The notes under the pieces: model-generated
Told to the model about the DNA's origin: nothing
The model's database searches: none
What the model saw: the letters and a program-made list of their open reading frames with translations, nothing else
Part shown: positions 1 through 64,000 of the stretch, one piece after another
Layout of the letters: each line of letters starts with the position of its first letter
Position numbering within the stretch: the stretch's first letter is position 1
Made by a program: the position numbers and the translations under genes
DNA from: Pristiophorus japonicus
Taxonomy: Eukaryota
Direction of reading: 5' to 3'
DNA length: 64,000 nt
Assembly: GCF_044704955.1 (NCBI RefSeq)
Contig: NC_092006.1
Coordinates: 4,836,001 to 4,900,000 of the forward strand

Positions 1-164
1 CGAAGCTCCCGCAGAATTCCCCGTTTGCAAAGCGGCTTGAAATTGCACCGGTGGTGTTTCGGCGTTAAGGTTCTCCAATCGGCGTTACAATGGTTCTGCG
101 TTGGTCAGTTTCCTCTTGCGATTAATTATTGATCAATGCGCATCAGATCGACAGAGTTCTTATA

Positions 165-600
165 TTCAGAGGAAAGGTTGGATAGGCTGGCGTTGTTGTC
201 TTTGGAACAGAGGAGGCTGAGGGGAGAGCTAATTGAGGTGTGTAAAATGCTGAGGGGCCAGGATAGAGTGGATAGGACGGACCTGTTTCCCTTGGCAGAG
301 GGGTCAACAACCAGGGGGCATAGACTGAACGTAATTGGGGGGAGGTTTAGAGGGGAGTTCAGGAGAACTTTGTTCACCCAGAGGGTGGTGGGGGTCTGGG
401 GCGGAGCTCGCTGCCTGAAAGGGCGGTAGAGGCAGAAACCCTCACCACATTTGGATGTGCACCTGAAGTGCCGTAACCTACAGGGCTACGGACCAAGAGC
501 GGGAAAGTGGGATTAGGCTGGGTGGCTCTTGGTCGGCCGGCCCGGACACGATGGGCCGTAATGGCCTCCTTCCGGGCTGTAAGTTTCTAGCGTTTCTATG
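165..600 (+). mobile_element. CR1 LINE 3' fragment
   Basis: ERLDRL..LEQRRLRG..FTQRVV RT C-terminus, followed by a 3' tail. Confidence 0.85.
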
Positions 601-627
601 GTTTCAGAGGAAACTTTCCACCATGCT

Positions 628-705
628 TCATATCCATGAGCTGTTCACTTTCCTTTCCTGTCGGACTGTTGGATCCGCCTTAAATGCCAGTTGGGCGTAA
701 AGAGT
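628..705 (-). CDS. Gene A exon 6: TLYAQLAFKADPTVRQERKVNSSWI* (ITIM/ITSM-like)
   Basis: Acceptor ttctgttttctctcatag; phase 0; homologous to 12831-12875 and 37314-37349. Confidence 0.85.
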   Translation of the reverse strand, partial: TLYAQLAFKADPTVRQERKVNSSWI

Positions 706-3700
706 CTATGAGAGAAAACAGAAACCATTATCGCGGCTCACATCATCACCATCGGAACGGAGTGACAGGAGGAGGCCATTCAGCCCCTCGAGCATGTTCC
801 CCCACTCAATAAGATAAGAACATAAGAAATAGGAGCAGGAGTCGGCCATTCGGCCCCTCGAGCCTGCTCCGCCACTTAATGAGATCATGGCCGATCTGAT
901 CATGGACTCAGCTCCACTCCCCTGCCTGCTCCCCATAACCTCTTATCGCCATCGTTCAAGAAACTGTCTATCTCTGTCTTAAATTTATTCAATGTCCCGG
1001 CTTCCACAGCTCTCTGAGGCAGCAAATTCCACAGATTCACAATCCTCTGAGAGAAGAAATTTCTCCTCATCTCAGTTTTAAATGGGCGGCCCCTTATTCT
1101 AAGATCGTGCCCCCTAGTTCTAGTCTCCCCCATCAGTGGAAACATCCTCTCTGCATCCACAGCTGATCCTGTATCTTAACTCACTCTACCCACCTTGGTT
1201 CCCTAACCCTTAATCCCCTTACCCAACAAGAGTCGATCCACCTCTGTCTTGACATTTCCAACTGACCCCTGACCTCGACAGCTTTTTGGGGGAGAGAGTT
1301 CCAGATTCCCGCTCCCCTTTGTGTGAAGAAGTGTTTCCTGTCATCACCCCTGAACGGTCTGGCTCGAAATTTAAGGTGACGTCCCCTTGGTCTGGACTCA
1401 CCCCGCCAAAGGAACTCATTTCTCTCTCTATCCACCTATCGAACACTTTAATCATCATAAACAACTCGATTAGATCGCCCTTTAATCTTCTATACTCCAG
1501 GGAATAAAAGCTTAGTCTGTGCGACCTGTCTTAATAATTTAACGCTTTTAGCCCCTGTATTATTAGTTAGGCCACAGCTGAAGTACTGCGTGCAGCTCTG
1601 GTCACCACATTACAGGAAAGATGTGATTGCACTGGAGAGGGTGCAGAGGAGATTTACCAGGATGTTGCACTGGAGAGGGTGCAGAGGAGATTTACCAGGA
1701 TGTTGCACTAGAGAGGGTGCACAGGAGATTTACCAGGATGTTGCACTAGAGAGGGTACAGAGGAGATTTACCAGGGTGTTGCACTGGAGAGGGTGCAGAG
1801 GAGATTTACCAGGATGTTGCACTGGAGAGGGTGCAGAGGAGATTTACCTGGATGTTGCACTGGAGAGGGTACAGAGGAGATTTACTAGGATGTTGCACTG
1901 GAGAAGGTGCAGAGGAGATTTACCAGGATGTTGCACTGGAGAGGGTGCAGAGGAGATTTACCAGGATGTTGCACTGGAGAGGGTGCAGAGGAGATTTACC
2001 AGGATGTTGCACTAGAGAGGGTGCAGAGGAGATTTACCAGGATGTTGCACTGGAGAGGGTACAGAGGAGATTTACCAGGATGTTGCACTAGAGAGAGTAC
2101 AGAGGAGATTTACCTGGATGTTGCACTGGAGAGGGTACAGAGGAGATTTACTAGGATGTTGCACTGGAGAGGGTGCAGAGGAGATTTACCAGGATGTTGC
2201 ACTAGAGAGGGTGCAGAGGAGATTTACCAGGATGTTGCACTGGAGAGGGTGCAGAGGAGATTTACCAGGATGTTGCACTAGAGAGGGTGCAGAGGAGATT
2301 TACCAGGATGTTGCACTAGAGAGGGTGCAGAGGAGATTTACCAGGATGTTGCACTAGAGAGAGTACCGAGGAGATTTACCAGGATGTTGCACTGGAGAGG
2401 GTACAGAGGAGATTTACTAGGATGTTACACTAGAGAGGGTGCAGAGGAGATTGACCAGGACATTGCACTAGAGAGGGTACAGAGGAGATTTACCAGAATG
2501 TTGCACTAGAGAGGGTACAGAGGAGATTTACCAGGATGTTGCATGGACTGGAGAATTTTAGCGATGAGGAAAGATTGGATAGGCTGGGGGTTGTTTTCTC
2601 TGCAACAGAGGAGGCTGAGGGGAGACCTGATTGAGGTGTATAAAATGATGAGGAGCCTGGATAGAGTGGATAGGACGGACCTGTTTCCCTTGGCAGAGGG
2701 GGTCAACAACCAGTGGGCATAGATTGAAAGTAATTGGGCGGAGGTTTAGAGGGGATTTGAGGGGAAATGTCTTCACCCAGAGGGTGGTGGGGGTCTGGGG
2801 CGGAACTCACTGCCTGAAAGGGTGGTAGAGGCAGAAACCCTCACCACATTTAAAAAGTACCTGGATGTGCACTTGAAGTGCCGTAACCTACAGGGCTACG
2901 GATTGAGAGCGGGAATGTGGGATTAGGCCGGGTGGCTCTTGGTCGGCCGGCGTGGGACACGATGAGCCGAATGGCCTCCTTCCGCGCTGTAAACTTCTGT
3001 GATTCTATGATTATTCTGTCAACTTGTAATTATATATAATCGGCAACTTAAAACATAGACCGATATTTTGTAATCTGTTTTTGCAGTTCTATCAAAATAA
3101 ACTGCTTTCCTGCGGAGTTCATTATGCAAAGTTTTATAGAATCGTTAACTATGAATCTTAACCGTTGGATTAAGGATGAGTGCAGGTAACTGCAAGGTGT
3201 CAAGCAAAGACAATTATTTTCACTCTCACCTCCTTATCTCTTGCACCTGGTCTGGAATCCGTGAATTTCTCATCGCTGGCCGTGTTACCTGAAATAAAGG
3301 GAATGCAATCTAAGTCTAAATGCACACACATTTCACGCTGACATGCACCGAGCCAAACGTTGTTTCCTTCAGGTAATTATCCAACTCCCTTTTGAAAGCC
3401 ACGTTTGAGTCTGCCTCTACCACCCTCTCAGGCAGTATGTTCCAGACCCTAACCACTCGCTGCTTAAAAATAGTTTTTCTTCATTTCGCCTTTGCTTCTT
3501 CTGCCTTAAATCTGTGTCCTCTGCTTCTCCACCCTTCTCCCAACGAGAACAGTTCCTCTCTGTCTGGACCCCTCACGATTTGGCCTTCCTGACTTGGGCA
3601 TAGGTCATTGGGTCACAATCCCGGAATTCCCTCCCTAACAGCACTGTTAGGAGCACCTTCACCACAGCGGACTGTCGAACTCGTTTGGCAGAACGTCTCA

Positions 3701-6700
3701 TCGCCAGAGCTGTCACACAAGCACCAACATGTAGCTTGATTGGCGGTGAGGAGGGCCTTACCCGTCAGAGCCTTCATGCACAGCCGGCGTCTCAGCAGCA
3801 CGGCACGGTGCCCCCGAGTTGGCTGCAGGGCGGACGAGACTGTCACCCATCTCCTTCAGGTTTGCCCCTTCGCAAGGCAGGTTTGGAAAGAGATGCAGTG
3901 GTTGCTGTCGAGGTTCATCCCGAGCAGCTCTGTAACACAGGACTCTGTGCTCTAGGGGCTGTTCCCAGGGACACACACCGAGACAGACATCACCTGCTGC
4001 TGGAGGGCCATCAACTTGGTCAAAGACGCTCTTTGGTCTTGCCGAGACTTGCTGGTCTTCCAGAGCAAGGAGATGTCCACGTCTGCGTGTTGCAGACTGG
4101 CGCAATCCACGATCCAGGATTACGTGCTGAGGGACGCACTTAAAATCGGTGCAGTCGCCGCAAAGGCACGGTGGGGAAGGGCCGCAGTTTAAAGCCCTTC
4201 TGACATGGTAAACCCAGGGGCAGGAATCAGTACAAAACTCCCCTCGGGCCGTACTTGTAACTTCTTTTTTGTGTCCATGGAGCACCATGATCTGTAAACA
4301 CCTGTGTAGTGTCATGTACAATGTAAGGTCTGTTTCGTAATGCACGTTGAAAAGAAAAATGTAAATGTACCGTCACCCATTCCGTGTACTGTATAGTGAC
4401 ACACGTAATGTAATTTGTCGAATGTACTACAAGGTATCCCGTATTGTACCGAATTGTACTTGAACTGAAAAGCAAAGAAATGTATCGAACGGAACTGCCG
4501 TCAGCACCCAAATGTAGTGTATGGGATTGCTGACCGCAGCTAAATGTACTGAACTGCTTTTGAATGTACTGTACAAATTTTTATACGAATAAAGTATATT
4601 TTGAAATTAAAAAAAATAACACAGTAACTGGATAGATTGGCCGCGCCTCTCGACCGCCGCTACCTGACTGCCGGGTCCTGCAGCTCCAGCTCGCCATCAC
4701 CGTCACCATCAGGAGGAGGAGAAGCGCCACCGAGCAAGTCACCAAAACCCATAAACTACAGTCGCTGTGCAGCGGGAGCCCTGTACACAAGGGGGAAAAA
4801 CAGCCTCTTAGTTAAAAGAAAATCCCGTAACCCAAGCCCTCTGCTTCTCGCAGGAGGTTCAGGGAGACCCAATACCATCTTCCAGGGTCCACGAGGGTTA
4901 GATACTCAATACCAAGTCTTCCCAACATCAATAGATAGAGATNNNNNNNNNNNNNNNNNNNNNNNNNNNNNNNNNNNNNNNNNNNNNNNNNNNNNNNNNN
5001 NNNNNNNNNNNNNNNNNNNNNNNNNNNNNNNNNNNNNNNNNNNNNNNNNNNNNNNNNNNNNNNNNNNNNNNNNNNNNNNNNNNNNNNNNNNNNNNNNNNN
5101 NNNNNNNNNNNNNNNNNNNNNNNNNNNNNNNNNNNNNNNNNNNNNNNNNNNNNNNNNNNNNNNNNNNNNNNNNNNNNNNNNNNNNNNNNNNNNNNNNNNN
5201 NNNNNNNNNNNNNNNNNNNNNNNNNNNNNNNNNNNNNNNNNNNNNNNNNNNNNNNNNNNNNNNNNNNNNNNNNNNNNNNGATACGTGTATAGATAGATAG
5301 ACCGACAGATTTATGGATAGACAGACAGATAGATGGATAGATACATCGATAAATCAATAGATAGACAGATAGACAGATATATTTATGGATAGACAGATAG
5401 ATAGATCGACAGACAGACACAGACAGACAGATAGAGGAGGTGCAACGAGACCTGGGTGTCATGGTACATCAGTCATTGAAAGTTGGCATGCAGCTACAGC
5501 AGGTGGTGAAGAAGGCAAATGGCATGTTGGCCTTCATAGCGAGGGGATTTGAGTATAGGAGCAGGGAGGTCTTACTGCAGTTGTACAGGGCCTTGGTGAG
5601 GCCTCACCTGGAATATTGTGTTCAGTTTTGGTCTCCTCATCTGAGGAAGGACATTCTTGCTATTGAGGGAATCAGCAAAGGTACACCAGACTGATTCCCG
5701 GGATGGCAGGACTGACATATCAAAAAAGGCTGGATCGACTAGGCTTATATTCACTGGAATTTAGAAGAATGAGAGGGGATCTCATAGAAACATATAAAAT
5801 TCTGACGGGACTGGACAGGTTAGATGCAGGAAGAATGTTCCCGATGTTGGGGAAGTCCAGAACCAGGGGTCACAGTCTCAGGATAAGGGGTAAGCCATTT
5901 AGGACCGAGATGAGGAGAAACTTCTTCACTCAGAGAATTGTGAACCTGTGGAATTCTCTACCACAGAAAGTTGTTGAGGCCAGTTCGTTGGATATATTCA
6001 AGAGGGAGTTAGATGTGGACCTTACGGCTAAAGGGATCAAGGGGTATGGAGAGAAAGCAGGAATGGGGTACTGAAGTTGAATGATCAGCCATGATCATAT
6101 TGAATGGTGGTGCAGGCTCGAAGGGCCGAATGGCCTGCTCCTGCACCTACTTTCTATGTTTCTATATTTGGACGGACGGATAGATGGTAAACAGACAGAT
6201 AGTTTACAGATAATACAACACTTGGTAAAGCAGTGGATCAGGATGAGGATAATTATAGGCTGCAGGAGAGCACAGACGGGTTGGTGAAATGGCCGTCAGC
6301 ACGGCCGGTGGGGTTCAAAGCGGGGAAGTGTTAAGTGTTTCAGTTTGGGAGGGGTAACATGGACAGACAATGTACTGTGAATGGCATCGAGCGAGGACGT
6401 GATCCACCGGAAATGGCAGTATATTATTCTCCAATTTGACCCATGGATCGCCCAGGAATATACCTGCTCTCCCAGCAGGTAGATATGACCTAGCAGGACA
6501 GAAGGACCTTATAATTGAGAAAGGTAAACATTGAGAGATCTGGGAGAGGTAAATCATTGAGATACTTACACACGAATTTGCAGAAAGGAAGAGAATTTGA
6601 ATGTATAACGTGACAGGGCTAACAATGATCTCTTACATCACCATTGAAGATATTAGTGAAGGAGAATAGTTACCGCTCAGCGATGAGATGCTTTCACTGA

Positions 6701-8375
6701 TGAAATTGTCGGTGGAATTGACCGGAACGGCGCAAGTGCAGACAGCGCCACTCCGCCAAGTTTCCGCCGAGACGCTGAGGTGACTCCCGACCGTGAGCGT
6801 CCCGTCCGGCTCGGTGGTCCCGGAGTCGCTCTGTCCCTCGGCGAGCCGTCCCGAAACAGTCCAGCGGACGGGAAGGGAATCGGGAGTCAGGCTTCTGACC
6901 AGACACAGCAGCGGGACCCTCGCCAGCGAGGGAATTTCGTCCTGCGGCGGAGTTAAGAGCTGTATTTCCGGAGACCCTGCCGAATTTGGGGAGGATTAAT
7001 ATTCGACGGAAATCGCTCGTTATTTACAACGAAATTTGTAAACGAATTCTTACCTGTAATGAGCAATTTCGAGCCGTTTCCGAATATAAGGTGCAATAGA
7101 CTAGATTTCTTAGCTGCGCAGTAATACACCCCTGAATCGTTCCCCTGGACCTCGTTCACAATCAGAGAGTAAATATTGAATTTGTCGTCAATTTGTCCGG
7201 AAAACCTCCCTTCAGGAATATTGTAGTTTCTCACAGTGTAAACTTTCTGGAGAGGTCCTCGGTTCTGCTGCTTATACCACTGCACAGCTCGAGATACCAA
7301 CTGACCAGTGTGACAATCCGCCTTGAAGGTACTGCCAACTGAGAGAGTCTGGACCGACGGACTCTGGGCGAAATAGTCCTGGGGGGCAATAACTGAGAGA
7401 AGAACATGGTCACCACGGGGTCTGTTACAAGAGGAATAAACACCGCTTCAGATCAAGAAACCCACAAAGCAGTGAACGGTGAGAGAGGCGCTCGTGTTCA
7501 AGGAGCCTCATTTCTAATTGAGTTCAATGCTGAGGGTTAACATTGAGCCAATAACAGGAGANNNNNNNNNNNNNNNNNNNNNNNNNNNNNNNNNNNNNNN
7601 NNNNNNNNNNNNNNNNNNNNNNNNNNNNNNNNNNNNNNNNNNNNNNNNNNNNNNNNNNNNNNNNNNNNNNNNNNNNNNNNNNNNNNNNNNNNNNNNNNNN
7701 NNNNNNNNNNNNNNNNNNNNNNNNGAGAAAGAGAAAGATAGAGAAAGAGAGAGAGAAAAAGAAAGAGAGAGAAAGAAAGATAGAGAAAAAGAGAGAGAAA
7801 GAAATAGAGAGAAAGAGAGAGAAACAGATAGAGAAAAAGAGAGAGAGAAAGAAAGATAAAGAGATAGAGAGAGGGAAAGAAAGAAAGAGTTGGATTTATA
7901 TAGCGCCTTTCGCAACCACTGGACTCAAAGTGCTTTACAGCCAATGAAGTACTTTTTGAAGTGTAGTCACTGTTGTAATGTGGGAAACACGGCGCACAGC
8001 AAGCTCCCACAAATAGCAATGTGATAATGACCCAGATCAGCTGTTTTCGAGATGCTGATTGAGGGATAAATATTGGCCCCAGGACACAGGGGAGAACTCC
8101 CCTGCTCTTCTTCGAAATAGTGGCCGTGGGATCTTTTACGTCCGCCTGAGAGACCAGACGGGGCCTCGGTTTAACGTCTCAGGCAATAGATGCAGAATAT
8201 TGACATTAGGTCTATTTCCCACCAGCCTGAGATATTGCACGATGCTAATATCAGTGAACGCAGCGCGTAATCTCCGACTCGGCTGATCTTACGCCGCAGT
8301 TCCGCCATGGATTACCAGCAAATTCGACTGACCTGGAAAGAGAAGGGCGAGCACGCAGGGAGCTAAGCGATGCAT
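628..8375 (-). CDS. Gene A: non-rearranging VJ-C1-TM-ITIM Ig-superfamily receptor, 6 coding exons, 312 aa
   Basis: Exons 8375-8333, 7392-7054, 6976-6674, 4780-4664, 3288-3230 and 705-628. All are GT-AG with phases 1,1,1,1,0. Total 939 nt, open from ATG to TGA. Exon sizes match paralogs B and C. Confidence 0.88.
755..1560 (-). mobile_element. Nested CR1 3' fragments (young copy 812-1160 inside an older one)
   Basis: [12 protein letters not shown] motifs; (TAAGAACA)n tail. Confidence 0.8.
1565..3012 (+). mobile_element. CR1 3' fragment containing an internal tandem array
   Basis: QLWSPHYRKDVIALERVQRRFTRML..FTQRVV; tail tctatgatt. Confidence 0.85.
1626..2545 (+). repeat. 38-bp minisatellite GATGTTGCACTGGAGAGGGTGCAGAGGAGATTTACCAG, about 24 copies
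   Basis: Direct tandem repetition of a CR1 ORF2 segment. Confidence 0.95.
3230..3288 (-). CDS. Gene A exon 5: 59-nt cytoplasmic exon (G)NTASDEKFTDSRPGARDKE
   Basis: Acceptor ccctttatttcag, donor gag|gtgaga; phase 1 to 0; same length and phase as gene C exon 35067-35125. Confidence 0.78.
3672..4617 (+). mobile_element. Tx1/L1-clade LINE 3' end
   Basis: CPRVGC..ETVTHLLQVC C-terminal zinc-knuckle-like motif, long 3' UTR, AATAAA at 4588, A-tract at 4609. Confidence 0.75.
4664..4780 (-). CDS. Gene A exon 4: stalk and TM (G)LPLHSDCSLWVLVTCSVALLLLLMVTVMASWSCRTRQS
   Basis: Acceptor tttttcccccttgtgtacag, donor cag|gtagcg; 117 nt; hydrophobic span followed by basic residues. Confidence 0.87.
4943..5279. 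other. Assembly gap (N run) inside a GATA/GACA microsatellite (to about 5435)
   Basis: Run of Ns flanked by (GATA/GACA)n. Confidence 0.98.
5436..6165 (+). mobile_element. CR1 3' fragment
   Basis: [27 protein letters not shown]. Confidence 0.9.
6674..6976 (-). CDS. Gene A exon 3: C1-type Ig domain ([55 protein letters not shown]..)
   Basis: 303 nt, phase 1/1. C1-set pattern: LxPP, LxCLV, PxxxxVxW, DG-x-x-T-x-x-S-x-L, W-x-SG-x-x-x-TC. Not shown in the ORF track in this frame. Confidence 0.92.
7054..7392 (-). CDS. Gene A exon 2: V domain with in-exon J motif (..KADC..VQWYKQ..GRFSG..DSGVYYCAAKKSSLLHLIFGNGSKLLIT)
   Basis: 339 nt; acceptor ttcttctctcag, donor acag|gtaaga; canonical Cys, Trp, DSGxYYC and FGxG. 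Confidence 0.93.
7562..7885. repeat. Assembly gap (7562-7724) and GA-rich microsatellite in gene A intron 1
   Basis: Ns followed by (GA/GAAA)n. Confidence 0.95.
7886..8180 (-). mobile_element. Deu-domain SINE (SacSINE1-like), 3' part
   Basis: Reverse complement of the 3' half of the SINE at 27400-28065. Confidence 0.75.
8333..8375 (-). CDS. Gene A exon 1: leader MHRLAPCVLALLFP
   Basis: ATG plus 43 nt, donor ccag|gtcagt; hydrophobic; same size as the B and C leaders. Confidence 0.82.
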
Positions 8376-8449
8376 TGTCTGCGACTTGAGGCGTTTGCTG
8401 TCCAGCTTCACACTGACGCTTTGCCGGGAGGTCTTTGCGCCCGCAAGCG

Positions 8450-8600
8450 ACGTGAAATGCACACAGCTTGCAGAACGTGCGTTTAAAAATAGCGGTCTGG
8501 AAAATCCAGCCCGGTGCAAAAGCTGGCTGCGGGTTTCCTGTTGACACACGAGGCGCCCACGCACAGATGTGCCTGCAAAGGGCAATGTGTTACAGCTGGT
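8450..8600 (-). promoter_or_regulatory. Gene A proximal promoter (ETS-like/RUNX-like AACAGGAAACCCGCA, AT-rich box, GCATTTCAC)
   Basis: These motifs occur in the same order upstream of the B (22985-23145) and C (29655-29815) leaders, in otherwise diverged sequence. Confidence 0.5.
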
Positions 8601-8934
8601 CTGAAGGGTGCTGTGCAGTCGAGACCCATTAAACCGTGAACTAACGCCAGGCGGTGCAGAATTCCACACACCGTGTACCGCTTGTGCAATTCGAGTGGCC
8701 GCGGGGGAATTATCCCGTTTCCGAGTGTTGCGATCGATTGGTCCAGAATGCATTCATTGATACACCCTTACTCGTACCAACAAAAAATGGATCACATTCT
8801 GCCCAGAGAATGCCCTTCAAATTCTTACACTGGTAAAAAAGCAGGCACAAGGCCTCTTCTTTTTTACCAGCGTAAGAGTTTAAAGCAACAGGAAAATAAA
8901 ATATCATCACCTATTAGCTGTAGGCTGCAGGACA

Positions 8935-9405
8935 ATCGAACTGACCACACTCGATCAGCTCCACTGGGCAGGCCACATAGTTCGCATGCCAGACACGAGA
9001 CTCCCAAAGCAAATGCTCTATGCGGAGCTCCGTCATGGTAATCGAGCCAAAGGTGGGCAGAGGAAACGTTACAAGGACCACTCTCAAAGCCTCCCTGGTA
9101 AAGTGCGACATCACCACCGATACCTGGGAGACCCTGGCCGCAGACCGCCCGAGGTAGAGAACGTCCATCCGGGAGGGCGTTGAGCCCTTCGAGTCTCGAC
9201 GCAAAGAGCGTGAAGAGGTCAGGCACAGGCAGCGGAAGGAGCGCGCGGCAAACCAGCCCCACCCACCCCTTCCCCCGCCGAATGTCTGTCCCACCTGTGA
9301 CAGGGTCTGTGACTCTCGTATCGGACCGTTCAGCCACCAGAGAACTCACTTTGGGAGTGAAGGCACGTCTTCCCTGATTCCGAGGGACTGCCTGTGATGA
9401 TGATG
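8935..9405 (+). mobile_element. RTE-clade LINE 3' fragment
   Basis: WAGHIVRMPDTRLPKQMLYAEL..GGQRKRYKD; (TGA)n tail. Confidence 0.8.
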
Positions 9406-9409
9406 ATAA

Positions 9410-10258
9410 GCTCAATGAACTGGTCAGGTGGGCAGAACAGCGGCAAATGGAATTCAATCCAGAGAAGTGTGAGGTAATGCATTTGGGGAGGGCTAACAAG
9501 GCAAGGGAATACATTGAATGGTCGGACACTGAGAAGTGTAGAGGAACAGAGGGACCTTGGAGTGCAGGTCCACAGATCCCTGAAGGTAGCAGGCCAGGTG
9601 GATAAGGTGGTTAAGAAGGCATACGGAATACCTGCCTTTATTAGCCGAGGCATGGAATACAAGAGCAGGGAGGTTATGCTTGAACTGTATAAAACACTGG
9701 TTAGGCCACAGCTGGAGTACTGCGTGCAGTTCTGGTCAGGAAAGATGTGATTGCACTGGAGAGGGGGCAGAGGAGATTTACCAGGATGTTGCCGGGACTG
9801 GAGAACTTTAGCGATGAGGAAAGATTGGATAGGCTGGGGTTGTTTTCTTTGGAACAAAGGAGGCTGAGGGGAGAGCTTATTGAGGTGTCTAAAATTACGA
9901 GGAGCCTGGATAGAGTGGATAGGACGGACCTGTTTCCCTTGGCAGAGGGGTCAACAACCAGGGGGCACAGATTTAAAGTAATTGAGGGGAGGTTGAGAGG
10001 AGATTTGAGGGGAAATTTCTTCACCCAGAGGGTGGTGGGGGTCTGGGGCGGAACTCACTGCCTGAAAGGGTGGTAGAGGCAGAAACCCTCACCACATTTA
10101 ACAAGTACCTGGATGTGCGCTTGAAGTGCCGTAACCTACAGGGCTATGGACCGAGAGCGGGAAAGTGGGATTAGGCCGGGTGGCTCTTGGTCGGCCGGCG
10201 CGGACACGATGGGCTGAAACGGCCTCCTTCCGTGCCATAAATGTCTATGATTCTACGA
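9410..10258 (+). mobile_element. CR1 3' fragment
   Basis: [29 protein letters not shown]. Confidence 0.9.
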
Positions 10259-10838
10259 TTCGTACTTGTGCCAACAAAAATAGCCCACATTCTGCCCGGC
10301 GTATGCCCATGAAATTCTGACGCTGGCCAAAGCAGGAGCAAGTGGGTAGCACTCTCGTCTCAGAGTCAGAAGGTTGTGGGTTCAAGTCCCACTTCAGAGA
10401 TTGAGCATACAACCCAGAGATGGAATACTTCTCGACCTGGAGTCCAGCTTGGTGCTGTCTATAATCCACATTTTTCCATTTCCTGGATTATCCAGCTAAC
10501 CAATTACTCACATGAACGTTCCTTTCTACGTAAGTAAGAATAACATGCAGCACAGCTCAATGCAAAATCCAACGTGCATGTTTTGGTAAACTGATAAAAC
10601 CTTATATCTGAATAACATTTTAAAAATGGCAAGTTATGACAGTAAACAGCAATAAGAGTGTATACCCGGCTATAATCCACAAACCCCCGCATTCAAAGTA
10701 CATAATGAAGTGAAAACAATATGTATTTTCTCACTCTGACATTGCAATGACTCAGTAACGATTTCCCAGTCAATTGGTCTTGCAACAGAGCACTGACACA
10801 ATTTAATGGAGCTGAACTTCGATCTGAATGGGGTCGCC

Positions 10839-10857
10839 AAGCGCCCCCTGGAGGCAA
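10839..10857 (-). promoter_or_regulatory. Candidate CTCF site
   Basis: Minus strand reads ttGCCTCCAGGGGGCGCtt, close to the vertebrate CTCF core CCACCAGGGGGCGC; lies in non-repeat DNA between genes A and B. Confidence 0.55.
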
Positions 10858-11009
10858 CATGTGATAAGGGCCTGTGTCTGTTCGCGTTTCTCTGTTTCCC
10901 CTCCCCCCCCCACCTTAGCGGCTGCTTTGCCCGCTTCAGAGCTGAGGTCACGAAGCAGAGTGAGGACCATATCCTTCCTGTGACGTCCAAGATATAAGAT
11001 CATGACATC

Positions 11010-12620
11010 AGAACATAAGACACAGGAGCAGGAGTCGGCCATTTGGCCCCTTGAGCCTGCTCCGCCATTCAATACGATCACGGCTGATCTTCGAACTCAG
11101 CCCCACTTTCCTGCACTGTCTCCTTGATTCCCTTAATATTCCAATATCTGTCTTGAATATACTCAACGACTGAGCCTCCACAGCCCTCTGGGGCAGAGAA
11201 CTCCAAAGATTCACCACCCTCTGAGTGAAGAAATTCCTCCTCATCTCAGTCCTGAAGTTTCTCCTGAATTGCCCCTTGGATTTCTTGGTGACCATCTGAT
11301 ATTGATGGCCTCTAGTTATGCGCTTCTGGCATAGGTGGATACACTCTGTTTGTGTCTACTCGATCAAAACCTTTCATAATTTTAAAGACCTCGTCTGTGC
11401 TGTAAGGTGATTCTAATAGCAGGTAAATTCCTCCAGAATTTTGCTGAAGATATCATTGCACTGCATTATTGAAAAGCGCAATTTGAATTTAAAATAATCC
11501 ACTTTTAATACTAAATGTGACAGGGTTCATTCCCAGGATACAACCAGAGAACGCCCTGGATCCACTTACACACCAGCTTTGCCAACAATGCCCCGGAGTC
11601 AGTGCCTGAGCTACCCTGTGGGTCCTTGGTTTCACTGACACACCGCACACATTTGTTCTTTCAATCTGTGCTGTAAATCGGCCGCAGAGATATTCTGAGC
11701 GCATCTGGACCGAGCGATCAAAGAGCAGGATTCACATCCACAACGCTGGGGTTTCAAAACCAGTTTAATTTATCTGTAAACATTACATATGAATTATATC
11801 ACGTGCTGTATAAAGATGTACTCAGCACAGAAACCACAAATACAAGAATTTGGCATTACAATACTTGAAATTAGTTGAGTATATTCAAGACGGAGAGCGA
11901 TATAGGAGCAGGAGTTGGCCATTCGGCCCCTTGAGCCTGCTCCGCCATTTAATACCATCATGGCCGCTCTGATCATGGACTCAGCTCCCCTTCCCTGCCC
12001 GTTCCTCATAACCCTTTACTCCCTTATCGCTCAAAAATCTGTCTATCTCTGTCTTAAATATATTCGATGACCCAGCTTCCACAGCTCTCTGAGGCAGCGA
12101 ATTCCACAGATTTACAACCCTCTGAGAGAAGAAATTCCTCCTCATCTCAGTTTTAAGTGGGTGGCCCCTTATTCTGAGACTATGCCCCCCAGTTTTAGTT
12201 TCGCCTATGAGTGGAAACATCCTCTCTGCATCGACCTTGTCGAGCCCCCTCATTATCTTATATGTTTCCATTAGATCACCTCTCGTTCTTCTGAACTCCA
12301 ATGAGTAGAGGCCCAACCTACTCAACCTATCCTCATAAGTCAACCCCCTCCGGAATCAGCCGAGTGAACCTTCTCTGAACACCCTCCAATGCAAGTATAT
12401 CCTTCCTTAAATACGGAGACCAAAACTGCACGCAGTACTCCAGGTGTGGCCTCACCAATACCCTGTACAGTTGTAGCAGGACTTCTCTGCTTTTATACTC
12501 CATCCCCCTTGCAATAAGGCCAACATTCCATTCCAGTTGAGATCGAAGATTGGCCATGATCTTATTGAATGGCGGAGCAGGCTCGAGGAGCCAAATGGCC
12601 TCCTCCTGCTCCTAATTCGT
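11010..12620 (-). mobile_element. CR1 fragments (11010-11390 and 11901-12530 minus; 12531-12620 plus-strand 3' end), separated by non-repeat DNA
   Basis: CR1 RT C-terminal motifs in the ORF track. Confidence 0.75.
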
Positions 12621-12830
12621 ATATTCTAAAATAGAGATTAAACTGAACAGTAACCGACATATCATCGTAAGAACAGTGGCCCAACACAACGCTATGTAAG
12701 AGTCCATTTCAATGGTAGAGTTTTCGATTGGACCCAATTGGGAAATCGCGCCCAAACTATGTTTGAAATTGCATCGACTGTCCGGCAAAACAGAGGAAGC
12801 TTTGCACTCCATATCGTCTTTCCTTTCCCA

Positions 12831-12875
12831 TCAGAGTGTTGGCTCCGTGTTAAATGCCAGCTGGGCATAAAGAGT
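12831..12875 (-). CDS. Gene B terminal exon TLYAQLAFNTEPTL*
   Basis: Acceptor ttctgttttctctcacag, nearly identical to the gene A exon 6 acceptor and 5' end. Confidence 0.83.
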   Translation of the reverse strand, partial: TLYAQLAFNTEPTL

Positions 12876-15800
12876 CTGTGAGAGAAAACAGAAACAATTA
12901 CCACGGCCCACATCTTCAGCGTCGGAACAGTGGGACAGGAGAGGGCCATTCAGCCCCTCGAGCCTGTTCCCCCATTCAGTTTGATCATGGCTAATGTGTA
13001 TCTGAACTCCATCCGCCCGCCTTAAATACCCTCGCCCAACACCAATCTTTCATCGCAGTTTTGAACATTTCAATTGACCCTCAGCCTCAACAACTTTATG
13101 AGGGAGAGAGTTCCAGGTTCCCGCGGCCTTTTGTCTGAAGATGTGTTTCCTGACATCACCCCTGAACGGCCGGGCTCGAATTTTAAGGTCAAGCCCCCTT
13201 GTTCTGGACTCCCCAGACTCTCTCAAATTCTCTAATCATCTTAAATATCTCGATTACATCACCCTGTAATCTACACTCGAGGGAAAACAAGGCCAGTCTA
13301 AGAACATAAGAACATAAGATTTAGGAGCAGGAGTCAGCCATTCGGGCCCCTCGAGCCTGCTCCGCCATTCAATGAGATCACGGCTGACCTTCGACCTCAA
13401 CTCCACTTTCCTGCCCCATCTCCATATCCCCTGTTCCCCTAGACTCCGAAAATCTCTCGATCTCAGCCTTGAATATACTCAACGACTGAGCCTCCACAGC
13501 CCTCTGGGGCAGAGAATTCCAAAGATTCACCACCCTCTGAGTGAAGAAATTCCTCCTCATCTCAGTCCTAAATGGCCGAGCCCTTATCCTGAGACTTTGT
13601 GACCCCTGGTTCTAGACTCCCCAGCCCTGATATGATTCAATGAGATCACATCTCATTCTTCTAAACTCCAGAGAGTATGGGCCCAGTCGACTCAACAGGT
13701 ATATGCAACCTGTCCCATAATATAACCCTTTTAGCATGTTGGGACATTTTATTGGTTGTTGATAGCGCAGGTATAATTGTAGTGAATCGGCAATCTGTGG
13801 TTATTTATAATTACTGACTTAAAATATCCAAATATAGATATTTGAATTTACTTTTAAATAAAAGGTGAATTTGTTTATTCGTTCCTGGGATGTGGGCATG
13901 GCTGGCAAGGCCGGCATTTATTGCCCATCCCTAATTGCCCCTTGAGAAGGTGGTGGTGAGCCGCCTTCTTGAACCACAGAGGGTGGTTAAGCACCATTCA
14001 AATCGCTGTGGGTCTGGAGTCACGTATCAACCAGACCGGGTAAGGGGCAGTAGATTTCCGTGATTTCCTTCCCTGAAACATTCGGCCCTTCGAGCCTGCA
14101 CCACCATTCAATATGATCATGGCTGATCATGCAACTTCAGTACCCCTTTCCTGCTTTCTCTCCATACCCCTTGATCCCTTTAGCCAAAAGGGCCACATCT
14201 AACTCCCTTTTGAATATATCCAACGAACTGGCCTCAACAACTTTCTGTGGTAGAGAATTCCACAGGTTCACAATTCTCTGAGTGAAGAAGTTTCTCCTCA
14301 TCTCGGTCCTAAATGGCTTACCCCTTATCCTGAGACTGTGACCCCTGGTTCTGGACTTCCTCAACATTGGGAACATTCTTCCTGCATCTAGCCTGTCCAA
14401 TCCCGTCAGAATTTTATATGTTTCGATGAGATTCCCCTCTCATTCTTCTAAATTCCAGTGAATATAAGCCTAGTCGATCCAGTCTTTCTTCATATGTCAG
14501 TCCTGCCATCCCGGGAATCAGTCTGGTGAACCTTCGCTGCACTCCCTCAATAGCAAGAATGTCCTTCCTCAGATTAGGAGACCAAAACTGCACACAATAC
14601 TCAAGGTGTGGCCTCACTGAGGCCCTGTAGGAGGGCAATGGCACAAAGCCAGGTCGCTGATTGCAGTGCGGGCAGGCACAGCAGGAGGGGCGACGGAGCA
14701 GCAAGACTCCGTAGAGGGAAGTGATTGAGGCCCAAGAGAGGCATGAATCTGGGGCCCAGAAGAGGCGAGGGCCCAGCCCACACTGTGCGATATGTGCGCG
14801 CACTAGGCCCGTGCAGCAGAGCTGGTCTCCAGTCGTCCTGGTTCACCCTTGCCCCTGGACCAAGACCTCACTCTGTCAAGCCCATGTGGTGGCTGGTGTG
14901 CAACGGTCACCCCACGTTAAAAAAACCCACCCACAGGGGCCTTCCACCCTTCAGGATGTAGTTCGGGATCTAGAATTTTAGGTTCTTTATTGAAACACTG
15001 TGAACTCATCCCTTTTTTGGCATGGAATCAAGCCATACTCACTTCGAGGGACTGCCTATAATGATGATACAACTGCAGTAAGACCTCCCTGTTCCTATAC
15101 TCAAATCCCCTATACTGTCCTATACTCAAAGACATTAGTGACACCAGATGGGTTTTTACAATCTGGTAGTTTTATGGTCACCGTTACTTTTTAATTCCAC
15201 ATTTATTTGATTAATTGAATTTAAACTTCTCACCTACCATGGTGGGATTGGAATTCGGGTCCCCGGGATTAATAGTCCAGGCGCCTGGATTACTAGCCCG
15301 CTGACATAACCACTATGCTACCGTTCTGTCGTGTTAAGCGAAGACAGCTCTTTTCCTATCTACCGCCTGGAACAGCGAACCACCCTGCAAGCGGATAAAT
15401 TGGGAGTGCGGAGGAGTTTGAAGCACCTTGCGACCATCCCTACCTGACTGCCGCTCCGGACAGCCGCCACAGACACCATCAGGAGCAGGAGAAGCGCCGC
15501 CAACAAATTCAGGACCAACCGCAATCCGCAGGCGCTCTGTGACGGAGACACTGCAAGAAAAGAGCTTTTTTAAAGAAAAAGGACGTTTCTGCAAAGAGTT
15601 AAACAAGTGCAGCCACCGAGCAAATCTGCTTGTGGAATTTCACACAAAACATTTTGCATAGTTCCCCAGCGAGCAGATATCTGAGAGGCCCCTGCTTACC
15701 GATAACTTTGCAATTAACAAGGACTGCGATGTTGCGATAGACAGGCAGACACGGGCAGACACCTGAGAGATAGACAGATAAGAACACAAGAAATAGGAGC

Positions 15801-18800
15801 AGGAGTCGGCCATTTGGCTCCACAGCTGGTCTGGTCTCGGGCTCAGCTCTACTTCCCTGTCTGATAGATAGACAGACAGACATAGAGATAGAGATAGAGA
15901 GAGAGTTAGAGAGTTAGAGAGAGAGAGGGAGATAGAGAGAGAGAGAGAGGGAGATAGATAGATAGAGAGTTAGAGAGAGAGAGATAGATAGATAGAGAGT
16001 TAGAGATAGAGAGTTAGAGTTAGAGATAGAGAGTTAGAGATAGAGATAGAGAGTTAGAGATAGAGATAGAGAGTTAGAGATAGAGATAGAGAGTTAGAGA
16101 TAGAGAGTTAGAGATAGAGAGTTAGAGATAGAGAGTTAGAGAGATAGATAGATAGAGTTAGAGATAGAGAGTTAGAGATAGAGAGTTAGAGAGATAGATC
16201 GATTGGATAGGCTGGGTTGTTTTCTTTGGAACAGAGGAGACTGAGGGGCGACCTTATTGAGGTGTATAAAATTATGAGGGGCCTGGATAGAGTGGATAGG
16301 ACAGACCTGTTTCCCTTGGCAGAGGGGTCAACAACCAGGGGTCACAGATTGAAAGTAATTGGGAGGAGGTTTAGAGGGGATTTGAGGGGAAATGTCTTCA
16401 CCCAGAGGGTGGCGGGGGTCTGGGGTGGAACTCACTGCCTGAAAGGGTGGTAGAGGCAGAAACCCTCACCACATTTAAAAAGCACCTGGATGTGCGCTTG
16501 AAGTTCCGTAACCTACAGGGCTACGGACTGAGAGCTGGAAAGTGGGATTAGGCTGGGTGGCTCTTTGTCGGCCGGCGCAGACATGATGGGCCGAATGACC
16601 TCCTTCCATGCTGTAAATTTCTATGATTCTAGGATAGACATCGCGATAGAACACAGCACAGTGGAAATGTAATCACATTTTCGACTTTTAAGCAGGGAGG
16701 TACCTTACTCCGAACATTTATTCCCTAGCTAGACAGATAGACTTCAAAATTCAGCAAGGTAGACACTGAAACATTGAGAGATATGTGATAGGGAGATCAT
16801 GGTATAATTATACACGGAGACGCAGAAAAGGACGTAAGAATATAAGAACATAAGAAATAGGAGCAGGAGTCGGCCATTCGGCCCCTCGAGCCTGCTCCGC
16901 CATTCAATACGATCCTGGCTGATCCGATCATGGACTCAGCTCCACTTCCCCGCCCACTCCCCATAACCCTTCACTTCCTTATCGCTCAAAAATCTGTCTA
17001 TCTCCACCTTATATATATTCAATGTCCCAGCCTCCACAGCTCTCTGGAGCCGAGAATTCCACAGATTTACAACCCTCTGAGAGAAGAAATTCCTCCTCAT
17101 CTCAGTTTTAAATGGGCGGCCCCTTATTCTGAGACTATGCCCCCTAGTTCTAGTCTCCCCCATCAGTGGAAACATCCTCTCTGCATCCACCTTGTCGAGC
17201 CCCCTCATTATCTTATACGTTTCGATAAGATCACCTCTCATTCTTCTGAACTCCAATGAGTAGAGACCCAACCTGCTCAACCTTACCTAAGAAGTCAACC
17301 CCCTCATCTCCGAAATCAACCAAGTGAACCTTCTCTGAACTGCCTCCAGTGCAAGTATATCCTTCCTTAAATACGGAGACCAAAACTGCACGCAGTACTC
17401 CAGGTGTGGCCTCACCAATACCCTCTCCAGTTGTAGCAGGACTTCTCTGCTTTTATACTCTATCCCCCTTGCAATAAAGGCCAAGATTCCATTCCAGTTG
17501 AGGTCTAAGATTGGCCGTGATCTTATTGAATGGCAGAGCAGGCTCGAGGGGCCGAATGGCCTCCTCCTGCTCCTAATTCGTATATTCTAAAATAGAGGTT
17601 AGACTGAACAGTAACCGACATATCGTAGAGGGTTGTTGAGGCCAGTCTGTTAGATATATTAAAGAGGAAGCTAGATATGGCCCTTACAGCTAAAGGGATC
17701 AAGGGGTATGGAGAGAAAGCAGGAATGGGGTACTGAGGTGAATGATCAGCCATGATCATATTGAATGGTGGTGCAGGCTCGAAGGGCCGAATGGCCTACT
17801 CCTGCACATATTTTCTATGTTTCTATGTAAGGACAGTGGCTAAATACAGCGCTATGTATTCTGAATTCCCTGTCATTCTTCTGAACTCCAGTCCTTCAAT
17901 ATACAAAAAGTTGCGAAGAAGTGAGACTCACATCACCATTGAAGATATTAGTGAAGGGGACACCGGCCACAGTTACCTCCCGGAGATGCGACGCTTTCAC
18001 TCAGGAGATCCCCGGTGGCGTTGATCGGAACGGTGCAAGTGCAGACGGCGCCGCTGCGCCAGGTTTCGGCCGAGACGCTCAGGACGCTTCTGGCGGTATA
18101 GCTCCCGTCCGGCTCCAGCCTGCCGGGCTCGCTCCGTCCCTCGGCGGCCCGTCCCGCAACCAGCCAGCGGATGGGGAAGGAGTCCGGAGCAGCGCCCCGC
18201 ACCAGACACATCAAGGGCACTCTCTCCAGCCGGGGAATCTCAGCCGGCGGTGGCGTTAAGAGGAAGAGGACCGGGGGGCCCGCTAGATGGAAGAGAAATT
18301 GGAATTAACCAGGCGCACAAGGTAGGTTTAAATTGGTGTCTCGACGCACAATTGGATGGACGAGTGGGATTACCTGTGATCACCAGCGTGGTGCCAGTCC
18401 CGAATATCAGGGACCGATTCCTGGCGTTTGGAGCAGCGCAGTAATACCGCCCAGAATCGCTCCTCTGGACGTTGTCAATGACCAGCGAATAATTCCCCGA
18501 TTGCTCGCATACCTCGCCGGAAAATCTTCCCCCGGGCCTCACGAACCGTCCGGTTTTGTAAACAATCCGCATGCCCTCTCGGTGCCAGTGTGTGTACCAG
18601 TAAACGATGCCCGGGGCCAGCCTCCCGGTCTGGCATTGCAGTTTGACCAGGCTCGCGACATCGGCCGTTAGCAGCGCCGGAAATTGGCTCAAGACCGCCT
18701 GAGACACGACAGCTGAGACAAGGTTGCGGGGGGGGGGGACACAAAAATTAAAAAAAACACAATATTAACAACAGGTTATAGGCCCCCGAGTCACCCTGGA

Positions 18801-21800
18801 TACCGACACATCTCAAATTCCCCTCCACTGGCGCGTCGGGAGCGCGTGTGGGACATTCCGCCGCGCTGCGCACCGTTAAATTGCGCCTCTCCGCCCGCAA
18901 TTCCCACAGGCGCACAGTCCGAGTCCGTTCGCTGTGAAATCCGCTCCAATCATTGGCGAGCACCATGGCGACTGGCTGCAGTTAAGATTGCAAAATCCTT
19001 CTCCCAAACCGATTATGCTTCCCCTGGTCTAACCCGGCTCTCCAATCCATCTCTCCAGGGGTTGGGGACCGGGGGGCGCTTGATTGTGTTAAAATGGGGC
19101 GATAGCTTTCTCACTAATTCCACTAGACAGGCCCCCCTCTCCCAACGGTAGACCCTCGCCTTCAAATACCGGAGTTCACTGACAACTTTATCTCAGTTAG
19201 GGGGCAGTTCAGTGTCACATTCGCTTCCACTCACCCATCACAATGTTCGGCTCCAAAGTCGCGCTATCGGTATTGAGCGAAGCCCGCACACCTTTATACT
19301 TTGCCCAATATCTAATCTGCTTCTTAAAAAAATTATAGTTAAACGCAAACTTGTGTATCAGCGAACGATGCAACACAGGAGGCCATTCGGCCCATCAAAC
19401 CTGTGTTGTGCCGGCTCTGTGACAGAGCGACTCAATCATTCCCACTCCGCCCCTGCTCTTTCCCCACAGCCCGGCATATTGCCTCCTTTCCAAATATTTA
19501 TCCAATTCCCCCGTTTGAAAGTCACTTTTTCATCTGCTCCCAGTGCCCCTTTCAGGCAGCGCGTTCCCGAGCACAAGCTCTCAGGGCTTGAAATCACGTC
19601 CTGAACTCCCCCTCTGGTTCTGTTACCGATTATCTTAAACAAGTGTCCTCTGCTTCCCCACCCTCCTCCCACTGGAAACAATCTCTCCTTCTTTACTCGA
19701 TCGGAAACCTTCTCCTTATTAATTCTATAAAAACCCTTCTCCTTATTAATTCTCTCCAAAACCCTTCTCCTTATTAATTCTCTCCAAAACCCGTCTAAAA
19801 TCCAAAATCCAAAAGAGTAGGAGTAAACGGGTACTTTTCAGAATGGCAGGCAGTGACTAGTGGAGTGCCGCAAGGTTCTGTGCTGGGGCCCCAGCTGTTT
19901 ACATTGTACATTAATGATTTAGACGAGGGGATTAAATGCAGTATCTCCAAATTTGCGGATGATACTAAGTTGGGTGGCAGTGTGAGCTGCGAGGAGGATG
20001 CTATTAGGCTGCAGAGTGACTTGGATAGGTTAGGTGAGTGGGCAAATGCATGGCAGATGAAGTATAATGTGGATAAATGTGAGGTTATCCACTTTGGTGG
20101 TAAAAACAGAGAGACAGACTATTATCTGAATGGTGACAGATTAGGAAAAGGGAAGGTGCAACGAGACCTGGGTGTCATGGTACATCAGTCATTGAAGGTT
20201 GGCATGCAGGTACAGCAGGCGGTTAAGAAAGCAAATGGCATGTTGGCCTTCATAGCGAGGGGATTTGAATACAGGGGCAGGGAGGTGTTGCTACAGTTGT
20301 ACAGGGCCTTGGTGAGGCCACACCTGGAGTATTGTGTACAGTTTTGGTCTCCTAACTTGAGGAAGGACATTCTTGCTATTGAGGGAGTGCAGCGAAGGTT
20401 CACCAGACTGATTCCCGGGATGGCGGGACTGACCTATCAAGAAAGATTGGATCAACTGGACTTGTATTCACTGGAGTTCAGAAGAATGAGAGGGGACCTC
20501 ATAGAAACGTTTAAAATTCTGACGGGTTTAGACAGGTTAGATGCAGAAAGAATGTTCCCAATGTTGGGGGAGTCCAGAACCAGGGGTCACAGTCTGAGGA
20601 TAAGGGGTAAGCCATTTAGGACCGAGATGAGGAGAAACTTCTTCACCCAGAGAGTGGTGAACCTGTGGAATTCTCTACCACAGAAAGTAGTTGAGGCCAA
20701 TTCACTAAATATATTCAAAAGGGAGTTAGATGAAGTCCTTACTACTCGGGGGATCAAGGGTTATGGCGAGAAAGCAGGAAGGGGGTACTGAAGTTTCATG
20801 TTCAGCCATGAACTCATTGAATGGCGGTGCAGGCTAGAAGGGCTGAATGGCCTGCTCCTGCACCTATTTTCTATGTTTCTATGTTTCTATGTCTCCTTAT
20901 TAATTCTCTCCAAAACCCTTCTCCTTATTAATTCGCTCCAAAACCCTTCTCCTTATTAATTCGCTCCAAAACCCTTCTCCTTATTAATTCTCTACAAAAT
21001 CCTTCCCCTTATTAATTCGCTCCAAAACCCTTCTCCTTATTAATTCTAACCAAAACCCTTCTCCTTATTAATTCTCTCCAAAACCCTTCTCCTTATTAAT
21101 TCGCTCCAAAACCCTTCTCCTTATTAATTCGCTCCAAAACCCTTCTCCTTATTAATTCTCTACAAAATCCTTCCCCTTATTAATTCGCTCCAAAACCCTT
21201 CTCCTTATTAATTCTAACCAAAACCTTTCTCCTTATTAATTCGCTCCAAAACCCTTCTCCTTATTAATTCTAACCAAAACCCTTCTCCTTATTAATTATC
21301 TCCAAAATCGTTCTCCTTATTAATTCGCTCCAAAACCCTTCTCCTTATTAATTCTAACCAAAACCCTTCTCCTTATTAATTCTCTCCAAAACCCTTCTCC
21401 TTATTAATTCTATCCAAAACCCTTCTCATTATTAATTCACTCCAAAACCCTTCTCCTTATTAATTCTCTCCAAAATCCTTCTCATTATTAATTCTCTCCA
21501 AAACCCTTCTCATTATTAATTCTCTCCAAAACCCTTCTCCTTATTAATTCTATCCAAAATCCTCCTCCTTATTAATTCTCTCCAAAACCCTCCTCCTTAT
21601 TAATTCTCTCCAAAACCCTTCTCCTTATTAATTCTATCCAAAACCCTTCTCCTTATTAATTCTATCCAAAACCCTCCTCCTTATTAATTCTCTCCAAAAC
21701 CCTTCTCCTTATTAATTCTCTCCAAGACCCTTCTCCTTATTAATTCTCTCCAAGACCCTTCTCCTTATTAATTCTCTCCAAAACCCTTCTCCTTATTAAT

Positions 21801-22901
21801 TCTCTCCAAAACCCTTCTCCTTATTAATTCTATCCAAAACCCTTCTCCTTATTAATTCTCTCCAAAACCCTTCTCCTTATTAATTCTCTCCAAAACCCTT
21901 CTCATTATTAATTCTCTCCAAAACCCTTCTCCTTATTAATTCTCTCCAAAACCCTTCTCCTTATTAATTCGATCCAAAACCCTCCTCCTTATTAATTCTC
22001 TCCAAAACCCTTCTCCTTATTAATTCTCTCCAAGACCCTTCTCCTTATTAATTCTCTCCAAGACCCTTCTCCTTATTAATTCTCTCCAAAACCCTTCTCC
22101 TCATTAATTCTCTCCAAAACCCTTCTCCTTATTAATTCTATCCAAAACCCTTGTCCTTATTAATTCTCTCCAAAATCCTCCTCCTTATTAATTCTCTCCA
22201 AAACCCTTCTCATTATTAATTCTCTCCAAAACCCTTATCCTTATTAATTCTATCCAAAATCCTCCTCCTTATTAATTCTCTCCAAAACCCTCCTCCTTAT
22301 TAATTCTCTCCAAAACCCTTCTCCTTCTTAATTCTCTCCAAAACCCTTCTCCTTCCTAATTCTATCCAAAACCCTTCTCCTTATTAATTCTATTCAAAAC
22401 CCTCCTCCTTATTAATTCTCTCCAAAACCCTTCTCCTTATTAATTCTCTCCAAGACCCTTCTCCTTATTAATTCTCTCCAAGACCCTTCTCCTTATTAAT
22501 TCTCTCCAAAACCCTTCTCCTTATTAATTCTCTCCAAAACCCTTCTCCTTATTAATTCTATCCAAAAACCTTCCCATTATTAATTCTCTCCAAAACCCTT
22601 CTCCTCATTAATTCTATCCAAAACCCTTCTCCTTATTAATTCTCTCCAAAACCCTTTTCCTTATTAATTCTCTCAAAAACCCTTCTCCTTATTAATTCTC
22701 TCCAAAACCCTTTTCCTTATTAATTCTCTCAAAAACCCTTCTCCTTATTAATTCTCTCCAAAACCCTTTTCCTTATTAATTCGCTCCAAAACCCTTCCCT
22801 TGGTTGACTCTCTCCTAACCCCTTCCCCACTCTGGCAAAACATCGAAGGCTATCTCACCTTGGAAGAGATGGAACAGCACACAGAGACCACAGAAGCTCA
22901 T
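12831..22901 (-). CDS. Gene B: non-rearranging VJ-C1-TM-ITIM receptor, 5 coding exons, 279 aa
   Basis: Exons 22901-22859, 18712-18374, 18282-17977, 15550-15444 and 12875-12831. Total 840 nt, open frame. Confidence 0.85.
12935..14628 (-). mobile_element. CR1 fragments (12935-13735, 14078-14628) and a LINE/SINE 3' end (13870-14075) in the last intron of gene B
   Basis: RRNFFTQR motifs; CR1 tails. Confidence 0.7.
14629..15068 (+). mobile_element. Probable non-autonomous element with an RTE-type 3' tail
   Basis: Ends cgagggactgcctataatgatgat, like the RTE 3' end at 9380-9405; the body is non-coding. Confidence 0.45.
15444..15550 (-). CDS. Gene B stalk and TM exon (V)SPSQSACGLRLVLNLLAALLLLLMVSVAAVRSGSQ
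   Basis: Acceptor ctcttttcttgcag, donor cag|gtaggg; 107 nt ending in phase 0; homologous to gene A exon 4 minus 10 nt. Confidence 0.85.
15860..16200. repeat. Compound microsatellite (AGAGAT/AGAGTT)n
   Basis: Direct observation. Confidence 0.95.
16200..17828. mobile_element. CR1 fragments in gene B intron 3 (16200-16630 plus, 16835-17490 minus, 17628-17828 plus)
   Basis: CR1 RT C-terminal ORFs and tails. Confidence 0.8.
17977..18282 (-). CDS. Gene B C1-type Ig domain exon
   Basis: 306 nt; (A)[54 protein letters not shown]..; ag| and |gtaact ends. Confidence 0.93.
18374..18712 (-). CDS. Gene B VJ exon
   Basis: 339 nt; [41 protein letters not shown]; donor acag|gtaatc. Confidence 0.94.
19705..22800. 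repeat. 28-bp minisatellite CCTTCTCCTTATTAATTCTCTCCAAAAC in gene B intron 1, interrupted by a CR1
   Basis: Period 28; about 68 copies in 20893-22800 plus about 3 before the insertion. Confidence 0.95.
19811..20892 (+). mobile_element. Young 5'-truncated CR1 (uninterrupted 312-aa RT C-terminal ORF)
   Basis: GVPQGSVLGP..FADD..; (TTCTATGT)n tail; same subfamily as 38404-41256 and 51587-55130. Confidence 0.95.
22859..22901 (-). CDS. Gene B leader exon [14 protein letters not shown]
   Basis: ATG plus 43 nt, donor caag|gtgaga; splicing gives [26 protein letters not shown]. Confidence 0.83.
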
Positions 22902-22984
22902 TATCCCTGCCCCAGGAGGGTTGAACTCTGATGCTGGGACTGGCAGCTCAGGGAGGAATGCTTGTCAGCAGGTCGGTGCGAGGC

Positions 22985-23145
22985 TGGTGTGAAATGCCGA
23001 GCCAATTGTGGTAAGCACGCACTGTGTTTATTAATAAATGTACGATTTGGGCTGCAAAATAGTGCCGAAGCAGAAAGCTCTGTGTGGGTTTCCTGTTTTT
23101 ACAGGTAAAGAGATGAAACACACACACACCATCTGTGTTACAGAA
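22985..23145 (-). promoter_or_regulatory. Gene B proximal promoter
   Basis: AACAGGAAACCCACA at 23083-23097 (minus strand), TTTATTAATAAA, GCATTTCAC. Confidence 0.5.
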
Positions 23146-23599
23146 GGCACCTCGTCTCTACGCATGTTAGTTTGACCACACTTGGAGCACTGCGCACGGT
23201 TCTGGTCTCCATCTTTCAAAAGAATATAGAGGCACTGGAGCGGGTGTAAACAAGATTCAGAAAGATGACACCAGAACTGAGAGAGGTTATACTGATCAGG
23301 AAAGGCTGGACAGACTGGGGCACTTTTCTCCAGAAAATTACATAGTATGCACATCACAAAAACAGACCATTCAGCCCCACCGCTCCGTGCCGGGGTTTAT
23401 GCTCCACACCAGCCCCTCCCACCTCTCTCCATCTCACCCCATTCGCCATATCCTTCTATTCCTTTCTCCCTCATGTGTTTATCCAGCCTCCCCTTAAATA
23501 CATCGATACTATTCGCCTCAACCCCTCCCTATGGCAGCGAGTTCCACATCTCAGCGCTCTCTGGGTCAAGAAGTTTCTCCTGAATTCCCCATTGGGTTT

Positions 23600-25070
23600 A
23601 TAAGAACATAAGAAACAGGAGCAGGAGTAGGCCATTCGGCCCCTCGAGCCTGCTCTGTCATTTAGTACGATCATGGCTGATCTGATCATGGACTCAGCTC
23701 CACTTCCCTGCCCGCCCCCTTATTCCCTTATCGTTTAAGAAACTGTCTTAAATTTATTCAATGTCCCAGCTTCCACAGCTCTCTGAGGCAGCAAATTCCA
23801 CAGATTTACAACCCTCTGAGAGAAGAAATTTCTCCTCATCTCAGTTTTAAATGGGCGGCCCCTTATTCTAAGACCATGCCCCCTAGTTCTAGTCTCTCCC
23901 ATCAGTGGAAACATCCTCTCTGCATCCACCTTGTCAAGCCCCCTCATAATCTTATATGTTTCGATAAGATCACCTTTCATTCTTCTGAATTCCAATGAGT
24001 AGAGGCCCAACCTACTCAACCTTTCCTCATAAGTCAACCCCCTCATCCCCGGAATCAACTGAGTGAACCTTCTCTGAACTGCCTCCAAAGCAAGTATATC
24101 CTTTCGTAAATATGGAAACCAAAACTGCACGCAGTACTCCAGGTGTGGCCTCACCAATACCCTGTATAACTGTAGCAAGACTTCCCTGCTTTTATACTCC
24201 ATCCCCTTTGCAATAAAGGCCAAGATTCCATTGGTCTTCCTGATCACTTGCTGTACCTGCATACTATCCTTTTGTGTTTCATGCACAAGTACCCCCAGGT
24301 CCCGCTGTACTGCAGCACTTTGCAATCTTTCTCCATTTAAATAATAACTTGCTCTTTGATTTTTTTCTGCCAAAGTGCATGACTTCACACTTTCCAACAT
24401 TATACTCCATCTGCCAAATTTTTGCCCACTCACTTAGCCTGTCTCTGTCCTTTTGCAGATTTTTTGTGTCCTCCTCACACATTGCTTTTCCTCCCATCTT
24501 TGTATCATCAGCAAACTTGGCTACATTACACTCAGTCCCTTCTTCCAAGTCATCAATCTAGATTCCAAGTCGCCAATACAACACTGATCCCTGCGGCACC
24601 CCCCCTAGATACAGATTGCCAATCTGAGAATGAACCATTTATCCCGACTCTCTGTTTTCTATTTGTTAGCCAATCCTCTATCCATGCTAATATATTGCCC
24701 CCAACCCCGTAAACTTTTATCTTGTGCAGTAACCTTTCATGTGGCACCTTGTCAAATGCCTTCTGGAAGTCCAAATACACCACATCCACTGGTTCCCCTT
24801 TATCCATCTTGTTCATTACATCCTAAAAGAATTCCAGCAAATTTGTCAAACATGACTTCCCCTTCATAAATCCATGCTGACTCTGCCTGACCCAATTTTG
24901 CTTTTCCAAATGTCCTGCTACTGCTTCTTTAATAATGCACTCCAACATTTTCCCGACCACAGATGTTAGGCTAACTGGTCTATAGTTTCCTGCTTTTTGT
25001 CTGCCTCCTTTTTTAAATAGGGGCGTTACATTTGAAGTTTTCCAATCTGCTGGGACCTCTGCAGAATCCA
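23600..25070 (-). mobile_element. CR1 ORF2 fragment with frameshifts and an internal disruption
   Basis: [33 protein letters not shown]. Confidence 0.9.
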
Positions 25071-25299
25071 TTTATGAGTGACTGTCTTATATCGATGGCC
25101 CCCTCGTTCTGGTCTTCTCCCTCAAGTTGGAAGCATCTCTATTGTGAGGCAGAAGTGGATATGATCCATTCAGACTTCCCTATAATGGTGGTGAGCACAT
25201 ATTTGAGGTATGGAGAACCCAGATGCAATGAAAATGGGTTAAGAATGTAAAAAAACACAAGATAAGGCCCGAGGACTGTGCAAGAAACAGACCTGGGAA

Positions 25300-25650
25300 A
25301 CATAGACATAGAAACACAGAAAATAGGTGCAGGAGCAGGCCATTCGACCCTTCGAGCCTGCACCACCATTCAATATGATCATGGCTGATCATGCAACTTC
25401 AGTACCCCATTCCTGCTTTCTCTCCATACCCCCTTGATCCCTTTAGCCGTAAGGGCCACATCTAACTCCTTTTTGAATATATCCAACGAACTGGCCTCAA
25501 CAACTTTCTGTGGTAGAGAATTCCACAGGTTCACAATTCTCTGAGTGAAGAAGTTTCTCCTCATCTCGGTCCTAAATGGCTTATCCCTTATCCTTAGACT
25601 GTGACCCCTGGTTCTGGACTTCCCCAACATCGGGAATATTCTTCCTGCAT
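25300..25650 (-). mobile_element. CR1 3' fragment
   Basis: DAGRIFPMLGKSRTRGH..; tail present. Confidence 0.85.
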
Positions 25651-26194
25651 CTAGAATTGGCTTCGAAAAGGCGGATCCCAAACAATAGTGAGAGTTAATA
25701 ACTAACTTTACTGCATGCATTTCTGTTCGAACTATAAACGAGGTCAGGTGTAATCGAATAAACAGGGCTCGACGATTTCTGGAGACTGGGGCAAACCGGG
25801 TTCAACTGGGTGCTGTCTGTAATACACGTGTCTTAATTTCCAGAATTATCCAGATAACCAATTATTCACACGAGTGAATCTAGGTAAATAAGATTAACTT
25901 GCAGCACAACTCATTGCAAAATCCGTCGTCGCCTTTGAGGATTGATGGAACTTTATGTCAGAATATATGGGTTTAAAAAGAACAAGTTATGCCAGAAAGC
26001 AGCAGTAAGGGTGTGTTACCAGCTATAATCCGCAAACTCTGTATAAAACGTTGAGGGGGCTTGGAACCAGAAAAGCCAGCGTGTTGCAGACAATGTGCTG
26101 TCCCAGTATGGAGATCTGTGCTCCAATTTATTCTGTCCCAGGCCTCAAATCAGCAAATGGGCGGTTTGGTCACTCCTGGGAATCGCCACTTCTA

Positions 26195-26508
26195 TCATCG
26201 CGGCATCCCCACCGACACCTGGGAGTCCCTGTGGCCAAAGACCGGTTCGCCCCAAGTGGAGGAAGTGCATCCGGGAGGGCGCTGAGCACCTCGAGTCTGG
26301 TCGCCGAGAGCGTGCAGAAACCAAGCGCAGGCAGCGGAAGGAGCGTGCGGCAAACCTGTCCCACCCTCCCCTTACCCTCAACCACTGTCTGTCCCACCCG
26401 TGACAGGGGACTGTGGCTCTCGTATTGGACTGTTCGGCCACCGAAGGACTCATGCTAAGAGTGGAAGCGAGTCTTCCTCGATTCCGAGGGTCTGCCGACG
26501 ATGATGAT
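26195..26508 (+). mobile_element. RTE-clade LINE 3' fragment
   Basis: Homologous to 9105-9405; (GAT)n tail. Confidence 0.75.
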
Positions 26509-26934
26509 TATATTGTAGGACAGCTCTGTCTTCTACGTCGATGTGTATGCGCGTCGTGCACAACGGTTGATTCACATCCGAATCATTGAAAGATTTGTTT
26601 GCCAGTGATATCAAGGGCTTTTATTTTGCACTGGAAGTTGAGAATAAATGGACCTGAAACGGGAAGTTCTACTGACAGCACTGCGGTATAGCGCCGGCTA
26701 GCGATGAAATTGATGTTGTGCAACCCCCCCCCCAAAGGCCAGTTATCGCACTCAGTACCCCAGGGTGAGAGGTTCCTTGGGTATTTGACGATCCGGACAT
26801 TTCTTTGGCCAGTACCGCGCGGACCCACTAATTCAAGAGGACTGGCGGGTCAGTGCTCAGTTGAAATCTGATAACCCCCACACAACAGAGAAATGCAGTT
26901 CATTGCAGGGGTCCCGCAAATAACCCATCTTTTA

Positions 26935-27395
26935 GCACCAGGAGGAGGCCATTCAGCCCCTCGAGCCTGCGGTTCCATTCAGTTAGCTCATGGGCTGATC
27001 TGTATCTTAACCCCATCCACCTGCCTTGGTCCCGTAACCCTGAATACCCTTACCCAACAAATAGCTATCCATCTTAGTTTTGACATTTTACAATTGCCCC
27101 CTCGCGCCCCCCCCCAGCCTCGACAGCTTTCTGAGGGAGAGAGTTCCACATTGCCACTACCCTTTGTGTGAAGAAGGGCTTCCTGACATCAACCCTCAAT
27201 GGCCTGGCTCTAATTTTAAGGTGACATCCCCTTGTTCTGGACTCCCCCCACCAAGAGGCCATAGTTTCTCTCAATCTACCCCCTCAACTCCTTCAATCAT
27301 CTTAAATACTTCAAATAGATCATTCCTTGATCTTCTATATTCAAGAGAATTCAAGCCTCGTCCATGCAAACGGTCCTCACAATTGAACTCTTTCC
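26935..27395 (-). mobile_element. Old CR1 3' fragment
   Basis: ESRTRG..FFTQRVV..WNSLPQKAVE. Confidence 0.75.
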
Positions 27396-27399
27396 CATA

Positions 27400-28065
27400 G
27401 TGTCAGCTGTGGTTGTGGGTAGCACACTCGTCTCAGAGTCAGAAGGTCATCGGTTCAAGTCCCACTCCAGGAACTTGAGCATATAAATCCAGGATGGCAC
27501 TCCCAGTGCAGTGCTGAGGGAGCGCCGCACTGTCGGAGGGGCGGTGCTGAGGGAGCGCCGCACTGTCGGAGGGGCGGTGCTGAGGGAGCGCCGCACTGTC
27601 GGAGGGGCGGTGCTGAGGGAGCGCCGCACTGTCGGAGGGGCAGTGCTGAGGGCGCGCCGCACTGTCGGAGGGTCCGTACTGAGGGAGTGCCGCATTGTCA
27701 TAGGGACGATACTGAGGGAGCGCCGCACTGTCGGAGGTGCTGTCTTTCAGATGAGACATTTAAACCGAGGCCCTGTCTGCCCTCTCAAGTGGATGTAAAA
27801 GATCCCATGGCACTATTTCGAAGAAGAGTAGGGGAGTTATCTCTGGTTCTTGGCCAATATTTATCCCTCAATCTACAAAGCAGATGATCTGGGTCATTAT
27901 CACATTGCTGTGTGTGGGAGCTTGCTGTGCGCAAATTCAGCTGCCGCGTTTCTCACATTACAACAGTAACTATACTCCAAAAGTACTTCATTGCTGTAAA
28001 GCGCAGTTTGAGACATCCAGTGGTCATGAAAGGCGCTCTATAACTGCAATGGTTTTCTTCTTTCT
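27400..28065 (+). mobile_element. Near full-length tRNA-derived Deu-domain SINE (SacSINE1-like) with an internal 33-bp array (27510-27740)
   Basis: tRNA-like head with B-box GGTTCAAGTCC; core gatgagac..taaaccgagg..aaagatcccatggcact; tail gaaaggcgctctataa. The family name is from recollection, not a search. Confidence 0.75.
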
Positions 28066-28907
28066 AGCCCCTGCATAATGTATCTGTTTAAGTCTCAAAT
28101 GAGGTACTGTATACTGGGATTACTCCAACCCCGGTAGATTTCTCTATTTGAACTAACCGGAACTACGCGTGAGTTGGATAAAATTTACCAAAGATATTTG
28201 ATAGCATTCCATTGCTACCACAAGTCACACACCACCTCGGGATTTCCGGATCTGCTTTACAGCCAACGGAGCAACATTTTCAAGTGTGGTCACTGGTGCA
28301 ATGTCGGGACACGCGGCCAATTTCCGCACAGCAAGCTCCCACAAACTCACGCTTACCAAAAGAAAATCACTAAACTGGCTGTAAAGCGCGTTGGGACGTC
28401 CTGATGTCGTGAAAGGCACTATATAAATTCCCTAAATTAAGAAGTGTGGGTTATAGACAGGCCCCAGTCTCTAGAACTTGTCGGTCCCTGTTTACCGATT
28501 ACACCTAGTTCGAACAGAAATGCACACAGTAAAGTTAGTTATTTATTCTCAATATTGTTTCCGATCCTCCTTTTCTAAGAGGAGCCAATTCTAGTTCTCG
28601 GGTCTGTTTCTTGCACAGTCCTCGGGCCTTATCTTGTGTGTTTTTACATTCTTAACACGTCTACATTACATCTGACTTCTCCATACCTCAAATATGTGCT
28701 CACCCCCCACCCCGTTATAGAGAAGGCTGTATGGATCCTATCCACTACCGTCTCACAATAGAGATGTTTCCACTTGTGGGAGAGCCTAGATCTAGGGGGC
28801 CATCACTATACGACAGTCACCCATAAATCCAATGGGGAATTCAGGAGAAACTTCATCACCCAGAAAATGGGGAGAATGTGGAACTCGCTGCCAAAGGGAG
28901 GGGTTGA

Positions 28908-29280
28908 AACATAGAATCATAGAAAATAGGTGCAGGAACAGGCCATTCGGCCCTTTGAACCTGCACCACCATTCAATATGATCATGGCTGATCATGCAAC
29001 TTCAGTACCCCATTCCTGCTTTCTCTCCATACCCCCTTGATCCCTTCAGCCGTAAGGACCACATCTAACTCCCTTTTGAATATATCCAACGAACTGGCCT
29101 CAACAACTCTCTGCAGGAGAGACTTCCACAGGTTCACAATTCTCTGAGTGAAGATGTTTCTCCTCATCTCGGTCCTAGATGGCTTACCCCTTATCCTGAG
29201 AGTGTGACCCCTGGTTCTGGACTTCCCCAACATCGGGAACATTCTTCCTGCATCTACCCGGTCCAATCCCGGCAGAATCT
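28908..29280 (-). mobile_element. CR1 3' fragment present only in the gene C arm
   Basis: Interrupts homology with the 23520 region. Confidence 0.85.
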
Positions 29281-29654
29281 GAGGCGAATAGTATCGATGC
29301 ATTTAAGGGGAGGCTGGATCAACACATGAGGGAGAAAGGAATAGAAGGATATGGGGATGGGGTGAGATGGAGAGTGGTGGGAGGGGCTGGTGTGGAGCAT
29401 AAACCCCGGCACGGAGCGGTGGGGCTGAATGATCTGTTTCTGTGATGTACATTCTCTCTAATTTTCGAGAGAAAAGTGCCCCAGTCTGTTGAGCCTTTCC
29501 TGATCAGTATAACCTCTCTCAATTCTGGTGTCATCTTTCTGAATCTTGTTTACACCCGCTCCAGTGCCTCTATATTCTTTTGAAAGATGGAGACCAGAAC
29601 CGTGCGCAGTGCTCCAAGTGTGGTCAAACTAACATGCGTAGAGACGAGGTGCCT

Positions 29655-29815
29655 TCTGTAACACAGATGGTGTGTGTGTGTTTTATCTCTTTACCTGTAA
29701 AAACAGGAAACCCACACAGAGCTTTCTGCCTTGGCACTATTTTGCAGCCCAAATCGTACATTTATTAATAAACACAGTGCGTGCTTACCACAATTGGCTC
29801 GGCATTTCACACCAG
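29655..29815 (+). promoter_or_regulatory. Gene C proximal promoter
   Basis: AACAGGAAACCCACA at 29702-29716, TTTATTAATAAA at 29761, GCATTTCAC at 29802. Confidence 0.5.
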
Positions 29816-29897
29816 CCTCGCACCGACCTGCTGACAAGCATTCCTCCCTGAGCTGCCAGTCCCAGCATCAGAGTTCAACCCTCCTGGGGCAGTGATA

Positions 29898-29940
29898 ATG
29901 AGCTTCTGTGGCCTCTGTGTGCTGTTCCATCTCTTCCAAG
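29898..29940 (+). CDS. Gene C leader exon [14 protein letters not shown]
   Basis: atgagcttc...ttccaag|gtgaga, 43 nt. Confidence 0.84.
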
Positions 29941-32900
29941 GTGAGATAGCCTTCGATGTTTTGCCAGAGTGGGGAAGGGGTTAGGAGAGAGTCAACCAAG
30001 GGAAGGGTTTTGGAGCGAATTAATAAGGAAAAGGGTTTTGGAGAGAATTAATAAGGTGAAGGGTTTTGGAGGGAATTAATAAGGAGAAGGGTTTTGGATA
30101 GAATTAATGAGGAGAAGGGTTTTGGAGAGAATTAAAAAGGAGAAGGGTTTTGGAGGGAATTAATAAGGAGAAGGGTTTTGGAGAGAATTAAAAAGGAGAA
30201 GGGTTTTGGAGGGAATTAATAAGGAGAAGGGTTTTGGATAGAATTAATAAGGAGAAGGGTTTTGGAGAGAATTAAAAAGGAGAAGGGTTTTGGAGGGAAT
30301 TAATAAGGAGAAGGGTTTTGGATAGAATTAATGAGGAGAAGGGTTTTGGAGAGAATTAATAAGGAGAAGGGTTTTGGATACAATTAATCAGGAGAAGGGT
30401 TTTGGATAGATTTAATAATGAGAAGGGTTTTGGATAGAATTAATAAGGAGAAGGGTTTTGGAGAGAATTAATAAGGAGAAGAGTTTGGATAGATTTAATA
30501 ATGAGAAAGGTTTTGGATAGAATTAATAAGGAGAAGGGTTTTGGAGAGAATTAATAAGGAGAAGGGTTTTGGAGAGAATTAATAACGAGAAGGGTTTTGG
30601 AGAGAATTAATAAGGAGAAGGGTTTTGAATAGATTTAATAATGAGAAGGGTTTTGGATAGAATTAATAATGAGAAGGGTTTTGGATAGAATTAATAATGA
30701 GAAGAGTTTGGATAGATTTAATAATGAGAAAGGTTTTGGATAGAATTAATAAGGAGAAGGGTTTTGGAGAGAATTAATAAGGAGAAGGGTTTTGGATACA
30801 ATTAATAAGGAGAAGGGTTTTGGATACAATTAATAAGGAGAAGGGTTTTGGATAGAATTAATAAGGAGACGAGTTTGGATAGATTTAATAATGAGAAAGG
30901 TTTTGGATAGAATTAATAAGGAGAAGGGTTTTGGATACAATTAATAAGGAGAAGGGTTTTGGATAGATTTAATAATGAGAAGGGTTTTGGATAGAATTAA
31001 TAAGGAGAAGGGTTTTGGAGAGAATTAATAAGGAGAAGGGTTTTGGAGAGAATTAATAAGGAGAAGGGTTTTGAATAGATTTAATAATGAGAAGGGTTTT
31101 GGATAGAATTAATAAGGAGAAGGGTTTTGGATAGAATTAATAAGGAGAAGGGTTTTGGAGAGAATTAATAAGGAGAAGGGTTTTGGATAGAATTAATCAG
31201 GAGAAGGTTTTGGAGAGAATTAATAAGGAGAAGGGTTTTGGAGAGAATTAATGAGGGGAAGGTTTTGGAGAGAGTTAATAAGGAGGAGGGTTTTGGAAAG
31301 CATTAATAAGGAGAAGGGATTTGGAGAGAATTAATAAGGAGAAGGGTTTTGGATAGAATTAATAATGAGAAGGTGTTTTGGATAGAATTAATAATGAGAA
31401 CGGTTTTGGATAGAATTAATAAGGAGAAGGGTTTTGGAGAGAATTAATAAGGAGAAGGGTTTTGGCTAGATTTAATAATGAGAAGGGTTTTGGATAGAAT
31501 TAATAATGAGAAGGGTTTTGGAGAGAATTAATAAGGAGAAGGTGTTTTGGATAGAATTAATAATGAGAACGGTTTTGGATAGAATTAATAAGGAGAAGGG
31601 TTTTGGAAAGAATTAATAAGGAGAAGGGTTTTGGAGAGAATTAATAATGAGAACGGTTTTGGATAGAATTAATAATGAGAAGGGTTTTGGATAGAATTAA
31701 TAAGGAGAAGGATTTTGGAAAGAATTAATAAGGAGAAGGGTTTTGGATAGATTTAATAAGGAGAAGGGTTTTGGATAGATTTAATAAGGAGAAGGGTTTT
31801 GGATAGAATTAATAATGAGAAGGGTTTTGGATAGAATTAATAAGGAGACGGGTTTTGGATAGAATTAATAAGGAGAAGGTTTCCGATCGAGTAAAGAAGG
31901 AGAGATTGTTTCCAGTGGGAGGAGGGTGGGTAAGCAGAGGACACATGTTTGAGATAATCGGTAACAGAACCAGAGGGGGAGTTCAGGACGTGATTTCAAG
32001 CCCTGGGAGCTTGTGCTCGGGAACGCGCTGCCTGAAAGGGGCACTGGGAGCAGATGAAAAAGTGACTTTCAAACGGGGGAATTGGATAAATATTTGGAAA
32101 GGAGGCAATATGCCGGGCTGTGGGGAAAGAGCAGGGGCGGAGTGGGAATGATTGAGTCGCTCTGTCACAGAGCCGGCACAACACAGGTTTGATGGGCCGA
32201 ATGGCCTCCTGTGTTGCATCGTTCGATGATACACAAGTTTGCGTTTAACTATAATTTTTTTAAGAAGCAGCTTAGATATTGGGCAAAGTATAAAGGTGTG
32301 CGGGCTTCGCTCAATACCGATCGCGCGACTTTGGAGCCGAACATTGTGATGGGTGAGTGGAAGCGAATGTGACACTGAACTGCCCCCTAACTGAGATAAA
32401 GATGTCAGTGAACTCCGGTATTTGAAGGCGAGGGTCTGCCGTTGGGAGAGGGGGGCCTGTCTAGTGGAATTAGTGAGAAAGCTATCGCCCCATTTTAACA
32501 TAATCAAGCGCCCCCCGGTCCCCAACCCCTGGAGAGATGGATTGGAGAGCCGGGTTAGACCAGGGGGAAGCATAATCGGTTTGGGAGAAGGCTTTTGCAA
32601 TCTTAACTGCAGCCAGTCGCCATGGTGCTCGCCAATGATTGGAGCGGATTTCACAGCGAACGGACTCGGACTGTGCGCCTGTGGGAATTGCGGGCGGAGA
32701 GGCGCAATTTAACGGTGCGCAGCGCGGCGGAATTTCCCACACGCGCTCCCGACGCGCCAGTGGAGGGGAATTTGAGATGTGTCGGTATCCAGGGTGACTC
32801 GGGGGCCTATAACCTGTTGTTAATATTGTGTTTTTTTAATTTTTGTGTCCCCCCCCCCGCAACCTTGTCTCAGCTGTCGTGTCTCAGGCGGTCTTGAGCC

Positions 32901-35900
32901 AATTTCCGGCGCTGCTAACGGCCGATGTCGGGAGCCTGGTCAAACTGCAATGCCAGTCCGGGAGGCTGGCCCCGGGCATCGTTTACTGGTACACACACTG
33001 GCCCCGAGAGGGCATGCGGCTCGTTTACAAAACCGGACGGTTCGTGACGCCCGGGGGAAGATTTTCCGGCGAGGTATGCAAGCAATCGGGGAATTATTCG
33101 CTGGTCATTGACAATGTCCAGAGGAACGATTCTGGGCGGTATTACTGCGCTGCTCCAAACGCCGGGAATCGGACCCTGATATTCGGGACTGGCACCACGC
33201 TGGTGATCACAGGTAATCCCACACGCCCATCCAATTGTGCGTCGAGACACCAATTCAAACCTGCCTTGTGCGCCTGGTTAATTCCAATTTCCCTTCCATC
33301 TAGCGGGCCCCCCGGTCCTCTTCCTCTTAACGCCGCCGCCGGCTGAGATTCCCCGGCTGGAGAGGGTGCCCTTGATGTGTCTGGTGCGGGGCGCTGCTCC
33401 TGACTCCTCCCCCATCCGCTGGCTGGTTGCGGGACGGGCCGCCGAGGGACGGAGCGAGCCCGGGACGCTGGAGCCGGACGGGAGCTATACCGCCAGAAGC
33501 GTCCTGAGCGTCTCGGCCGAAACCTGGCGCAGCGGCGCCGTCTGCACTTGCACCGTTCCGATCAACGCCACCGGGGATCTCCTGAGTGAAAGCGTCGCGT
33601 CTCCGGGAGGTAACTGGAGCTACTGGCGGTTTGCCAAATAGTTAGTGATAATAATGTTCATTATAGTATTGCTGGGATGTGAGGGTTTTTTTTGCACGAG
33701 AGATTGTGTAGAATGGGCCTATGTTCTCTGGAGTTTCGTATAAGATGATGAGGGGGCTTGACAAGCTGGATGCAGAGAGGATGTTTCCACTGATGGGGGA
33801 GTCTAGAACTAGAGGGCATAATCTCAGAATAAGGGGCCGCCCATTTAAAACTGAGATGAGGAGGAATTTCTTCTCTGAGGGTTGTAAATCTGTGGAATTC
33901 GCTGCCTCAGAGAGCTGTGGAAGCCGGGACATTGAGTAAATTTACGATAGAAATAGACAGTTTCTTAACTGATAAGTAATTAAGGGGTTATGGGGAGCGG
34001 GCAGGGAAGTGGAGCTGAGTCCATGATCGGATCAGCCATGATCGTATTGAATGGCGGAGCAGGCTCGAGGGGCCGAATGGCCGACTCCTGCTCCTATTTC
34101 TTATGTTCTTATGGAGTTTCGAAGAAGGAGAGGTGATCTCATTGAAACGTACAAGACTCTGAGGGGGATTGACAGGGTGGATGCAGGGAGGGTGTTTCCC
34201 CCCGGGGCTGGGGAGTCTAGAACCAGGGGTCACACAGTCTCAGGGTAAGGGGTTGGCCATTTAAGACTAAGATGGGGAGAACGTTCTTCACTTGCGATTT
34301 ACTACGTTACAGGCGCTATATAAATATAAGTTGTTGTATATTGGGAGCACTAGTATGGAAAAGTAGTATTTTATAAATGACATGAGTTTGGAAAACAGCG
34401 AGACAGAGAGAGACCATATACACAAACCTGTAAATGTGGGAAGGGCAGGTTGGCGAGCTGGTTAAACTGGCTTACGGGGTACTTGAATTTATATAAGGAG
34501 ATATTGGAACAGTTGACCAAAAGCTTGGTCAAAGAGGGAGGTTTTACAGAAGGAGGAGAGGCGGAGAGGTTTAGGGAGAGAGTTCCAGAGCTTGGGGCCC
34601 CAGGCAGCTGAAGGCACGGCCACCAATGGTGGAGCGATAGAAATCGGGGGGAATGCTCAAGAGGCCAGGATTGGAAGAGCGCAGAGATCACAGCCACTTA
34701 CGTTGAGACAGTTCATAGTTCGTCACCATGTCTTTGATGATTCGGGCCAAAAACCAGCTTCAAACCCTCAGCGGACGAGGTTTCAGAATTTGACTGAATT
34801 ATTTTGTGTTTCGCTCATTTCACAAGAGTTGTCTTTCTGCCGTTCAGAGCCCCTTCACAGCTCGACCTGCCGCTTCGCGCTTTATGCCAGCCTGGCGATG
34901 GCTCCTCTTGTGATGGGGTTGATCGGTGTCGCGGTGGCACGGCGTGGCAAGACTCGCCAACCAGGTACTGCCCGTCTGAGCCAAACCCTCAATTTCGCCT
35001 TTAGCTGAACCTCTCCCTTTGGCGTGCCGGCCTGGACATTAACGCCAGTCATCTTCTTAAACCTAGAGAGTGCAGCCACGACTGACCGAGGTACCGCTTC
35101 AAGAATAAAGAAAGCAGAAGAGGAGGTAGGTGCCACAAAGATGGGAGATGTTATTTTCATTAAAGAGCGGGGGGCGGGACTAATTGGATCATGCTTTCAA
35201 AGAGCCGACACAAGCTCGAAGGGCCAACTAGCCTCCTTCTGTGCTGTAAGATTCTATACTGGTGTCAAGTGTTTCATTGGTGTCCATGGACATGTCCGTT
35301 GTCAGTAACTTCAATGAGACATTCACATTAATACACTTGTGCCTCTCTCAGAAACAACCCAAAGCTATTCACCTGCAATGAATTGCATAAGAACATAAGA
35401 ACATAAGAATTAGGAACAGGAGTAGGCCATCTAGCCCCTCAAGCCTGCTCCACCATTCAACAAGACCATGGCTGATCTGGACGTGGACTCAGCTCCACTT
35501 ACCCGCCCGCTCCCGTAACCCTTAATTCCCTTATTGGTTAAAAATCTATCTATCTGTGACTTGAATGCATTCAATGAGCTAGCCTCAACTGCTTCCTTGG
35601 GCAGAGAATTCCACAGATTCACAACCCTCTGGGAGAAGAAATTCCTTCTCAACTCGGTTTTAAATTGGCTCCCCCGTATTTTGAGGCTGTGCCCCCTAGT
35701 TCTAGTCTCCCCGACCAGTGGAAACAAACTCTCTGCCTCTATCTTGTCTATCCCTTTCATTATTTTAAATGTTTCTAGAAGATCACCCCTCATCCTTCTG
35801 AACTCCAACGAGTAAAGACCCAGTCTACTCAATCTATCATCATAAGGTCACCCCCTCATCTCCGGAATCAGCCGAGTGAATCGTCTCTGTACCCCCTCCA

Positions 35901-37349
35901 AAGCCAGTATATCCTTCCTTAAGTAAGGTGACCAAAACTGCACGCAGTACTACAGGTGCGGCCTCACCAATACCCTATACAGTTGCAGAAGGACCTCCCT
36001 GCTTTTGTACTCCATCCCTCTCGCAATGAAGGCCAACATTCCATTCGCCTTCCTGATTACCTACTGCACCTGCAAACTAACTTTTTGGGATTCATGCACA
36101 AGGACCCCCAGGTCCCTCTGCACCGCAGCATGTTGTAATTTCTCCCCATTCAAATAATATTCCCTTTTACTGTTTTTCTTCCCAAGGTGGATGACCTCAC
36201 ACTTTCCGACATTGTATTCCATCTGCCAAACCTTAGCCCATTCGCTTAACCTATCTAAATCTCTTTGCAACAGTGATGTCTTGCATTTAAATAGCGCCTT
36301 TGATGTCCTAAGGCGCTTCACAGGAGCATTAGTCAGACAAAAATTAAAGGTCGAACCCCACGAGGAGAGATTACGACAGGTGAGCAAAGGCTTGGCCGAG
36401 GAGGGAGGTTTTAAGGAGGAGAGAGGGGCGGAGAGGTTTAGGGAGGGAGTTCCAGAGCTTGGGGCCCAGGCAGCTGAAGGCACGGCCACCGATGGTGGAG
36501 CGATTATAATCAGGGATGGTCAAGAGGGCAGAATTGGAGGAGCAGTAGGAGATAGGGAGGGATGTAGGTGCTGGAGGAGAGTACAGAGATAAGGAGGGGT
36601 GTATGGGCTGGAGGAGATTACAGAGATAGAGAGGGGTGTAGGGGCTGGAGCAGGTTACAGAGATAGGGAGGGGTGTAGGGGTTGGAGGGGGTTACAGAGA
36701 TAGGGAGGGGTGTAGGGGTTGGAGGGGGTTACAGAGATAGGGAGGGGTGTAGGGGCTAAAGGAGGTCACAGAGATAGGGAGGGATGTAGGGGCTGGAGGA
36801 GGTTACAGAGTTAGGGAGGGATGTAGAGGCTGGAGGAGGTTGCAGAGATAGGGAGGGGTGTAGGGCTGGAGGAGAGGCAGTACTGAGGGAGCGCCGCACT
36901 GTCGGAGGAGCAGTACTGAGGGAACACCGCACTGTCGGAGGGACCGTCTTTCGGCTGAGACGTTAAACCGAGGCACCATCTGCCCTCTCGGTTGTAAAAG
37001 ATCTATTGGAAGAAGAGCAGGGGGAGTTCTCCCCGGTGTCCTGGGGCCAATATTTATCCCTCAACCAACATCACTAAAAACAGATGATCCGGGTCATTAT
37101 CACATTGCTGTGTGTGGGAGCTTGCTGTGCGCAAATTGAGCTGCCGCGTTTCCCACAATACAACAGTGACTGCACTTCAAAAAGTACTTCATTGGCTGTA
37201 AGGCGCTTTGGGACGACCGGTGGTGGTGAAGGGCGCTATAGAAATGCACGTCTATTTCTTTTCAATATAGTTGAGCAGGAAGGTAACGGTTTTCTCGTGT
37301 TGTTCCTTCACAGACTATGTACGCGCACCTGGCATTCGCTGTGGATTAG
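29898..37349 (+). CDS. Gene C: non-rearranging VJ-C1-TM-ITIM receptor, 6 coding exons, 299 aa
   Basis: Exons 29898-29940, 32874-33212, 33304-33609, 34848-34964, 35067-35125 and 37314-37349. Total 900 nt, open frame; AATAAA at 37562. Confidence 0.9.
30001..31880. repeat. 28-bp minisatellite (reverse complement of 19705-22800) in gene C intron 1, about 67 copies
   Basis: (GGTTTTGGAKAGAATTAATAAGGAGAAG)n running into a CR1 remnant at 31880-32220. Confidence 0.95.
32874..33212 (+). CDS. Gene C VJ exon
   Basis: 339 nt; [28 protein letters not shown]; cag| and |gtaatc ends. Confidence 0.94.
33304..33609 (+). CDS. Gene C C1-type Ig domain exon
   Basis: 306 nt; 7 nt differences from the gene B C1 exon by hand count. 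Confidence 0.93.
33735..34295 (+). mobile_element. Nested CR1 3' fragments in gene C intron 3
   Basis: [17 protein letters not shown]..; tail tcttatgttcttatg. Confidence 0.85.
34490..34690 (-). mobile_element. L2-like LINE 3' fragment (also at 36270-36545 and 48930-49180)
   Basis: Minus strand [15 protein letters not shown]-type C-terminus found at three sites. Confidence 0.6.
34848..34964 (+). CDS. Gene C stalk and TM exon (E)[38 protein letters not shown]
   Basis: Acceptor ctttctgccgttcag, donor ccag|gtactg; 117 nt as in gene A; shares PLHS..C and TRQ with gene A. Confidence 0.87.
35067..35125 (+). CDS. Gene C 59-nt cytoplasmic exon (E)[19 protein letters not shown]
   Basis: Acceptor tcttcttaaacctag, donor gag|gtaggt; phase 1 to 0. 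Confidence 0.8.
35386..36270 (-). mobile_element. CR1 3' fragment
   Basis: [32 protein letters not shown]; (TAAGAACA)n. Confidence 0.9.
36545..36875. repeat. 37-bp minisatellite GGGAGGGGTGTAGGGGYTGGAGGRGGTTACAGAGATA, about 9 copies
   Basis: Period 37 read directly; continuous with the L2-like fragment. Confidence 0.85.
36876..37262 (+). mobile_element. Deu-domain SINE, 5'-truncated, ending about 50 nt before the gene C terminal exon
   Basis: Matches 27700-28065. Confidence 0.8.
37314..37349 (+). CDS. Gene C terminal exon [11 protein letters not shown]
   Basis: Acceptor tgttgttccttcacag; TxYxxLAF as in A and B. Confidence 0.85.
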   Translation, partial: TMYAHLAFAVD

Positions 37350-37561
37350 ACCGCATCGTGAGAGCGGGAAGGGTTTGCCAATATCCTCCCGGTCCGGATC
37401 GGAAGAGTTGGGGCCTTGAGAAATACAGCGCCCACTCGCCGCGCCCTCAGTCACAACCTGTGCACGGTGACCATTCACTCCAATGTCCCCGAACTCCCAG
37501 TGTGACTTTCCTCTGCCGGTAGTTTTGATCAATCTTTGATTCTTGTCTTTATTAGCGTTGC

Positions 37562-37567
37562 AATAAA
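37562..37567 (+). terminator. Polyadenylation signal of gene C
   Basis: AATAAA about 210 nt after the stop codon, followed by T-rich sequence. Confidence 0.6.
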
Positions 37568-37737
37568 AAACATTTTATTCTCTTTACAACCTCATGCCCA
37601 CTTCGAATGCATCCGTTATCAGACACAGAGAAGCGGAATTTATTGTTGAAATCGATGATAACTGTTGCTAAAGGGGCCAATTATCTCAGGATTTGTGTTC
37701 AGTTTAACTGTCAGAGGGACGAACGTGCATTTTAGAT

Positions 37738-38395
37738 CACATAGAAACATAGAAAATAGGTGCAGGAACAGGCCATTCGGCCCTTCGAGCCTGCACCACC
37801 ATTCAATATGATCATGGCTGATCATTCACCTCAGTACCCCTTTCCTGCTTTCTCTCCATACCCCTTGATCCCTTTAGCCGTATCTAAGGGCCACATCTAA
37901 CTCCCTCTTGAATATATCCAACGAACTGGCCTCAACAACTCTCTGTGGTAGAGAATTCCACAGGTTCACAACTCTCTGGGTGAAGAAGTTTCTCCTCATC
38001 TCGGTCCTAAATGGCTTACCCCTTATCCTTAGACTGTGACCCCTGGTTCTGGACTTCCCCAACATCGGGAACATTCTTCCTGAATCTAACCTGTCTAATC
38101 CCGTCAGAATTTTATATGTTTCTACGAGATCCCCTCTCATTCTTCTAAACTCCAGTGAATATAGGCCCAGTTGATCCAGTCTCTCCTCATATGTCAGTCC
38201 AGCCATTCCGAGAAACAGTCTGGTGAACCTTCGCTGCACCCCCTCAATAGCAAGAACGTCCTTCCTCAGATTAGGAGACCAAAACTGAACACAATATTCC
38301 AGGTGTGGCCTCACCAAGGCCCTGTACATCCCGGGAATCAGTCTGGTGAACCTTCACTGCACTCCCTCAATAGCAAGAACGTCCTTCCTCAGATA
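37738..38395 (-). mobile_element. CR1 3' fragment (continues at 41257-41355)
   Basis: [26 protein letters not shown]. Confidence 0.88.
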
Positions 38396-38403
38396 GAGGA
38401 CAG

Positions 38404-41256
38404 ATGTGCAAATAGATGTTAACAAATATGATGTGATTGGGATTACGGAGACGTGGCTCCACTATGATCAGGGCTGGGAACTCAACATCCAGGGGTATTC
38501 AACATTCAGGAAAGATAGAATAAAAGGAAAAGGAGGTGGGGTAGCATTGCTGGTTAAGGAGCAAATTAAGGCAATAGTTCGGAAGGACATTAGCTTGGAT
38601 GATGTGGAATCTATATGGGTAGAGCTGCAGGATACCAAAGGGCAAAAAACGTTAGTGGGAGTTGTGTACAGACCTCCAAACAGTAGTAGTGATGTTGGGG
38701 AGGGCATCAAACATGAAATTAGGGGTGCGTGCAATAAAGGTGCAGCAGTTATAATGGGTGACTTTAATATGCACATAGATTGGGTTAACCAAACTGGAAG
38801 CAATACGGTGGAGGAGGATTTCCTGGAGTGCATAAGGGATGGTTTTTTAGACCAATATGTCGAGGAACCAACTAGGGGGGAGGCCATCTTAGACTGGGTG
38901 TTGTGTAATGAGAGAGGATTAATTAGCAATCTCGTTGTGCGAGGCCCCTTGGGGAAGAGTGACCATAATATGGTGGAATTCTGCATTAGGATGGAGAATG
39001 AAACAGTTAATTCAGAGACCATGGTCCAGAACTTAAAGAAGGCTAACTTTGAAGGTATGAGGCGTGAATTGGCTAGGATAGATTGGCGAATGATAATGAA
39101 GGGGTTGACTGTGGATGGGCAATGGCAGACATTTAGAGACCGCAAGGATGAACTACAACAATTGTACATTCCTGTCTGGCGTAAAAATAAAAAAGGGAAG
39201 GTGGCTCAACCGTGGCTATCAAGGGAAATCAGGGATAGCATTAAAGCCAAGGAAGTGGCATACAAATTGGCCAGAAATAGCAGCGAACCCAGGGACTGGG
39301 AGAAATTTAGAACTCAGCAGAGGAGAACAAAGGGTTTGATTAGGGCAGGAAAAATGGAGTACGAGAAGAAGCTTGCAGGGAACATTAAGACGGATTGCAA
39401 AAGTTTCTATAGATATGTAAAGAGAAAAAGGTTAGTAAAGACAAACGTAGGTCCCCTGCAGTCAGAATCAGGGGAAGTCATAACGGGGAACAAAGAAATG
39501 GCGGACCAATTGAACAAGTACTTTGGTTCGGTATTCACTGAGGAGGACACAAACAACCTTCCGGATATAAAAGGGGTCGGGGGGTCTAGTAAGGAGGAGG
39601 AACTGAGGGAAATCCTTATTAGTCGGGAAACTGTGTTGGGGAAATTGATGGGATTGAAGGCCGATAAATCCCCAGGGCCTGATGGACTGCATCCCAGAGT
39701 ACTTAAGGAGGTGGCCTTGAAAATAGTGGATGCATTGACAGTCATTTTCCAACATTCCATTGACTCTGGATCAGTTCCTATGGAGTGGAGGGTAGCCAAT
39801 GTAACCCCACTTTTAAAAAAAGGAGGGAGAGAGAAAACAGGGAATTATAGACCGGTCTGCCTGACATCGGTAGTGGGTAAAATGATGGAATCAATTATTA
39901 AGAATGTCATAGCAGCGCATTTGGAAAGAGGTAATATGATAGGTCCAAGTCAGCATGGATTTGTGAAAGGGAAATCATGCTTGACAAATCTTCTGGAATT
40001 TTTTGAGGATGTTTCCAGTAGAGTGGACAAGGGAGAACCAGTTGATATGGTATATTTGGACTTTCAGAAGGCTTTCGACAAGGTCCCACACAAGAGATTA
40101 ATGTGCAAAGTTAAAGCACATGGGATTGGGGGTAGTGTGCTGACATGAATTGAGAACTGGTTGTCAGACAGGAAGCAAAGAGTAGGAGTAAATGGGGACT
40201 TTTCAGAATGGCAGGCAGTGACTAGTGGGGTACCGCAAGGTTCTGTGCTGGGGCCCCAGCTGTTTACACTGTACATTAATGATTTAGACGAGGGGATTAA
40301 ATGTAGTATCTCCAAATTTGCGGATGACACTAAGTTGGGTGGCAGTGTGAGCTGTGAGGAGGATGCTATGAGGCTGCAGAGCGACTTGGATAGGTTAGGT
40401 GAGTGGGCACATGCATGGCAGATGAAGTATAATGTGGATAAATGTGAGGTTATCCACTTTGGTGGTAAAAACAGAGAGACAGACTATTATCTGAATGGTG
40501 ACAGATTAGGAAAAGGGGAGGTGCAAAGAGACCTGGGTGTCATGGTACATCAGTCATTGAAGGTTGGCATGCAGGTACAGCAGGCGGTTAAGAAAGCAAA
40601 TGGCATGTTGGCCTTCATAGCGAGGGGATTTGAGTACAGGGGCAGGGAGGTGTTGCTACAATTGTACAGGGCCTTGGTGAGGCCACACCTGGAGTATTGT
40701 GTACAGTTTTGGTCTCCTAACCTGAGGAAGGACATTCTTGCTATTGAGGGAGTGCAGCGAAGGTTCACCAGACTGATTCCCGGGATGGCGGGACTGACCT
40801 ATCAAGAAAGACTGGATCAACTGGGCTTGTATTCACTGGAGTTCAGAAGAATGAGAGGGGACCTCATAGAAACGTTTAAAATTCTGACGGGGTTAGACAG
40901 GTTAGATGCAGGAAGAATGTTCCCAATGTTGGGGAAGTCCAGAACCAGGGGACACAGTCTAAGGATAAGGGGGAAGCCATTTAGGACCGAGATGAGGAGG
41001 AATTTCTTCACCCAGAGAGTGGTGAACCTGTGGAATTCTCTACCACAGAAAGTTGTTGAGGCCAATTCACTAAATATATTCAAAAAGGAGTTGGATGAAG
41101 TCCTTACTACTAGGGGAATCAAGGGGTATGGTGAGAAAGCAGGAATGGGGTACTGAAGTTGCATGTTCAGCCATGAACTCATTGAATGGCGGTGCAGGCT
41201 AGAAGGGCCGAATGGCCTACTCCTGCACCTATTTTCTATGTTTCTATGTTTCTATG
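38404..41256 (+). mobile_element. Young CR1 LINE with near-complete ORF2 (APE endonuclease and RT) and one premature TGA at 40146-40148
   Basis: ITETW, GGGVA, VYRPP, MGDFN, SDH (APE); KSPGPDG, NYRP, DFQKAFD, GVPQGS, FADD (RT). Confidence 0.96.
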
Positions 41257-41384
41257 ATTAGGAGACCAAAACTGAACACAATATTCCAGGTGTGGCCTCA
41301 CCAAGGCCCTGTACATCCCGGGAATCAGTCTGGTGAACTTTCGCTGCACACCCCCAGCGGAATTTACAGCTATTTTCGTTGTAT

Positions 41385-41642
41385 CTATAAACCAGTGACC
41401 CCTGCTTAAAGGGTCACACTCCAAAGTGTCCCCTTGGTTTTTTGGGTTTTTTTTCCTGAGAGCACCAAAAACACAAATTATACAAGTGGCCCCCCTGACG
41501 AACTTAAACAAATTAAACTTTAAATATTGTGGTTCAAATTAACATTTGGTTGCCGGGCGGGTGCGGGGGGTGATGATGCGCTCCAGTCCCTCGGGCGCCC
41601 ACCTCTCGCAGAAGGCCGCGAGCGTACTGGTGGACACCGTGG
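41385..41642 (-). mobile_element. Probable Tx1/L1-clade 3' end
   Basis: Minus strand VSTSTLAAFCERWAPEGLERII followed by an A-rich 3' region; assigned from recollection. Confidence 0.5.
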
Positions 41643-41942
41643 AAGAGAACGCGCTTTACAACCTTCCCGTTGGAGCTTGTGGGATCTTCCTGTGCGCCAA
41701 AGTGGCAGCTGCATGTCGCTACATTGCACTGGTGGCCACACTTCAAGATAAAAAGTGCGTTCATTGGCTGGGAAACAGGGCGGGACGTCCCAAGCTCCTT
41801 GTGTGCCGCGACAGAAGACCAAAAGTCTTTCCTGACTGGTCACAATGGAAACGCTGCACAACATCTTTTGGTCAAGTTGTACTCAACACACACAGTTCCA
41901 GTTAGTTAACGGAGGGGAAATATACTTGCAACCCAGGGTGGA

Positions 41943-42820
41943 GCTTTGGAGGCAGTTCAGAGAAGGTTCACTCGGTCGATTCCGGAGATGAGGGGGTTGA
42001 CTTATGAGGAAAGGTTGAGCAGGTTGGGCCTCTACTCATCGGGATTCAGAAGAATTCAGAGGTGATCTTATCGAAACGTATAAGATTATGAGGGGGCTCG
42101 ACAGCAGGACCCGGGGGTACTTGTGCATGAAACACAAAAGGTTAGTATGCAGGTACAGCAAGTGATCAGGAAGGCCAATGGTATCTTGGCCTTTATTGCA
42201 AAGGGGATGGAGTATAAAAGCAGGGAGGTCTTGCTACAGTTATACAGGGTATTGGTGAGGCCACACCTGGAATACTGCGTGCAGTTTTGGTTTCCATATT
42301 TACGAAAGGATATACTTGCTATGGAGGCAGTTCAGAGAAGGTTCACTCGGTTGATTCCGGAGATGAGGGAGTTGACTTATGAGGAAAGGTTGAGTAGGTT
42401 GGGCCTCTACTCATTGGAATTCAGAAGAATGAGAGGTGATCTTATGGAAACGTATAAGATTATGAGGGGGCTTGACAAGGTGGATGCAGAGAGGATGTTT
42501 CCACTGATGGGGGAGACTAGAACGCGGGGGCATGATCTTAGAATAAGGGGCCACCCATTTAAAACTGAGATGAGGAGGAATTTCTTCTCTCAGAGGGTTG
42601 TAAATCTGTGGAATTTGCTGCCTCAGAGAGCTGTGGAAGCTGGGACATTGAATAAATTTAACACAGAGATAGACGGTTTCTTAACCGATACGGGGATAAG
42701 GGGGCGGGCAGGGAAGTGGAGCTGAGTCCATGATCGGATCAGCCACGATCGTATTGAATGGCGGAGCAGGCTCGAGGGGCCGAATGGCCTACTCCTGCTC
42801 CTATTTCTTATGTTCTTATG
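41943..42820 (+). mobile_element. CR1 3' fragments
   Basis: 200-aa RT C-terminal ORF at 42123-42725; tail present. Confidence 0.9.
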
Positions 42821-43074
42821 ATTCCAGTGTACAATACTACCACCTTCACCTCGTATGGGAATTAAACACATACTTATACAGGGGCTCAAAGGGTTAAATT
42901 GTGTGGGCAGTTTGCACAGATGTGGCTTGATTTCCTCGATTATAGAAGATTAAGAGGTCAACCAATTGAAGCGTTTAATTTGCTTGAAGGGTTGATAGGG
43001 TCGAAAGAGAAAAATTATTTCCTCTGTTGGGGGAGTCCAGAACAAGGAGATGTAACTTTAATTTTAAAGCAAGT

Positions 43075-45165
43075 AAGACTTGCATTTATATAGTGCCTTT
43101 CACGACCACCGGACATCCCAAAGCGCTTTACAGCCAATGAAGTACTTTTCGGAGTGTGGTCACTGTTGTATTGTGGGAAACACAGCAGCCAATTTACGCA
43201 CAGCAAGCTCCCACACACAGCAATGTGATAATGACTCAGAACATCTGTTTTACTGATGTTGGCCGAGGGATAAATATTGGCCCCAGGACACCGGGGAGAA
43301 CTCCCCCTGCTCTTCTTCGAAATAGTTCTGTGGAATCTTTTACGTCCGCTTGAGAGGGCAGACGTGGCCTCGGTTTAATGTCTCATCTAAAAGACAGCAC
43401 CTCTGATAGTGCTGCGCTCCCTCAGTCCTACCCCTCCGACAGTGCGGCGCTCCCTCAGTACCGCCCCTCCGACAGTGTGGCGCTCCCTCAGTACCGACCC
43501 TCCGACAGTGTGGCGCTCCCTCAGTACTGCCCCTCCGACAGTGTGGCGCTCCCTCAGTACCGACCCTCCGACAGTGTGGCGCTCCCTCAGTACTGCCCCT
43601 CCGACAGTGTGGCGCTCCCTCAGTACCGCCCCTCCGACAGTGTGGTGCTCCCTCAGTACCGACCCTCCGACAGTGTGGCGCTCCCTCAGTACCGACCCTC
43701 CGACAGTACGGCGCTCCCTCAGTACCGCCCCTCCGACAGTGTGGCGCTCCCTCAGTACCGACCCTCCGACAGTGTGGCGCTCCCTCAGTACTGCCCCTCC
43801 GACAGTGTGGCGCTCCCTCAGTACCGACCCTCCGACAGTGTGGCGCTCCCTCAGTACTGCCCCTCCGACAGTGTGGCGCTCCCTCAGTACCGCCCCTCCG
43901 ACAGTGTGGTGCTCCCTCAGTACCGACCCTCCGACAGTGTGGCGCTCCCTCAGTACCGACCCTCCGACAGTACGGCGCTCCCTCAGTACCGACCCTCCGA
44001 CAGTGCAGCGCTCCCTCAGTACTGCCCCTCCGACAGTGCGGCGTTCCCTCAGTACTGCCCCTATGACAGTGCGGCACTCCCTCAGTACTGCCCCTCCGAC
44101 AGTGCGACGCTCCCTCAGTACTGCCCCTCCGACAGTGCGATGCTCCCTCAGTACTGCCCCTCTGACAGTGCGGCGCTCCCTCTACTGCCCCTCCGACAGT
44201 GCGACGCTCCCTCAGTACTGCCCCTCCGACAGTGCGACGCTCCCTCAGTACTGCCCCTCCGACAGTGCGGCGCTCCCTCGGTACTGCCCCTCCGACAGCG
44301 CGGTGCTCCCTCAGTACCGCCCCTCCGACAGCGCGAGGCTCCCTCAGTACTGCCCCTCCGACAGTGCGGTGCTCCCTCAGTACTGCCCCTCCAACAGCGC
44401 GGTGCTCCCTCAGTACTGCCCCTCCGACAGTGCGATGCTTCCTTATTACTGCCCCTCTGACAGTGCGGCGCTGCCTCTACTGCCCCTCCGACACTGCGAT
44501 GCTCCCTCAGTACTGCCCCTCCGATAGTGCGACGCTCCCTCAGTACTGCCCCTCCGACAGTGCGGCGCTCCCTCAGTACTGCCCCTCTGACAGTGCGGTG
44601 CTCCCTCAGTACTGCCCCTCCGACAGTGCGGTGCTCCCTCAGTACCGCCCCTCCGACAGTGCGGTGCTCCGTCAGTACTGCCCCTCCGACAGTGCGGTGC
44701 TCCCTCAGTACTGCCCCTCTGGCAGTGTGGCACTCCCTCAGTACTGCCCCTCCGACAGTGCGACGCTCCCTCAGTACTGCCCCTCCGACAGTGCGGCACT
44801 CCCTCAGTACTGCCCCTCTTACAGTGCGGCGCTCCCTCAGTACTGCCCCTCCGACAGCGCGGTGCTCCCTCAGTACCGCCCCTCCGACAGCGCGGGGCTC
44901 CCTTAGTACTGCTCCTCCGACAGTGCGGTGCTCCCTCAGTACTGCCCCTCCGACAGCGCGGTGCTCCCTCAGTACCGCCCCTCCGACAGCGCGATGCTCC
45001 CTCAGTACTGCTCCTCCGATGCGCGGGGCTCCCTCAGTACCGCCCCTCCAACAGCGCGGTGCTCCCTCAGTATTGCCCCTCCGACAGTGCGGCGCTCCCT
45101 CAGTACTACCCCTCCGACAGTGCGGCGCTCCCTCAGTACTGCCCCTCCGACAGCGCGGTGCTCCC
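43075..45165 (-). mobile_element. Deu-domain SINE lacking its head, with a greatly expanded internal array
   Basis: SINE 3' half at 43075-43400, followed by the array. Confidence 0.85.
43400..45165. repeat. 33-bp minisatellite CTCCCTCAGTACTGCCCCTCCGACAGTGCGGCG, about 53 copies
   Basis: Period 33 read directly; explains the spurious 11-aa-periodic ORFs. Confidence 0.96.
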
Positions 45166-48100
45166 ACAGCTCTCTGGGGCAGCGAATTCCACAGATTTAC
45201 AACCCTCGGAGAGAAGAAATTCCTCCTCATCTCAGTTTTAAATGGGCGGCCCCTTATTCTAAGACCATGCCCCCTAGTTCTAGTCTCCCCCATCAGTGGA
45301 AACATCCTCTCTGCATCCACCTTGTCGAGCCCCCTCATTATCTTATACGTTTTGATAAGATTACCTGCAATGAGTAGAGGCCCAACCTCCTCAAACAATC
45401 CACATAAGACAACCCCCTCATCTCTGGAATCAACCGAGTGAACCTTCTTTGAGCTGCCTCCAAAGCAAGTGTATCCTTCCTTAAATACGGAGACCAAAAC
45501 TGCATGCAGTACTCCAGGTGTGGCCTCACCAATACCCTGTACAGTTGTAGCAGGACTTCCCTGCTTTTATACTCCATCCCCCTTTGCAATAAAGGCCAAG
45601 ATTCCATTGGCCTTCCTGATCACTTGCTGTACCTGCATACTAACTTTTTGTGTTTCATGCACAAGGACCCCCAGGTCCCGCTGTACTGCAGCACTTTGCA
45701 ATCTTTCTCCATTTAAATTATAATTTGCTTTTCTATTATTTCTGCCATTTTCCCACATTATACTCCATCTGCCAAATGTTTACCCATTCACTTAGCCTGT
45801 CTATATCCCTTTGCAGATTTTTTTGTGTCCTCCTCACAATTTGCTTTCCCACCCATCTTTGTATCATCAGCAAACTTGGCTCAGTCCCTTCACCCAAGTC
45901 ATTTATATAGATTGTAAATAGTTGAGGCCCCAGCACTGATCCCTGTGGCAACCCACTGGTTACTGTTTGCCAACCGGAAAATGACCCATTTATCCCGACT
46001 CTCTGTTTTCTGTTAGTTAGCCAATCCTCTATCCATGCTAATATATTACCCCCAACCCCGTGAGCTTTTATCTTGTGCAGTAACCTTTTATGTGGCACCT
46101 TGTCGAATGCCTTCTGGAAATCCAAATACACCACATCCACTGGTTCCCCCTTATCTACCCTGCTTATTAAGGGAATCGAGGGATATGGGGATCGGGTGGG
46201 AAAGTGTTGAGGTAGAAGATGTGGTGTATTTGGACTTCCAGAAGGCATTTGACAAGATGCCACATGAAAGGTTACTGCACAAGATAAAAGTTCATGGAGT
46301 GCGGGGGTGGGGTAATATATTAGCATGGATAGAGGATTGGCTAACTAACAGAGAACAGAGAGTCGGGATAAATGGTTCGTTCTCAGGTTGGCAATCAGTA
46401 ACTAGTGGAGTGCCGCAGGGATCAGTGCTGGGACCCCAACTATTTACAATCTATATTAACGACTTGGAAGAAGGGACCGAGTGTAACGTAGCCAAGTTTG
46501 CTGATGATACAAAGATGGGAGGAAAAGCAATGTGTGAGGAGGACACACAAAATCTGCAAAAGGACATAGACAGGCTAAGTGAGCCCACTAGTTACTGATT
46601 GCCGACCCGAGAATGACCCATTTATCCCGACTCTCTGTTTTCTGTTAGTTCGCCAATCCTCTATCTATGCTAATATATTACCCCCAACCCCGTGAACTTT
46701 TATCTTGTGCAGTAACCAAGTCGGGATGGTGTGTGACTGGGAGGGGAATGTGGAGGTGGTGGTGTTCCCATGCGCCTGCTGCCCTTGTCCTTCTAGCGGG
46801 TAGAGGTCGTGGGTTTGGGAGGTGCTGCCGAAGAAGTCTTGGCGAGTTGCCGCGGTGCATCTTGTAGACGGTGCACACTGCAGCCACGGTGTGCCGGTGG
46901 TGGAGGGAGTGAGTGTTGAAATTGCAACTCGATATCATACAAGCACAGAAATTTACAGCACGGAAGAAGGCCATTCCGGCCCATCGTGTCCACGCCGGCC
47001 GACAGAAAGCCACCCAGCCTAATCCCACTTTCCCGCTCTCGGTCCGTAGCCCTGTAGGTTACGGAACTTCAGGTGCACATCCAAATGTGGTGAGGGTTTC
47101 TGCCTCTACCACCCTTTCAGGCAGCGAGTTCCACCCCAGACCCCCACCACCCTCTGGGTTAAGAAATTTCCCCTCAAATCCCCTCTAAACCTCCCCCCAA
47201 TTACTTTCAATCTACCTCCCCTGGTTGTTGACCCCTCTGCCAAGGGAAACAGGTCCGACCTATCCACTCTATCCAGGCTCCTCATCATTTTATAGACCTC
47301 AATCAGGTCTCCTCTTAGCCTCCTCTGTTTCAAAGAAAACAACCCCAGCCTATCCAATCTTTTCTCATCGCTAAAATTCTCCAGTCCAGGCAACATCCTG
47401 GTAAATCTCCTCTGCACCCTCTCCAGTGCAATCACATCGTTCCTGTAATGTGGTGACCAGAACTGCATGCAGTACTCCAGCTGTGCCCTAACCAGTGCTT
47501 TATACAGTTCAAGCATAACCTCCCTGCTCTTGTATTCCATGCCTCGACTAATAAAGGCAAGTATTCCGTATGCCTTCTTAACCACCTTATCCCGGTACAG
47601 CGAGACCTAGGGTTACTTGTGCATGAAACACAAAAAGTTAGTATGCAGGTACAGCAAGTGATCAGGAAGGCCAATGGAATCTTGGCCTTTATTGCAATGG
47701 GGATGAAGTATAAAAGCAGGGAAGTCTTGCTACAGCTATATAAGGTATTAGTGAGGCCACACCTGAAATACTGCGTGCAGTTTTGGTTTCCATATTTATG
47801 AAAGGATATACTTGCTTTGGAGGCAGTTCAGAGAAGGTTCACAAGGTTGATTCCGGGGATGAGGGGGTTGACTTATGAGGAAAGGTTGAGTAGGTTGGGC
47901 CTCTACTCATTGGAATTCAGAAGAATGAGAGGTGATCTTATCGAAACGTATAAGATTATGAGGGGGCTTGACAAGGTGGATGCAGAGAGGATGTTTCCAC
48001 TGATGGGGGAGACTAGAACTAGAGGGCATGATCTTAGAATAAGGGGCCGTCCATTTAAAACTGAGATGAGGAGGAATTTCTTCTCTCAGAGGGTTGTAAA

Positions 48101-48258
48101 TCTGTGGAATTCGCTGCCTCAGAGAGCTGTGGAAGCCGGGACATTGAATAAATTTAAGACAGAGATAGACAGTTTCTTAAATGATAAGGGGATAAAAGTG
48201 CGGGCAGGGAAGTGGAGCTGAGTCCATGATCAGATCAGCCGTGATCTTATTAAATGGC
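45165..48258. mobile_element. Mosaic of CR1 fragments in alternating orientation, plus another LINE fragment (46718-46915)
   Basis: CR1 RT motifs on minus (45165-46165, 46585-46715, 46930-47590) and plus (46215-46582, 47595-48258). Confidence 0.85.
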
Positions 48259-48912
48259 GCACACAGCAATGTGATAATGACCCGGATCATCTGTTTTAGT
48301 GATGTTGGTTGAGGGATAAATATTGGCCCCAGGACACTGGGGAGAACTCCCCCTGCTCTTCTTCCAATAGTCGCCCCGGGATCTTTTACATCCACCCGAG
48401 AGGGCAGACGGGACTCGGTTTAACGTCTCATCCGAAAGACGACACCTCCGACAGTGCGGTGCTCCCACAGTACTGCCCCTCAGACAGTGCGGCACTCCCT
48501 CAGTACTGCCCCTCCAACAGTGCGGCGCTCCCTCAGTACTGCCTCACCGACAGTGCGGCGCTCCCTCAGTTCTGCCCCTCCAACAGTGCGGTGCTCCCTC
48601 AGTACTGCCCCTCCGACAGTGCGGCACTCCCTCAGTACTGCCCGTCCGACAGTGCGGCGCTCCCTCAGTCCCGCCCCTGTAACAGTGCGGCTCTCCCTCA
48701 GTACCGACCCTCCGACAGTGCGGCTCTCCCTCAGTACCGCCCCTCCGACAGTGCACCGCTCCCTCAGTACTGCCCCTCCGACAGTGCGCCGCTCCCTCAG
48801 TACTGCCCCTCTGACAGTGCGGCGCTCCCTCAGTACTGCCCCTCTGACAGTGCGGCACTCCCTCGGTACTGCCCCTCCGACAGTGCGCCGTTCCCTCAGT
48901 ACTATCCCTCTA
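48259..48912 (-). mobile_element. Deu-domain SINE fragment with a 33-bp array (48445-48912, about 14 copies)
   Basis: Same structure as 43075-45165. Confidence 0.85.
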
Positions 48913-50067
48913 ACAAGATTAAGGCAACTTTCTGAAATCAGGAGGAGGAGAGAGAGGCGGGGAGGTTTGGGGAGTGAGTTCCAGAGCTTGGGGGCCCAGA
49001 CAGCTGAAGGCACGGCCGCCGATGGTGGAGCGATGGAAATCGGGGGATGGGCAAGCGGGCAGAATTGGAGGAGGGCAGAGACCTCGGGTGGGGGAGGGGC
49101 GGGGTTTGTCGGTGACGGAGATAGGGAGGGAGAGGTGGCCAGGAGGGAGTTGAACACGAGCACGAGAATTTTTAAAAGCGGGGCGATGATGGACTGGCTT
49201 GTAACAAGGATTACGAGGTTGTTCCTGGATGGTCACGAGAATTCTCTGTCTTTCTCGCCCCCTCCCCCCCCGCCCTCACCGCCCAGCATCTACGTCTGGG
49301 TTACGGTCAAGCTGCCCCGATACGAACTCCAGGAGACTGAGATCACACAGTTCTGGTGGGGCTTTGAAACAGCGCAGCATGCCATCAGAGTGGGGAGGGG
49401 GAGGGGGTGTGTGGGGCGGAGAGATGGGGTCTTGGTGTGGGGGTGAACATCGCTACAGCTGCACTCTGTGGCTTTCTGAGTCAAACAGGCCTGACTCCAA
49501 GCGACATAGACAGAGCCATTGTCTCGGTGAATAAAGGCCCAATTCACAGCCCTGTTATTGAGCACAGTGCTACATTAATTTACAGCGCACAAACTGCCCT
49601 TGTTGTCCACAATGTGAACCTCACAGGGGTGCGTTTCAAGCAGATGCCGCACACTGAATGAGCGAAATTTAAACCGAAGGGACGTCTCGGCCGAGGGAGC
49701 CGCTTCTATGTTCGGACTACCTTCCAGAGGGAGTGAACCCGAGTCAGATCCTCGAAGCACAGGCGCAAAAAAACCGCAAGAAACAGGAGTCGGCCATTCG
49801 GCCCCTCGAGCCTGCTCCGCCATTCAATGAGATCGCGGCTGATCCGATCATGGACTCAGCTCCACTTCCCCGCCCGCTCCCCATAACCCTTCACTCTCTC
49901 ATCGTTCAAAAATCTGCCGGTCTCCACCTTGAATATATTCGATGACCCCAGACCCCACAGCTCTCTGGGCCAGAGAATTCCACAGGTTCACCAGATTCAT
50001 CTCCGTCTTAAACGGGCGGCCCCTTATTCTGAGACCATGTGTCCCCTCGTTCTAGATTCCCCCACGA

Positions 50068-50880
50068 GGAATTTTTTTTTGCTCCGGGGCAGAAACCGCC
50101 CGATGCATACCGTGATGACGTCGTTGTCAAATAGAGACATCATTATTATTCACAGGGAGAAAGATTGCAAAGTGCCGCAGTACAGCGGGACCTGGGGGTA
50201 CTTGTGCATTGAAACACAAAAGGATAGTATGCAGGTACAGCAAGTGAGCAGGAAGGCCAATGGTATCTTGGCCTTTATTGCAAAGGCGTATGGAGTATAA
50301 AAGCAGGGAAGTCTTGCTACAGTTATACAGGGTATTGGTGAGGCCACACCTGGAGTACTGCGTGCGGTTTTAGTCTCCATATCCACCCTGTCCAGCCCCT
50401 TCAGAATCTTGTACATTTCGATAAGCTCACCTCTCATTCTTCTGAACTCCGATATGTACAGGCCCAACCTGCTCAACCCTTTCCTCATAAGACAACCCCC
50501 TCATCTCCGAAATCAACCGAGTGAGCCTTCTCTGAACAGCCTCCAATGCAAGTATATTCCTCCTTAAATACGGAGACCAAAACTGCACGCAGTACTCCAG
50601 CTGTGGCCTCACCAATACCCTGTACAGCTGTAGCAGGACTTCTCTGCTTTTATACTCTGCACCCTTTGCAATAAAGGCCAAGATTCCATTGGCCTTCCTG
50701 ATCACTTGCTGTACCTGCATACTAACAGTTTGTGTTTCATGCACAAGTGCCCCCAGGTCCCTCCGCACTGCAACACTTTGCAATCTTTCTCCCTGTGAAT
50801 AATAATGATGTCTCTATTTGACAGCGACGTCATCACGGTATGCATCGGACGGTTTCTGCCCCGGAGCAAAAAAAAATTCC
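50068..50880. repeat. Fold-back inverted repeat, arms about 50068-50372 and 50568-50880
   Basis: Both arms contain the same junction between an 80-bp non-CR1 segment and a CR1 fragment. Confidence 0.85.
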
Positions 50881-51340
50881 GGGAACGCCGGGACTGAAGG
50901 CGTGCCGGGCGGTGACAGGGATAGCTTCACGGGGGCTAAACATGGCGTCCGTGTGCTAGCGGGGCGCCCGTTAAAGGGGAGGTGGCATGCCGCGAGCCAT
51001 AGCCCCCTTGAACGTGGGCGGTCCGTGCCTCCATTTGCCATCTCCCGGCGCCGTGCTTGAGTTGCCCGGGGCTGGGGGGGGGCTGATTTGCATGGCTCCC
51101 TCCCCCGCTCCCCAGTGGCCCAGGGAGAGCGCTGCTGGGCCTTCCCCTTTAATGACGGGAGCGACATAGACATCGACATAGATAATAGGTGCAGGAGTAG
51201 GCTATTCGGCCCCTCGAGCCTGCACCGCCATTCAATATGATCACGGCCGATCCCCTATCACAACTATCTCATATTTCCGCTTTTTCCCCATACCCCTTGA
51301 TGCCTTTTGTTATATATGCGGACTATATCTATACGCTCCG

Positions 51341-54300
51341 TGTCGAGGAAATATTTAGCTTAAATTAACTCAGGCGGAGACTTTCAGAAGTGCACTTCGA
51401 GAGAATTTATTTTAAAAAGCGAGATATATCTCAGAGAGCCTGCTTGGACCGTACCAAGGCAAAAACTCTGCCATACAGGCAAATTGTCCCTATCTTTATA
51501 CAGAAATTGAATACAGAAATATAAAAGGAATCTTATTCATTAGTCCCGCGAGTACAAAGGTCGTCTCGGGAGGTACACACTCTATCAACCGAGACTCCAG
51601 GATGGTATGTTGCCTCCCTGGTGCAAGGGTCAAGGATGTCTCGGAGCGGGTGCAGGACATTCTGAAATGGGAGGGAGAACAGCCAGTTGTCGTGGTGCAC
51701 ATTGGTACCAACGACATTGGTAAAAAAAGGGATGAGGTCCTACGAAAAGAATTTAAGGAGCTCGGAGCTAAATTAAAAAGTAGGACCTCAAAAGTAGTAA
51801 TCTCGGGATTGCTACCAGTGCCACGTGCTAGTCAGAGTAGGAATCGCAGGATAGCGCAGATGAATACATGGCTTGAGCAGTGGTGCAGCAGGGAGGGATT
51901 CAAATTCTTGGGGCATTGGAACCGGTTCTGGGGGAGGTGGGACCAGTACAAACCAGACGGTCTGCACCTGGGCAGGACCGGAACCAATGTCCTAGGGGGA
52001 GTGTTTGCTTGTGCTGTTGGGGAGGAGTAAAACTAATATTGCAGGGGGATGGGAACCTATGCAGGGAGACAGAGGGAGACAAAAATGAGGCAAAAGCAAA
52101 AGACAGAAAGGAGATGAGGAAAAGTGGAGGGCAGAGAAACCCAAGGCAAAGAACAAAAAGGGCCACTGTACAGCAAAATTCTAGAAGGAAAAAGGGTGTT
52201 CAAAAAGCAAGCCTGAAGGCTTTGTGTCTTAATGCAAGGAGTATCCGCAATAAGGTGGATGAATTAACTGTGCAAATAGATGTTAACAAATATGATGTGA
52301 TTGGGATTACAGAGACGTGGCTCCAGGATGATCAGGGCTGGGAACTCAACATCCAGGGGTATTCAACATTCAGGAAGGATAGAATAAAAGGAAAAGGAGG
52401 TGGGGTAGCATTGCCGGTTAAAGAGGAGATTAATGCAACAGTTAGGAAAGACATTAGCTTGGATGATGTGGAATCTATATGGGTAGAGCTGCAGAACACT
52501 AAAGGGCAAAAATCGTTAGTGGGAGTTGTGTACAGACTTCCAAATAGTAGTAGTGATGTTGGGGAGGGCATCAAACAGGAAATTAGGAGTGCATGCAATA
52601 AAGGTGCAGCAGTTATAATGGGTGACTTTAATATGCACAGAGATTGGGCTAGCCAAACTGGAAGCAATACGGTGGAGGAGGATTTTCTGGAGTGCATAAG
52701 GGATGGTTTTCTAGACCAATATGTCGAGGAACCAACTAGGGGGGAGGCCATCTTAGACTGGGTGTTGTGTAATGAGAGAGGATTAATTAGCAATCTCATT
52801 GTGCGAGGCCCCTTGGGGAAGAGTGACCATAATATGGTGGAATTCTGCATTAGGATGGAGAATGAAACAGTTAATTCAGAGACCATGGTCCAGAACTTAA
52901 AGAAGGGTAACTTTGAAGGTATGAGGCATGAATTGGCTAAGATAGATTGGCTAATGATACTTAAGGGGTTGACTGTGGATGGGCAATGGCAGACATTTAG
53001 AGACCGCACGGATGAATTACAACAATTGTACATTCCTGTCTGGCGTAAAAATAAAAAAGGGAAGGTGGCTCAACCGTGGCTATCTAGGGAAATCAGGGAT
53101 AGTATTAAAGCCAAGGAAATGGTATACACATTGGCCAGAAATAGCAGCGAACCTGGGGACTGGGAGAAATTTAGAACTCAGCAGAGAAGGACAAAGGGTT
53201 TGATTAGGGCAGGGAAAATGGAGTACGAGAAGAAGCTTGCAGGGAACATTAAGGCAGATTGCAAAAGTTTCTATAGGTATGTAAAGTGAAAAAGGTTAGT
53301 AAAGACAAACGTAGGTCCCCTGCAGTCAGAATCAGGGGAAGTCATAACGGGGAACAAAGAAATGGCAGACCAACTGAACAAGTACTTTGGTTCAGTATTC
53401 ACTAAGGAGGACACAAACAACCTTCCGGATATAAAAGTGGTCAGAGGGTCTAGTAAGGAGGAGGAACTGAGGGAAATCTTTATTAGTCGGGAAATTGTGT
53501 TGGGGAAATTGATGGGATTGAAGGCCGATAAATCCCCAGGGCCTGATGGACTGCATCCCAGAGTACTTAAGGAGGTGGCCTTGGAAATAGCGGATGCATT
53601 GACAGTCATTTTCCAACATTCCATTGACTCTGGATCAGTTCCTATCGAGTGGAGGGTAGCCAATGTAACCCCACTTTTTAAAAAAGGAGGGAGAGAGAAA
53701 GCAGGGAATTATAGACCGGTCAGCCTGACCTCAGTAGTGGGTAAAATGATGGAATCAATTATTAAGGATGTCATAGCAGCGCATTTGGAAAATGGTGACA
53801 TGATAGGTCCAAGTCAGCATGGATTTGTGAAAGGGAGATCATGCTTGACAAATCTTCTGGAATTTTTTGAGGATGTTTCCAATAAAGTGGACAAAGGAGT
53901 ACCAGTTGGTGTGGTATATTTGGACTTTCAGAAAGCTTTCGACAAGGTCCCACACAGGAGATTAATGTGCAAAGTTAAAGCACATGGGATTGGGGGTAGT
54001 GTGCTGACGTGGATTGAGAACTGGTTGTCAGACAGGAAGCAAAGAGTAGGAGTAAATGGGTACTTTTCGGAATGGCAGGCAGTGACTAGTGGGGTACCGC
54101 AGGGTTCTGTGCTGGGGCCCCAGCTGTTTACATTGTACATTAATGATTTAGACGAGGGGATTAAATGTAGTATCTCCAAATTTGCGGATGACACTAAGTT
54201 GGGTGGCAGTGTGAGCTGCGAGGAGGATGCTATGAGGCTACAGAGTGACTTGGATAGGTTAGGTGAGTGGGCAAATGCGTGGCAGATGAAGTATAATGTG

Positions 54301-55353
54301 GATAAATGTGAGGTTATCCACTTTGGTGGTAAAAACAGAGAGACAGACTATTATCTGAATGGTGACAGATTAGGAAAAGGGAAGGTGCAACGAGACCTGG
54401 GTGTCATGGTACATCAGTCATTGAAGGTTGGCATGCAGGTACAGCAGGCGGTTAAGAAAGCAAATGGCATGTTGGCCTTCATAGCGAGGGGATTTGAGTA
54501 CAGGGGCAGGGAGGTGTTGCTACAGTTGTACAGGGCCTTGGTGAGGCCACACCTGGAGTATTGTGTACAGTTTTGGTCTCCTAACTTGAGGAAGGACATT
54601 CTTGCTATTGAGGGAGTGCAGCGAAGATTCACCAGACTGATTCCCGGGATGGTGGGACTGACCTATCAAGAAAGACTGGATCAACTGGGCTTGTATTCAC
54701 TGGAGTTCAGAAGAGTGAGAGGGGACCTCATAGAAACGTTTAAAATTCTGACGGGTTTGGACAGGTTGGATGCAGGAAGAATGTTCCCAATGTTGGGGAA
54801 GTCCAGAACCAGGGGTCACAGTCTAAGGATAAGGGGAAAGCCATTTAGGACCGAGATAAGGAGAAACTTCTTCACCCAGAGAGTGGTGAACCTGTGGAAT
54901 TCTCTACCACAGGAAGTAGTTGAGGCCAATTCACTAAATATATTCAAAAGGGAGTTAGATGAAGTCCTTACTACTCGGGGGATCAAGGGTTATGGCGTGA
55001 AAGCAGGAAGGGGGTACTGAAGTTTCATGTTCAGCCATGAACTCATTGAATGGCGGTGCAGGCTAGAAGGGCTGAATGGCCTGCTCCTGCACCTATTTTC
55101 TATGTTTCTATGTTTCTATCTTTCTATGTTTCTATCTGTCCCTGCATAGTTTCTTTCTGTTCACAGTCTGATAAGCAGAATAAAAGGAGACTCCCTTTTA
55201 ATACCAGATGGTCATTTAATTGCATCTCTAAGTTTCAAGGCTAAAAAAGCGTGGCTATTTTTCTAGTCCTATTATTTCTTTAAGCATAGCAAAAACAGAA
55301 TTTAACCCTTCCCTTTTCCATAAGCCATAGATTCATAGATTCTTTCTTCCACA
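51341..55353 (-). repeat. ERV 3' LTR, split into 51341-51586 and 55131-55353 by a CR1 insertion
   Basis: The rejoined sequence matches 62033-62495 with 5 substitutions by hand count; PPT AAGGAGGGAAT at 55354-55364 (minus strand). Confidence 0.95.
51587..55130 (+). mobile_element. Young CR1 LINE: 3' part of ORF1 (SGNH-esterase-like) plus ORF2 with one premature TGA at 53287-53289
   Basis: ORF1 LPGA..HIGTND..DGLHL; ORF2 APE and RT motifs; TCTATC duplicated at 51581-51586 and 55131-55136. Confidence 0.96.
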
Positions 55354-55399
55354 ATTCCCTCCTTGTTGATCTTTTTATTTTTTAAATCAACACAATTTC

Positions 55400-57210
55400 C
55401 TATATTCTCTTCTTGAGCAAAAGGGGATTTATTACTTGACTAATTACATTTTTTAATTTTATCCACATTCCGCAAAGGATTATTAATAATACAAGCATAA
55501 CCACACCTACGATTACTATGGGGTGTATAGCAAGCTTCAGTACTGCTGTAGCTTTTGGGGACCATCCGGTAAACACATCCCACCAGTGGTGTACTTTCAA
55601 AGAGGTAACTTCATCTGCGATTCTCACTAGCTGCCCCTTCTTGTAACTCATTTCGACTCTAAATTGGTGGATGTCTCTGCCTTGCTTTGACAGAGCTTCC
55701 TCAATTTTCTTGTCATTACGTATCAAATTGTGCAGTCTGGTCAAATTAATTACAGGGGGTAAGGGTTCAATCTTGTGCATAGACAGATATTTTTCTACAT
55801 TTTGCCATTGCCCAAAGGTATAAGTTCTTTTTACTTCTGGGTCATACAGGGTGTAGACTCCTCTCACGCATTTATTAATGGGGGGTTTATACAAAATTCC
55901 ATCCAGATAGACAGGTTTATTTCCTGTCACACAGATCTCATTCTGTCCTATTTCCGTTATATCAGTGTCATTTGTTAGCTTTAATTCCCATTTACATAGT
56001 CCAATGGAGTGCTGCAGTGAGCATGATTCGTGTATGGTGGTCTGATAGGGACATACCATTCCGAATGGCCACCTAGCACATCCCCTCTGGTGATGTGTCA
56101 TATTCTTCTCATCGACCCAATCTCCTTTAAATTCTGGGTCCCAGAAGTTCTGTCCAAACAGCTGGGGCATTACTTGGAACTGACACCAAATTTCTTTTCG
56201 TGTCATACTTACTATCTCTCCAGTAACGTTACATCCTTTTGAATTACAACTGGTATATCCTTTTTGAGGGCTAATGGTTAAATTAAGAAGCTTATCTCTT
56301 TTGTTAATTTCCAGCAACCTTTCCCATGTGTTAGCATGGAAGGATAATATTTTCCTTTCTAACTCGGCTCTTAATAGCTGTCTGATCATTTCTTTAAACA
56401 GGCAATGGGTGCACTTGTTTACTCCCTGTTGTTCTTTCATTAGGTTCTCTATTTCCTTCTCTATCCCTTCATTCTGTTGCCAGGTCATTTCATTTATGAC
56501 GTAACCTGATATCTGTAATTGCTGTAATCCTTCATCCCAGGCATTTCTGATCTTTATATCTTCCCCGACCAGTCCCCCGACGGCCTGGATTTTATTTTGT
56601 AGGGTCTCGATATCCATGGAGTTCAATGCTCCTATTCCTGCTCCCACTGCACCGAACACAGTCTCTAATACACTCCGTTTCTTTCTTTGGGGGCTTTCTT
56701 TTTCAAAAGATACCTTAACACTGGTTGTGTGGCAACCATCTTCTTTCTTTGGGGGATATTCACCGGGGTGTTATTCATGCACAACACCCGCTGCCCTTCT
56801 ACCATACTTGTAAATGAATAACGGAGGAAGTCTTTTCTCTCGTCCCGCCCTCCTATGTACCCCCATCTCTTGTTTTTCCCTGTGCTTCAGGTACACTTCA
56901 TCCACACATCGGCCTGGTATTCTATGAACAACTGATACCCTTTCCCCAATATAAATTGGAACTCCCCTCTTTCTTCCTTCATTCCACATGCCTCACATCA
57001 TGCCGTAAAATTCCCCACCTTACAACTTTGGCCTACTGGGCATATAAAATTGCCTTGCTGCCTCATACTATTACTTCTTTCCCATACCATATTTCCCTTC
57101 CATACTCTTCCTTCTTTTAGGACTTCTTCCTCCTGCCGGGAGTTCCCTGTTGCTAAAATGATCAGTATACCTAACGTCCATTTATAATTTTTCCAAGAGT
57201 CCCTTCCCAT
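55400..57210 (-). pseudogene. env: ERV env: signal peptide, short disrupted SU, RKKR cleavage site, intact 424-aa TM subunit
   Basis: MGRDSWKNYKWTLGILIILATG..; PQRKKR|SVLETVFGAVGAGIGALNS fusion-peptide-like; C-terminal TM IVIVGVVMLVLLIILCGMWI; two stops and a frameshifting insertion in SU. Confidence 0.88.
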
Positions 57211-57337
57211 CTTCCCTTTCTTGTTTGTTTCTATACCACTCTTGAATTAAGTCGTTACAATAACAACACGTCCACACGATAGTAACAGTGACCCAAATAA
57301 TAAAGGCCCAAACTGGCACACAAATGAGCTCTGACAT
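57182..57337 (-). CDS. Small hydrophobic ORF between pol and env (51 aa), putative accessory membrane protein
   Basis: MSELICVPVWAFIIWVTVTIVWTCCYCNDLIQEWYRNKQEREDGKGLLEKL; overlaps the env start by 29 nt. Confidence 0.5.
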   Translation of the reverse strand: MSELICVPVWAFIIWVTVTIVWTCCYCNDLIQEWYRNKQEREDGKGLLEKL

Positions 57338-57426
57338 CCATCCGTGAATTTTGGGCAATAATTTCAAGTCCAAATATTTAATACAAGAGCAGGTACAGTT
57401 CTTTCAGCGAGAAGATGGCTGTTTTC

Positions 57427-60130
57427 TTAGTCGGGCGACCGTAGTACGTCCTGGCTCAATGCCTTTTCCTTCGGCTGTAATTCGTCGGGGAAATGATATT
57501 TACAGCGGGTTGCATGCACCCAGTTCGGGTGCTTTTCCAACTTCAAAGCGGTTCGTGTTGTGAGAATTATCTGATACGGTCCTTTCCACCTAGGAGAAAA
57601 GGATTCTTTATTTAATGTTTTTACTAACACTTGATCTGCAGGTCTGAAAGGTGCATATTTCCTTCCGACGGGGCACCTGTGTCTGCTTTATTTGTTCATG
57701 CAGCCTTCTTGCTATTTCACACATGGCCTGAGCATACTTTAGTGATTTTTCATCATTCCAAATTAATGCTATTTTTTCATCTGCCAGTGGTGGTTTTACG
57801 CCAGTAGGCATTGGTCTTCCCAATAAGGCTTCATGTGGTGTCAAATCAGTGTTTCGGTTTTTCTGGTTTCTCATTGTATACAATACTCATGGTAAGGCAT
57901 CTGGCCACTTCAGTCCAGTCTCCTGACATACCTTGGTAAGGGTAGATTTTATTATCCCATTTACTCTTTCTACCATTCCCGAGGACTGTGGCTGATATGG
58001 TATATGTAACTTCCACTGGAACCCTAACGCTTCTGCAAGGTTTTGCACTATTTTTCCTGTGAAGTGTGTTCCCCTGTCACTGTTGATTCCCATAGGTATC
58101 CCATATCTTGGTACTATTTCTTTAAATCGAATTTTTACTACTGTTCGGGCATCGTCTCTCCTAGTGGCGTACGCTTCCACCCACCTTGTGAACATATCTA
58201 CTATGACTAATAGATACTTAAGACCTGATACTGGAGGCATGTGGACAAAGTCAATTTGCAAATTTTCAAAGGGCATACTTGGTTGGGGTAGATGATCATA
58301 TCCAGCAGGTGTTTTACCTCTGTTATTTTGTTGACAAATTTGGCATGTCCTAGCAACTTTCTCAATTACTACTGTTATTCCTGGTGCATACCACTGTGCA
58401 TTGATAGCATGTATCATCCCTCCTTTGCCCATGTGAGCCTGACCGTGTGCTAGGCGAGACAGGGGCAAAAATAGAGATCTAGGGCAAACAGTTCGCCCAT
58501 CAGGGTGATACCAAATGTCGTTTTTTAGAAAACAACCCTGGTTTTCCCAAGTTCTTCCTTCCTGCATGGTAACTTGTTGTTGGGCTGTTTTAAGTTGTTG
58601 GATGTCAAGTACCTGTGGAGGGGAGACTGAGACTGCTTGAAGGCAGTCTGCCTGTGCCGAAGCGATCTGTTTGGCTGCCTCGTCAGCCCTCCTATTTCCT
58701 ACTGATACTTCATCCTCACCGGTTGTGTGAGCTGCACATTTGATAACGGCTACCTTACTTGGCAACTGAATGGCGTCTAATAGATTAAGCAATAGTTGAG
58801 AGTGCTTAATATGCTTTCCACCAGAGGTGATAAAGCCTCTGTTTTTCCACAGTTGTCCAAAATCATGGACCACACCGAATGCATATCTAGAATCAGTATA
58901 GATATTAGCAGTATGATCTTTAGCTATTATACAAGCTCTAGTGAGGGCAAACAATTCAGCAGCCTGAGCCGAGGTTCCGGGAGGCAGGGCGAATGCTTCA
59001 ACAGTTTCGTGGGGATTTACAATAGCATAGCCTGCCAAAAACAAATCATCCGACGGCCTATGTGATGATCCATCCGTATAGAGAATAAGATCAGGATTGT
59101 CCATGGGCTCTGTGAGCAAATCTGGTTTTGGTAAGGTGGCTACTTCCACCGTTAACAGACAATCATGCTGGTCTGGATCCTCTACTTCTTTAGCAGGAAG
59201 AAAGGTGGCTGGGTTCACTACCGGTGCACGTCGAAAGGTATAGTTAGGGTGTGACAGCAGTAATACTTCATAACCTGTTCTTTGAGACGCTGTAAAGTGT
59301 TGTGTGGCAGCTGAATTCAAAAGTAATAACACAGCATGGGCTGTAATGACAGTACATGGATGATCCAAGACAATAGGTACCGACTTCGCCACCATGACCG
59401 CAGTAGCAGCTACAGCACGTAGACACGCTGGCATTCCCCTTACTACTGGAGGCAGCAAAACCGAATAATAAACAACTGGTCTATCTCCCCCACCATGTTC
59501 TTGGGTTAGTACTGCTGTTGCAAATCCTTCTTTCTCATTCACATACATCTGAAAAGGTTTACCATAATTCGGAAGTCCCAACGCCGGAGCATTAGTAATG
59601 GCTTTCTTTAACTGTTTAAATGCCTCCTCTCTCTCTGGGGTCCACTCCACCTTGGGTGGGGCATCATTTAGGGCAGCTGATCTTAGGACCGCATCCCATT
59701 CTCGATTCTTTCTGGTCCTAGCTGCCTCTGCCCTTGAGATACGTGAAAACCCAGGTACTGGACTTGAATCTGACAAAATTGTAACTTTGGTAACGACACT
59801 CGGTGCCCTCTTTCACATAGGTGCTGTAACAGTTTCAGGGAATCTTGCATGCACCTGTATCCGTGGCTAGAAGCCACAAGCAAATCCTTGGGGCAACCTG
59901 GTCCATGTGTACTGCTGCTTCTTGTGGGTGAAAGCAAACAGATACTGACTTTCTTGATTTAACGGGATAGAGAAAAAAGCTGAACACAGGTCTATCACAG
60001 TAAAGACAGTTGCTGTTGGTGGTATAGCAGATAGTATAATGTTGGTGTCCGGTACCACAGGGGTGATAGGGACTACTATCTTATTAATAGCTCTCAGATC
60101 TTGCGCAAATCTCCATTCCTACAATCGGAC
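57427..60130 (-). pseudogene. pol: ERV pol (RT with deletions, RNase H, integrase)
   Basis: IDLCSAFFSIPL..WTRLPQGF; YTDGS..SAQAAEL..YTDSRYAFG; H-H-C-C, IDF/SDRG/VER (DDE); PRWKGPY; YxDD absent. Confidence 0.93.
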
Positions 60131-60573
60131 CCATATCTTTAGGTTTCGCTGGCGGTTTTACAGCCAAGGTCAGATGGGGTGTCGAGTTCGCTTCTCTAAA
60201 CCGCTGTTGCTGTAAGGGTGTCAATCGATGGCTACCCCCAATCCTTCTGGTCCAAAATAAATGCGGGGCGTAGCTTCTACTATTTCTTCTCTATTTAAAA
60301 AGGATTGTACCAGACACTGGTAAGTTTCAGCTTTTTGTCGAGTGTACCAGGCTGTACAGTGAAGCTGAACTGCCTCAAAATTATATACATCAATTCTTCA
60401 GTATTAGAGTCAAATTTAGCTTTTAAGTTTTGTATAACTTCATGTATCAAGGGGGAATAGAAGTTGCCATTCAATTGCCAACAATAGAGGGCAGCCTTTT
60501 CTTTGTTATCCTCCCTTTTCTCTTCTTTAATCCCATTAAAGAACTGATGGATTTTATTTGGAGGGAGCTGCAT

Positions 60574-60945
60574 TTACATTCCTTCCTTTGTGCAATAAAT
60601 TGTGGCTCCTAGTTTGCACAAAGTCTGTCTTCCCAATAAAGGGAGCGGTGTTGTTTTAGAGACTATCAAAGTCTCATCATTAACTGATTGTCCTTCAATT
60701 ATCAATTTGGTAGGTTCAGATAAAAATTCTTTCATGGGGATACCGGCCACGCCCAAACTTAAGACGGTGGTGTTGCTTACAGATAATCCCACAGAGGATG
60801 GTACAGAAGGCATAGTAGCACCGGTATCCACCAGGAACTTCACATAAGTGTCTCCTACTTTTACTACTGCCAGAGGGTTTTCTTCTATGTCCGCTGATAG
60901 GCGGGGTGCTGCCGCCTGTACCACTCAGCCTCCGGGGCATCCCTA
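60574..60945 (-). pseudogene. pro: ERV protease, preceded in frame by a TAG-GGA gag-terminator-like codon
   Basis: FLVDTGA and LLGRQTLCKLGATI motifs; TAG at 60945-60943 in frame; an additional TGA at 60927. Confidence 0.85.
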
Positions 60946-61692
60946 TGCTGATTATTCTGTGCCTGTCCTCGTCCCTTTTGCTGATTTACTGACCTGCTGT
61001 TTTAGCCTTATTTTCCTTATAGGTAAATAGTCCCTCTCTATCCATGTTAGCCAGTACTGTAACTGTCTCTTTCCAACTTTTTCCTTGCCAGTCCAAAACC
61101 TTTATTTTGTATGTTCTTGCTTGTTGTGGCAACATACAATTTAACAAGGTTTGCACTGCCAAAGGTTCATCTTTTACCCCTTTCCAAGAGGACCCATATG
61201 CTGCCTGCAGTCATAATTTCACATCTCCAGGGAGGGGGTTATAAATGGTACAGGTTTGCTCAAGCCAGTTGTGAAAGGCTACTGGCTTCGTAACAGGATT
61301 AGGGGCGGCTGTTATTTTTTTTAAAAACAATTATCCATATAATCTTTATCCCAAGTGGGGTCCCCTGTCCCATTTTTGGTGGTCTGTCTCCATTCCTCAA
61401 TTAAGGACAATTTAAAACTTCCTCCATATGGCCAATCCCCATCAGACCAACCGTACAAATCTCTACTAAACGTTACCGCGTATCTGTCGTCTCCTGTGTC
61501 TTTAATTACAGTGTCCGCCGGCGAGCCGGGCGGCACGATGGGATCTCCTACCTTCTCTCGTTGCTTTGCTACCTTACGGATTCTTTTCTCAGTCTTAGGA
61601 TGTACTTTCATTCTTTCAGTCGAGAGGTCGTCCTTCTTTCCTTTTCTAGGAGCTGGGCGCGAGCGCCCTGCTCGACTAGAGCCGTTTCCCAT
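60946..61692 (-). pseudogene. gag: ERV gag remnant (MA-like N-terminus; most of capsid/NC missing)
   Basis: MGNGSS myristoylation-like start, WPYGGSF motif; only about 750 nt to the pro junction. Confidence 0.7.
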
Positions 61693-62008
61693 TCTGCCGG
61701 GTGCAACGTCTCGCGATCTTTTCTGAAATGAGAGTTAGGACAATCCTACAAAATATACAATAATTTACAAAGCGCTCACCGGTGTTCTCTTTTCTGCTCA
61801 GCTCGGGGTCTCCTTTCTCCTTTTTGTTATTTTAGCTTCTTTGCGGTAGCTACCTTATGCCTCACCCCCCCCAGGGGATCTCGGCGGCCCGTCCCCCTTT
61901 TGCTAGGACGGCCTTGGCACCTTCCTCCTTTCAGCTAGGAAGGTCCTTAAAATTCCTCTTTTCTCTTTAAAAGTTAAATTTAATTCTTTTGGATCTCGTT
62001 TTTTAGAG

Positions 62009-62027
62009 ATCCTGCCGGACTACGCCA
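62009..62027 (-). promoter_or_regulatory. Primer-binding site, tRNA-Ser type
   Basis: TGGCGTAGTCCGGCAGGAT is the complement of the vertebrate tRNA-Ser 3' end ATCCTGCCGACTACGCCA with one extra base; 5 nt from the LTR. Confidence 0.8.
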
Positions 62028-62032
62028 GAATC

Positions 62033-62495
62033 TGTCGAGGAAATATTTAGCTTAAATTAACTCAGGCGGAGACTTTCAGAAGTGCACTTCGAGAGAATTT
62101 ATTTTAAAAAGCGAGATAAATCTCGGAGAGCCTGCTTGGACCGTACCAAGGCAAAAACTCTGCCGTACAGGCAAATTGTCCCTATCTTTATACAGAAATT
62201 GAATACAGAAATATAAAAGGAATCTTATTCATTAGTCCCGCGAGTACAAAGGTCGTCTCGGGAGGTACACACTCTATCTGTCCTTGCATAGTTTCTTTCT
62301 GTTCACAGTCTGATAAGCAGAATAAAAGGAGACTCCCTTTTAATCCCAGATGGTCATTTAATTGCATCTCTAAGTTTCAAGGCTAAAAAAGCGTGGCTAT
62401 TTTTCTAGTCCTATTATTTCTTTAAGCATAGCAAAAACAGAATTTAACCCTTCCCTTTTCCATAAGCCATAGATTCATAGATTCTTTCTTCCACA
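62033..62495 (-). repeat. ERV 5' LTR, 463 bp
   Basis: TG..CA ends with an imperfect inverted repeat (TGTGGAAG / CCTCGACA); TATAAA at 62187-62192 and AATAAA at 62098-62103 on the minus strand. Confidence 0.95.
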
Positions 62496-62795
62496 GGCAC
62501 TCCCTCAGTACCGCCCCTACAACAATGCGGCGCTCCCTCAGTACTGCCCCTCCGACACTCCCGCCCCTCTGACGGTACTGCTGTTCCCTCAGTACCGCCC
62601 CTCCGACAGTGCGACGCTCCCTCGGTACTGCCCCTCCGACAGTGTGACGCTCCCTCGGTACTGCCCCTCCGACAGTGTGACGCTCCCTCAGCACTGCACT
62701 GGAGTGTCAGCATAAATATTTGTGCTCAAGTCTCTGGAGTGGGACTTGGACACACAACATTCTGATTCAGAGGTGAGCATGCTGCCCACTGAGCC
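62496..62795 (-). mobile_element. Deu-domain SINE 5' half (head plus 33-bp array), cut by the LTR
   Basis: Reverse complement of 27400-27740. Confidence 0.8.
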
Positions 62796-63324
62796 ATGAG
62801 TAAACCAGATGAGTTTTTACGACAATCCAGTAGTTTTATGGTCACTATTACAGAGTTGAACTGTTAATCCCAGATTTATTAACTGAATTTAAATTCCCCA
62901 GCTGCCCTGGTGGGATTTGAACTCTGGTTTGCGGATCATTATTCCGGGCCTGGGGATTAGTAACGCAGTAATTTACCACTACGCTGACGGGTCTGCCTTC
63001 TCTTACAGTCAGCGTCGATGGCAGTATCGATACTGTGAGGAGTTCCCCACTACCGTTGTCTGATTGGGGCTGCACTGTGACGCGGGAGATTTCAATAAAA
63101 GAGTGATAAGTCTGGTGGCCAAACGAGTCTCGTCTTTTTTTGGGTTGCTGTCCGATGGACATCTTACGCCGTTGTCCGCTCGGGACACGGAAGAGCACTT
63201 CAGCGACTGGGAGAGCTTGACACCGAGCCCAGGGTAGCGGTTGGTGGGAGAGTGGGGGGGCACCTGGAGTGGGCCGGGGACTGAGCGAAGGTTCGCGAGA
63301 GCTGGGATTTCAGGGGGACCATTG

Positions 63325-64000
63325 CTGGGTAGCGGTGTGAGCTGTGAGGAGGACGCTAAGAGGCTGCAAGGTGACTTGAACAGGTTAGGTGAGTGGGCAA
63401 ATGCAAGGCACATGCAGTATAATGTGCATAAATGTGAGGTTATCCACTTTGGTGGTAAAAACAGGAAGGCAGAATGTTATCTGAATGGTGACAGATTAGG
63501 AAAAGGGGCGGTGCAACGAGACCTGGGTGTCATGGTACATCAGTCATTGAAGGTTGGCATGCAGGTACAGCAGGCGGTGCAGAAGGCAAATGGTATGTTG
63601 GCTTTCATAGCGAGAGGATTTGAGTATAGGAGCAGGGAGGTCTTACTGCAGTTGTACAGGGCCTTGGTGAGGCCTCACCTGGAATATTGTGTTCAGTTTT
63701 GGTCTCCTAATCTGAGGAAGGACGTTCTTGCTATTGAGGGAGTGCAGCGAAGGTTCACCAGACTGATTCCCAGAATGGCAGGACTGACATATGAAGAAAG
63801 ACTGGATCGACTCGGCTTATATTCACTGGAGTTTAGAAGAATGAGAGGAGATTTCATATAAATATATAAAATTCTCACGGGATTGGACAGATTAGATGCA
63901 GGAAGAATGTTCCCGATGTTGGGGAAGTCCAGAACCAGGGGTCACAATCTAAGGATAAGGGGTAAGCCATTTAGGACCGAGATTAGGAGAAACTTCTTCA
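63325..64000 (+). mobile_element. CR1 ORF2 3' fragment (runs off the window)
   Basis: [27 protein letters not shown]. Confidence 0.92.

Follow-up and report, generated by a model that had tools for sequence, protein, structure and literature searches.

Three VJ-C1 receptor genes of Pristiophorus japonicus as probable members of an elasmobranch multigene family with putative ITIM/ITSM-like tails

Positions 628–37349 of the P. japonicus window (the whole stretch of DNA analysed, 64,000 nt) carry three intact receptor genes, A and B on the minus strand and C on the plus strand; the window otherwise contains only repeats. We consider it probable (roughly two chances in three) that these are three functional-looking members of an elasmobranch multigene family of type I membrane receptors that would signal by themselves through an ITIM/ITSM-like tail. 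In each of the three genes, a split leader is followed by a VJ V-set domain in a single exon, a lone C1-set domain, a stalk Cys and an uncharged transmembrane (TM) segment, with a last exon that begins with TxYAxL; no extra Ig exon is present between C1 and TM in A, B or C. All introns are GT-AG, every internal boundary is AG/GT, there are no internal stops, and the phases (1-1-1-1-0) are consistent across the genes. The three-gene cluster proposed in an earlier note on this DNA is confirmed by these open exons, canonical splice sites and fitting phases, and the V domain, C1-type domain, stalk Cys, TM and tyrosine motif that it claimed are found in each gene; its matching exon sizes hold for A and C but not for B, which is without the 59-nt exon. 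Pfam assigns V-set (E-values of 2.5e-12 for gene C and 5.2e-11 for gene A) and C1-set (2.6e-9 and 7.2e-9, respectively), all over the curated cut-offs, and tblastn recovers the V and C1 exons of all three genes. The J motif is the same in B and C, and is LIFGNGSKLLIT in gene A.

Gene C (29898–37349, plus strand) has six exons: a 43-nt split leader (29898–29940, donor gtgaga), identical to the start of the public P. japonicus protein P0001; a 339-nt exon encoding the end of the signal peptide and the VJ V-set domain (32874–33212) and a 306-nt C1-set exon (33304–33609), both assigned by Pfam and covered by a spliced contig; a 117-nt exon with the stalk Cys, the uncharged TM and the start of the tail (34848–34964), also in the spliced contig; a 59-nt cytoplasmic exon (35067–35125); and a terminal exon of 11 residues plus stop (37314–37349), again in the contig. 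The gene C model is the same as P0001 (299 aa; UniRef UPI00398F1FAB), whose database name is 'immunoglobulin kappa light chain-like'. The contig (1111 nt, public run X1) aligns to the V, C1, TM and last exons with 59 nt in between, and is read as RNA because the unique intron bins of gene C have a depth of ~0 in this run. Exon 5 is supported by contig spacing and depth: contig record positions 191–249 amount to 59 nt, and the depth of 11.6 in bin 34956–35109 is what 52 covered bases at depth 34.5 would give. The run X1 contig shows C1 spliced to the TM and tail exons, the point on which the proposed gene models turned. Within V and C1 the contig has 10 mismatches to gene C, which indicates that it derives from an allele, a near-identical C-type paralogue or an assembly mix.

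Spliced transcript evidence is limited to the C type, with none for A or B, and this is one of the observations behind a reading that we regard as very improbable, namely that the three genes include at least one pseudogene or assembly artefact, with A stitched across gaps or B a dead chimera. Two N gaps do lie within gene A (8375–628, minus strand), one in the leader-to-V intron (7562–7724), 170 nt from the V exon, and one in the C1-to-TM intron (4943–5279), 163 nt from the TM exon; neither adjoins an exon, so the frame across the gaps is not at issue. The six exons of gene A, all on the minus strand, are a 43-nt leader (MHRLAPCVLALLFP; 8375–8333, donor gtcagt), which lies across a gap from the V exon; a 339-nt VJ exon (7392–7054, ending YYCAAKKSSLLHLIFGNGSKLLIT), identified by Pfam and placed by the V tree in the A-type V lineage; a 303-nt C1-set exon (6976–6674; Pfam); a 117-nt exon with the stalk Cys and TM (4780–4664); a 59-nt exon (3288–3230, ending SDEKFTDSRPGARDKE), which matches the tail ending SDEELPNSRPRVQEKE of Heterodontus P0156; and a last exon that begins TLYAQLAFKADPTV and ends with the stop (705–628). 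All six match single proteins of other sharks, which argues against stitching. The unity of gene A across the gaps is accordingly a supported, not a proven, prediction, for which the grounds are exon order, strand, phase and this six-exon homology.

Gene B (22901–12831, minus strand) has five exons. Its 43-nt leader (22901–22859), 339-nt VJ exon (18712–18374) and 306-nt C1-set exon (18282–17977) are 97.7%, 96.8% (92% at the amino acid level) and 97.7% identical, respectively, to those of gene C, while its 107-nt exon with the stalk Cys and TM (15550–15444) is A-type (75.5% identity to A, 67% to C), as is its last exon, TLYAQLAFNTEPTL plus stop (12875–12831; 84% identity to A). No 59-nt exon was found: the sole AG..GT candidate (14095–14037) sits in a LINE tail and, after the 107-nt TM exon, would disrupt the frame. 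As 107 and 117 + 59 are both 2 mod 3, gene B stays open with five exons. The missing exon and a tail that hugs the membrane, its tyrosine only ~7 residues away, favour the dead-chimera view, and the latter implies that gene B may not signal; the open, in-phase exons with canonical splice sites argue the other way.

The genes B and C are oriented head to head, within the two arms of an inverted duplication. Arm 1 (17970–23520, minus strand) covers gene B from its upstream region through the leader and V to C1, with a LINE inserted at 19853–20891, and arm 2 (29280–33616, plus strand) comprises the same parts of gene C, at 97–97.5% identity to arm 1, stopping 7 nt past the C1 exon. The divergence of 2.5–3% together with the LINE insertion indicates that the arms are two separate loci, not a double assembly of one. 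Promoter, leader, V and C1 were probably copied by a recent inverted duplication or gene conversion, with gene B retaining an A-type TM and tail alongside its C-type V and C1. Between B and C there are nine nonsynonymous and two synonymous substitutions in V (dN/dS ~1.6), and two nonsynonymous and five synonymous substitutions in C1 (dN/dS ~0.15), a contrast that reaches Fisher p = 0.049 from 18 substitutions in this pair.

More than 40 homologues were found in 14 or more shark and ray species, with 27–39 of full length (~300 aa) in 14 or more elasmobranch species; the full-length matches align over ~100% of their length at 35–56% identity (E-values of 5.5e-92 to 1e-39). Database proteins of the family include P0001, P0156 and P0166. 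Among 18 aligned members, the F-G-x-G of the V exon, the stalk Cys before the TM and the terminal Y-A-x-L are invariant, and A, B and C possess all three features. In a V tree the family is split, with support of 99/99, into two lineages that each contain sharks and rays, and both lineages are older than the shark-ray split; a related V occurs in Callorhinchus. The matching Atlas clusters have 99, 51 and 77 members, and more than 200 database proteins share automatic clusters with these genes. In view of this and of the public model for gene C, the genes cannot be called unrecognised: the databases already predict the family, under misleading antibody names. No curated name is found among the homologues, and a literature search returned no paper describing the shark/ray VJ-C1-TM-YAxL family.

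V and J lie within one exon in each gene, and the whole 64,000-nt window contains no RSS-like sites (≥6/7 in the heptamer and ≥7/9 in the nonamer, with a spacer of 12 or 23 ± 1), which excludes rearranging Ig/TCR genes with separate V and J and RSS. Together with the conservation of the architecture in sharks and rays, these observations bear out the view of the genes as germline-encoded and non-rearranging VJ-C1-TM receptors. They resemble Ig light and TCR chains in having a leader, V-J, C1 and a membrane-proximal Cys, but differ in having no separate V/J, no RSS, an uncharged TM and a putative signalling tail of their own. The TM helices of A, B and C contain no K, R, D or E and so have no charged residues for CD3 assembly; identity as a TCR chain was rejected.

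Among solved-structure sequences, the ectodomain is most similar to lambda-type light chains (~85 bits, range 75–85), with an unbroken alignment across V, J (FGTGT) and C; the best 60 such matches include no TCR chain (i.e. TCR chains score below ~73 bits). An AF2 model (pLDDT 75.5), in which the second domain has the C1 strand pattern and E-F helix, resembles Ig light chains and TCR beta across V and C, with light chains as the top Foldseek matches. Against the description of the genes as built like a TCR chain, the ectodomain sequence is nearer to the lambda-type chains. Sharks are known to have germline-joined Ig genes. The light-chain matches in sequence and structure, and the missing TCR chains, would suit a secondary origin, in which a germline-joined light-chain-type gene gained TM and tail exons to become an innate NK-type receptor and is not a pre-RAG relic; however, identity to the light chains is only ~25%, C1 alone best matches IgH CH3/CH4-type domains, and we judge this origin unlikely. 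Given the age of the V lineages and the related Callorhinchus V, any such conversion would be very old. Nothing in this analysis shows a pre-RAG relic, to which the earlier note had likened the genes.

Comparison with named families identified partial likenesses. UrIg and UrIg2 are, as here, elasmobranch and non-rearranging, with single-exon VJ, split leader and C1-type domains (Flajnik et al. 2023; Sci Adv 2025, PMC12227049), and UrIg2 also has a TM, as do A, B and C. The secreted UrIg carries three C domains and UrIg2 9–11, and each is described singly and not as a clustered array (PMC12227049). UrIg2 (PDB 9dmx) ranks with the best sequence matches, at 86 bits over four domains, although similarity per domain to UrIg/UrIg2 is not above that to ordinary Ig chains. 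Identity with either was rejected on the basis of the single C1 per gene, the tyrosine tail and the multigene cluster. SIRP-alpha (PTPNS1), the named cluster closest in protein-language-model features (0.96), has a V domain with a J-like strand, C1-set, TM and inhibitory motifs of the Y-A-D-L type, but where the shark genes have one C1 domain and one tail tyrosine, SIRP has two and four, respectively, and it was likewise rejected. Teleost NITRs share the germline VJ domain and multigene clusters, and their tails carry ITIMs; the best bony-fish V match is a carp NITR-like protein (P0188, 3.4e-17), over V only (36% of the query). The second domain of NITRs is V/I-type, in contrast to the Pfam C1-set domain here, and this identity was not retained.

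Of the described families, PRARP reportedly has the same architecture. PRARPs, said to have been described in 2019 from chicken, are reportedly non-rearranging VJ-C-TM genes of bony fish, amphibians, reptiles and birds, with one VJ-type V, one Ig/TCR-type C, a TM, a cytoplasmic tail and linked paralogues. They are counted among the joined-VJ IgSF genes (PMC11599192, PMC10751288). A, B and C have this type of layout (single-exon VJ, one C, TM and tail, non-rearranging), and it is possible, although we consider it doubtful, that the shark genes belong to PRARP, in which case both domains would nest in a family that has already been described. Four anuran proteins (P0178, P0193, P0194 and P0195) point in this direction: they have the same domain order of VJ-like, C1 and TM with one terminal I-x-Y-x-x-L, show 27% identity through V, C1 and TM, and align with 70% of the shark profile's length at 8.9e-16. 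Their J motif is, unlike that of the shark genes, degenerate (FNKA/FSKG), and the frog-shark match (67–76 bits) is no better than that of the sharks to lambda light chains, so that no special kinship is shown. The homologue searches gave no bird, reptile or bony-fish V-C1 match. The shark family, compared with PRARP by description only, differs in being large and elasmobranch-wide with two V lineages.

The family tail is 20–45 residues long and ends (E)-[T/S/D]-x-Y-A-x-L-(A-F). In A, B and C the motif (TLYAQL, TMYAHL) has T at −2, and fits neither the strict ITIM ([SIVL]xYxx[IVL]), owing to this residue, nor the strict ITSM (TxYxx[VI]), in which +3 is occupied here by the invariant L. Canonical S/I-x-Y-x-x-L ITIMs occur at the same site in some family members (P0058 and P0053; SVYAGL and SVYARL are among the canonical forms) and in the frog relatives. 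The T at −2 lowers the case that the motif is an ITIM, but not the case that it may work like one. The proposal of a probably inhibitory receptor keeps its tail motif, the invariant C-terminal Y-A-x-L; as TxYxxL lies outside both strict motifs, 'inhibitory' is a role that we infer. Y-A-x-L also conforms to a Yxx-hydrophobic sorting or endocytosis signal, and the single tyrosine per tail and, in gene C, an acidic run (EEE) shortly before it are compatible with such a signal or with a hemITAM-like activating motif. That the tail is one of these and not inhibitory seems to us distinctly unlikely: conservation reaches −3, −2, +1, +4 and +5 (E-T-x-Y-A-x-L-A-F), beyond what sorting needs, the acidic run is not kept across the family, and the site is shared with the canonical ITIMs above.

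For an ITIM/ITSM-like tail we infer a mechanism, from ligand and dimer formation to phosphorylation and the sign of the signal, in which the VJ domain would bind ligand via CDR-like loops, which would diversify between paralogues, while the stalk cysteine probably joins two chains. Ligand binding would lead to phosphorylation of the tail tyrosine, and the phosphotyrosine may recruit SH2-domain phosphatases or adaptors, as in the ITIM/ITSM receptors SIRP-alpha, KIR and NITR. The receptor would signal alone, without CD3- or CD79-like partners.

A further proposal, which we hold to be a long shot, is that the family is the closest living architectural model of the gene that the RAG transposon invaded, with the A- and C-type lineages pairing like TCR alpha/beta or IgH/L, and with the family branching outside the rearranging Ig/TCR genes. 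If true, its build would be nearer to that of an antigen-receptor chain than is that of UrIg or UrIg2, the current candidates.

The window is vertebrate DNA, rich in repeats, and six-frame reading, splice-site inspection, a hydropathy scan and comparison between copies yielded models for three receptor genes: gene A (minus strand, 8375-628; exons of 43, 339, 303, 117, 59 and 78 nt; product of 312 aa), gene B (minus strand, 22901-12831; exons of 43, 339, 306, 107 and 45 nt; 279 aa) and gene C (plus strand, 29898-37349; exons of 43, 339, 306, 117, 59 and 36 nt; 299 aa). Every internal exon boundary carries AG/GT, the introns are of the Ig-type phase 1 up to a phase-0 junction preceding the last exon, and none of the three reading frames contains an internal stop. 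Frame, stops and equality with P0001, a public protein of Pristiophorus japonicus, the Japanese sawshark, were tested on computationally joined exons; similarity searches used exons singly, and whole-protein searches used P0001, to which the gene C product is exactly identical (UniRef UPI00398F1FAB). The splice, phase and stop check bears out the earlier note's placing of three spliceable open genes, and the exon-size pattern that it gave for all three holds for A and C, but not for B, which has no 59-nt exon.

Gene B was scanned for splice sites and compared at the DNA level with A and C, and no 59-nt exon came to light; the sole candidate, out of frame within a LINE tail, was rejected. The TM exon is 107 nt in gene B versus 117 nt in A and C, and since 107 and 117 + 59 both equal 2 modulo 3, the gene B TM exon runs in frame into the last exon, giving a modelled tail of ~19 residues with its tyrosine ~7 residues from the membrane. 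The hydropathy scan located the TM exons of A and B, which tblastn of gene C downstream ORF pieces against the window did not recover. A tblastn search with 15 family proteins matched V and C1 exons at three places only, and the window thus has no fourth copy.

Gene A contains two runs of N, one in the leader-to-V intron (7562-7724, 170 nt from the nearest exon) and one in the C1-to-TM intron (4943-5279, 163 nt from the nearest exon), both flanked by low-complexity repeats and neither crossed by a reading frame. All six gene A exons find their match in single proteins of other sharks: exon 5, for instance, reads ..SDEKFTDSRPGARDKE and its counterpart in the Heterodontus protein P0156 reads ..SDEELPNSRPRVQEKE. 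Strand, order, phase and this six-exon match support, without proving, the continuity of gene A across the gaps.

In genes B and C the leader does not adjoin the V exon, from which it is separated by a 1.9-kb satellite. The satellite, with a 28-bp unit (20892-22825 and 29998-31879; ~68 copies, 91-92% matches), occupies most of the leader-to-V intron in both genes and begins ~58 nt past the leader splice donor. LINE copies encoding endonuclease and reverse transcriptase (38406-41156, 51880-55020, 19853-20791 and many fragments) are spread, with their 3′ tails, through all introns, and the tails yield many spurious ORFs. A retrovirus-like element lies on the minus strand at 55403-59776, with an ORF containing RNase H and integrase domains (57890-59776) and an adjoining 419-aa ORF (55403-56659) that has no Pfam match. 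A ~33-bp tandem repeat family, joined to a ~400 bp repeat, is found at 27508-27677, 36865-36942, 43465-45169, 48510-48903 and 62565-62697, as well as within introns of genes A and C (7880-8190 and 36947-37261), where it stops ~50 nt ahead of the last exon of gene C.

The genes encode type I membrane proteins with an antigen-receptor-type ectodomain. Exon 2 scores above the Pfam V-set curated cut-off (2.5e-12 for C, 5.2e-11 for A) and exon 3 above that for C1-set (2.6e-9 for C, 7.2e-9 for A); because the V exon continues through YYCAA...LIFG(T/N)G(T/S)(T/K)L(V/L)IT, V and J form one exon. Exon 4 encodes a Cys-bearing stalk and a TM helix that has no charged residues, and the last exon starts exactly at the T of TLYAQL (A and B) or TMYAHL (C). 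No RSS-like sites were found by a scan of the whole window (heptamer ≥6/7, nonamer ≥7/9, spacer 12 or 23 ± 1). The earlier note's reading of the genes as non-rearranging, with VJ, C1 and TM segments, is thus sustained. AlphaFold2, run on P0001 with an alignment of 18 sequences, gave a model (mean pLDDT 75.5) in which two Ig domains precede a TM helix and a tail that is disordered; the second Ig domain shows the C1 pattern, E-F helix included. Foldseek returns Ig light chains and TCR beta chains as top matches, with both domains covered.

The V-C1 stretch was found in a single public sequencing run, as Logan contigs (X1, of a kind not on record). A contig of 1111 nt (depth 34.5), aligned on 32800-37400, falls into four pieces, 32872-33210, 33302-33607, 34846-34962 and 37312-37400, with 59 contig letters left over between the third and fourth in the alignment table. 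Bin 34956-35109 has a depth of 11.6, equal to 52 bases at 34.5 (9 of exon 4 and 43 of exon 5), which shows that the contig includes exon 5, and the unique intron bins have a depth of 0-1, such that X1 behaves as RNA. The junction of C1 with the TM and tail exons, on which the earlier note had staked its gene models, is therefore seen in a spliced contig. Relative to gene C, the contig has eight base differences in V, two in C1 and none in the TM or tail exons, so its source is an allele, a near-identical C-type paralog (e.g. P0151, a second public sawshark protein, 339 aa) or an assembly mix. A C-type gene is transcribed and spliced; the RNA support covers the C type only, not genes A or B. 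The 100 nt of the contig upstream of V have no placement. An ORF just 5′ of the V exon (32622-32789, and 18966-18799 on the minus strand) corresponds, at 96% identity, to the alternative first exon of P0151, a model without a signal peptide, and represents either an alternative promoter or a mis-modelled exon.

An exhaustive HMMER search with the gene C V exon returned P0001 (100%, 299 aa) and single-V shark and ray proteins of 220-412 aa; the P0001 search gave 27 matches and an 18-member profile 39, nearly all family matches being ~300 aa with an identical architecture, and E-values drop from 1e-80 to 1e-17 on passing to the matches beyond the family. The source genera are Heterodontus, Mustelus, Cetorhinus, Carcharodon, Scyliorhinus (two species), Rhincodon, Chiloscyllium (two species), Hemiscyllium and Stegostoma, and further Pristis, Leucoraja, Hypanus and Mobula (two species); two partial models from Callorhinchus carry a related V (37%). 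The V canonical residues, F-G-x-G, the C1 Cys and Trp, the stalk Cys and Y-A-x-L are invariant in the alignment. The family is germline-joined and multigene, and has been kept over hundreds of millions of years. Three Atlas clusters (99, 51 and 77 members) match it, the nearest named clusters being SIRP-alpha and TAPBP-like. Two public models, P0115 (Stegostoma tigrinum) and P0036 (Chiloscyllium plagiosum, isoform X2), have V-TM-tail without C1 or V-C1-tail without TM, and may be real isoforms or model errors. Public annotation already contains predictions of these genes, under automatic and conflicting names (kappa/lambda light chain-like, gamma-1/alpha-2 heavy chain-like, Mem5-like, TCR beta-like, lachesin-like, uncharacterized), to which extent their novelty had been overstated; in the literature searched, we found no name for the family and no paper on it.

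Comparison with solved structures by sequence gave, for P0001, a continuous V-J-C alignment to lambda-type light chains (75-85 bits for plain light chains), and the 60 best matches include no TCR chain; the TCR likeness initially emphasized was thus too strong, the ectodomain being nearest to lambda light chains. Taken alone, V is about equally near to IgL V and TCR alpha/delta V, whereas the best match of C1 is to IgH CH3/CH4-type domains. UrIg2 (PDB 9dmx) reaches 86 bits over four domains and so is not closer to P0001 per domain. UrIg and UrIg2 are the only shark non-rearranging antigen-receptor-like genes named in the literature searched (PMC12227049); UrIg is secreted, with VJ and three C domains, UrIg2 has VJ, 9-11 C domains and a TM, and each is described singly, not in clustered arrays (PMC12227049). 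The same paper makes no mention of ITIM, PRARP, SIRP or any single-C family (PMC12227049). In contrast to the three or 9-11 C domains of UrIg and UrIg2, the present genes have one C1. They likewise differ from SIRPs (two C1 domains, four tyrosines), NITRs (second domain not C1), rearranging Ig/TCR genes (RSS) and TCRs (charged TM). The architecture closest to theirs is that reported for PRARP by Fu et al. in 2019. Anuran proteins share the layout of the shark family, with a VJ-like domain followed by C1, TM and an I-x-Y-x-x-L at the end; the shark profile matches them at 8.9e-16, with 27% identity across V, C1 and TM, a match not stronger than that of the shark family to light chains.

Trees of V and C1 domains were built without Ig or TCR references. 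The V tree divides the family (99/99) into a C-type group of 16 rows, including genes B and C, and an A-type group of 26 rows, including gene A; the presence of sharks and rays in each indicates that the split is older than the shark-ray divergence. The C1 tree departs from this division: the C1 of gene A, and likewise that of Heterodontus genes with an A-type V, falls among C-type C1 domains. Genes A and C are 57% identical in V versus 75% in C1. Genes B and C are 97-98% identical in leader, V and C1, but the gene B TM exon is closer to A (75.5% versus 67% to C), as is its last exon (84% versus 58%). Together with window gene A, the Heterodontus francisci proteins P0160 and P0165 combine an A-type V with C-type-like C1, TM and tail. 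Such combinations suggest that, in several species, exons have been exchanged or converted between the two lineages.

Genes B and C lie head to head, ~7 kb apart, within an inverted repeat (17970-23520, gene B arm; 29280-33616, gene C arm; 97-97.5% identity) that starts ~600 bp upstream of the leader and ends 7 nt past the C1 exon, the arms being distinguished by a LINE insertion in that of gene B. The V exons of B and C differ by nine nonsynonymous and two synonymous changes (dN/dS ~1.6), three of the V changes being at CDR1- and CDR3-equivalent positions, and the C1 exons by two and five (dN/dS ~0.15). The contrast (Fisher p = 0.049, few sites) is suggestive of diversifying pressure on V.

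In the proposed mechanism, the VJ domain would bind ligand, the invariant stalk Cys would make covalent dimers and the invariant tail tyrosine would carry the signal. A single complex prediction with two copies of P0001 residues 16-240 (score 0.17, mark 0.32) weighs neither for nor against dimers. The tail motif, [T/S/D]-x-Y-A-x-L, departs from both the strict ITIM and the strict ITSM. In some family members, as in the frog relatives, canonical S/I-x-Y-x-x-L ITIMs occupy the equivalent site, the ITIMs of KIR, LILR and SIRP have similar Y-A-x-L cores, and conservation spans positions −3 to +5; recruitment of SH2 phosphatases or adaptors is for these reasons the likeliest reading, at slightly better than even odds, the rival being a sorting or activating role for the motif. 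The receptors may be inhibitory, as the earlier note proposed.

A declared way of tracing the origin of antibodies and T cell receptors is to look for intact single-exon VJ genes beside C1. This large, old family has the build of a single antigen-receptor chain, with exactly one VJ and one C1, a TM and a cysteine in the stalk, but carries its own tyrosine tail, and it adds genes for placement in V and C1 trees. The window illustrates how such a cluster evolves, by inverted duplication or conversion ending at the end of the C1 exon, with ectodomains and tails swapped between lineages and V changing faster than C1. The 'immunoglobulin light/heavy chain-like' labels in shark annotations call for caution, as they conceal a separate receptor family, a shark counterpart of innate receptors in the style of KIR, SIRP, NITR and PRARP.

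What the first reader, a model, noticed from the sequence alone, without database searches (positions are those of the whole stretch)
6674..7392. Germline-joined VJ with a fixed CDR3-equivalent length and a miniature V-C intron
Seen: the VJ exon is 339 nt in all three genes. A versus B aligns without gaps at about 39% aa identity (hand count), while C1 is about 62%. The CDR3-equivalent has the same length but different residues (AAKKSSLLHLIF vs AAPNARNRSLIF). The VJ-C1 intron is only 77 nt (A) or 91 nt (B, C), and I see no RSS or separate D/J segments. Established: cartilaginous fish do have germline-joined Ig clusters. Inference: an identical junction length over deep divergence argues for a single ancestral joined exon rather than independent RAG joins. 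The tiny intron leaves no room for J arrays or an intronic enhancer.
Basis: partly seen in the sequence, partly recalled or inferred. Interest (0 to 1): 0.72.

Follow-up and report, generated by a model that had tools for sequence, protein, structure and literature searches.

The report
Never-split shark antigen-receptor-like genes
These shark genes encode receptors built like one chain of a T-cell receptor but with the variable exon already whole in the genome; they are not pre-joined antibody light chains but members of an old, likely inhibitory receptor family shared with turtles, birds, lungfish and chimaera, which bears on what receptors looked like before gene shuffling arose.

Summary
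The VJ exon is 339 nt, the VJ-C1 introns are 77/91/91 nt, A versus B is 39% (V) and 62% (C1), and a strict scan finds no RSS in the window. These are not germline-joined Ig clusters. Genes A and C are six-exon type I membrane receptors: leader, VJ, C1, stalk Cys plus uncharged TM, and a TxYAxL tail. They lie in a tandem array of four-gene units (A, B, C, D) on a contig carrying APH1A and PRPF3, away from the Ig, TCR and MHC loci. Their C1 forms one clade with chimaera, coelacanth, lungfish, sturgeon, amphibian, reptile and bird proteins; grouping with IgL is rejected (AU p=0.00016). The family is probably PRARP (recalled; paper not held). The loop length is fixed only within a lineage: partner D has 8 residues and homologs 7, 8, 9 or 11. 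B and C are 97% identical, so three genes give one comparison. The tiny intron is the better clue: true joined IgL here have 2-5 kb, and a bird model suggests 84 nt. Never-split ancestry is likely; one very ancient RAG join is not excluded.

The parts
8333..8375 (-). Gene A leader exon (43 nt, split leader, phase 1)
   Evidence: Best ATG..GT leader-profile hit upstream of A; model open; no RNA support
7054..7392 (-). Gene A unsplit VJ exon, 339 nt, V-set, 11-residue CDR3-equivalent, FGNG motif
6977..7053 (-). Gene A VJ-C1 intron, 77 nt, GT-AG
   Evidence: 77 nt in 12 of 12 A copies
6674..6976 (-). Gene A C1-set exon, 303 nt, with the family C-x-C motif on strand F
4664..4780 (-). Gene A stalk cysteine plus uncharged transmembrane exon
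3230..3288 (-). Gene A cytoplasmic linker exon, 59 nt
628..705 (-). Gene A last coding exon with TLYAQL (ITIM/ITSM-like)
22859..22901 (-). Gene B leader exon
   Evidence: 97.7% identical to the C leader
18374..18712 (-). Gene B VJ exon, 339 nt
18283..18373 (-). Gene B VJ-C1 intron, 91 nt
17977..18282 (-). Gene B C1 exon, 306 nt
15443..15550 (-). Gene B stalk/TM exon, 108 nt
12831..12875 (-). Gene B A-like last exon (TLYAQL); no linker exon found that would put it in frame
29898..29940 (+). Gene C leader exon
   Evidence: the six-exon model equals database protein P0014
32874..33212 (+). Gene C VJ exon, 339 nt
33213..33303 (+). Gene C VJ-C1 intron, 91 nt
33304..33609 (+). Gene C C1 exon
34848..34964 (+). 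Gene C stalk/TM exon
35067..35125 (+). Gene C linker exon, after a 102-nt intron
37314..37349 (+). Gene C last coding exon with TMYAHL

Best explanation
The exon is the single, unsplit VJ exon of a VJ-C1-transmembrane receptor gene, likely inhibitory, from a family found from chimaera to birds (probably PRARP), and it was likely never cut by RAG rather than re-joined. The chain is predicted to sit at the cell surface as a disulfide-linked dimer through its stalk cysteine, perhaps with the D-type chain, and to signal through its single TxYAxL motif. Variety comes from gene duplication and point mutation, so loop length changes only at rare indels and is fixed within each lineage. The roughly 80-100-nt VJ-C1 intron is likely an old family trait.
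For: SHOWN. Six-exon open models of A and C; the C model is identical to database protein P0014. 48 of 48 VJ exons on C32 match full length (36, 12). No strict RSS in the window versus 7 of 7 controls. C1 tree: 34 family rows form one side of a 97/96 branch against 15 Ig/UrIg2-like C domains; holding them with IgL is rejected, p-AU 0.00016. V tree: outside the 95/95 Ig V clade. Homologs are named from sharks, rays, chimaera, coelacanth, lungfish, sturgeon, paddlefish, caecilian, newt, frog, lizards, turtles, alligators and birds. Among 99 homologs with a TM (of 138 surveyed), 98 have a stalk Cys, 83 a tail YxxL/V/I and 1 a charged TM core. No octamer within 400 bp of the three leaders, against one about 550-590 nt before the V-exon 3' end in 8 of 9 joined IgL. 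J-C distance is 2.0-5.3 kb in 9 joined IgL and 3,185 nt in the UrIg2-like gene. APH1A and PRPF3 lie on C32; class I genes cluster on C19 and C3, none on C32. INFERRED. Bird model P0204 carries a 28-residue read-through between J and C1, which would be an 84-nt intron. Signalling and dimer state are inferred from motifs.
Against: The V tree does not recover the family as one group (0 of 200 bootstrap trees); TCR V lies among open forks and the bootstrap had not settled. No TCR C, SIRP, NKp30 or MHC-linked UrIg sequences were in the trees. No chicken protein named PRARP was among the listed hits, and the PRARP paper was not held. There are no expression data. The bird intron rests on one gene model. 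Several copies are damaged: stops in an A V exon, a B V exon and a B C1 exon, and in-frame C1 deletions in a B and a C copy. B lacks a linker exon that I could find.
Confidence: 0.68

Rival explanations
1. The family began as one RAG-made germline join of a TCR-like V and J in the common ancestor of jawed vertebrates. It later shrank its J-C intron and gained an inhibitory tail.
For: RAG joins do occur in shark germ cells (PMC2193156, passages). The V tree leaves TCR V unresolved among family lineages. The fold matches TCR chains best among PDB representatives, Z 15-17. It has a split leader, a stalk Cys and a J motif, as antigen receptors do.
Against: C1 is a clade of its own apart from the Ig C domains tested. 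Only 1 of 99 TMs has a charged core, unlike TCR chains (TCR TM charge recalled). The J motif is degenerate in the D type (LRNGS). No split relative was found among 48 exons or in 160 kb of flank and inter-unit DNA.
Confidence: 0.18
2. These are SIRP-like or otherwise convergent paired innate receptors whose VJ-C1 layout says little about antigen-receptor origin.
For: V-C1-TM-ITIM layout and birth-and-death copies. One horn-shark D-type model (P0039) has an Arg at the TM start and a short tail without a Tyr motif. An earlier AI note (e1-9216550) reads a similar cluster this way.
Against: One C1 and one Tyr motif, whereas SIRP-alpha has two C1 and four tyrosines (recalled). The best 60 PDB sequence hits of the C1 exon are Ig constant domains and UrIg2. 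SIRP was not in the trees, so this is not excluded.
Confidence: 0.11
3. Germline-joined Ig light-chain clusters of a shark lineage.
For: Database auto-names call the homologs Ig light or heavy chain-like. Foldseek ranks Fab light chains first. 3 of 9 true joined IgL here also have 11-residue loops.
Against: TM and tail exons; AU test p=0.00016; no octamer; intron 20-70 times shorter; different contig; orthologs in tetrapods.
Confidence: 0.02

Closest known systems
PRARP1/PRARP2 (Fu et al. 2019, J Immunol 202:1992; title and a one-line mention seen in PMC10751288; content recalled, paper not held)
   Same: Non-rearranging VJ-joined pair; V-C1 outside birds; ITIM/ITSM-like tail; disulfide dimers; present in bony fish, amphibians, reptiles and birds (all recalled). 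My homolog set covers those groups and has two or more sub-lineages.
   Different: Here in sharks, rays and chimaera, which I do not recall being reported, and expanded to 28 distinct genes (48 as assembled). Orthology to the named chicken genes was not tested directly.
UrIg and UrIg2 (PMC12227049, parts 1-4 of 8 read; PMC10751288, passages)
   Same: Single-exon VJ, split leader, C1-set domains, non-rearranging, elasmobranch.
   Different: UrIg has 3 C1 domains and is secreted and MHC-linked. UrIg2 has 9 or more C1 domains and lies in the IgH/TCR complex. The UrIg2-like gene here is on C23 with a 3.2-kb J-C intron and falls outside the family clade. This family has one C1, a TM and a Tyr tail, and persists in bony vertebrates.
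Germline-joined shark IgL (lambda, NS4; PMC2193156, passages)
   Same: Unsplit VJ exon followed by one C1 exon; no RSS.
   Different: Joined IgL end after C, have an octamer, 2-5-kb J-C spacing and variable loops; separate clades in both trees.
TCR chains
   Same: Leader-VJ-C1-stalk Cys-TM order; best VIA-align matches.
   Different: No rearrangement, uncharged TM, own Tyr-motif tail.
SIRP, NITR, NKp30 (recalled)
   Same: Germline V domains with a J-like strand; inhibitory or activating tails.
   Different: SIRP has two C1 domains, NITR an I-type second domain, NKp30 a V domain only. None was tested in a tree.

Membership tests
Germline-joined IgL | C domain falls in the IgL C clade | tested here: not met
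   Family clade 97/96 and 98/98; AU p=0.00016
Germline-joined IgL | V domain falls in the Ig V clade | tested here: not met
   Ig V clade 95/95 excludes A, C and D (bootstrap not fully settled)
Germline-joined IgL | Coding ends after C, no TM exon | tested here: not met
   TM and tail exons present
Germline-joined IgL | Octamer promoter | tested here: not met
   0 of 3 within 400 bp of the leaders; 8 of 9 joined IgL controls
PRARP | Single unsplit VJ exon with J-like strand, no RSS | tested here: met
   J motif degenerate in D
PRARP | V-C1-TM with ITIM/ITSM-like tail (feature recalled) | tested here: met
PRARP | Orthologs in bony fish, amphibians, reptiles and birds (feature recalled) | tested here: met
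PRARP | Sequence orthology to the named chicken PRARP1/2 | not testable with these tools
   No protein named PRARP among listed hits; paper not held
PRARP | Conserved genomic neighbourhood | tested here: inconclusive
   APH1A at C32:6.90 Mb and PRPF3 at 2.77 Mb flank the array. One lizard homolog model carries the APH1A name. The published neighbourhood was not seen.
PRARP | Surface expression on B and T cells; disulfide homo- or heterodimer | not testable with these tools
   Stalk Cys invariant in 38 of 38 aligned chains; no expression or binding data
UrIg/UrIg2 | Three or more C1 domains; MHC or IgH/TCR linkage | tested here: not met
   One C1; C32 rather than C19 or C23
SIRP | V plus two C1 domains, four tail tyrosines (recalled) | tested here: not met
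   One C1 and one Tyr motif
SIRP | Phylogenetic affinity of V and C1 | not tested
   No SIRP sequence in the trees

The most novel reading that the evidence does not exclude
A living, pan-gnathostome relic of the pre-RAG receptor: two unsplit VJ-C1-TM chain types (A/C-type and D-type, kept side by side from sharks to reptiles) that pair like TCR alpha/beta. It keeps an ~80-100-nt VJ-C1 intron over more than 400 million years, sits on the human-1q21-type paralogon rather than the MHC or IgH/TCR chromosome, and builds a germline repertoire under diversifying selection (D V exon: 21 amino-acid-changing and 0 silent changes).
Probability: 0.25. Interest if true: 0.8.

Novelty: new variant of a known kind. 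Interest (0 to 1): 0.5.

Why it matters
The gene that the RAG transposon invaded is a long-standing question, and current candidates (UrIg, UrIg2) are described as shark-only and have several C domains (PMC12227049). This family has the minimal VJ-C1-TM layout and is present in chimaera, sharks and most bony-vertebrate groups, so it is at least as old as living jawed vertebrates. It can be tested in chicken, turtle or frog. In practice, databases mislabel these proteins as Ig or TCR chains, which can inflate counts of germline-joined shark Ig. The specific 'fixed CDR3 length' clue is ordinary; the short intron and the family's age are the informative parts.

Tried and rejected
RNA evidence: no RNA holder was listed for 6600-7450, so splicing, expression and junction diversity are untested. 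The C-type/D-type pairing prediction gave no verdict; pairing remains open. Papers not held: PRARP, Ohta 2019, UrIg 2023, one review by DOI. Searches for PRARP, 'nonrearranging IgSF genes' and VJ/C1/ITIM/cartilaginous-fish term sets found one immunological mention of PRARP (PMC10751288) and no description of shark members; subscription journals are not covered. The PMC10751288 supplement has 0 hits for PRARP, aph1a or VJC. B's linker exon was not found in the window or in four other B regions, of which three showed the last exon and only one was matched at the TM anchor. No extra family or IgL-like exon was found in 16 flank and inter-unit stretches, 160 kb. No excess of amino-acid changes in the V or C1 exons of A, B or C, or in D's C1 (P 0.37-0.91). 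Two of 11 IgL control loci gave no parsable joined VJ; the 5- and 6-residue loops may be regex or pseudogene artefacts. Rows dropped before the trees: near-duplicates and mis-cut domains (11 for C1, 11 for V), plus two proteins whose V motif was not parsed. No SIRP chain among the top 50-60 rows, which does not exclude it.
Full report
Observation. Gene A has a 339-nt VJ exon at 7054-7392 (-), a 77-nt GT-AG intron and a 303-nt C1 exon. B and C have 339-nt VJ exons and 91-nt introns. A vs B is 44/112 in V without gaps and 62/100 in C1. Pfam calls the domains V-set and C1-set. A strict RSS scan finds nothing in 64 kb but finds an RSS just 3' of V in 7 of 7 split IgL/TCR control loci. Absence of RSS does not separate 'never split' from 're-joined', because the three joined IgL controls also have none.

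Gene anatomy. Database homologs led to further exons. A and C are six-exon genes: split leader, VJ, C1, a stalk-cysteine/uncharged-TM exon, a 59-nt linker and a last exon with TLYAQL or TMYAHL. The model of C is identical to database protein P0014, listed as Pristiophorus japonicus. B is a mosaic. No linker exon was found for B, so its tyrosine motif may be out of frame.

The array. The window is C32:4,836,001-4,900,000. Searches of the own genome gave 36 A/B/C-type VJ exons and 12 of a fourth type, D, between 4.71 and 5.99 Mb, all matching full length. Each unit reads D(+), A(-), B(-), C(+); D lies tail to tail with A, about 6 kb beyond its last exon. All 36 A/B/C exons are 339 nt. Introns are 77 nt in 12 of 12 A, 91 nt in 12 of 12 B and 91 nt in 10 of 12 C as scored (the other two show the same acceptor at that distance). 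The 7 of 12 D copies fetched have 315-nt exons, 97-nt introns and 8-residue loops. Five units recur exactly 559,609 bp away with 0 differences in 49,950 bases. This is likely a false duplication or a very recent one, leaving 7 distinct units and 28 genes. Some copies carry stops or deletions.

Controls from the same genome. Of 11 IgL loci on C8, 9 gave a joined VJ. Their loops are 11, 11, 11, 9, 9, 8, 8, 6 and 5 residues, J lies 2.0-5.3 kb from C, and 8 of 9 have a nearby octamer. The window genes have no octamer within 400 bp of the leader. The UrIg2-like gene on C23 has a 3,185-nt J-C intron. Short introns are not limited to VJ-C1: C's TM-linker intron is 102 nt.

Family. Protein searches found the family in many sharks and rays, turtles, alligators, lizards, birds and a frog. 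The representative search and name look-ups added chimaera, coelacanth, lungfish, sturgeon, paddlefish, caecilian, newt and ostrich. Loop length was parsed in 137 of 164 proteins: 11 in 66, 9 in 41, 8 in 24, 7 in 5 and 6 in 1. Length is a lineage mark, not a family constant. Of 99 homologs with a TM among 138 surveyed, 98 have a stalk Cys, 83 a tail YxxL/V/I and 1 a charged TM core. One bird model reads through 28 residues between J and C1, starting like a donor and ending like an acceptor; this would be an 84-nt intron (inference from one model).

Trees. In the C1 tree, 34 family rows are one side of a 97/96 branch against 15 Ig and UrIg2-like domains. With 29 rows the branch is 98/98, and forcing the elasmobranch A/C-type with IgL is rejected (p-AU 0.00016). 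In the V tree the genes lie outside the Ig V clade (95/95), but the family is not recovered as one group and TCR V is unresolved among it. V of A groups with catshark, skate and ray proteins (97/93) apart from C, whereas C1 of A groups with C (100/92). The A/C V split is therefore likely older than the shark-ray split, with later homogenisation of C1. That would explain the 39% versus 62% gap (inference). TCR C, SIRP and NKp30 were not in the trees.

Position and fold. APH1A (6.90 Mb) and PRPF3 (2.77 Mb) flank the array on C32; both are human 1q21 genes (recalled). Class I hits cluster on C19 and C3, with none on C32; Ig and TCR-type hits lie on C8, C18 and C23. The AlphaFold model of P0014 (mean pLDDT 83) has two Ig domains and a TM helix. 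It matches Fab light chains by Foldseek and TCR chains by VIA-align at 15-31% identity.

Mechanism. Shown: unsplit exons, membrane-receptor layout, family age. Inferred: a surface dimer through the stalk cysteine, inhibitory signalling through TxYAxL, and diversification by duplication. Among 7 D copies the V exon has 21 non-synonymous and 0 synonymous segregating changes against 5.7 expected (P=0.00085, one of 8 tests), 6 of them in the CDR3-equivalent; the other seven tests show no excess. This suggests germline diversifying selection on D, from few and non-independent copies.

Literature. PMC12227049 (parts 1-4 of 8 read, plus term finds) describes UrIg and UrIg2, which differ in domain number and location. 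PMC10751288 (passages and supplement search) names PRARP once. PMC2193156 (passages) shows RAG joins in shark germ cells. PMC2192082 held only references. The PRARP, Ohta 2019 and UrIg 2023 papers were not held, so their content is recalled. Eight library searches found no account of shark members, which does not cover subscription journals. Earlier AI notes on other shark genomes reach similar readings; they are leads, not support.

Verdict. A real feature, correctly measured but misfiled. It is a cartilaginous-fish expansion of an old non-rearranging VJ-C1-TM receptor family, probably PRARP. Never-split ancestry is the best reading (0.68); one join in the jawed-vertebrate ancestor is the main rival (0.18). 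Interest 0.5.

Noticed in passing
G000:C32:4823032-4830330 (L037, L038), about 6 kb beyond window position 628: Fourth gene D: 315-nt VJ exon with degenerate J motif, 97-nt intron, TM and TFYASL tail; its V exon shows 21 non-synonymous and 0 synonymous changes among 7 copies.
   Followed up: yes
G000:C32, about 4.81-5.38 Mb versus 5.38-5.94 Mb: Five units repeat at an exact offset of 559,609 bp with no difference in 49,950 sampled bases; probable assembly false duplication.
   Followed up: partly
window 17970-23520 versus 29280-33616: B and C are head-to-head inverted duplicates (92-98%) from promoter to C1. Each leader intron holds a 28-bp tandem array of about 68 copies (20892-22825, 29998-31879). 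B's 3' end is A-like.
   Followed up: yes
window 12876-15442: B has no detectable linker exon between the TM and last exons, so its tail may lack the tyrosine motif (decoy or decaying copy).
   Followed up: partly
L062/L063 (G000:C23:5.50-5.51 Mb): Single-exon VJ plus C1 gene that looks like UrIg2 (label by position and layout, not confirmed), 13-residue loop, 3,185-nt intron.
   Followed up: partly
L061 (G000:C23:66.128 Mb): Germline-joined IgH VDJ exon with an open frame and a 9-residue CDR3.
   Followed up: no
G000:C3:316.6-319.3 Mb: Nine near-identical class I-like hits covering alpha1 and alpha2 in one open frame, away from the C19 class I cluster.
   Followed up: no
P0039 (horn shark D-type model): Arg at the start of the TM and a short tail without a tyrosine motif; possible activating counterpart.
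   Followed up: no
window 1627-2547, 43400-45169, 48445-48910: Minisatellites: a 38-bp unit (24 copies) in A's last intron and a 33-bp unit (54 and 14 copies).
   Followed up: no

Follow-up and report, generated by a model that had tools for sequence, protein, structure and literature searches.

A VJ-C1 receptor gene of Pristiophorus japonicus with a predicted short, tyrosine-bearing tail after loss of a 59-nt exon and a 10-nt deletion

Non-rearranging VJ-C1 receptors of the IgSF, or PRARP, were reportedly described by Fu et al. in 2019. The family has been little studied and is regarded as similar to the ancestral form from which antibodies and T-cell receptors came; PRARP-like tails carry one tyrosine motif, and PRARP shows synteny with the human 1q21-23/CD1 region. 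Among tyrosine motifs of receptor tails, the ITIM consensus is (S/I/V/L)xYxx(I/V/L), and the Lamp1 signal has a glycine before its tyrosine and lies at the C terminus. Paired immune receptors include SIRP, LILR, KIR and NITR, in which the usual short partner has a charged residue in its transmembrane (TM) segment and no tyrosine.

In PMC10751288 and PMC11599192, PRARP and non-rearranging VJ-C1 receptors are named, and the latter gives V and J joined in one exon as a feature of these receptors and TxYxxV/I as the ITSM consensus. Pairs of compensatory frameshifting mutations (pCFM) are, in Biba, Klink and Bazykin 2022 (PMC8935012), assigned with high confidence to five vertebrate genes and are biased to gene ends and to young and less conserved genes, only indels of 1-2 nt having been counted. 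The distance of a motif from the membrane is also known to matter: in vitro, SHP-1 binds at a lower rate, is less active and reaches less far when the ITIM tether is short (PMC5365251), and the spacing of the tyrosine from the membrane decides the lysosomal sorting of Lamp1 and matters little for its uptake (PMC2199866).

The window analysed here, i.e. the whole stretch of 64,000 nucleotides of P. japonicus DNA, holds three genes of such a family (Table 1). We hold it on balance probable that one of them, gene B, is a VJ-C1 receptor with an in-frame tail of 19 residues and a tyrosine 8 residues out, a state likely reached stepwise. No published description of this cluster or of the gene B tail was found in the literature searched, outside of which the defining J Immunol papers lay.

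Architecture of the genes and their array

By architecture, genes A, B and C are best classed as non-rearranging VJ-C1 (PRARP-like) receptors. The gene models have V and J in one exon, a single C1-set domain, a TM segment and a one-tyrosine tail, and a crude consensus scan for RSS gave 0 heptamer-spacer-nonamer matches up to 150 nt from the V exon in any of the three genes. Protein searches returned no hit named PRARP, and VJ-C1 relatives were found in sharks, rays, sturgeon, paddlefish, lungfish, caecilian and turtles. In a tree whose deep support is weak, the V-C1 proteins of turtle, caecilian, lungfish and sturgeon branch outside the clades formed by the shark sequences. One of four markers of the human 1q21-23/CD1 region, PRCC, is on the same contig (C32); PIGM is on C5, and nicastrin and PEX19 had no match anywhere in the genome.

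The gene C model is letter-identical to a database protein labelled P. japonicus (P0004), whose leader peptide is also that of gene B. A run search listed no run of RNA and only one run, X1, of unrecorded kind (share 0.26; placed on 12600-18800). A spliced contig of X1 joins the V, C1, 117-nt TM and last exons of gene C with exactly 59 letters between the TM and last exons (record 191-249), so the reference architecture is seen in spliced sequence. The 59-nt piece itself is unlisted in the record, where a bin depth of 12.6 fits 34.5 x 59/161, and none of the 15 joints shown (of 33) is a skip joint for gene C. A spliced V-C1 contig that X1 placed over 12600-18800 proved to be C-type; the run gave no cover of 15498-15704 or 12600-12806, a blank that says nothing on gene B expression.

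The three genes belong to a unit of four (D+ A- B- C+, by strand); C32 carries 12 such units within 4.71-6.0 Mb, with 48 C1 exons and a repeat length of 110 kb. This 12-fold array of non-rearranging VJ-C1 receptor units is a large expansion, undescribed as far as the literature was searched. Five units are a duplicate at an offset of 559,609 bp, with 0 mismatches in the five 10-kb stretches compared (50 kb), and the duplicate (about 4.82-5.38 and 5.38-5.94 Mb of C32) is either an assembly duplication or a very recent event; since five B copies are letter-identical duplicates, the B copies count as 7 independent ones. Gene D lies just outside the window (L038 1033-8330; C32:4823032-4830330) and is a divergent member of the V-C1 type; its TM exon has 102 nt and is followed by what look like three small tail exons, with provisional borders, and by a last exon reading ...FYASLQF.

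The heads of genes B and C form a head-to-head inverted repeat, 97.5% identical over 1829 nt (17970-23520 vs 29280-33616), with identities of 92% in the V exon and 98% in the C1 exon. The homology stops a few bases beyond the C1 donor (17970/33616), and the TM and tail exons of the two genes are unrelated. Gene C tails are almost invariant among copies, and heads vary. The first introns of B (20890-22830) and C (29970-31900) are each filled by about 1.9 kb of 28-bp tandem repeats. In P0011, a model of a C copy, an alternative upstream exon from the pre-V intron replaces the leader, and B contains this stretch as well (18914-18713 region).

Table 1. Features of the VJ-C1 genes (positions are those of the window unless a contig is named)
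Feature	Position	Strand	Details
Window	C32:4836001-4900000		5.9-Gb genome; holds genes A, B and C of one family
Gene A	8375 to 628	minus	leader, joined VJ, C1, TM and tail exons
Gene B	22901 to 12831	minus	leader, joined VJ, C1, TM and tail exons
Gene C	29898 to 37349	plus	leader, joined VJ, C1, TM and tail exons
Gene A TM exon	4664..4780	minus	117 nt, phase 1 in / 1 out; reference state
Gene A tail exon	3230..3288	minus	59 nt, phase 1/0; encodes a peptide that horn shark models match
Gene A last exon, coding part	628..705	minus	reads TLYAQLAFKADPTV...
Gene B leader exon	22859..22901	minus	43 nt, ATG..AG/GT, phase 1
Gene B joined VJ exon	18374..18712	minus	339 nt; Pfam V-set E 9.6e-11
Gene B C1-set exon	17977..18282	minus	306 nt; Pfam C1-set E 1.5e-9
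Gene B TM exon	15444..15550	minus	107 nt, phase 1 in / 0 out; donor CAG/GTAGGG
10-nt deletion site vs A	15453..15454	minus	from A-B alignment; placement ambiguous within repeated GCAG
Possible 21-nt remnant	starts 15384	minus	AG at 15386-15385; in frame
Vestige of 59-nt exon 3' end, donor and downstream intron	15331..15368	minus	GCG/GTAGAT, 5/9
Possible 3-nt remnant exon GCG	15364..15366	minus	AG at 15368-15367; in frame
Repeat block in gene B intron	13876..15321	minus	by eye, a SINE interrupted by nested LINE pieces
Gene B last exon, coding part	12831..12875	minus	TLYAQLAFNTEPTL and stop; acceptor ...TTTTCTCTCACAG
Gene C TM exon	34848..34964	plus	117 nt; joined in spliced contig of run X1
Gene C tail exon	35067..35125	plus	59 nt, phase 1/0
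Gene C last exon, coding part	37314..37349	plus	seen in spliced contig of run X1

Two lesions and the predicted tail of gene B

The TM exons of genes A and B are both bounded by AG..GT, and their sizes and outgoing phases were reproduced as an earlier note on this DNA had read them. The only gap in a global alignment of the two has 10 nt and lies directly upstream of the final 10 nt and the donor, which both genes share. In sequences of A copies, the stretch deleted from B is flanked by two GCAG ten bases apart, a likely slippage substrate, and because the deletion has the length of this spacing it is mutationally accessible. The deletion also took the post-TM cysteine and basic cluster of the family (RSCRKRQS to RSGSQ), and the new frame covers just three codons (GSQ). 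All 12 B copies, 7 of them independent, have the 107-nt TM exon and no 59-nt exon by BLAST, a genome search with the B TM region found these 12 places only, and the 117+59 architecture is kept in 7/7 A and 7/7 C copies examined (12 of each are present). Sequencing error as the source of the deletion was ruled out by its presence in 7 independent copies.

The earlier note had found no homologue of the 59-nt exon between 12876 and 15443, and this holds for an intact exon: nucleotide alignment of the A exon (3230-3288) and the C exon (35067-35125) to this intron gave chance-level or repeat matches, with a best score of 43 for the A exon inside a LINE piece (2/200 shuffles) and a match no better than shuffles for the C exon (162/200). 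A profile of the tail segments of 22 relatives scored at best 6.7 in the intron against a shuffle maximum of 10.4, and scored 36.2 on the A exon and 5.8, likewise not above shuffles, on the C exon. Since the nucleotide and profile sensitivity controls both failed or were marginal at the A-C distance, absence can be claimed only for an exon whose distance from A is about that of the other tail exons of B. The best nucleotide matches of the A exon, at 13471-13420 and 13297-13203, were rejected as LINE-derived chance matches, and an exon hidden under masked N was ruled out, as both N runs of the window lie in gene A introns and the B intron has none.

Where the claim of no homologue did not stand is at 15368-15331, a vestige to which the last 5 nt of the A exon, its donor and ~33 nt of downstream intron align over 29/39 columns. 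The match was reached in 0/1000 shuffles against the whole B intron and was the best non-self place among 1752 window tiles, for a query that was picked after the hit had been seen and was the best of 22 sliding 45-mers. The vestige is present in 7/7 independent B copies, its donor lying 80 nt below the TM donor in B vs 161 nt in C, and because this donor and its downstream intron survive so close to the TM donor, it was a small deletion at this spot that removed the exon. The loss was not due to the repeats that take up the remainder of the B intron, 61% of which matches repeats elsewhere in the window (BLAST within the window). Further down the intron, A 3108-3006 and B 13876-13772 are colinear, a match that alone is not significant (59/500 shuffles) and that reaches 7/1000 when the repeat block is cut out.

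The order in which the exon and the 10 nt were lost is undatable, and as both lie within about 100 bp, they could have gone in one event. A single clustered repair event, with no frameshifted intermediate at any time, would also fit with the lack of a single-lesion intermediate among the 12/12 B copies, but we consider it very unlikely: the TM donor and about 60 nt of intron between the lesions were retained and still align with A (21/500 shuffles), and the region is 25-35% diverged, which leaves time enough for separate events.

Joining the TM donor at 15444 to 12875 gives a predicted junction that reads ...AVRSGSQ-TLYAQLAFNTEPTL up to the stop. Its translation agrees with the sum put forward earlier, 10+59=69 nt in frame to TLYAQL, as a prediction from DNA; with the possible remnants retained, the sums would be 10+56=66 or 10+38=48, again triplet. 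The tail thus predicted has 19 residues. Counted from the charged residue that first follows the hydrophobic run, its tyrosine is the 8th, close to the previous figure of about 7 residues from the membrane, and the corresponding distance is 28 in A and 31 in C. TLYAQL is not an ITSM, having leucine at +3, nor an ITIM, having threonine at -2; motifs of this type read as an ITIM/ITSM hybrid common to the family.

Competing splice sites were scored by a crude consensus count. The TM donor of gene B has 7/9 matches and is identical to that of one A copy; a cryptic donor at +17 (AAG/GTGCTT) also has 7/9, the vestigial donor alone, at +80 nt, has 5/9, and use of either loses the motif. Read-through of the 15444 donor would add a 27-residue extension without tyrosine. 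It is very doubtful that such an extended TM exon or read-through, with its tyrosine-less tail, is the main product of gene B: the +17 and +80 sites are present in all copies examined and +17 scores like the TM donor, but the 15444 donor is the homologue of the one used by A and has the GTRAG-type G at +5 that both other sites lack. No other candidate exon in the B intron passed a crude acceptor/donor screen. In the ancestral 117-nt phase, the +80 route would have been open and in frame, a possible stepping stone, though this is about a 1-in-10 chance event.

At the stop after PTL (12833-12831), 4 of the 7 independent B copies have TGA and the other 3 (L022, L023 and L025) have CGA, with 8 residues after the motif under the TGA stop and about 80 in the CGA copies. 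The last-exon reading of the CGA copies runs to 83-87 residues and has a second tyrosine (DSYIAL) and a hydrophobic run from repeat DNA.

Relatives, selection and decay

Tail lengths were compared across 40 family proteins, these being the database proteins with an apparent TM segment (TM-less models, D-like proteins and non-shark hits were left out). The tyrosine lies 21-33 residues out in 34 of the 40 and at 15 in one (sawfish P0045), and five have no tyrosine. Two horn shark models, P0008 and P0009, have the leader type of gene B, an ...NENPTL or NEDPTL end and a full tail; since these and the other shark and ray relatives keep the long tail, the short tail of B is derived. Exon sizes, the 12 copies and the reading of the junction all support the earlier proposal that two individually frameshifting lesions compensate each other in this derived state. 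A chimera of a C head and an A tail was considered and is not needed, as the horn shark models combine a B-type head with this tail. P0045, as modelled, is a member of the A clade with an independently shortened tail that keeps STYASL.

No B-type protein of another species was found in protein database searches, in which gene A of this genome is missing too. Three of the five tyrosine-less relatives (horn shark P0012, isoform X3, and P0020; Mustelus P0022) read the last exon in a shifted frame, as a skip of the 59-nt exon would give. The same skip in gene A would read RQSDSLRPTGI, and the V domain of P0020 is sister to that of the full-tailed P0008 (100/98). These automatic models suggest that a one-lesion, tyrosine-less state is tolerated. 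With a stop in the last exon, nonsense-mediated decay is not expected.

The frame of gene B is restored exactly, as the earlier note had said, but two frameshifting lesions cancel with probability 1/2 and all B copies stem from one event, so that the fit is worth about one bit. The same note had taken the fit to suggest selection to keep the tyrosine motif, and this step goes beyond the data, in view of the even odds, the accessible 10-nt slip, the models of tyrosine-less relatives and pN/pS values that are not distinct. Selection of this kind is plausible all the same. In its full form, with the second lesion fixed because the motif was needed and gene B still a working inhibitory receptor, we find it somewhat unlikely. 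TLYAQLAF and its acceptor are intact in 7/7 independent B copies, A and B differ in the 8 motif codons by two synonymous changes only, and the shortened tail of P0045 (tyrosine at 15) also keeps the motif; against this, motif conservation carries no statistical power over 24 nt in copies that differ by 1-3%, the two synonymous changes may be older than the lesions, relatives have models of skipped tails that lack tyrosine, and P0045, of the A-type clade, is itself an unverified model.

In the opposite case, the frame would fit by chance only: gene B would have lost its tail exon, drifted and been carried along in the 110-kb unit while decaying, its motif being left either for lack of time or by gene conversion of the last exon from A. 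This case starts from the 1-in-2 prior and draws on lesions among the copies. Premature stops occur in 2/7 B, 2/7 A and 0/7 C copies, one B copy has a 30-nt deletion in C1 and has lost the juxtamembrane cysteine (Cys-to-Tyr), and another has Leu-to-His in the TM segment. In all, stops or lesions affect 4/7 B copies, beside the polymorphic stop, but 3/7 (window, L023 and L031) have no visible lesion from V to the last exon. All 5 variant TM codons among B copies are non-synonymous, and by a crude count with leaders excluded, pN/pS among copies is 0.82 in B; A (0.66) and C (0.79) are similar, so the comparison of copies does not separate B. The region of the last exon, together with adjoining intron sequence (12928-12834 vs 758-664), is about 85% identical between genes A and B, with 45/53 identical positions in the intron before it and 22/24 in the motif, as opposed to 66% in the TM exon (64/97), a difference that may hint at later gene conversion. 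On the other hand, B retains its own NTEPTL end and not the KADPTV of A, and its TM segment has stayed hydrophobic although it differs from A by non-synonymous codon changes at 17/32. Decay with a chance fit is, in our judgement, unlikely.

Proposed origin and comparison with known systems

In the stepwise origin that we favour, the two lesions would have come separately, on the lineage of B and ahead of the expansion of the array, by way of tolerated intermediates. Whichever came first would only have replaced the tail by one that lacks the tyrosine and stops in the last exon, as in the exon-skipped models of relatives, and the second would, at even odds, have brought TLYAQL back into frame. 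The functional steps that might follow are inferred: the short tether would likely give weaker SHP-1/2 recruitment, and with it a weaker brake, and would likely expose YAQL, which matches the YXX-hydrophobic pattern of sorting signals, as an AP-2-type internalisation motif.

A bolder proposal, which we regard as quite unlikely, is that B and C are a receptor pair with the same VJ-C1 head, kept alike by the inverted arrangement, in which C has a long inhibitory tail and the same tyrosine serves B as a membrane-proximal internalisation signal, reached through a compensated loss that froze a pre-existing skip isoform. If true, an exon loss and a small deletion would have changed the role of a motif only by moving it. 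An activating receptor acting through the TM arginine of B was considered weak, as 20 hydrophobic residues follow this arginine. With nearly identical ectodomains, B and C are a natural long-tail/short-tail pair in which the effect of tyrosine-to-membrane distance is testable. The case by itself shows neither selection nor function; it is a clean one in that a non-triplet exon loss is one of the partners, the ancestral state is adjacent, a vestige is visible and the uncompensated state is modelled in relatives.

Among described systems, the PRARP-like receptors share with these genes the joined VJ exon, the one C1 domain, a membrane-proximal cysteine at the TM segment and one terminal xYAxL motif, a likeness of architecture. 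The locus differs from them in its four-gene unit repeated 12 times and in the tail of B, a third of the family length. Gene B resembles the pCFM genes in that two non-triplet lesions cancel near the 3' end of a young, weakly conserved gene, but its lesions are a 10-nt deletion and a non-triplet exon loss rather than indels of 1-2 nt, and its derived state is predicted from DNA; no compensated case of exon loss plus indel was found in the literature searched.

Gene B is like Lamp1 in its short type I tail and in the spacing of its YXXL, about 8 residues from the membrane, and unlike it in having leucine rather than glycine before the tyrosine, 8 or more residues after the motif and only one basic anchor residue. 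It departs from the usual short partner of paired receptors in keeping its tyrosine and in having its arginine at the outer end of a run of 20 hydrophobic residues. B and C resemble such pairs in that they share nearly the same ectodomain and have unrelated TM segments and tails.

What the first reader, a model, noticed from the sequence alone, without database searches (positions are those of the whole stretch)
17970..33615. Arm-to-arm homogenisation made gene B a chimera: C-type ectodomain on an A-type TM and tail
Seen: B and C are near-identical from the promoter to the C1 donor (VJ 11/339 and C1 7/306 nt differences). Identity stops within a few bases of the C1 donor (gtaactg). Beyond it, the B intron, TM exon and last exon resemble gene A (e.g. 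CATCACCATTGAAGATATTAGTGAAGG at 6636 and 17931), not gene C. The inner arms (25070-25790 vs 28460-28830) are homologous but much more diverged, with independent CR1 insertions. Inference: an old inverted duplication followed by recent gene conversion, or inversion by recombination, limited to the ligand-binding half. This would swap recognition and signalling modules, as is known for paired receptors such as SIGLEC5/14 and SIGLEC11/16.
Basis: partly seen in the sequence, partly recalled or inferred. Interest (0 to 1): 0.82.

Follow-up and report, generated by a model that had tools for sequence, protein, structure and literature searches.

The report
Shark receptor genes sharing one ectodomain
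Two head-to-head sawshark immune-receptor genes carry almost the same outer, ligand-binding half inside an inverted repeat that stops at a splice site, while their membrane and tail parts have different origins: a known way for immune receptor families to evolve, seen here in an apparently undescribed shark family.

Summary
Genes B (- strand) and C (+ strand) are head-to-head germline-joined VJ-C1-TM receptor genes of Pristiophorus japonicus. They lie in an inverted repeat, 17970-23520 against 33616-29280. Identity is 97-98% from promoter to C1 (VJ 11/339 and C1 7/306 differences) and ends 7 nt after the C1 donor. Further inward the arms continue at only 85-89%, each interrupted by its own LINE insertions. 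This fits an old inverted duplication whose genic part was recently homogenised.

3' of the junction B matches A: 32/34 nt at the start of intron 3, 49/60 nt before the last exon, and a LINE end at the same spot in both genes. C has its own complete but divergent TM, cytoplasmic and tail exons.

- The chimeric junction is probably as old as the inner arms and was not made by the recent homogenisation.
- The direction cannot be fixed. A-B synonymous divergence is equal in C1 and TM, which favours C as the recipient.
- B's TM exon is only weakly A-like.
- All three tails keep the same TxYAxLAF motif, so there is no SIGLEC5/14-type opposite signalling.
- No B transcript was seen.

The scan has noted this family elsewhere in the same genome.

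The parts
17970..23520 (-). B arm of the inverted repeat (recently homogenised part): B promoter, leader, intron 1, VJ, V-C intron, C1 and 7 nt of intron 3
   Evidence: Self-BLAST 17970-19796 vs 33616-31790 at 97.5%; 20913-23520 vs 31882-29280 at 92.8% (array alignment ambiguous). Per-block identities 94.5-98.3%.
29280..33616 (+). C arm of the inverted repeat (recently homogenised part)
22859..22901 (-). Gene B leader exon ([14 protein letters not shown], 43 nt, donor GTGAGA)
   Evidence: Six-frame search with the P0001 leader and the sequence context.
18374..18712 (-). Gene B germline-joined VJ exon (339 nt)
   Evidence: Pfam V-set E = 3.5e-10; canonical AG/GT; 11 differences from C.
17977..18282 (-). 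Gene B C1 exon (306 nt), donor G|GTAACTG
   Evidence: Pfam C1-set E = 2.3e-9; 7 differences from C.
17927..17976 (-). Junction in B: B/C identity ends at 17970; an 8-nt stretch absent from A follows; the A-like block 17927-17960 is 32/34 identical to A 6632-6665
16719..16828 (-). Second unique A-like block in B intron 3 (about 70% to A 6484-6586)
15444..15550 (-). Gene B TM exon (107 nt, 10 nt shorter than in A and C, ends in phase 0)
   Evidence: 69% nt and 43% aa to A. A DNA contig of run X1 covers 15251-15752 without any difference.
12831..12875 (-). Gene B last coding exon (TLYAQLAFNTEPTL, stop)
12876..12975 (-). End of B's last intron: 60 unique nt, 49/60 identical to A, then the 3' end of a CR1-like LINE at the same distance from the exon (61 nt) as in A (766-800)
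19812..20890 (+). Young LINE 3' fragment private to the B arm
   Evidence: 97.7% to 54041-55119; RVT_1 E = 2e-12; absent from the C arm.
20892..22825 (.). 28-bp minisatellite (about 69 copies) in B intron 1
   Evidence: TRF.
29998..31879 (.). 28-bp minisatellite (about 67 copies) in C intron 1; the unit is the reverse complement of B's
   Evidence: TRF.
23518..25792 (.). B-side inner (old) arm: homologous blocks 23518-23601, 25070-25299 and 25661-25792, separated by private LINE insertions 23601-25070 and 25300-25660
28461..29280 (.). C-side inner (old) arm: blocks 28461-28579, 28595-28828 and 28823-28907, then a private CR1-like insertion 28907-29280
25793..28460 (.). Central spacer of the inverted repeat; no arm-to-arm homology found
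29898..29940 (+). Gene C leader exon
   Evidence: identical to the P0001 N-terminus.
32874..33212 (+). Gene C VJ exon
33304..33609 (+). Gene C C1 exon
34848..34964 (+). Gene C TM exon (117 nt)
   Evidence: Matches P0001 residues 231-268; canonical splice sites.
35067..35125 (+). Gene C 59-nt cytoplasmic exon ([20 protein letters not shown])
37314..37349 (+). Gene C last coding exon ([11 protein letters not shown], stop)
7054..7392 (-). Gene A VJ exon (a different, ancient V lineage)
   Evidence: Pfam V-set; 39-40% aa to B/C but 57-61% to catshark, skate and stingray genes; tree.
6674..6976 (-). Gene A C1 exon (303 nt)
4664..4780 (-). Gene A TM exon (117 nt)
3230..3288 (-). Gene A 59-nt cytoplasmic exon (GNTASDEKFTDSRPGARDKE)
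   Evidence: tblastn with Heterodontus tails; splice context.
628..705 (-). Gene A last coding exon (TLYAQLAFKADPTVRQERKVNSSWI, stop)

Best explanation
B and C are a head-to-head pair of non-rearranging VJ-C1-TM immune-type receptor genes of the Japanese sawshark. They sit in an inverted segmental duplication.

The duplication is old: the inner arms are about 86% alike. Its outer edge lies at the C1 splice donor. From there inward to about 620 nt upstream of the start codons, the two arms were recently made alike again (97-98%), most likely by gene conversion between the arms. The homogenised stretch stops at the first insertion that is private to one arm.

3' of the edge the two genes have different ancestry. 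B continues with sequence related by descent to gene A. C continues with its own complete but divergent TM, cytoplasmic and tail exons. B is therefore a mosaic, with a 5' module shared with C and 3' parts shared with A.

Most probably (inferred) the junction arose with the old duplication, or with an equally old exchange, and not with the recent homogenisation.

The result is two receptors with nearly the same ligand-binding ectodomain but different TM and cytoplasmic segments. Both keep the family's terminal tyrosine motif. After homogenisation the V domains gained mostly replacement changes, while C1 stayed under purifying selection.
For: - Inverted repeat and exact boundary.
- Two identity levels: 97.7, 94.5, 96.8, 98.3 and 97.1% in the outer blocks against 89, 85 and 87% in the inner blocks, p = 5e-20. 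The step coincides with private LINE insertions.
- Repeat-masked BLAST finds no B-C or A-C hits 3' of the donor, while A-B hits are collinear.
- A-B: no similarity in the leader intron or V-C intron. 44/52 in the first 60 nt of intron 3, 85/100 at the end of the last intron, 32/34 in unique sequence.
- The jump in A-B identity at the junction has p = 0.004.
- A CR1-like 3' end lies 61 nt upstream of the last exon in both A and B.
- The A and B/C V domains are ancient separate lineages: 39% aa to each other, 54-61% to other species, clade support 99/98. dS(A-B) in VJ is 1.8. The 82-94% A-B intron blocks must therefore be much younger.
- Gene C's exon model equals database protein P0001, 299 aa.
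- All splice sites are canonical, and B has an intact 279-codon frame.
- B-C dN/dS is 1.6 in VJ and 0.15 in C1.
- A spliced BC-type transcript with a non-B 3' end is present in run X5.
Against: - dS(A-B) is the same in C1 (0.70) and in TM (0.66), and C's TM is far from both (1.1-1.4). This fits B being native across the junction and C being the recipient.
- B's TM exon is no closer to A (43% aa) than to Heterodontus genes (46-50%). Its flanks do not align with A. The TM tree is unresolved.
- The jump test at the junction is post hoc and rests on 34-52 nt.
- No listed DNA contig bridges 17956-17987, so the junction rests on the assembly alone.
- No B-type RNA was seen, and B's product is not in the protein database.
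Confidence: 0.58

Rival explanations
1. C, not B, is the chimera. B is a native gene (BC-type V on the family-typical constant part, as in Heterodontus). Its promoter-to-C1 module was copied in inverted orientation onto an older, divergent gene, giving C. The A-like blocks in B come from separate short-tract A-B exchanges.
For: - dS(A-B) is 0.70 in C1 and 0.66 in TM, while dS(A-C) is 1.42 and dS(B-C) is 1.12 in TM. Third-position identity of C1 (61/100) fits A-B TM (20/35, p = 0.69) better than A-C TM (15/37, p = 0.036).
- B's tail TLYAQLAFNTEPTL fits the family consensus, and C's 3' half is the atypical one.
- Short, patchy A-B similarity fits short conversion tracts.
Against: - It needs two independent events with the same boundary at the C1 donor. 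A-B identity changes exactly where B-C identity ends.
- The TM exon has only 35-37 codons, so its dS is imprecise.
- C's TM weakly joins a batoid clade (76/78) and its short tail resembles that clade's. This would make C's V plus tail combination native, though long-branch attraction is possible.
Confidence: 0.27
2. There was no gene conversion. Two successive inverted duplications, an old one and a recent re-duplication of the genic part, gave the two identity levels.
For: The identity profile is a step and not a smooth gradient. The outer part is one contiguous block from the donor to 23520/29280.
Against: A re-duplication would have to land exactly in register on the older arm and replace it, which amounts to conversion. 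The step lies at a private TE insertion, as expected if heterology stops a conversion tract. The X5 transcript mixes C-like and B-like states, which fits ongoing exchange or shared polymorphism.
Confidence: 0.08
3. Assembly artefact: a false inverted duplication or a mis-join at 17970.
For: No listed DNA contig bridges 17956-17987. At several diagnostic sites the X1 contigs show only one of the two letters.
Against: - The arms differ at 18 exon sites and carry private LINE insertions.
- Identity decays inward, which haplotigs would not do.
- B-type and C-type pieces both occur in DNA contigs: X1 record 8 is B-type with 0 differences, and X1 record 3 covers B's TM exon with 0 differences.
- NCBI's gene model for C (P0001) matches the window.
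- An RNA contig from another sample has a BC-type 5' half with a non-B 3' end.
Confidence: 0.05

Closest known systems
Paired immune receptors kept alike by gene conversion (SIGLEC5/SIGLEC14, SIGLEC11/SIGLEC16)
   Same: Two neighbouring receptor genes have near-identical ligand-binding Ig domains and unrelated membrane and cytoplasmic parts. Identity is maintained by partial gene conversion with a sharp boundary. [quoted passage not shown]
   Different: The defining opposite signalling is not seen. In SIGLEC pairs one partner is inhibitory through SHP-1 and the other activating through DAP12. Here B and C, and also A, all end in the same T-x-Y-A-x-L-A-F motif. The only charged TM-region residue is an Arg at the outer membrane edge of both B and C. 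Here the pair is a palindrome with head-to-head promoters, and the promoters are homogenised too.
Elasmobranch VJ-C1-TM-tail family (database proteins P0002-P0026, annotated as immunoglobulin light or heavy chain-like or uncharacterized)
   Same: Same architecture and length (about 280-317 aa), with Pfam V-set and C1-set matches in most members. Shared features are a membrane-proximal PLHxxC, a 59-nt cytoplasmic exon and an ETLYA[RH]LAF tail. Heterodontus shows the same kind of incongruence: two V lineages share one species-specific C1 clade and near-identical tails.
   Different: In the sawshark window the exchanged unit is promoter plus V plus C1, with the boundary after C1. In Heterodontus the constant part (C1 to tail) is what looks homogenised across V lineages.
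UrIg / UrIg2, non-rearranging antigen-receptor-like genes of elasmobranchs (PMC12227049)
   Same: Non-rearranging, germline-joined VJ followed by C1-type domains in cartilaginous fish. Gene conversion between duplicated exons is documented for UrIg2 C domains.
   Different: As PMC12227049 describes them, UrIg and UrIg2 have several C domains. The genes here have a single C1, then a TM exon and a tyrosine-motif tail. I did not compare them directly with a UrIg sequence.
Hybrid genes from unequal crossing-over or segmental exchange in tandem families (Lepore-type haemoglobin, KIR and LILR hybrids; from general knowledge)
   Same: 5' and 3' modules of different paralogs joined at or near a conserved exon edge.
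   Different: Here one partner is inverted, so a simple unequal crossover cannot make the B/C relationship. It needs an inverted duplication or inter-arm conversion.

Membership tests
Paired receptors (SIGLEC5/14 type) | Highly homologous extracellular domains in two neighbouring genes | tested here: met
   B-C VJ 96.8% nt / 92% aa; C1 97.7% nt / 98% aa.
Paired receptors (SIGLEC5/14 type) | Concerted evolution of the ectodomain by gene conversion with a defined boundary | tested here: met
   Outer arms 97-98% against inner arms 85-89%, p = 5e-20. The boundary lies 7 nt after the C1 donor, and the step lies at a private TE insertion. Conversion is inferred from the pattern, not observed.
Paired receptors (SIGLEC5/14 type) | Opposing signalling modules (ITIM-type tail against a short tail with a charged TM residue that recruits an ITAM adaptor) | tested here: not met
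   B tail RSGSQ-TLYAQLAFNTEPTL. C tail [39 protein letters not shown]. Both keep the same tyrosine motif, and both have only a boundary Arg next to the conserved Cys. Signalling itself cannot be tested here.
Elasmobranch VJ-C1-TM-tail receptor family | Germline-joined V-set domain with a J-like FGxG motif, followed by one C1-set domain | tested here: met
   Pfam V-set and C1-set in A, B and C. FGNGSKL and FGTGTTL lie within the V exon.
Elasmobranch VJ-C1-TM-tail receptor family | TM exon with PLHxxC, a cytoplasmic exon, and a last exon opening with TxYAxLAF | tested here: met
   Present in A and C. B has the TM exon (10 nt shorter) and the tail but lacks the 59-nt exon, with the frame preserved.
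Elasmobranch VJ-C1-TM-tail receptor family | Sequence homology to family members of other species | tested here: met
   P0001 (gene C) finds 25 elasmobranch proteins at E from 5.5e-92 to 1.0e-39.
UrIg / UrIg2 | Several C domains after the VJ domain | tested here: not met
   Only one C1 exon lies between VJ and TM in all three genes, and in P0001. The UrIg architecture is taken from PMC12227049.
Rearranging Ig/TCR loci | Separate V and J segments with recombination signal sequences | tested here: not met
   V and J are contiguous in one 339-nt exon in A, B and C. A search for RSS heptamers or nonamers was not run.

The most novel reading that the evidence does not exclude
The B/C palindrome is an early-vertebrate counterpart of a paired-receptor device in an antigen-receptor-like family. 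An inverted repeat covering both promoters and the whole ectodomain repeatedly copies one binding specificity onto two different membrane and cytoplasmic modules. The V domain then diversifies under positive selection (9 replacement to 2 silent changes; a further transcript variant with 5 more V replacements). The arms could also flip the spacer between them by recombination, giving an orientation polymorphism.
Probability: 0.2. Interest if true: 0.7.

Novelty: new member of a known kind. Interest (0 to 1): 0.5.

Why it matters
Modular exchange of ligand-binding and signalling halves is a main way for immune receptor families such as SIGLEC, KIR, LILR and CEACAM to track pathogens. It has been documented mostly in mammals.

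Here the same pattern appears in a cartilaginous fish: a sharp conversion boundary at an exon edge, arms of two ages, TE insertions as likely barriers to conversion, and replacement-biased change in V. The family is built like a ready-joined antigen-receptor chain, and I found no description of it in the searchable literature.

The case gives a concrete, testable locus for asking how V and constant or signalling modules were shuffled in relatives of antigen receptors. It also cautions that single-gene trees of this family will mislead unless they are made module by module.

Tried and rejected
1. C as a bare partial copy of B without 3' exons. Rejected: C has TM, 59-nt and tail exons in frame, equal to P0001.
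2. C's 3' half as a distinct ancient lineage with its own orthologues. Not supported by local alignments, where the best hits are again Heterodontus. Only a weak join to batoids appears in the TM tree.
3. The A-B patches 1200-1500 and 13015-13275 as orthologous intron. Downgraded: they are CR1-like fragments, and B's copy is closer to the copy at 27111-27247 (82%) than to A's (78%).
4. A-upstream against B/C-upstream homology. Only non-collinear, TE-like hits.
6. Read support for B's junction and for B expression. The DNA run is kept as short contigs and none of the listed ones bridges the junction. No B-type RNA was seen, which does not show silence.
7. My first reading of the X5 contig as exactly gene C was wrong and is corrected: 12 of 18 diagnostic sites are C-type, 4-5 are B-type or unreported, one site has a third letter, and 5 more are private.
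8. Two paper searches failed on a term shorter than 3 letters.
9. No exon-joined protein model of A or B was built or sent to any search, so no tree of the whole 3' half (TM plus tail) was made. The database protein P0001 was used instead.
10. The N runs 4943-5279 and 7562-7724 were left as they are. A's leader exon and most of its intron 1 could therefore not be compared.

Full report
**What the window is.**
The window is rich in LINEs and comes from the Japanese sawshark, Pristiophorus japonicus. Gene C's exons translate exactly into database protein P0001 (299 aa, named 'immunoglobulin kappa light chain-like'). It holds three genes of one family and no further VJ or C1 copies. Gene A is on the minus strand at 705-7392. 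Gene B is on the minus strand at 12831-22901. Gene C is on the plus strand at 29898-37349.

Each gene has a leader exon (not located for A), a germline-joined VJ exon (Pfam V-set), a C1 exon (Pfam C1-set), a TM exon and a last exon opening with T-[LM]-Y-A-[QH]-L-A-F. A and C also have a 59-nt cytoplasmic exon. B lacks that exon, and its TM exon is 10 nt shorter, so its frame is preserved: 43+339+306+107+45 nt, 279 codons. All splice sites are canonical.

**The observation.**
- B and C lie head to head in an inverted repeat.
- Identity runs through the donor G|GTAACTG and ends at B 17970 / C 33616. After that B and C are unrelated.
- The quoted 27-mer occurs only at 6636 and 17931.
- With repeats masked, B-C and A-C have no hit 3' of the donor, whereas A-B hits are collinear through the gene.

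**Two ages in the arms.**
Block by block, B-C identity is 97.7% in C1, 94.5% in the V-C intron, 96.8% in VJ, 98.3% in the 3' part of intron 1 and 97.1% in leader plus promoter, up to 23520/29280. Beyond that point it falls to 89%, 85% and 87% in three inner blocks that reach 25792/28461. The difference is far beyond chance (p = 5e-20).

The step lies at a CR1-like insertion private to the C arm (28907-29280). The next blocks are separated by LINE insertions private to the B arm (23601-25070 and 25300-25660). A young LINE fragment (19812-20890, RVT_1) is private to the B arm. Both first introns hold a 28-bp minisatellite of about 68 copies.

I read this as an old inverted duplication, with about 14% divergence, whose genic part was homogenised recently (2-3% divergence). 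Heterologies probably limit the conversion tracts. That last point is an inference.

**What lies 3' of the junction.**
C has its own TM, cytoplasmic and tail exons in the right phases, confirmed by P0001. They are divergent: the TM exon is 21-34% aa identical to anything else in the family.

B's 3' half relates to A, but unevenly:
- 44/52 in the first 60 nt of intron 3, with a unique 34-nt block at 32/34.
- About 70% over the next 100 nt.
- No similarity in the flanks of the TM exon.
- TM exon 69% nt and 43% aa.
- 49/60 in the unique sequence before the last exon, and 38/45 in the first 45 nt of the last exon.

In both A and B the 3' end of a CR1-like element lies exactly 61 nt upstream of the last exon (A 766, B 12936). 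I take this as a shared insertion, hence common descent. Other apparent A-B patches (1200-1500 and 13015-13275) are LINE fragments and were set aside.

**Outgroups.**
P0001 recovers 25 proteins of the same architecture from sharks and rays. A's V domain is 39-40% identical to B/C's, but 57-61% identical to those of catshark, skate, basking shark and stingray. B/C's V is closest to Heterodontus, at 54-55%. In the V tree, A sits in a clade with 99/98 support that excludes B/C. dS(A-B) in VJ is 1.8.

A and B therefore carry ancient, separate V lineages. The 82-94% A-B intron blocks 3' of the junction must come from a much younger relationship. A-B identity rises from 26/40 in the last 40 nt of C1 to 32/34 just inside the intron (p = 0.004, post hoc). 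This happens at the same place where B-C identity ends.

**Why the reading is only partly supported.**
1. B and C share nothing 3' of the donor, although the old arms are still 85-89% alike. So the old repeat already ended at the donor, or one 3' half was replaced later. The old-arm divergence (about 14%) is similar to A-B divergence in the young blocks (15-18%). The chimeric junction is thus probably old, and the recent homogenisation only refreshed the identity.
2. Direction is open. dS(A-B) is 0.70 in C1 and 0.66 in TM, while C's TM is at 1.1-1.4 from both. C1 third positions (61/100 identical) fit A-B TM (20/35) better than A-C TM (15/37, p = 0.036). This is what one expects if B is native and C received B's 5' module. 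The TM-exon tree is unresolved, and C joins a batoid clade only weakly (76/78, long branches).
3. Local alignments do not show C's 3' half to be a separate old lineage.
4. The analogy to SIGLEC5/14 fails on the defining feature given in PMC6288428, which is opposing signals. All three tails keep the same tyrosine motif, and B and C both have only a boundary Arg beside the conserved Cys.

**Selection and expression.**
Since homogenisation, B and C differ by 9 replacement and 2 silent changes in VJ (dN/dS 1.6). In C1 they differ by 2 replacement and 5 silent changes (dN/dS 0.15). The contrast is borderline (p = 0.049).

Runs of the same organism were laid on B (window 12820-18720). One run from another sample (X5) holds a 1,111-nt spliced contig lying exactly on 17977-18282 and 18374-18714. 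Its further 364 nt do not lie on B's 3' exons. It is BC-type and nearer to C. It has the C letter at 12 of 18 diagnostic sites and a third letter at one (18185). At five sites no difference from B is reported, one of which (17987) lies at the end of the laid piece. It also has 5 private differences. This makes 5 amino-acid differences from C in V and 1 in C1. It could be an allele of C, a third BC-type paralog or a contig chimera.

No contig of the three small runs that I take to be RNA (their kind is not on record) touches B's TM exon, and no B-type letters were seen at the sites that are C-type. Contigs show presence, not absence. A DNA contig covers B's TM exon without any difference, but no listed DNA contig bridges 17956-17987. 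The junction therefore rests on the assembly.

**Context in the family.**
In Heterodontus francisci two V lineages share one species-specific C1 clade and nearly identical TM and tail sequences. Module-wise exchange thus seems general in this family.

UrIg and UrIg2 (PMC12227049) are the nearest described non-rearranging relatives, but they have several C domains. I found no description of the two-domain membrane family in the searchable library. Earlier notes of this scan report further clusters of it in the same genome, and their follow-up agents also found no description. Those notes are leads, not evidence.

**Limits.**
- The N runs were not filled or looked up.
- No exon-joined model of A or B was built or searched, so there is no tree of the whole 3' half.

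**Verdict.**
This is a real and well-defined case of modular mosaicism: an old inverted duplication with recent inter-arm homogenisation limited to promoter plus ectodomain. It sits in an apparently undescribed shark receptor family. The mechanism is of a known kind. The direction of transfer, the age of the chimeric junction and the use of gene B remain open.

Noticed in passing
window 20892-22825 and 29998-31879: A 28-bp minisatellite of about 69 and 67 copies lies inside intron 1 of B and C (units are reverse complements). The arrays are about 91-93% alike in any register, so the array belongs to the homogenised arms.
   Followed up: partly
window 18374-18712 / 32874-33212 and run X5 contig: A BC-type transcript from another sample differs from reference C by 8 nt (5 aa) in VJ and 3 nt (1 aa) in C1, and shares three amino-acid states with B. 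One of its private variants (18491 A>G) is also at about half depth in the DNA run X1. This suggests high V-domain polymorphism, B/C exchange or a third paralog.
   Followed up: partly
proteins P0002-P0004, P0006, P0012 (Heterodontus francisci): Two V lineages (P0002-4 against P0006/P0012) share one species-specific C1 clade (92/91) and near-identical TM and tail sequences. V and constant-part trees therefore disagree in another species of the family.
   Followed up: partly
window 12831-15550: B's TM exon is 107 nt against 117 nt in A and C, and B has no 59-nt cytoplasmic exon. The two changes together keep the frame, giving a 19-residue cytoplasmic part that still carries the tyrosine motif.
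   Followed up: partly
window 17966-17976, 6660-6673, 33610-33640: Reading through the C1 donor gives short in-frame tails before a stop: [35 protein letters not shown]. Intron retention could give secreted forms. This was not tested.
   Followed up: no
window 38397-40145 and 52269-55119: A long LINE ORF with endonuclease and reverse-transcriptase domains (Exo_endo_phos, RVT_1), and a second copy 95.8% identical. The family looks recently active and supplied the young insertion in the B arm.
   Followed up: partly
window 1623-2547, 27511-27737, 43394-45169, 48445-48910: Several further tandem arrays: a 38-nt period in A's last intron, a 33-nt array in the B/C spacer, and long 33-nt arrays downstream of C.
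   Followed up: no
window 766-800 and 12936-12975: The 3' end of a CR1-like element lies 61 nt upstream of the last exon in both A and B. In A a younger LINE copy (about 801-1180) is nested behind it.
   Followed up: partly
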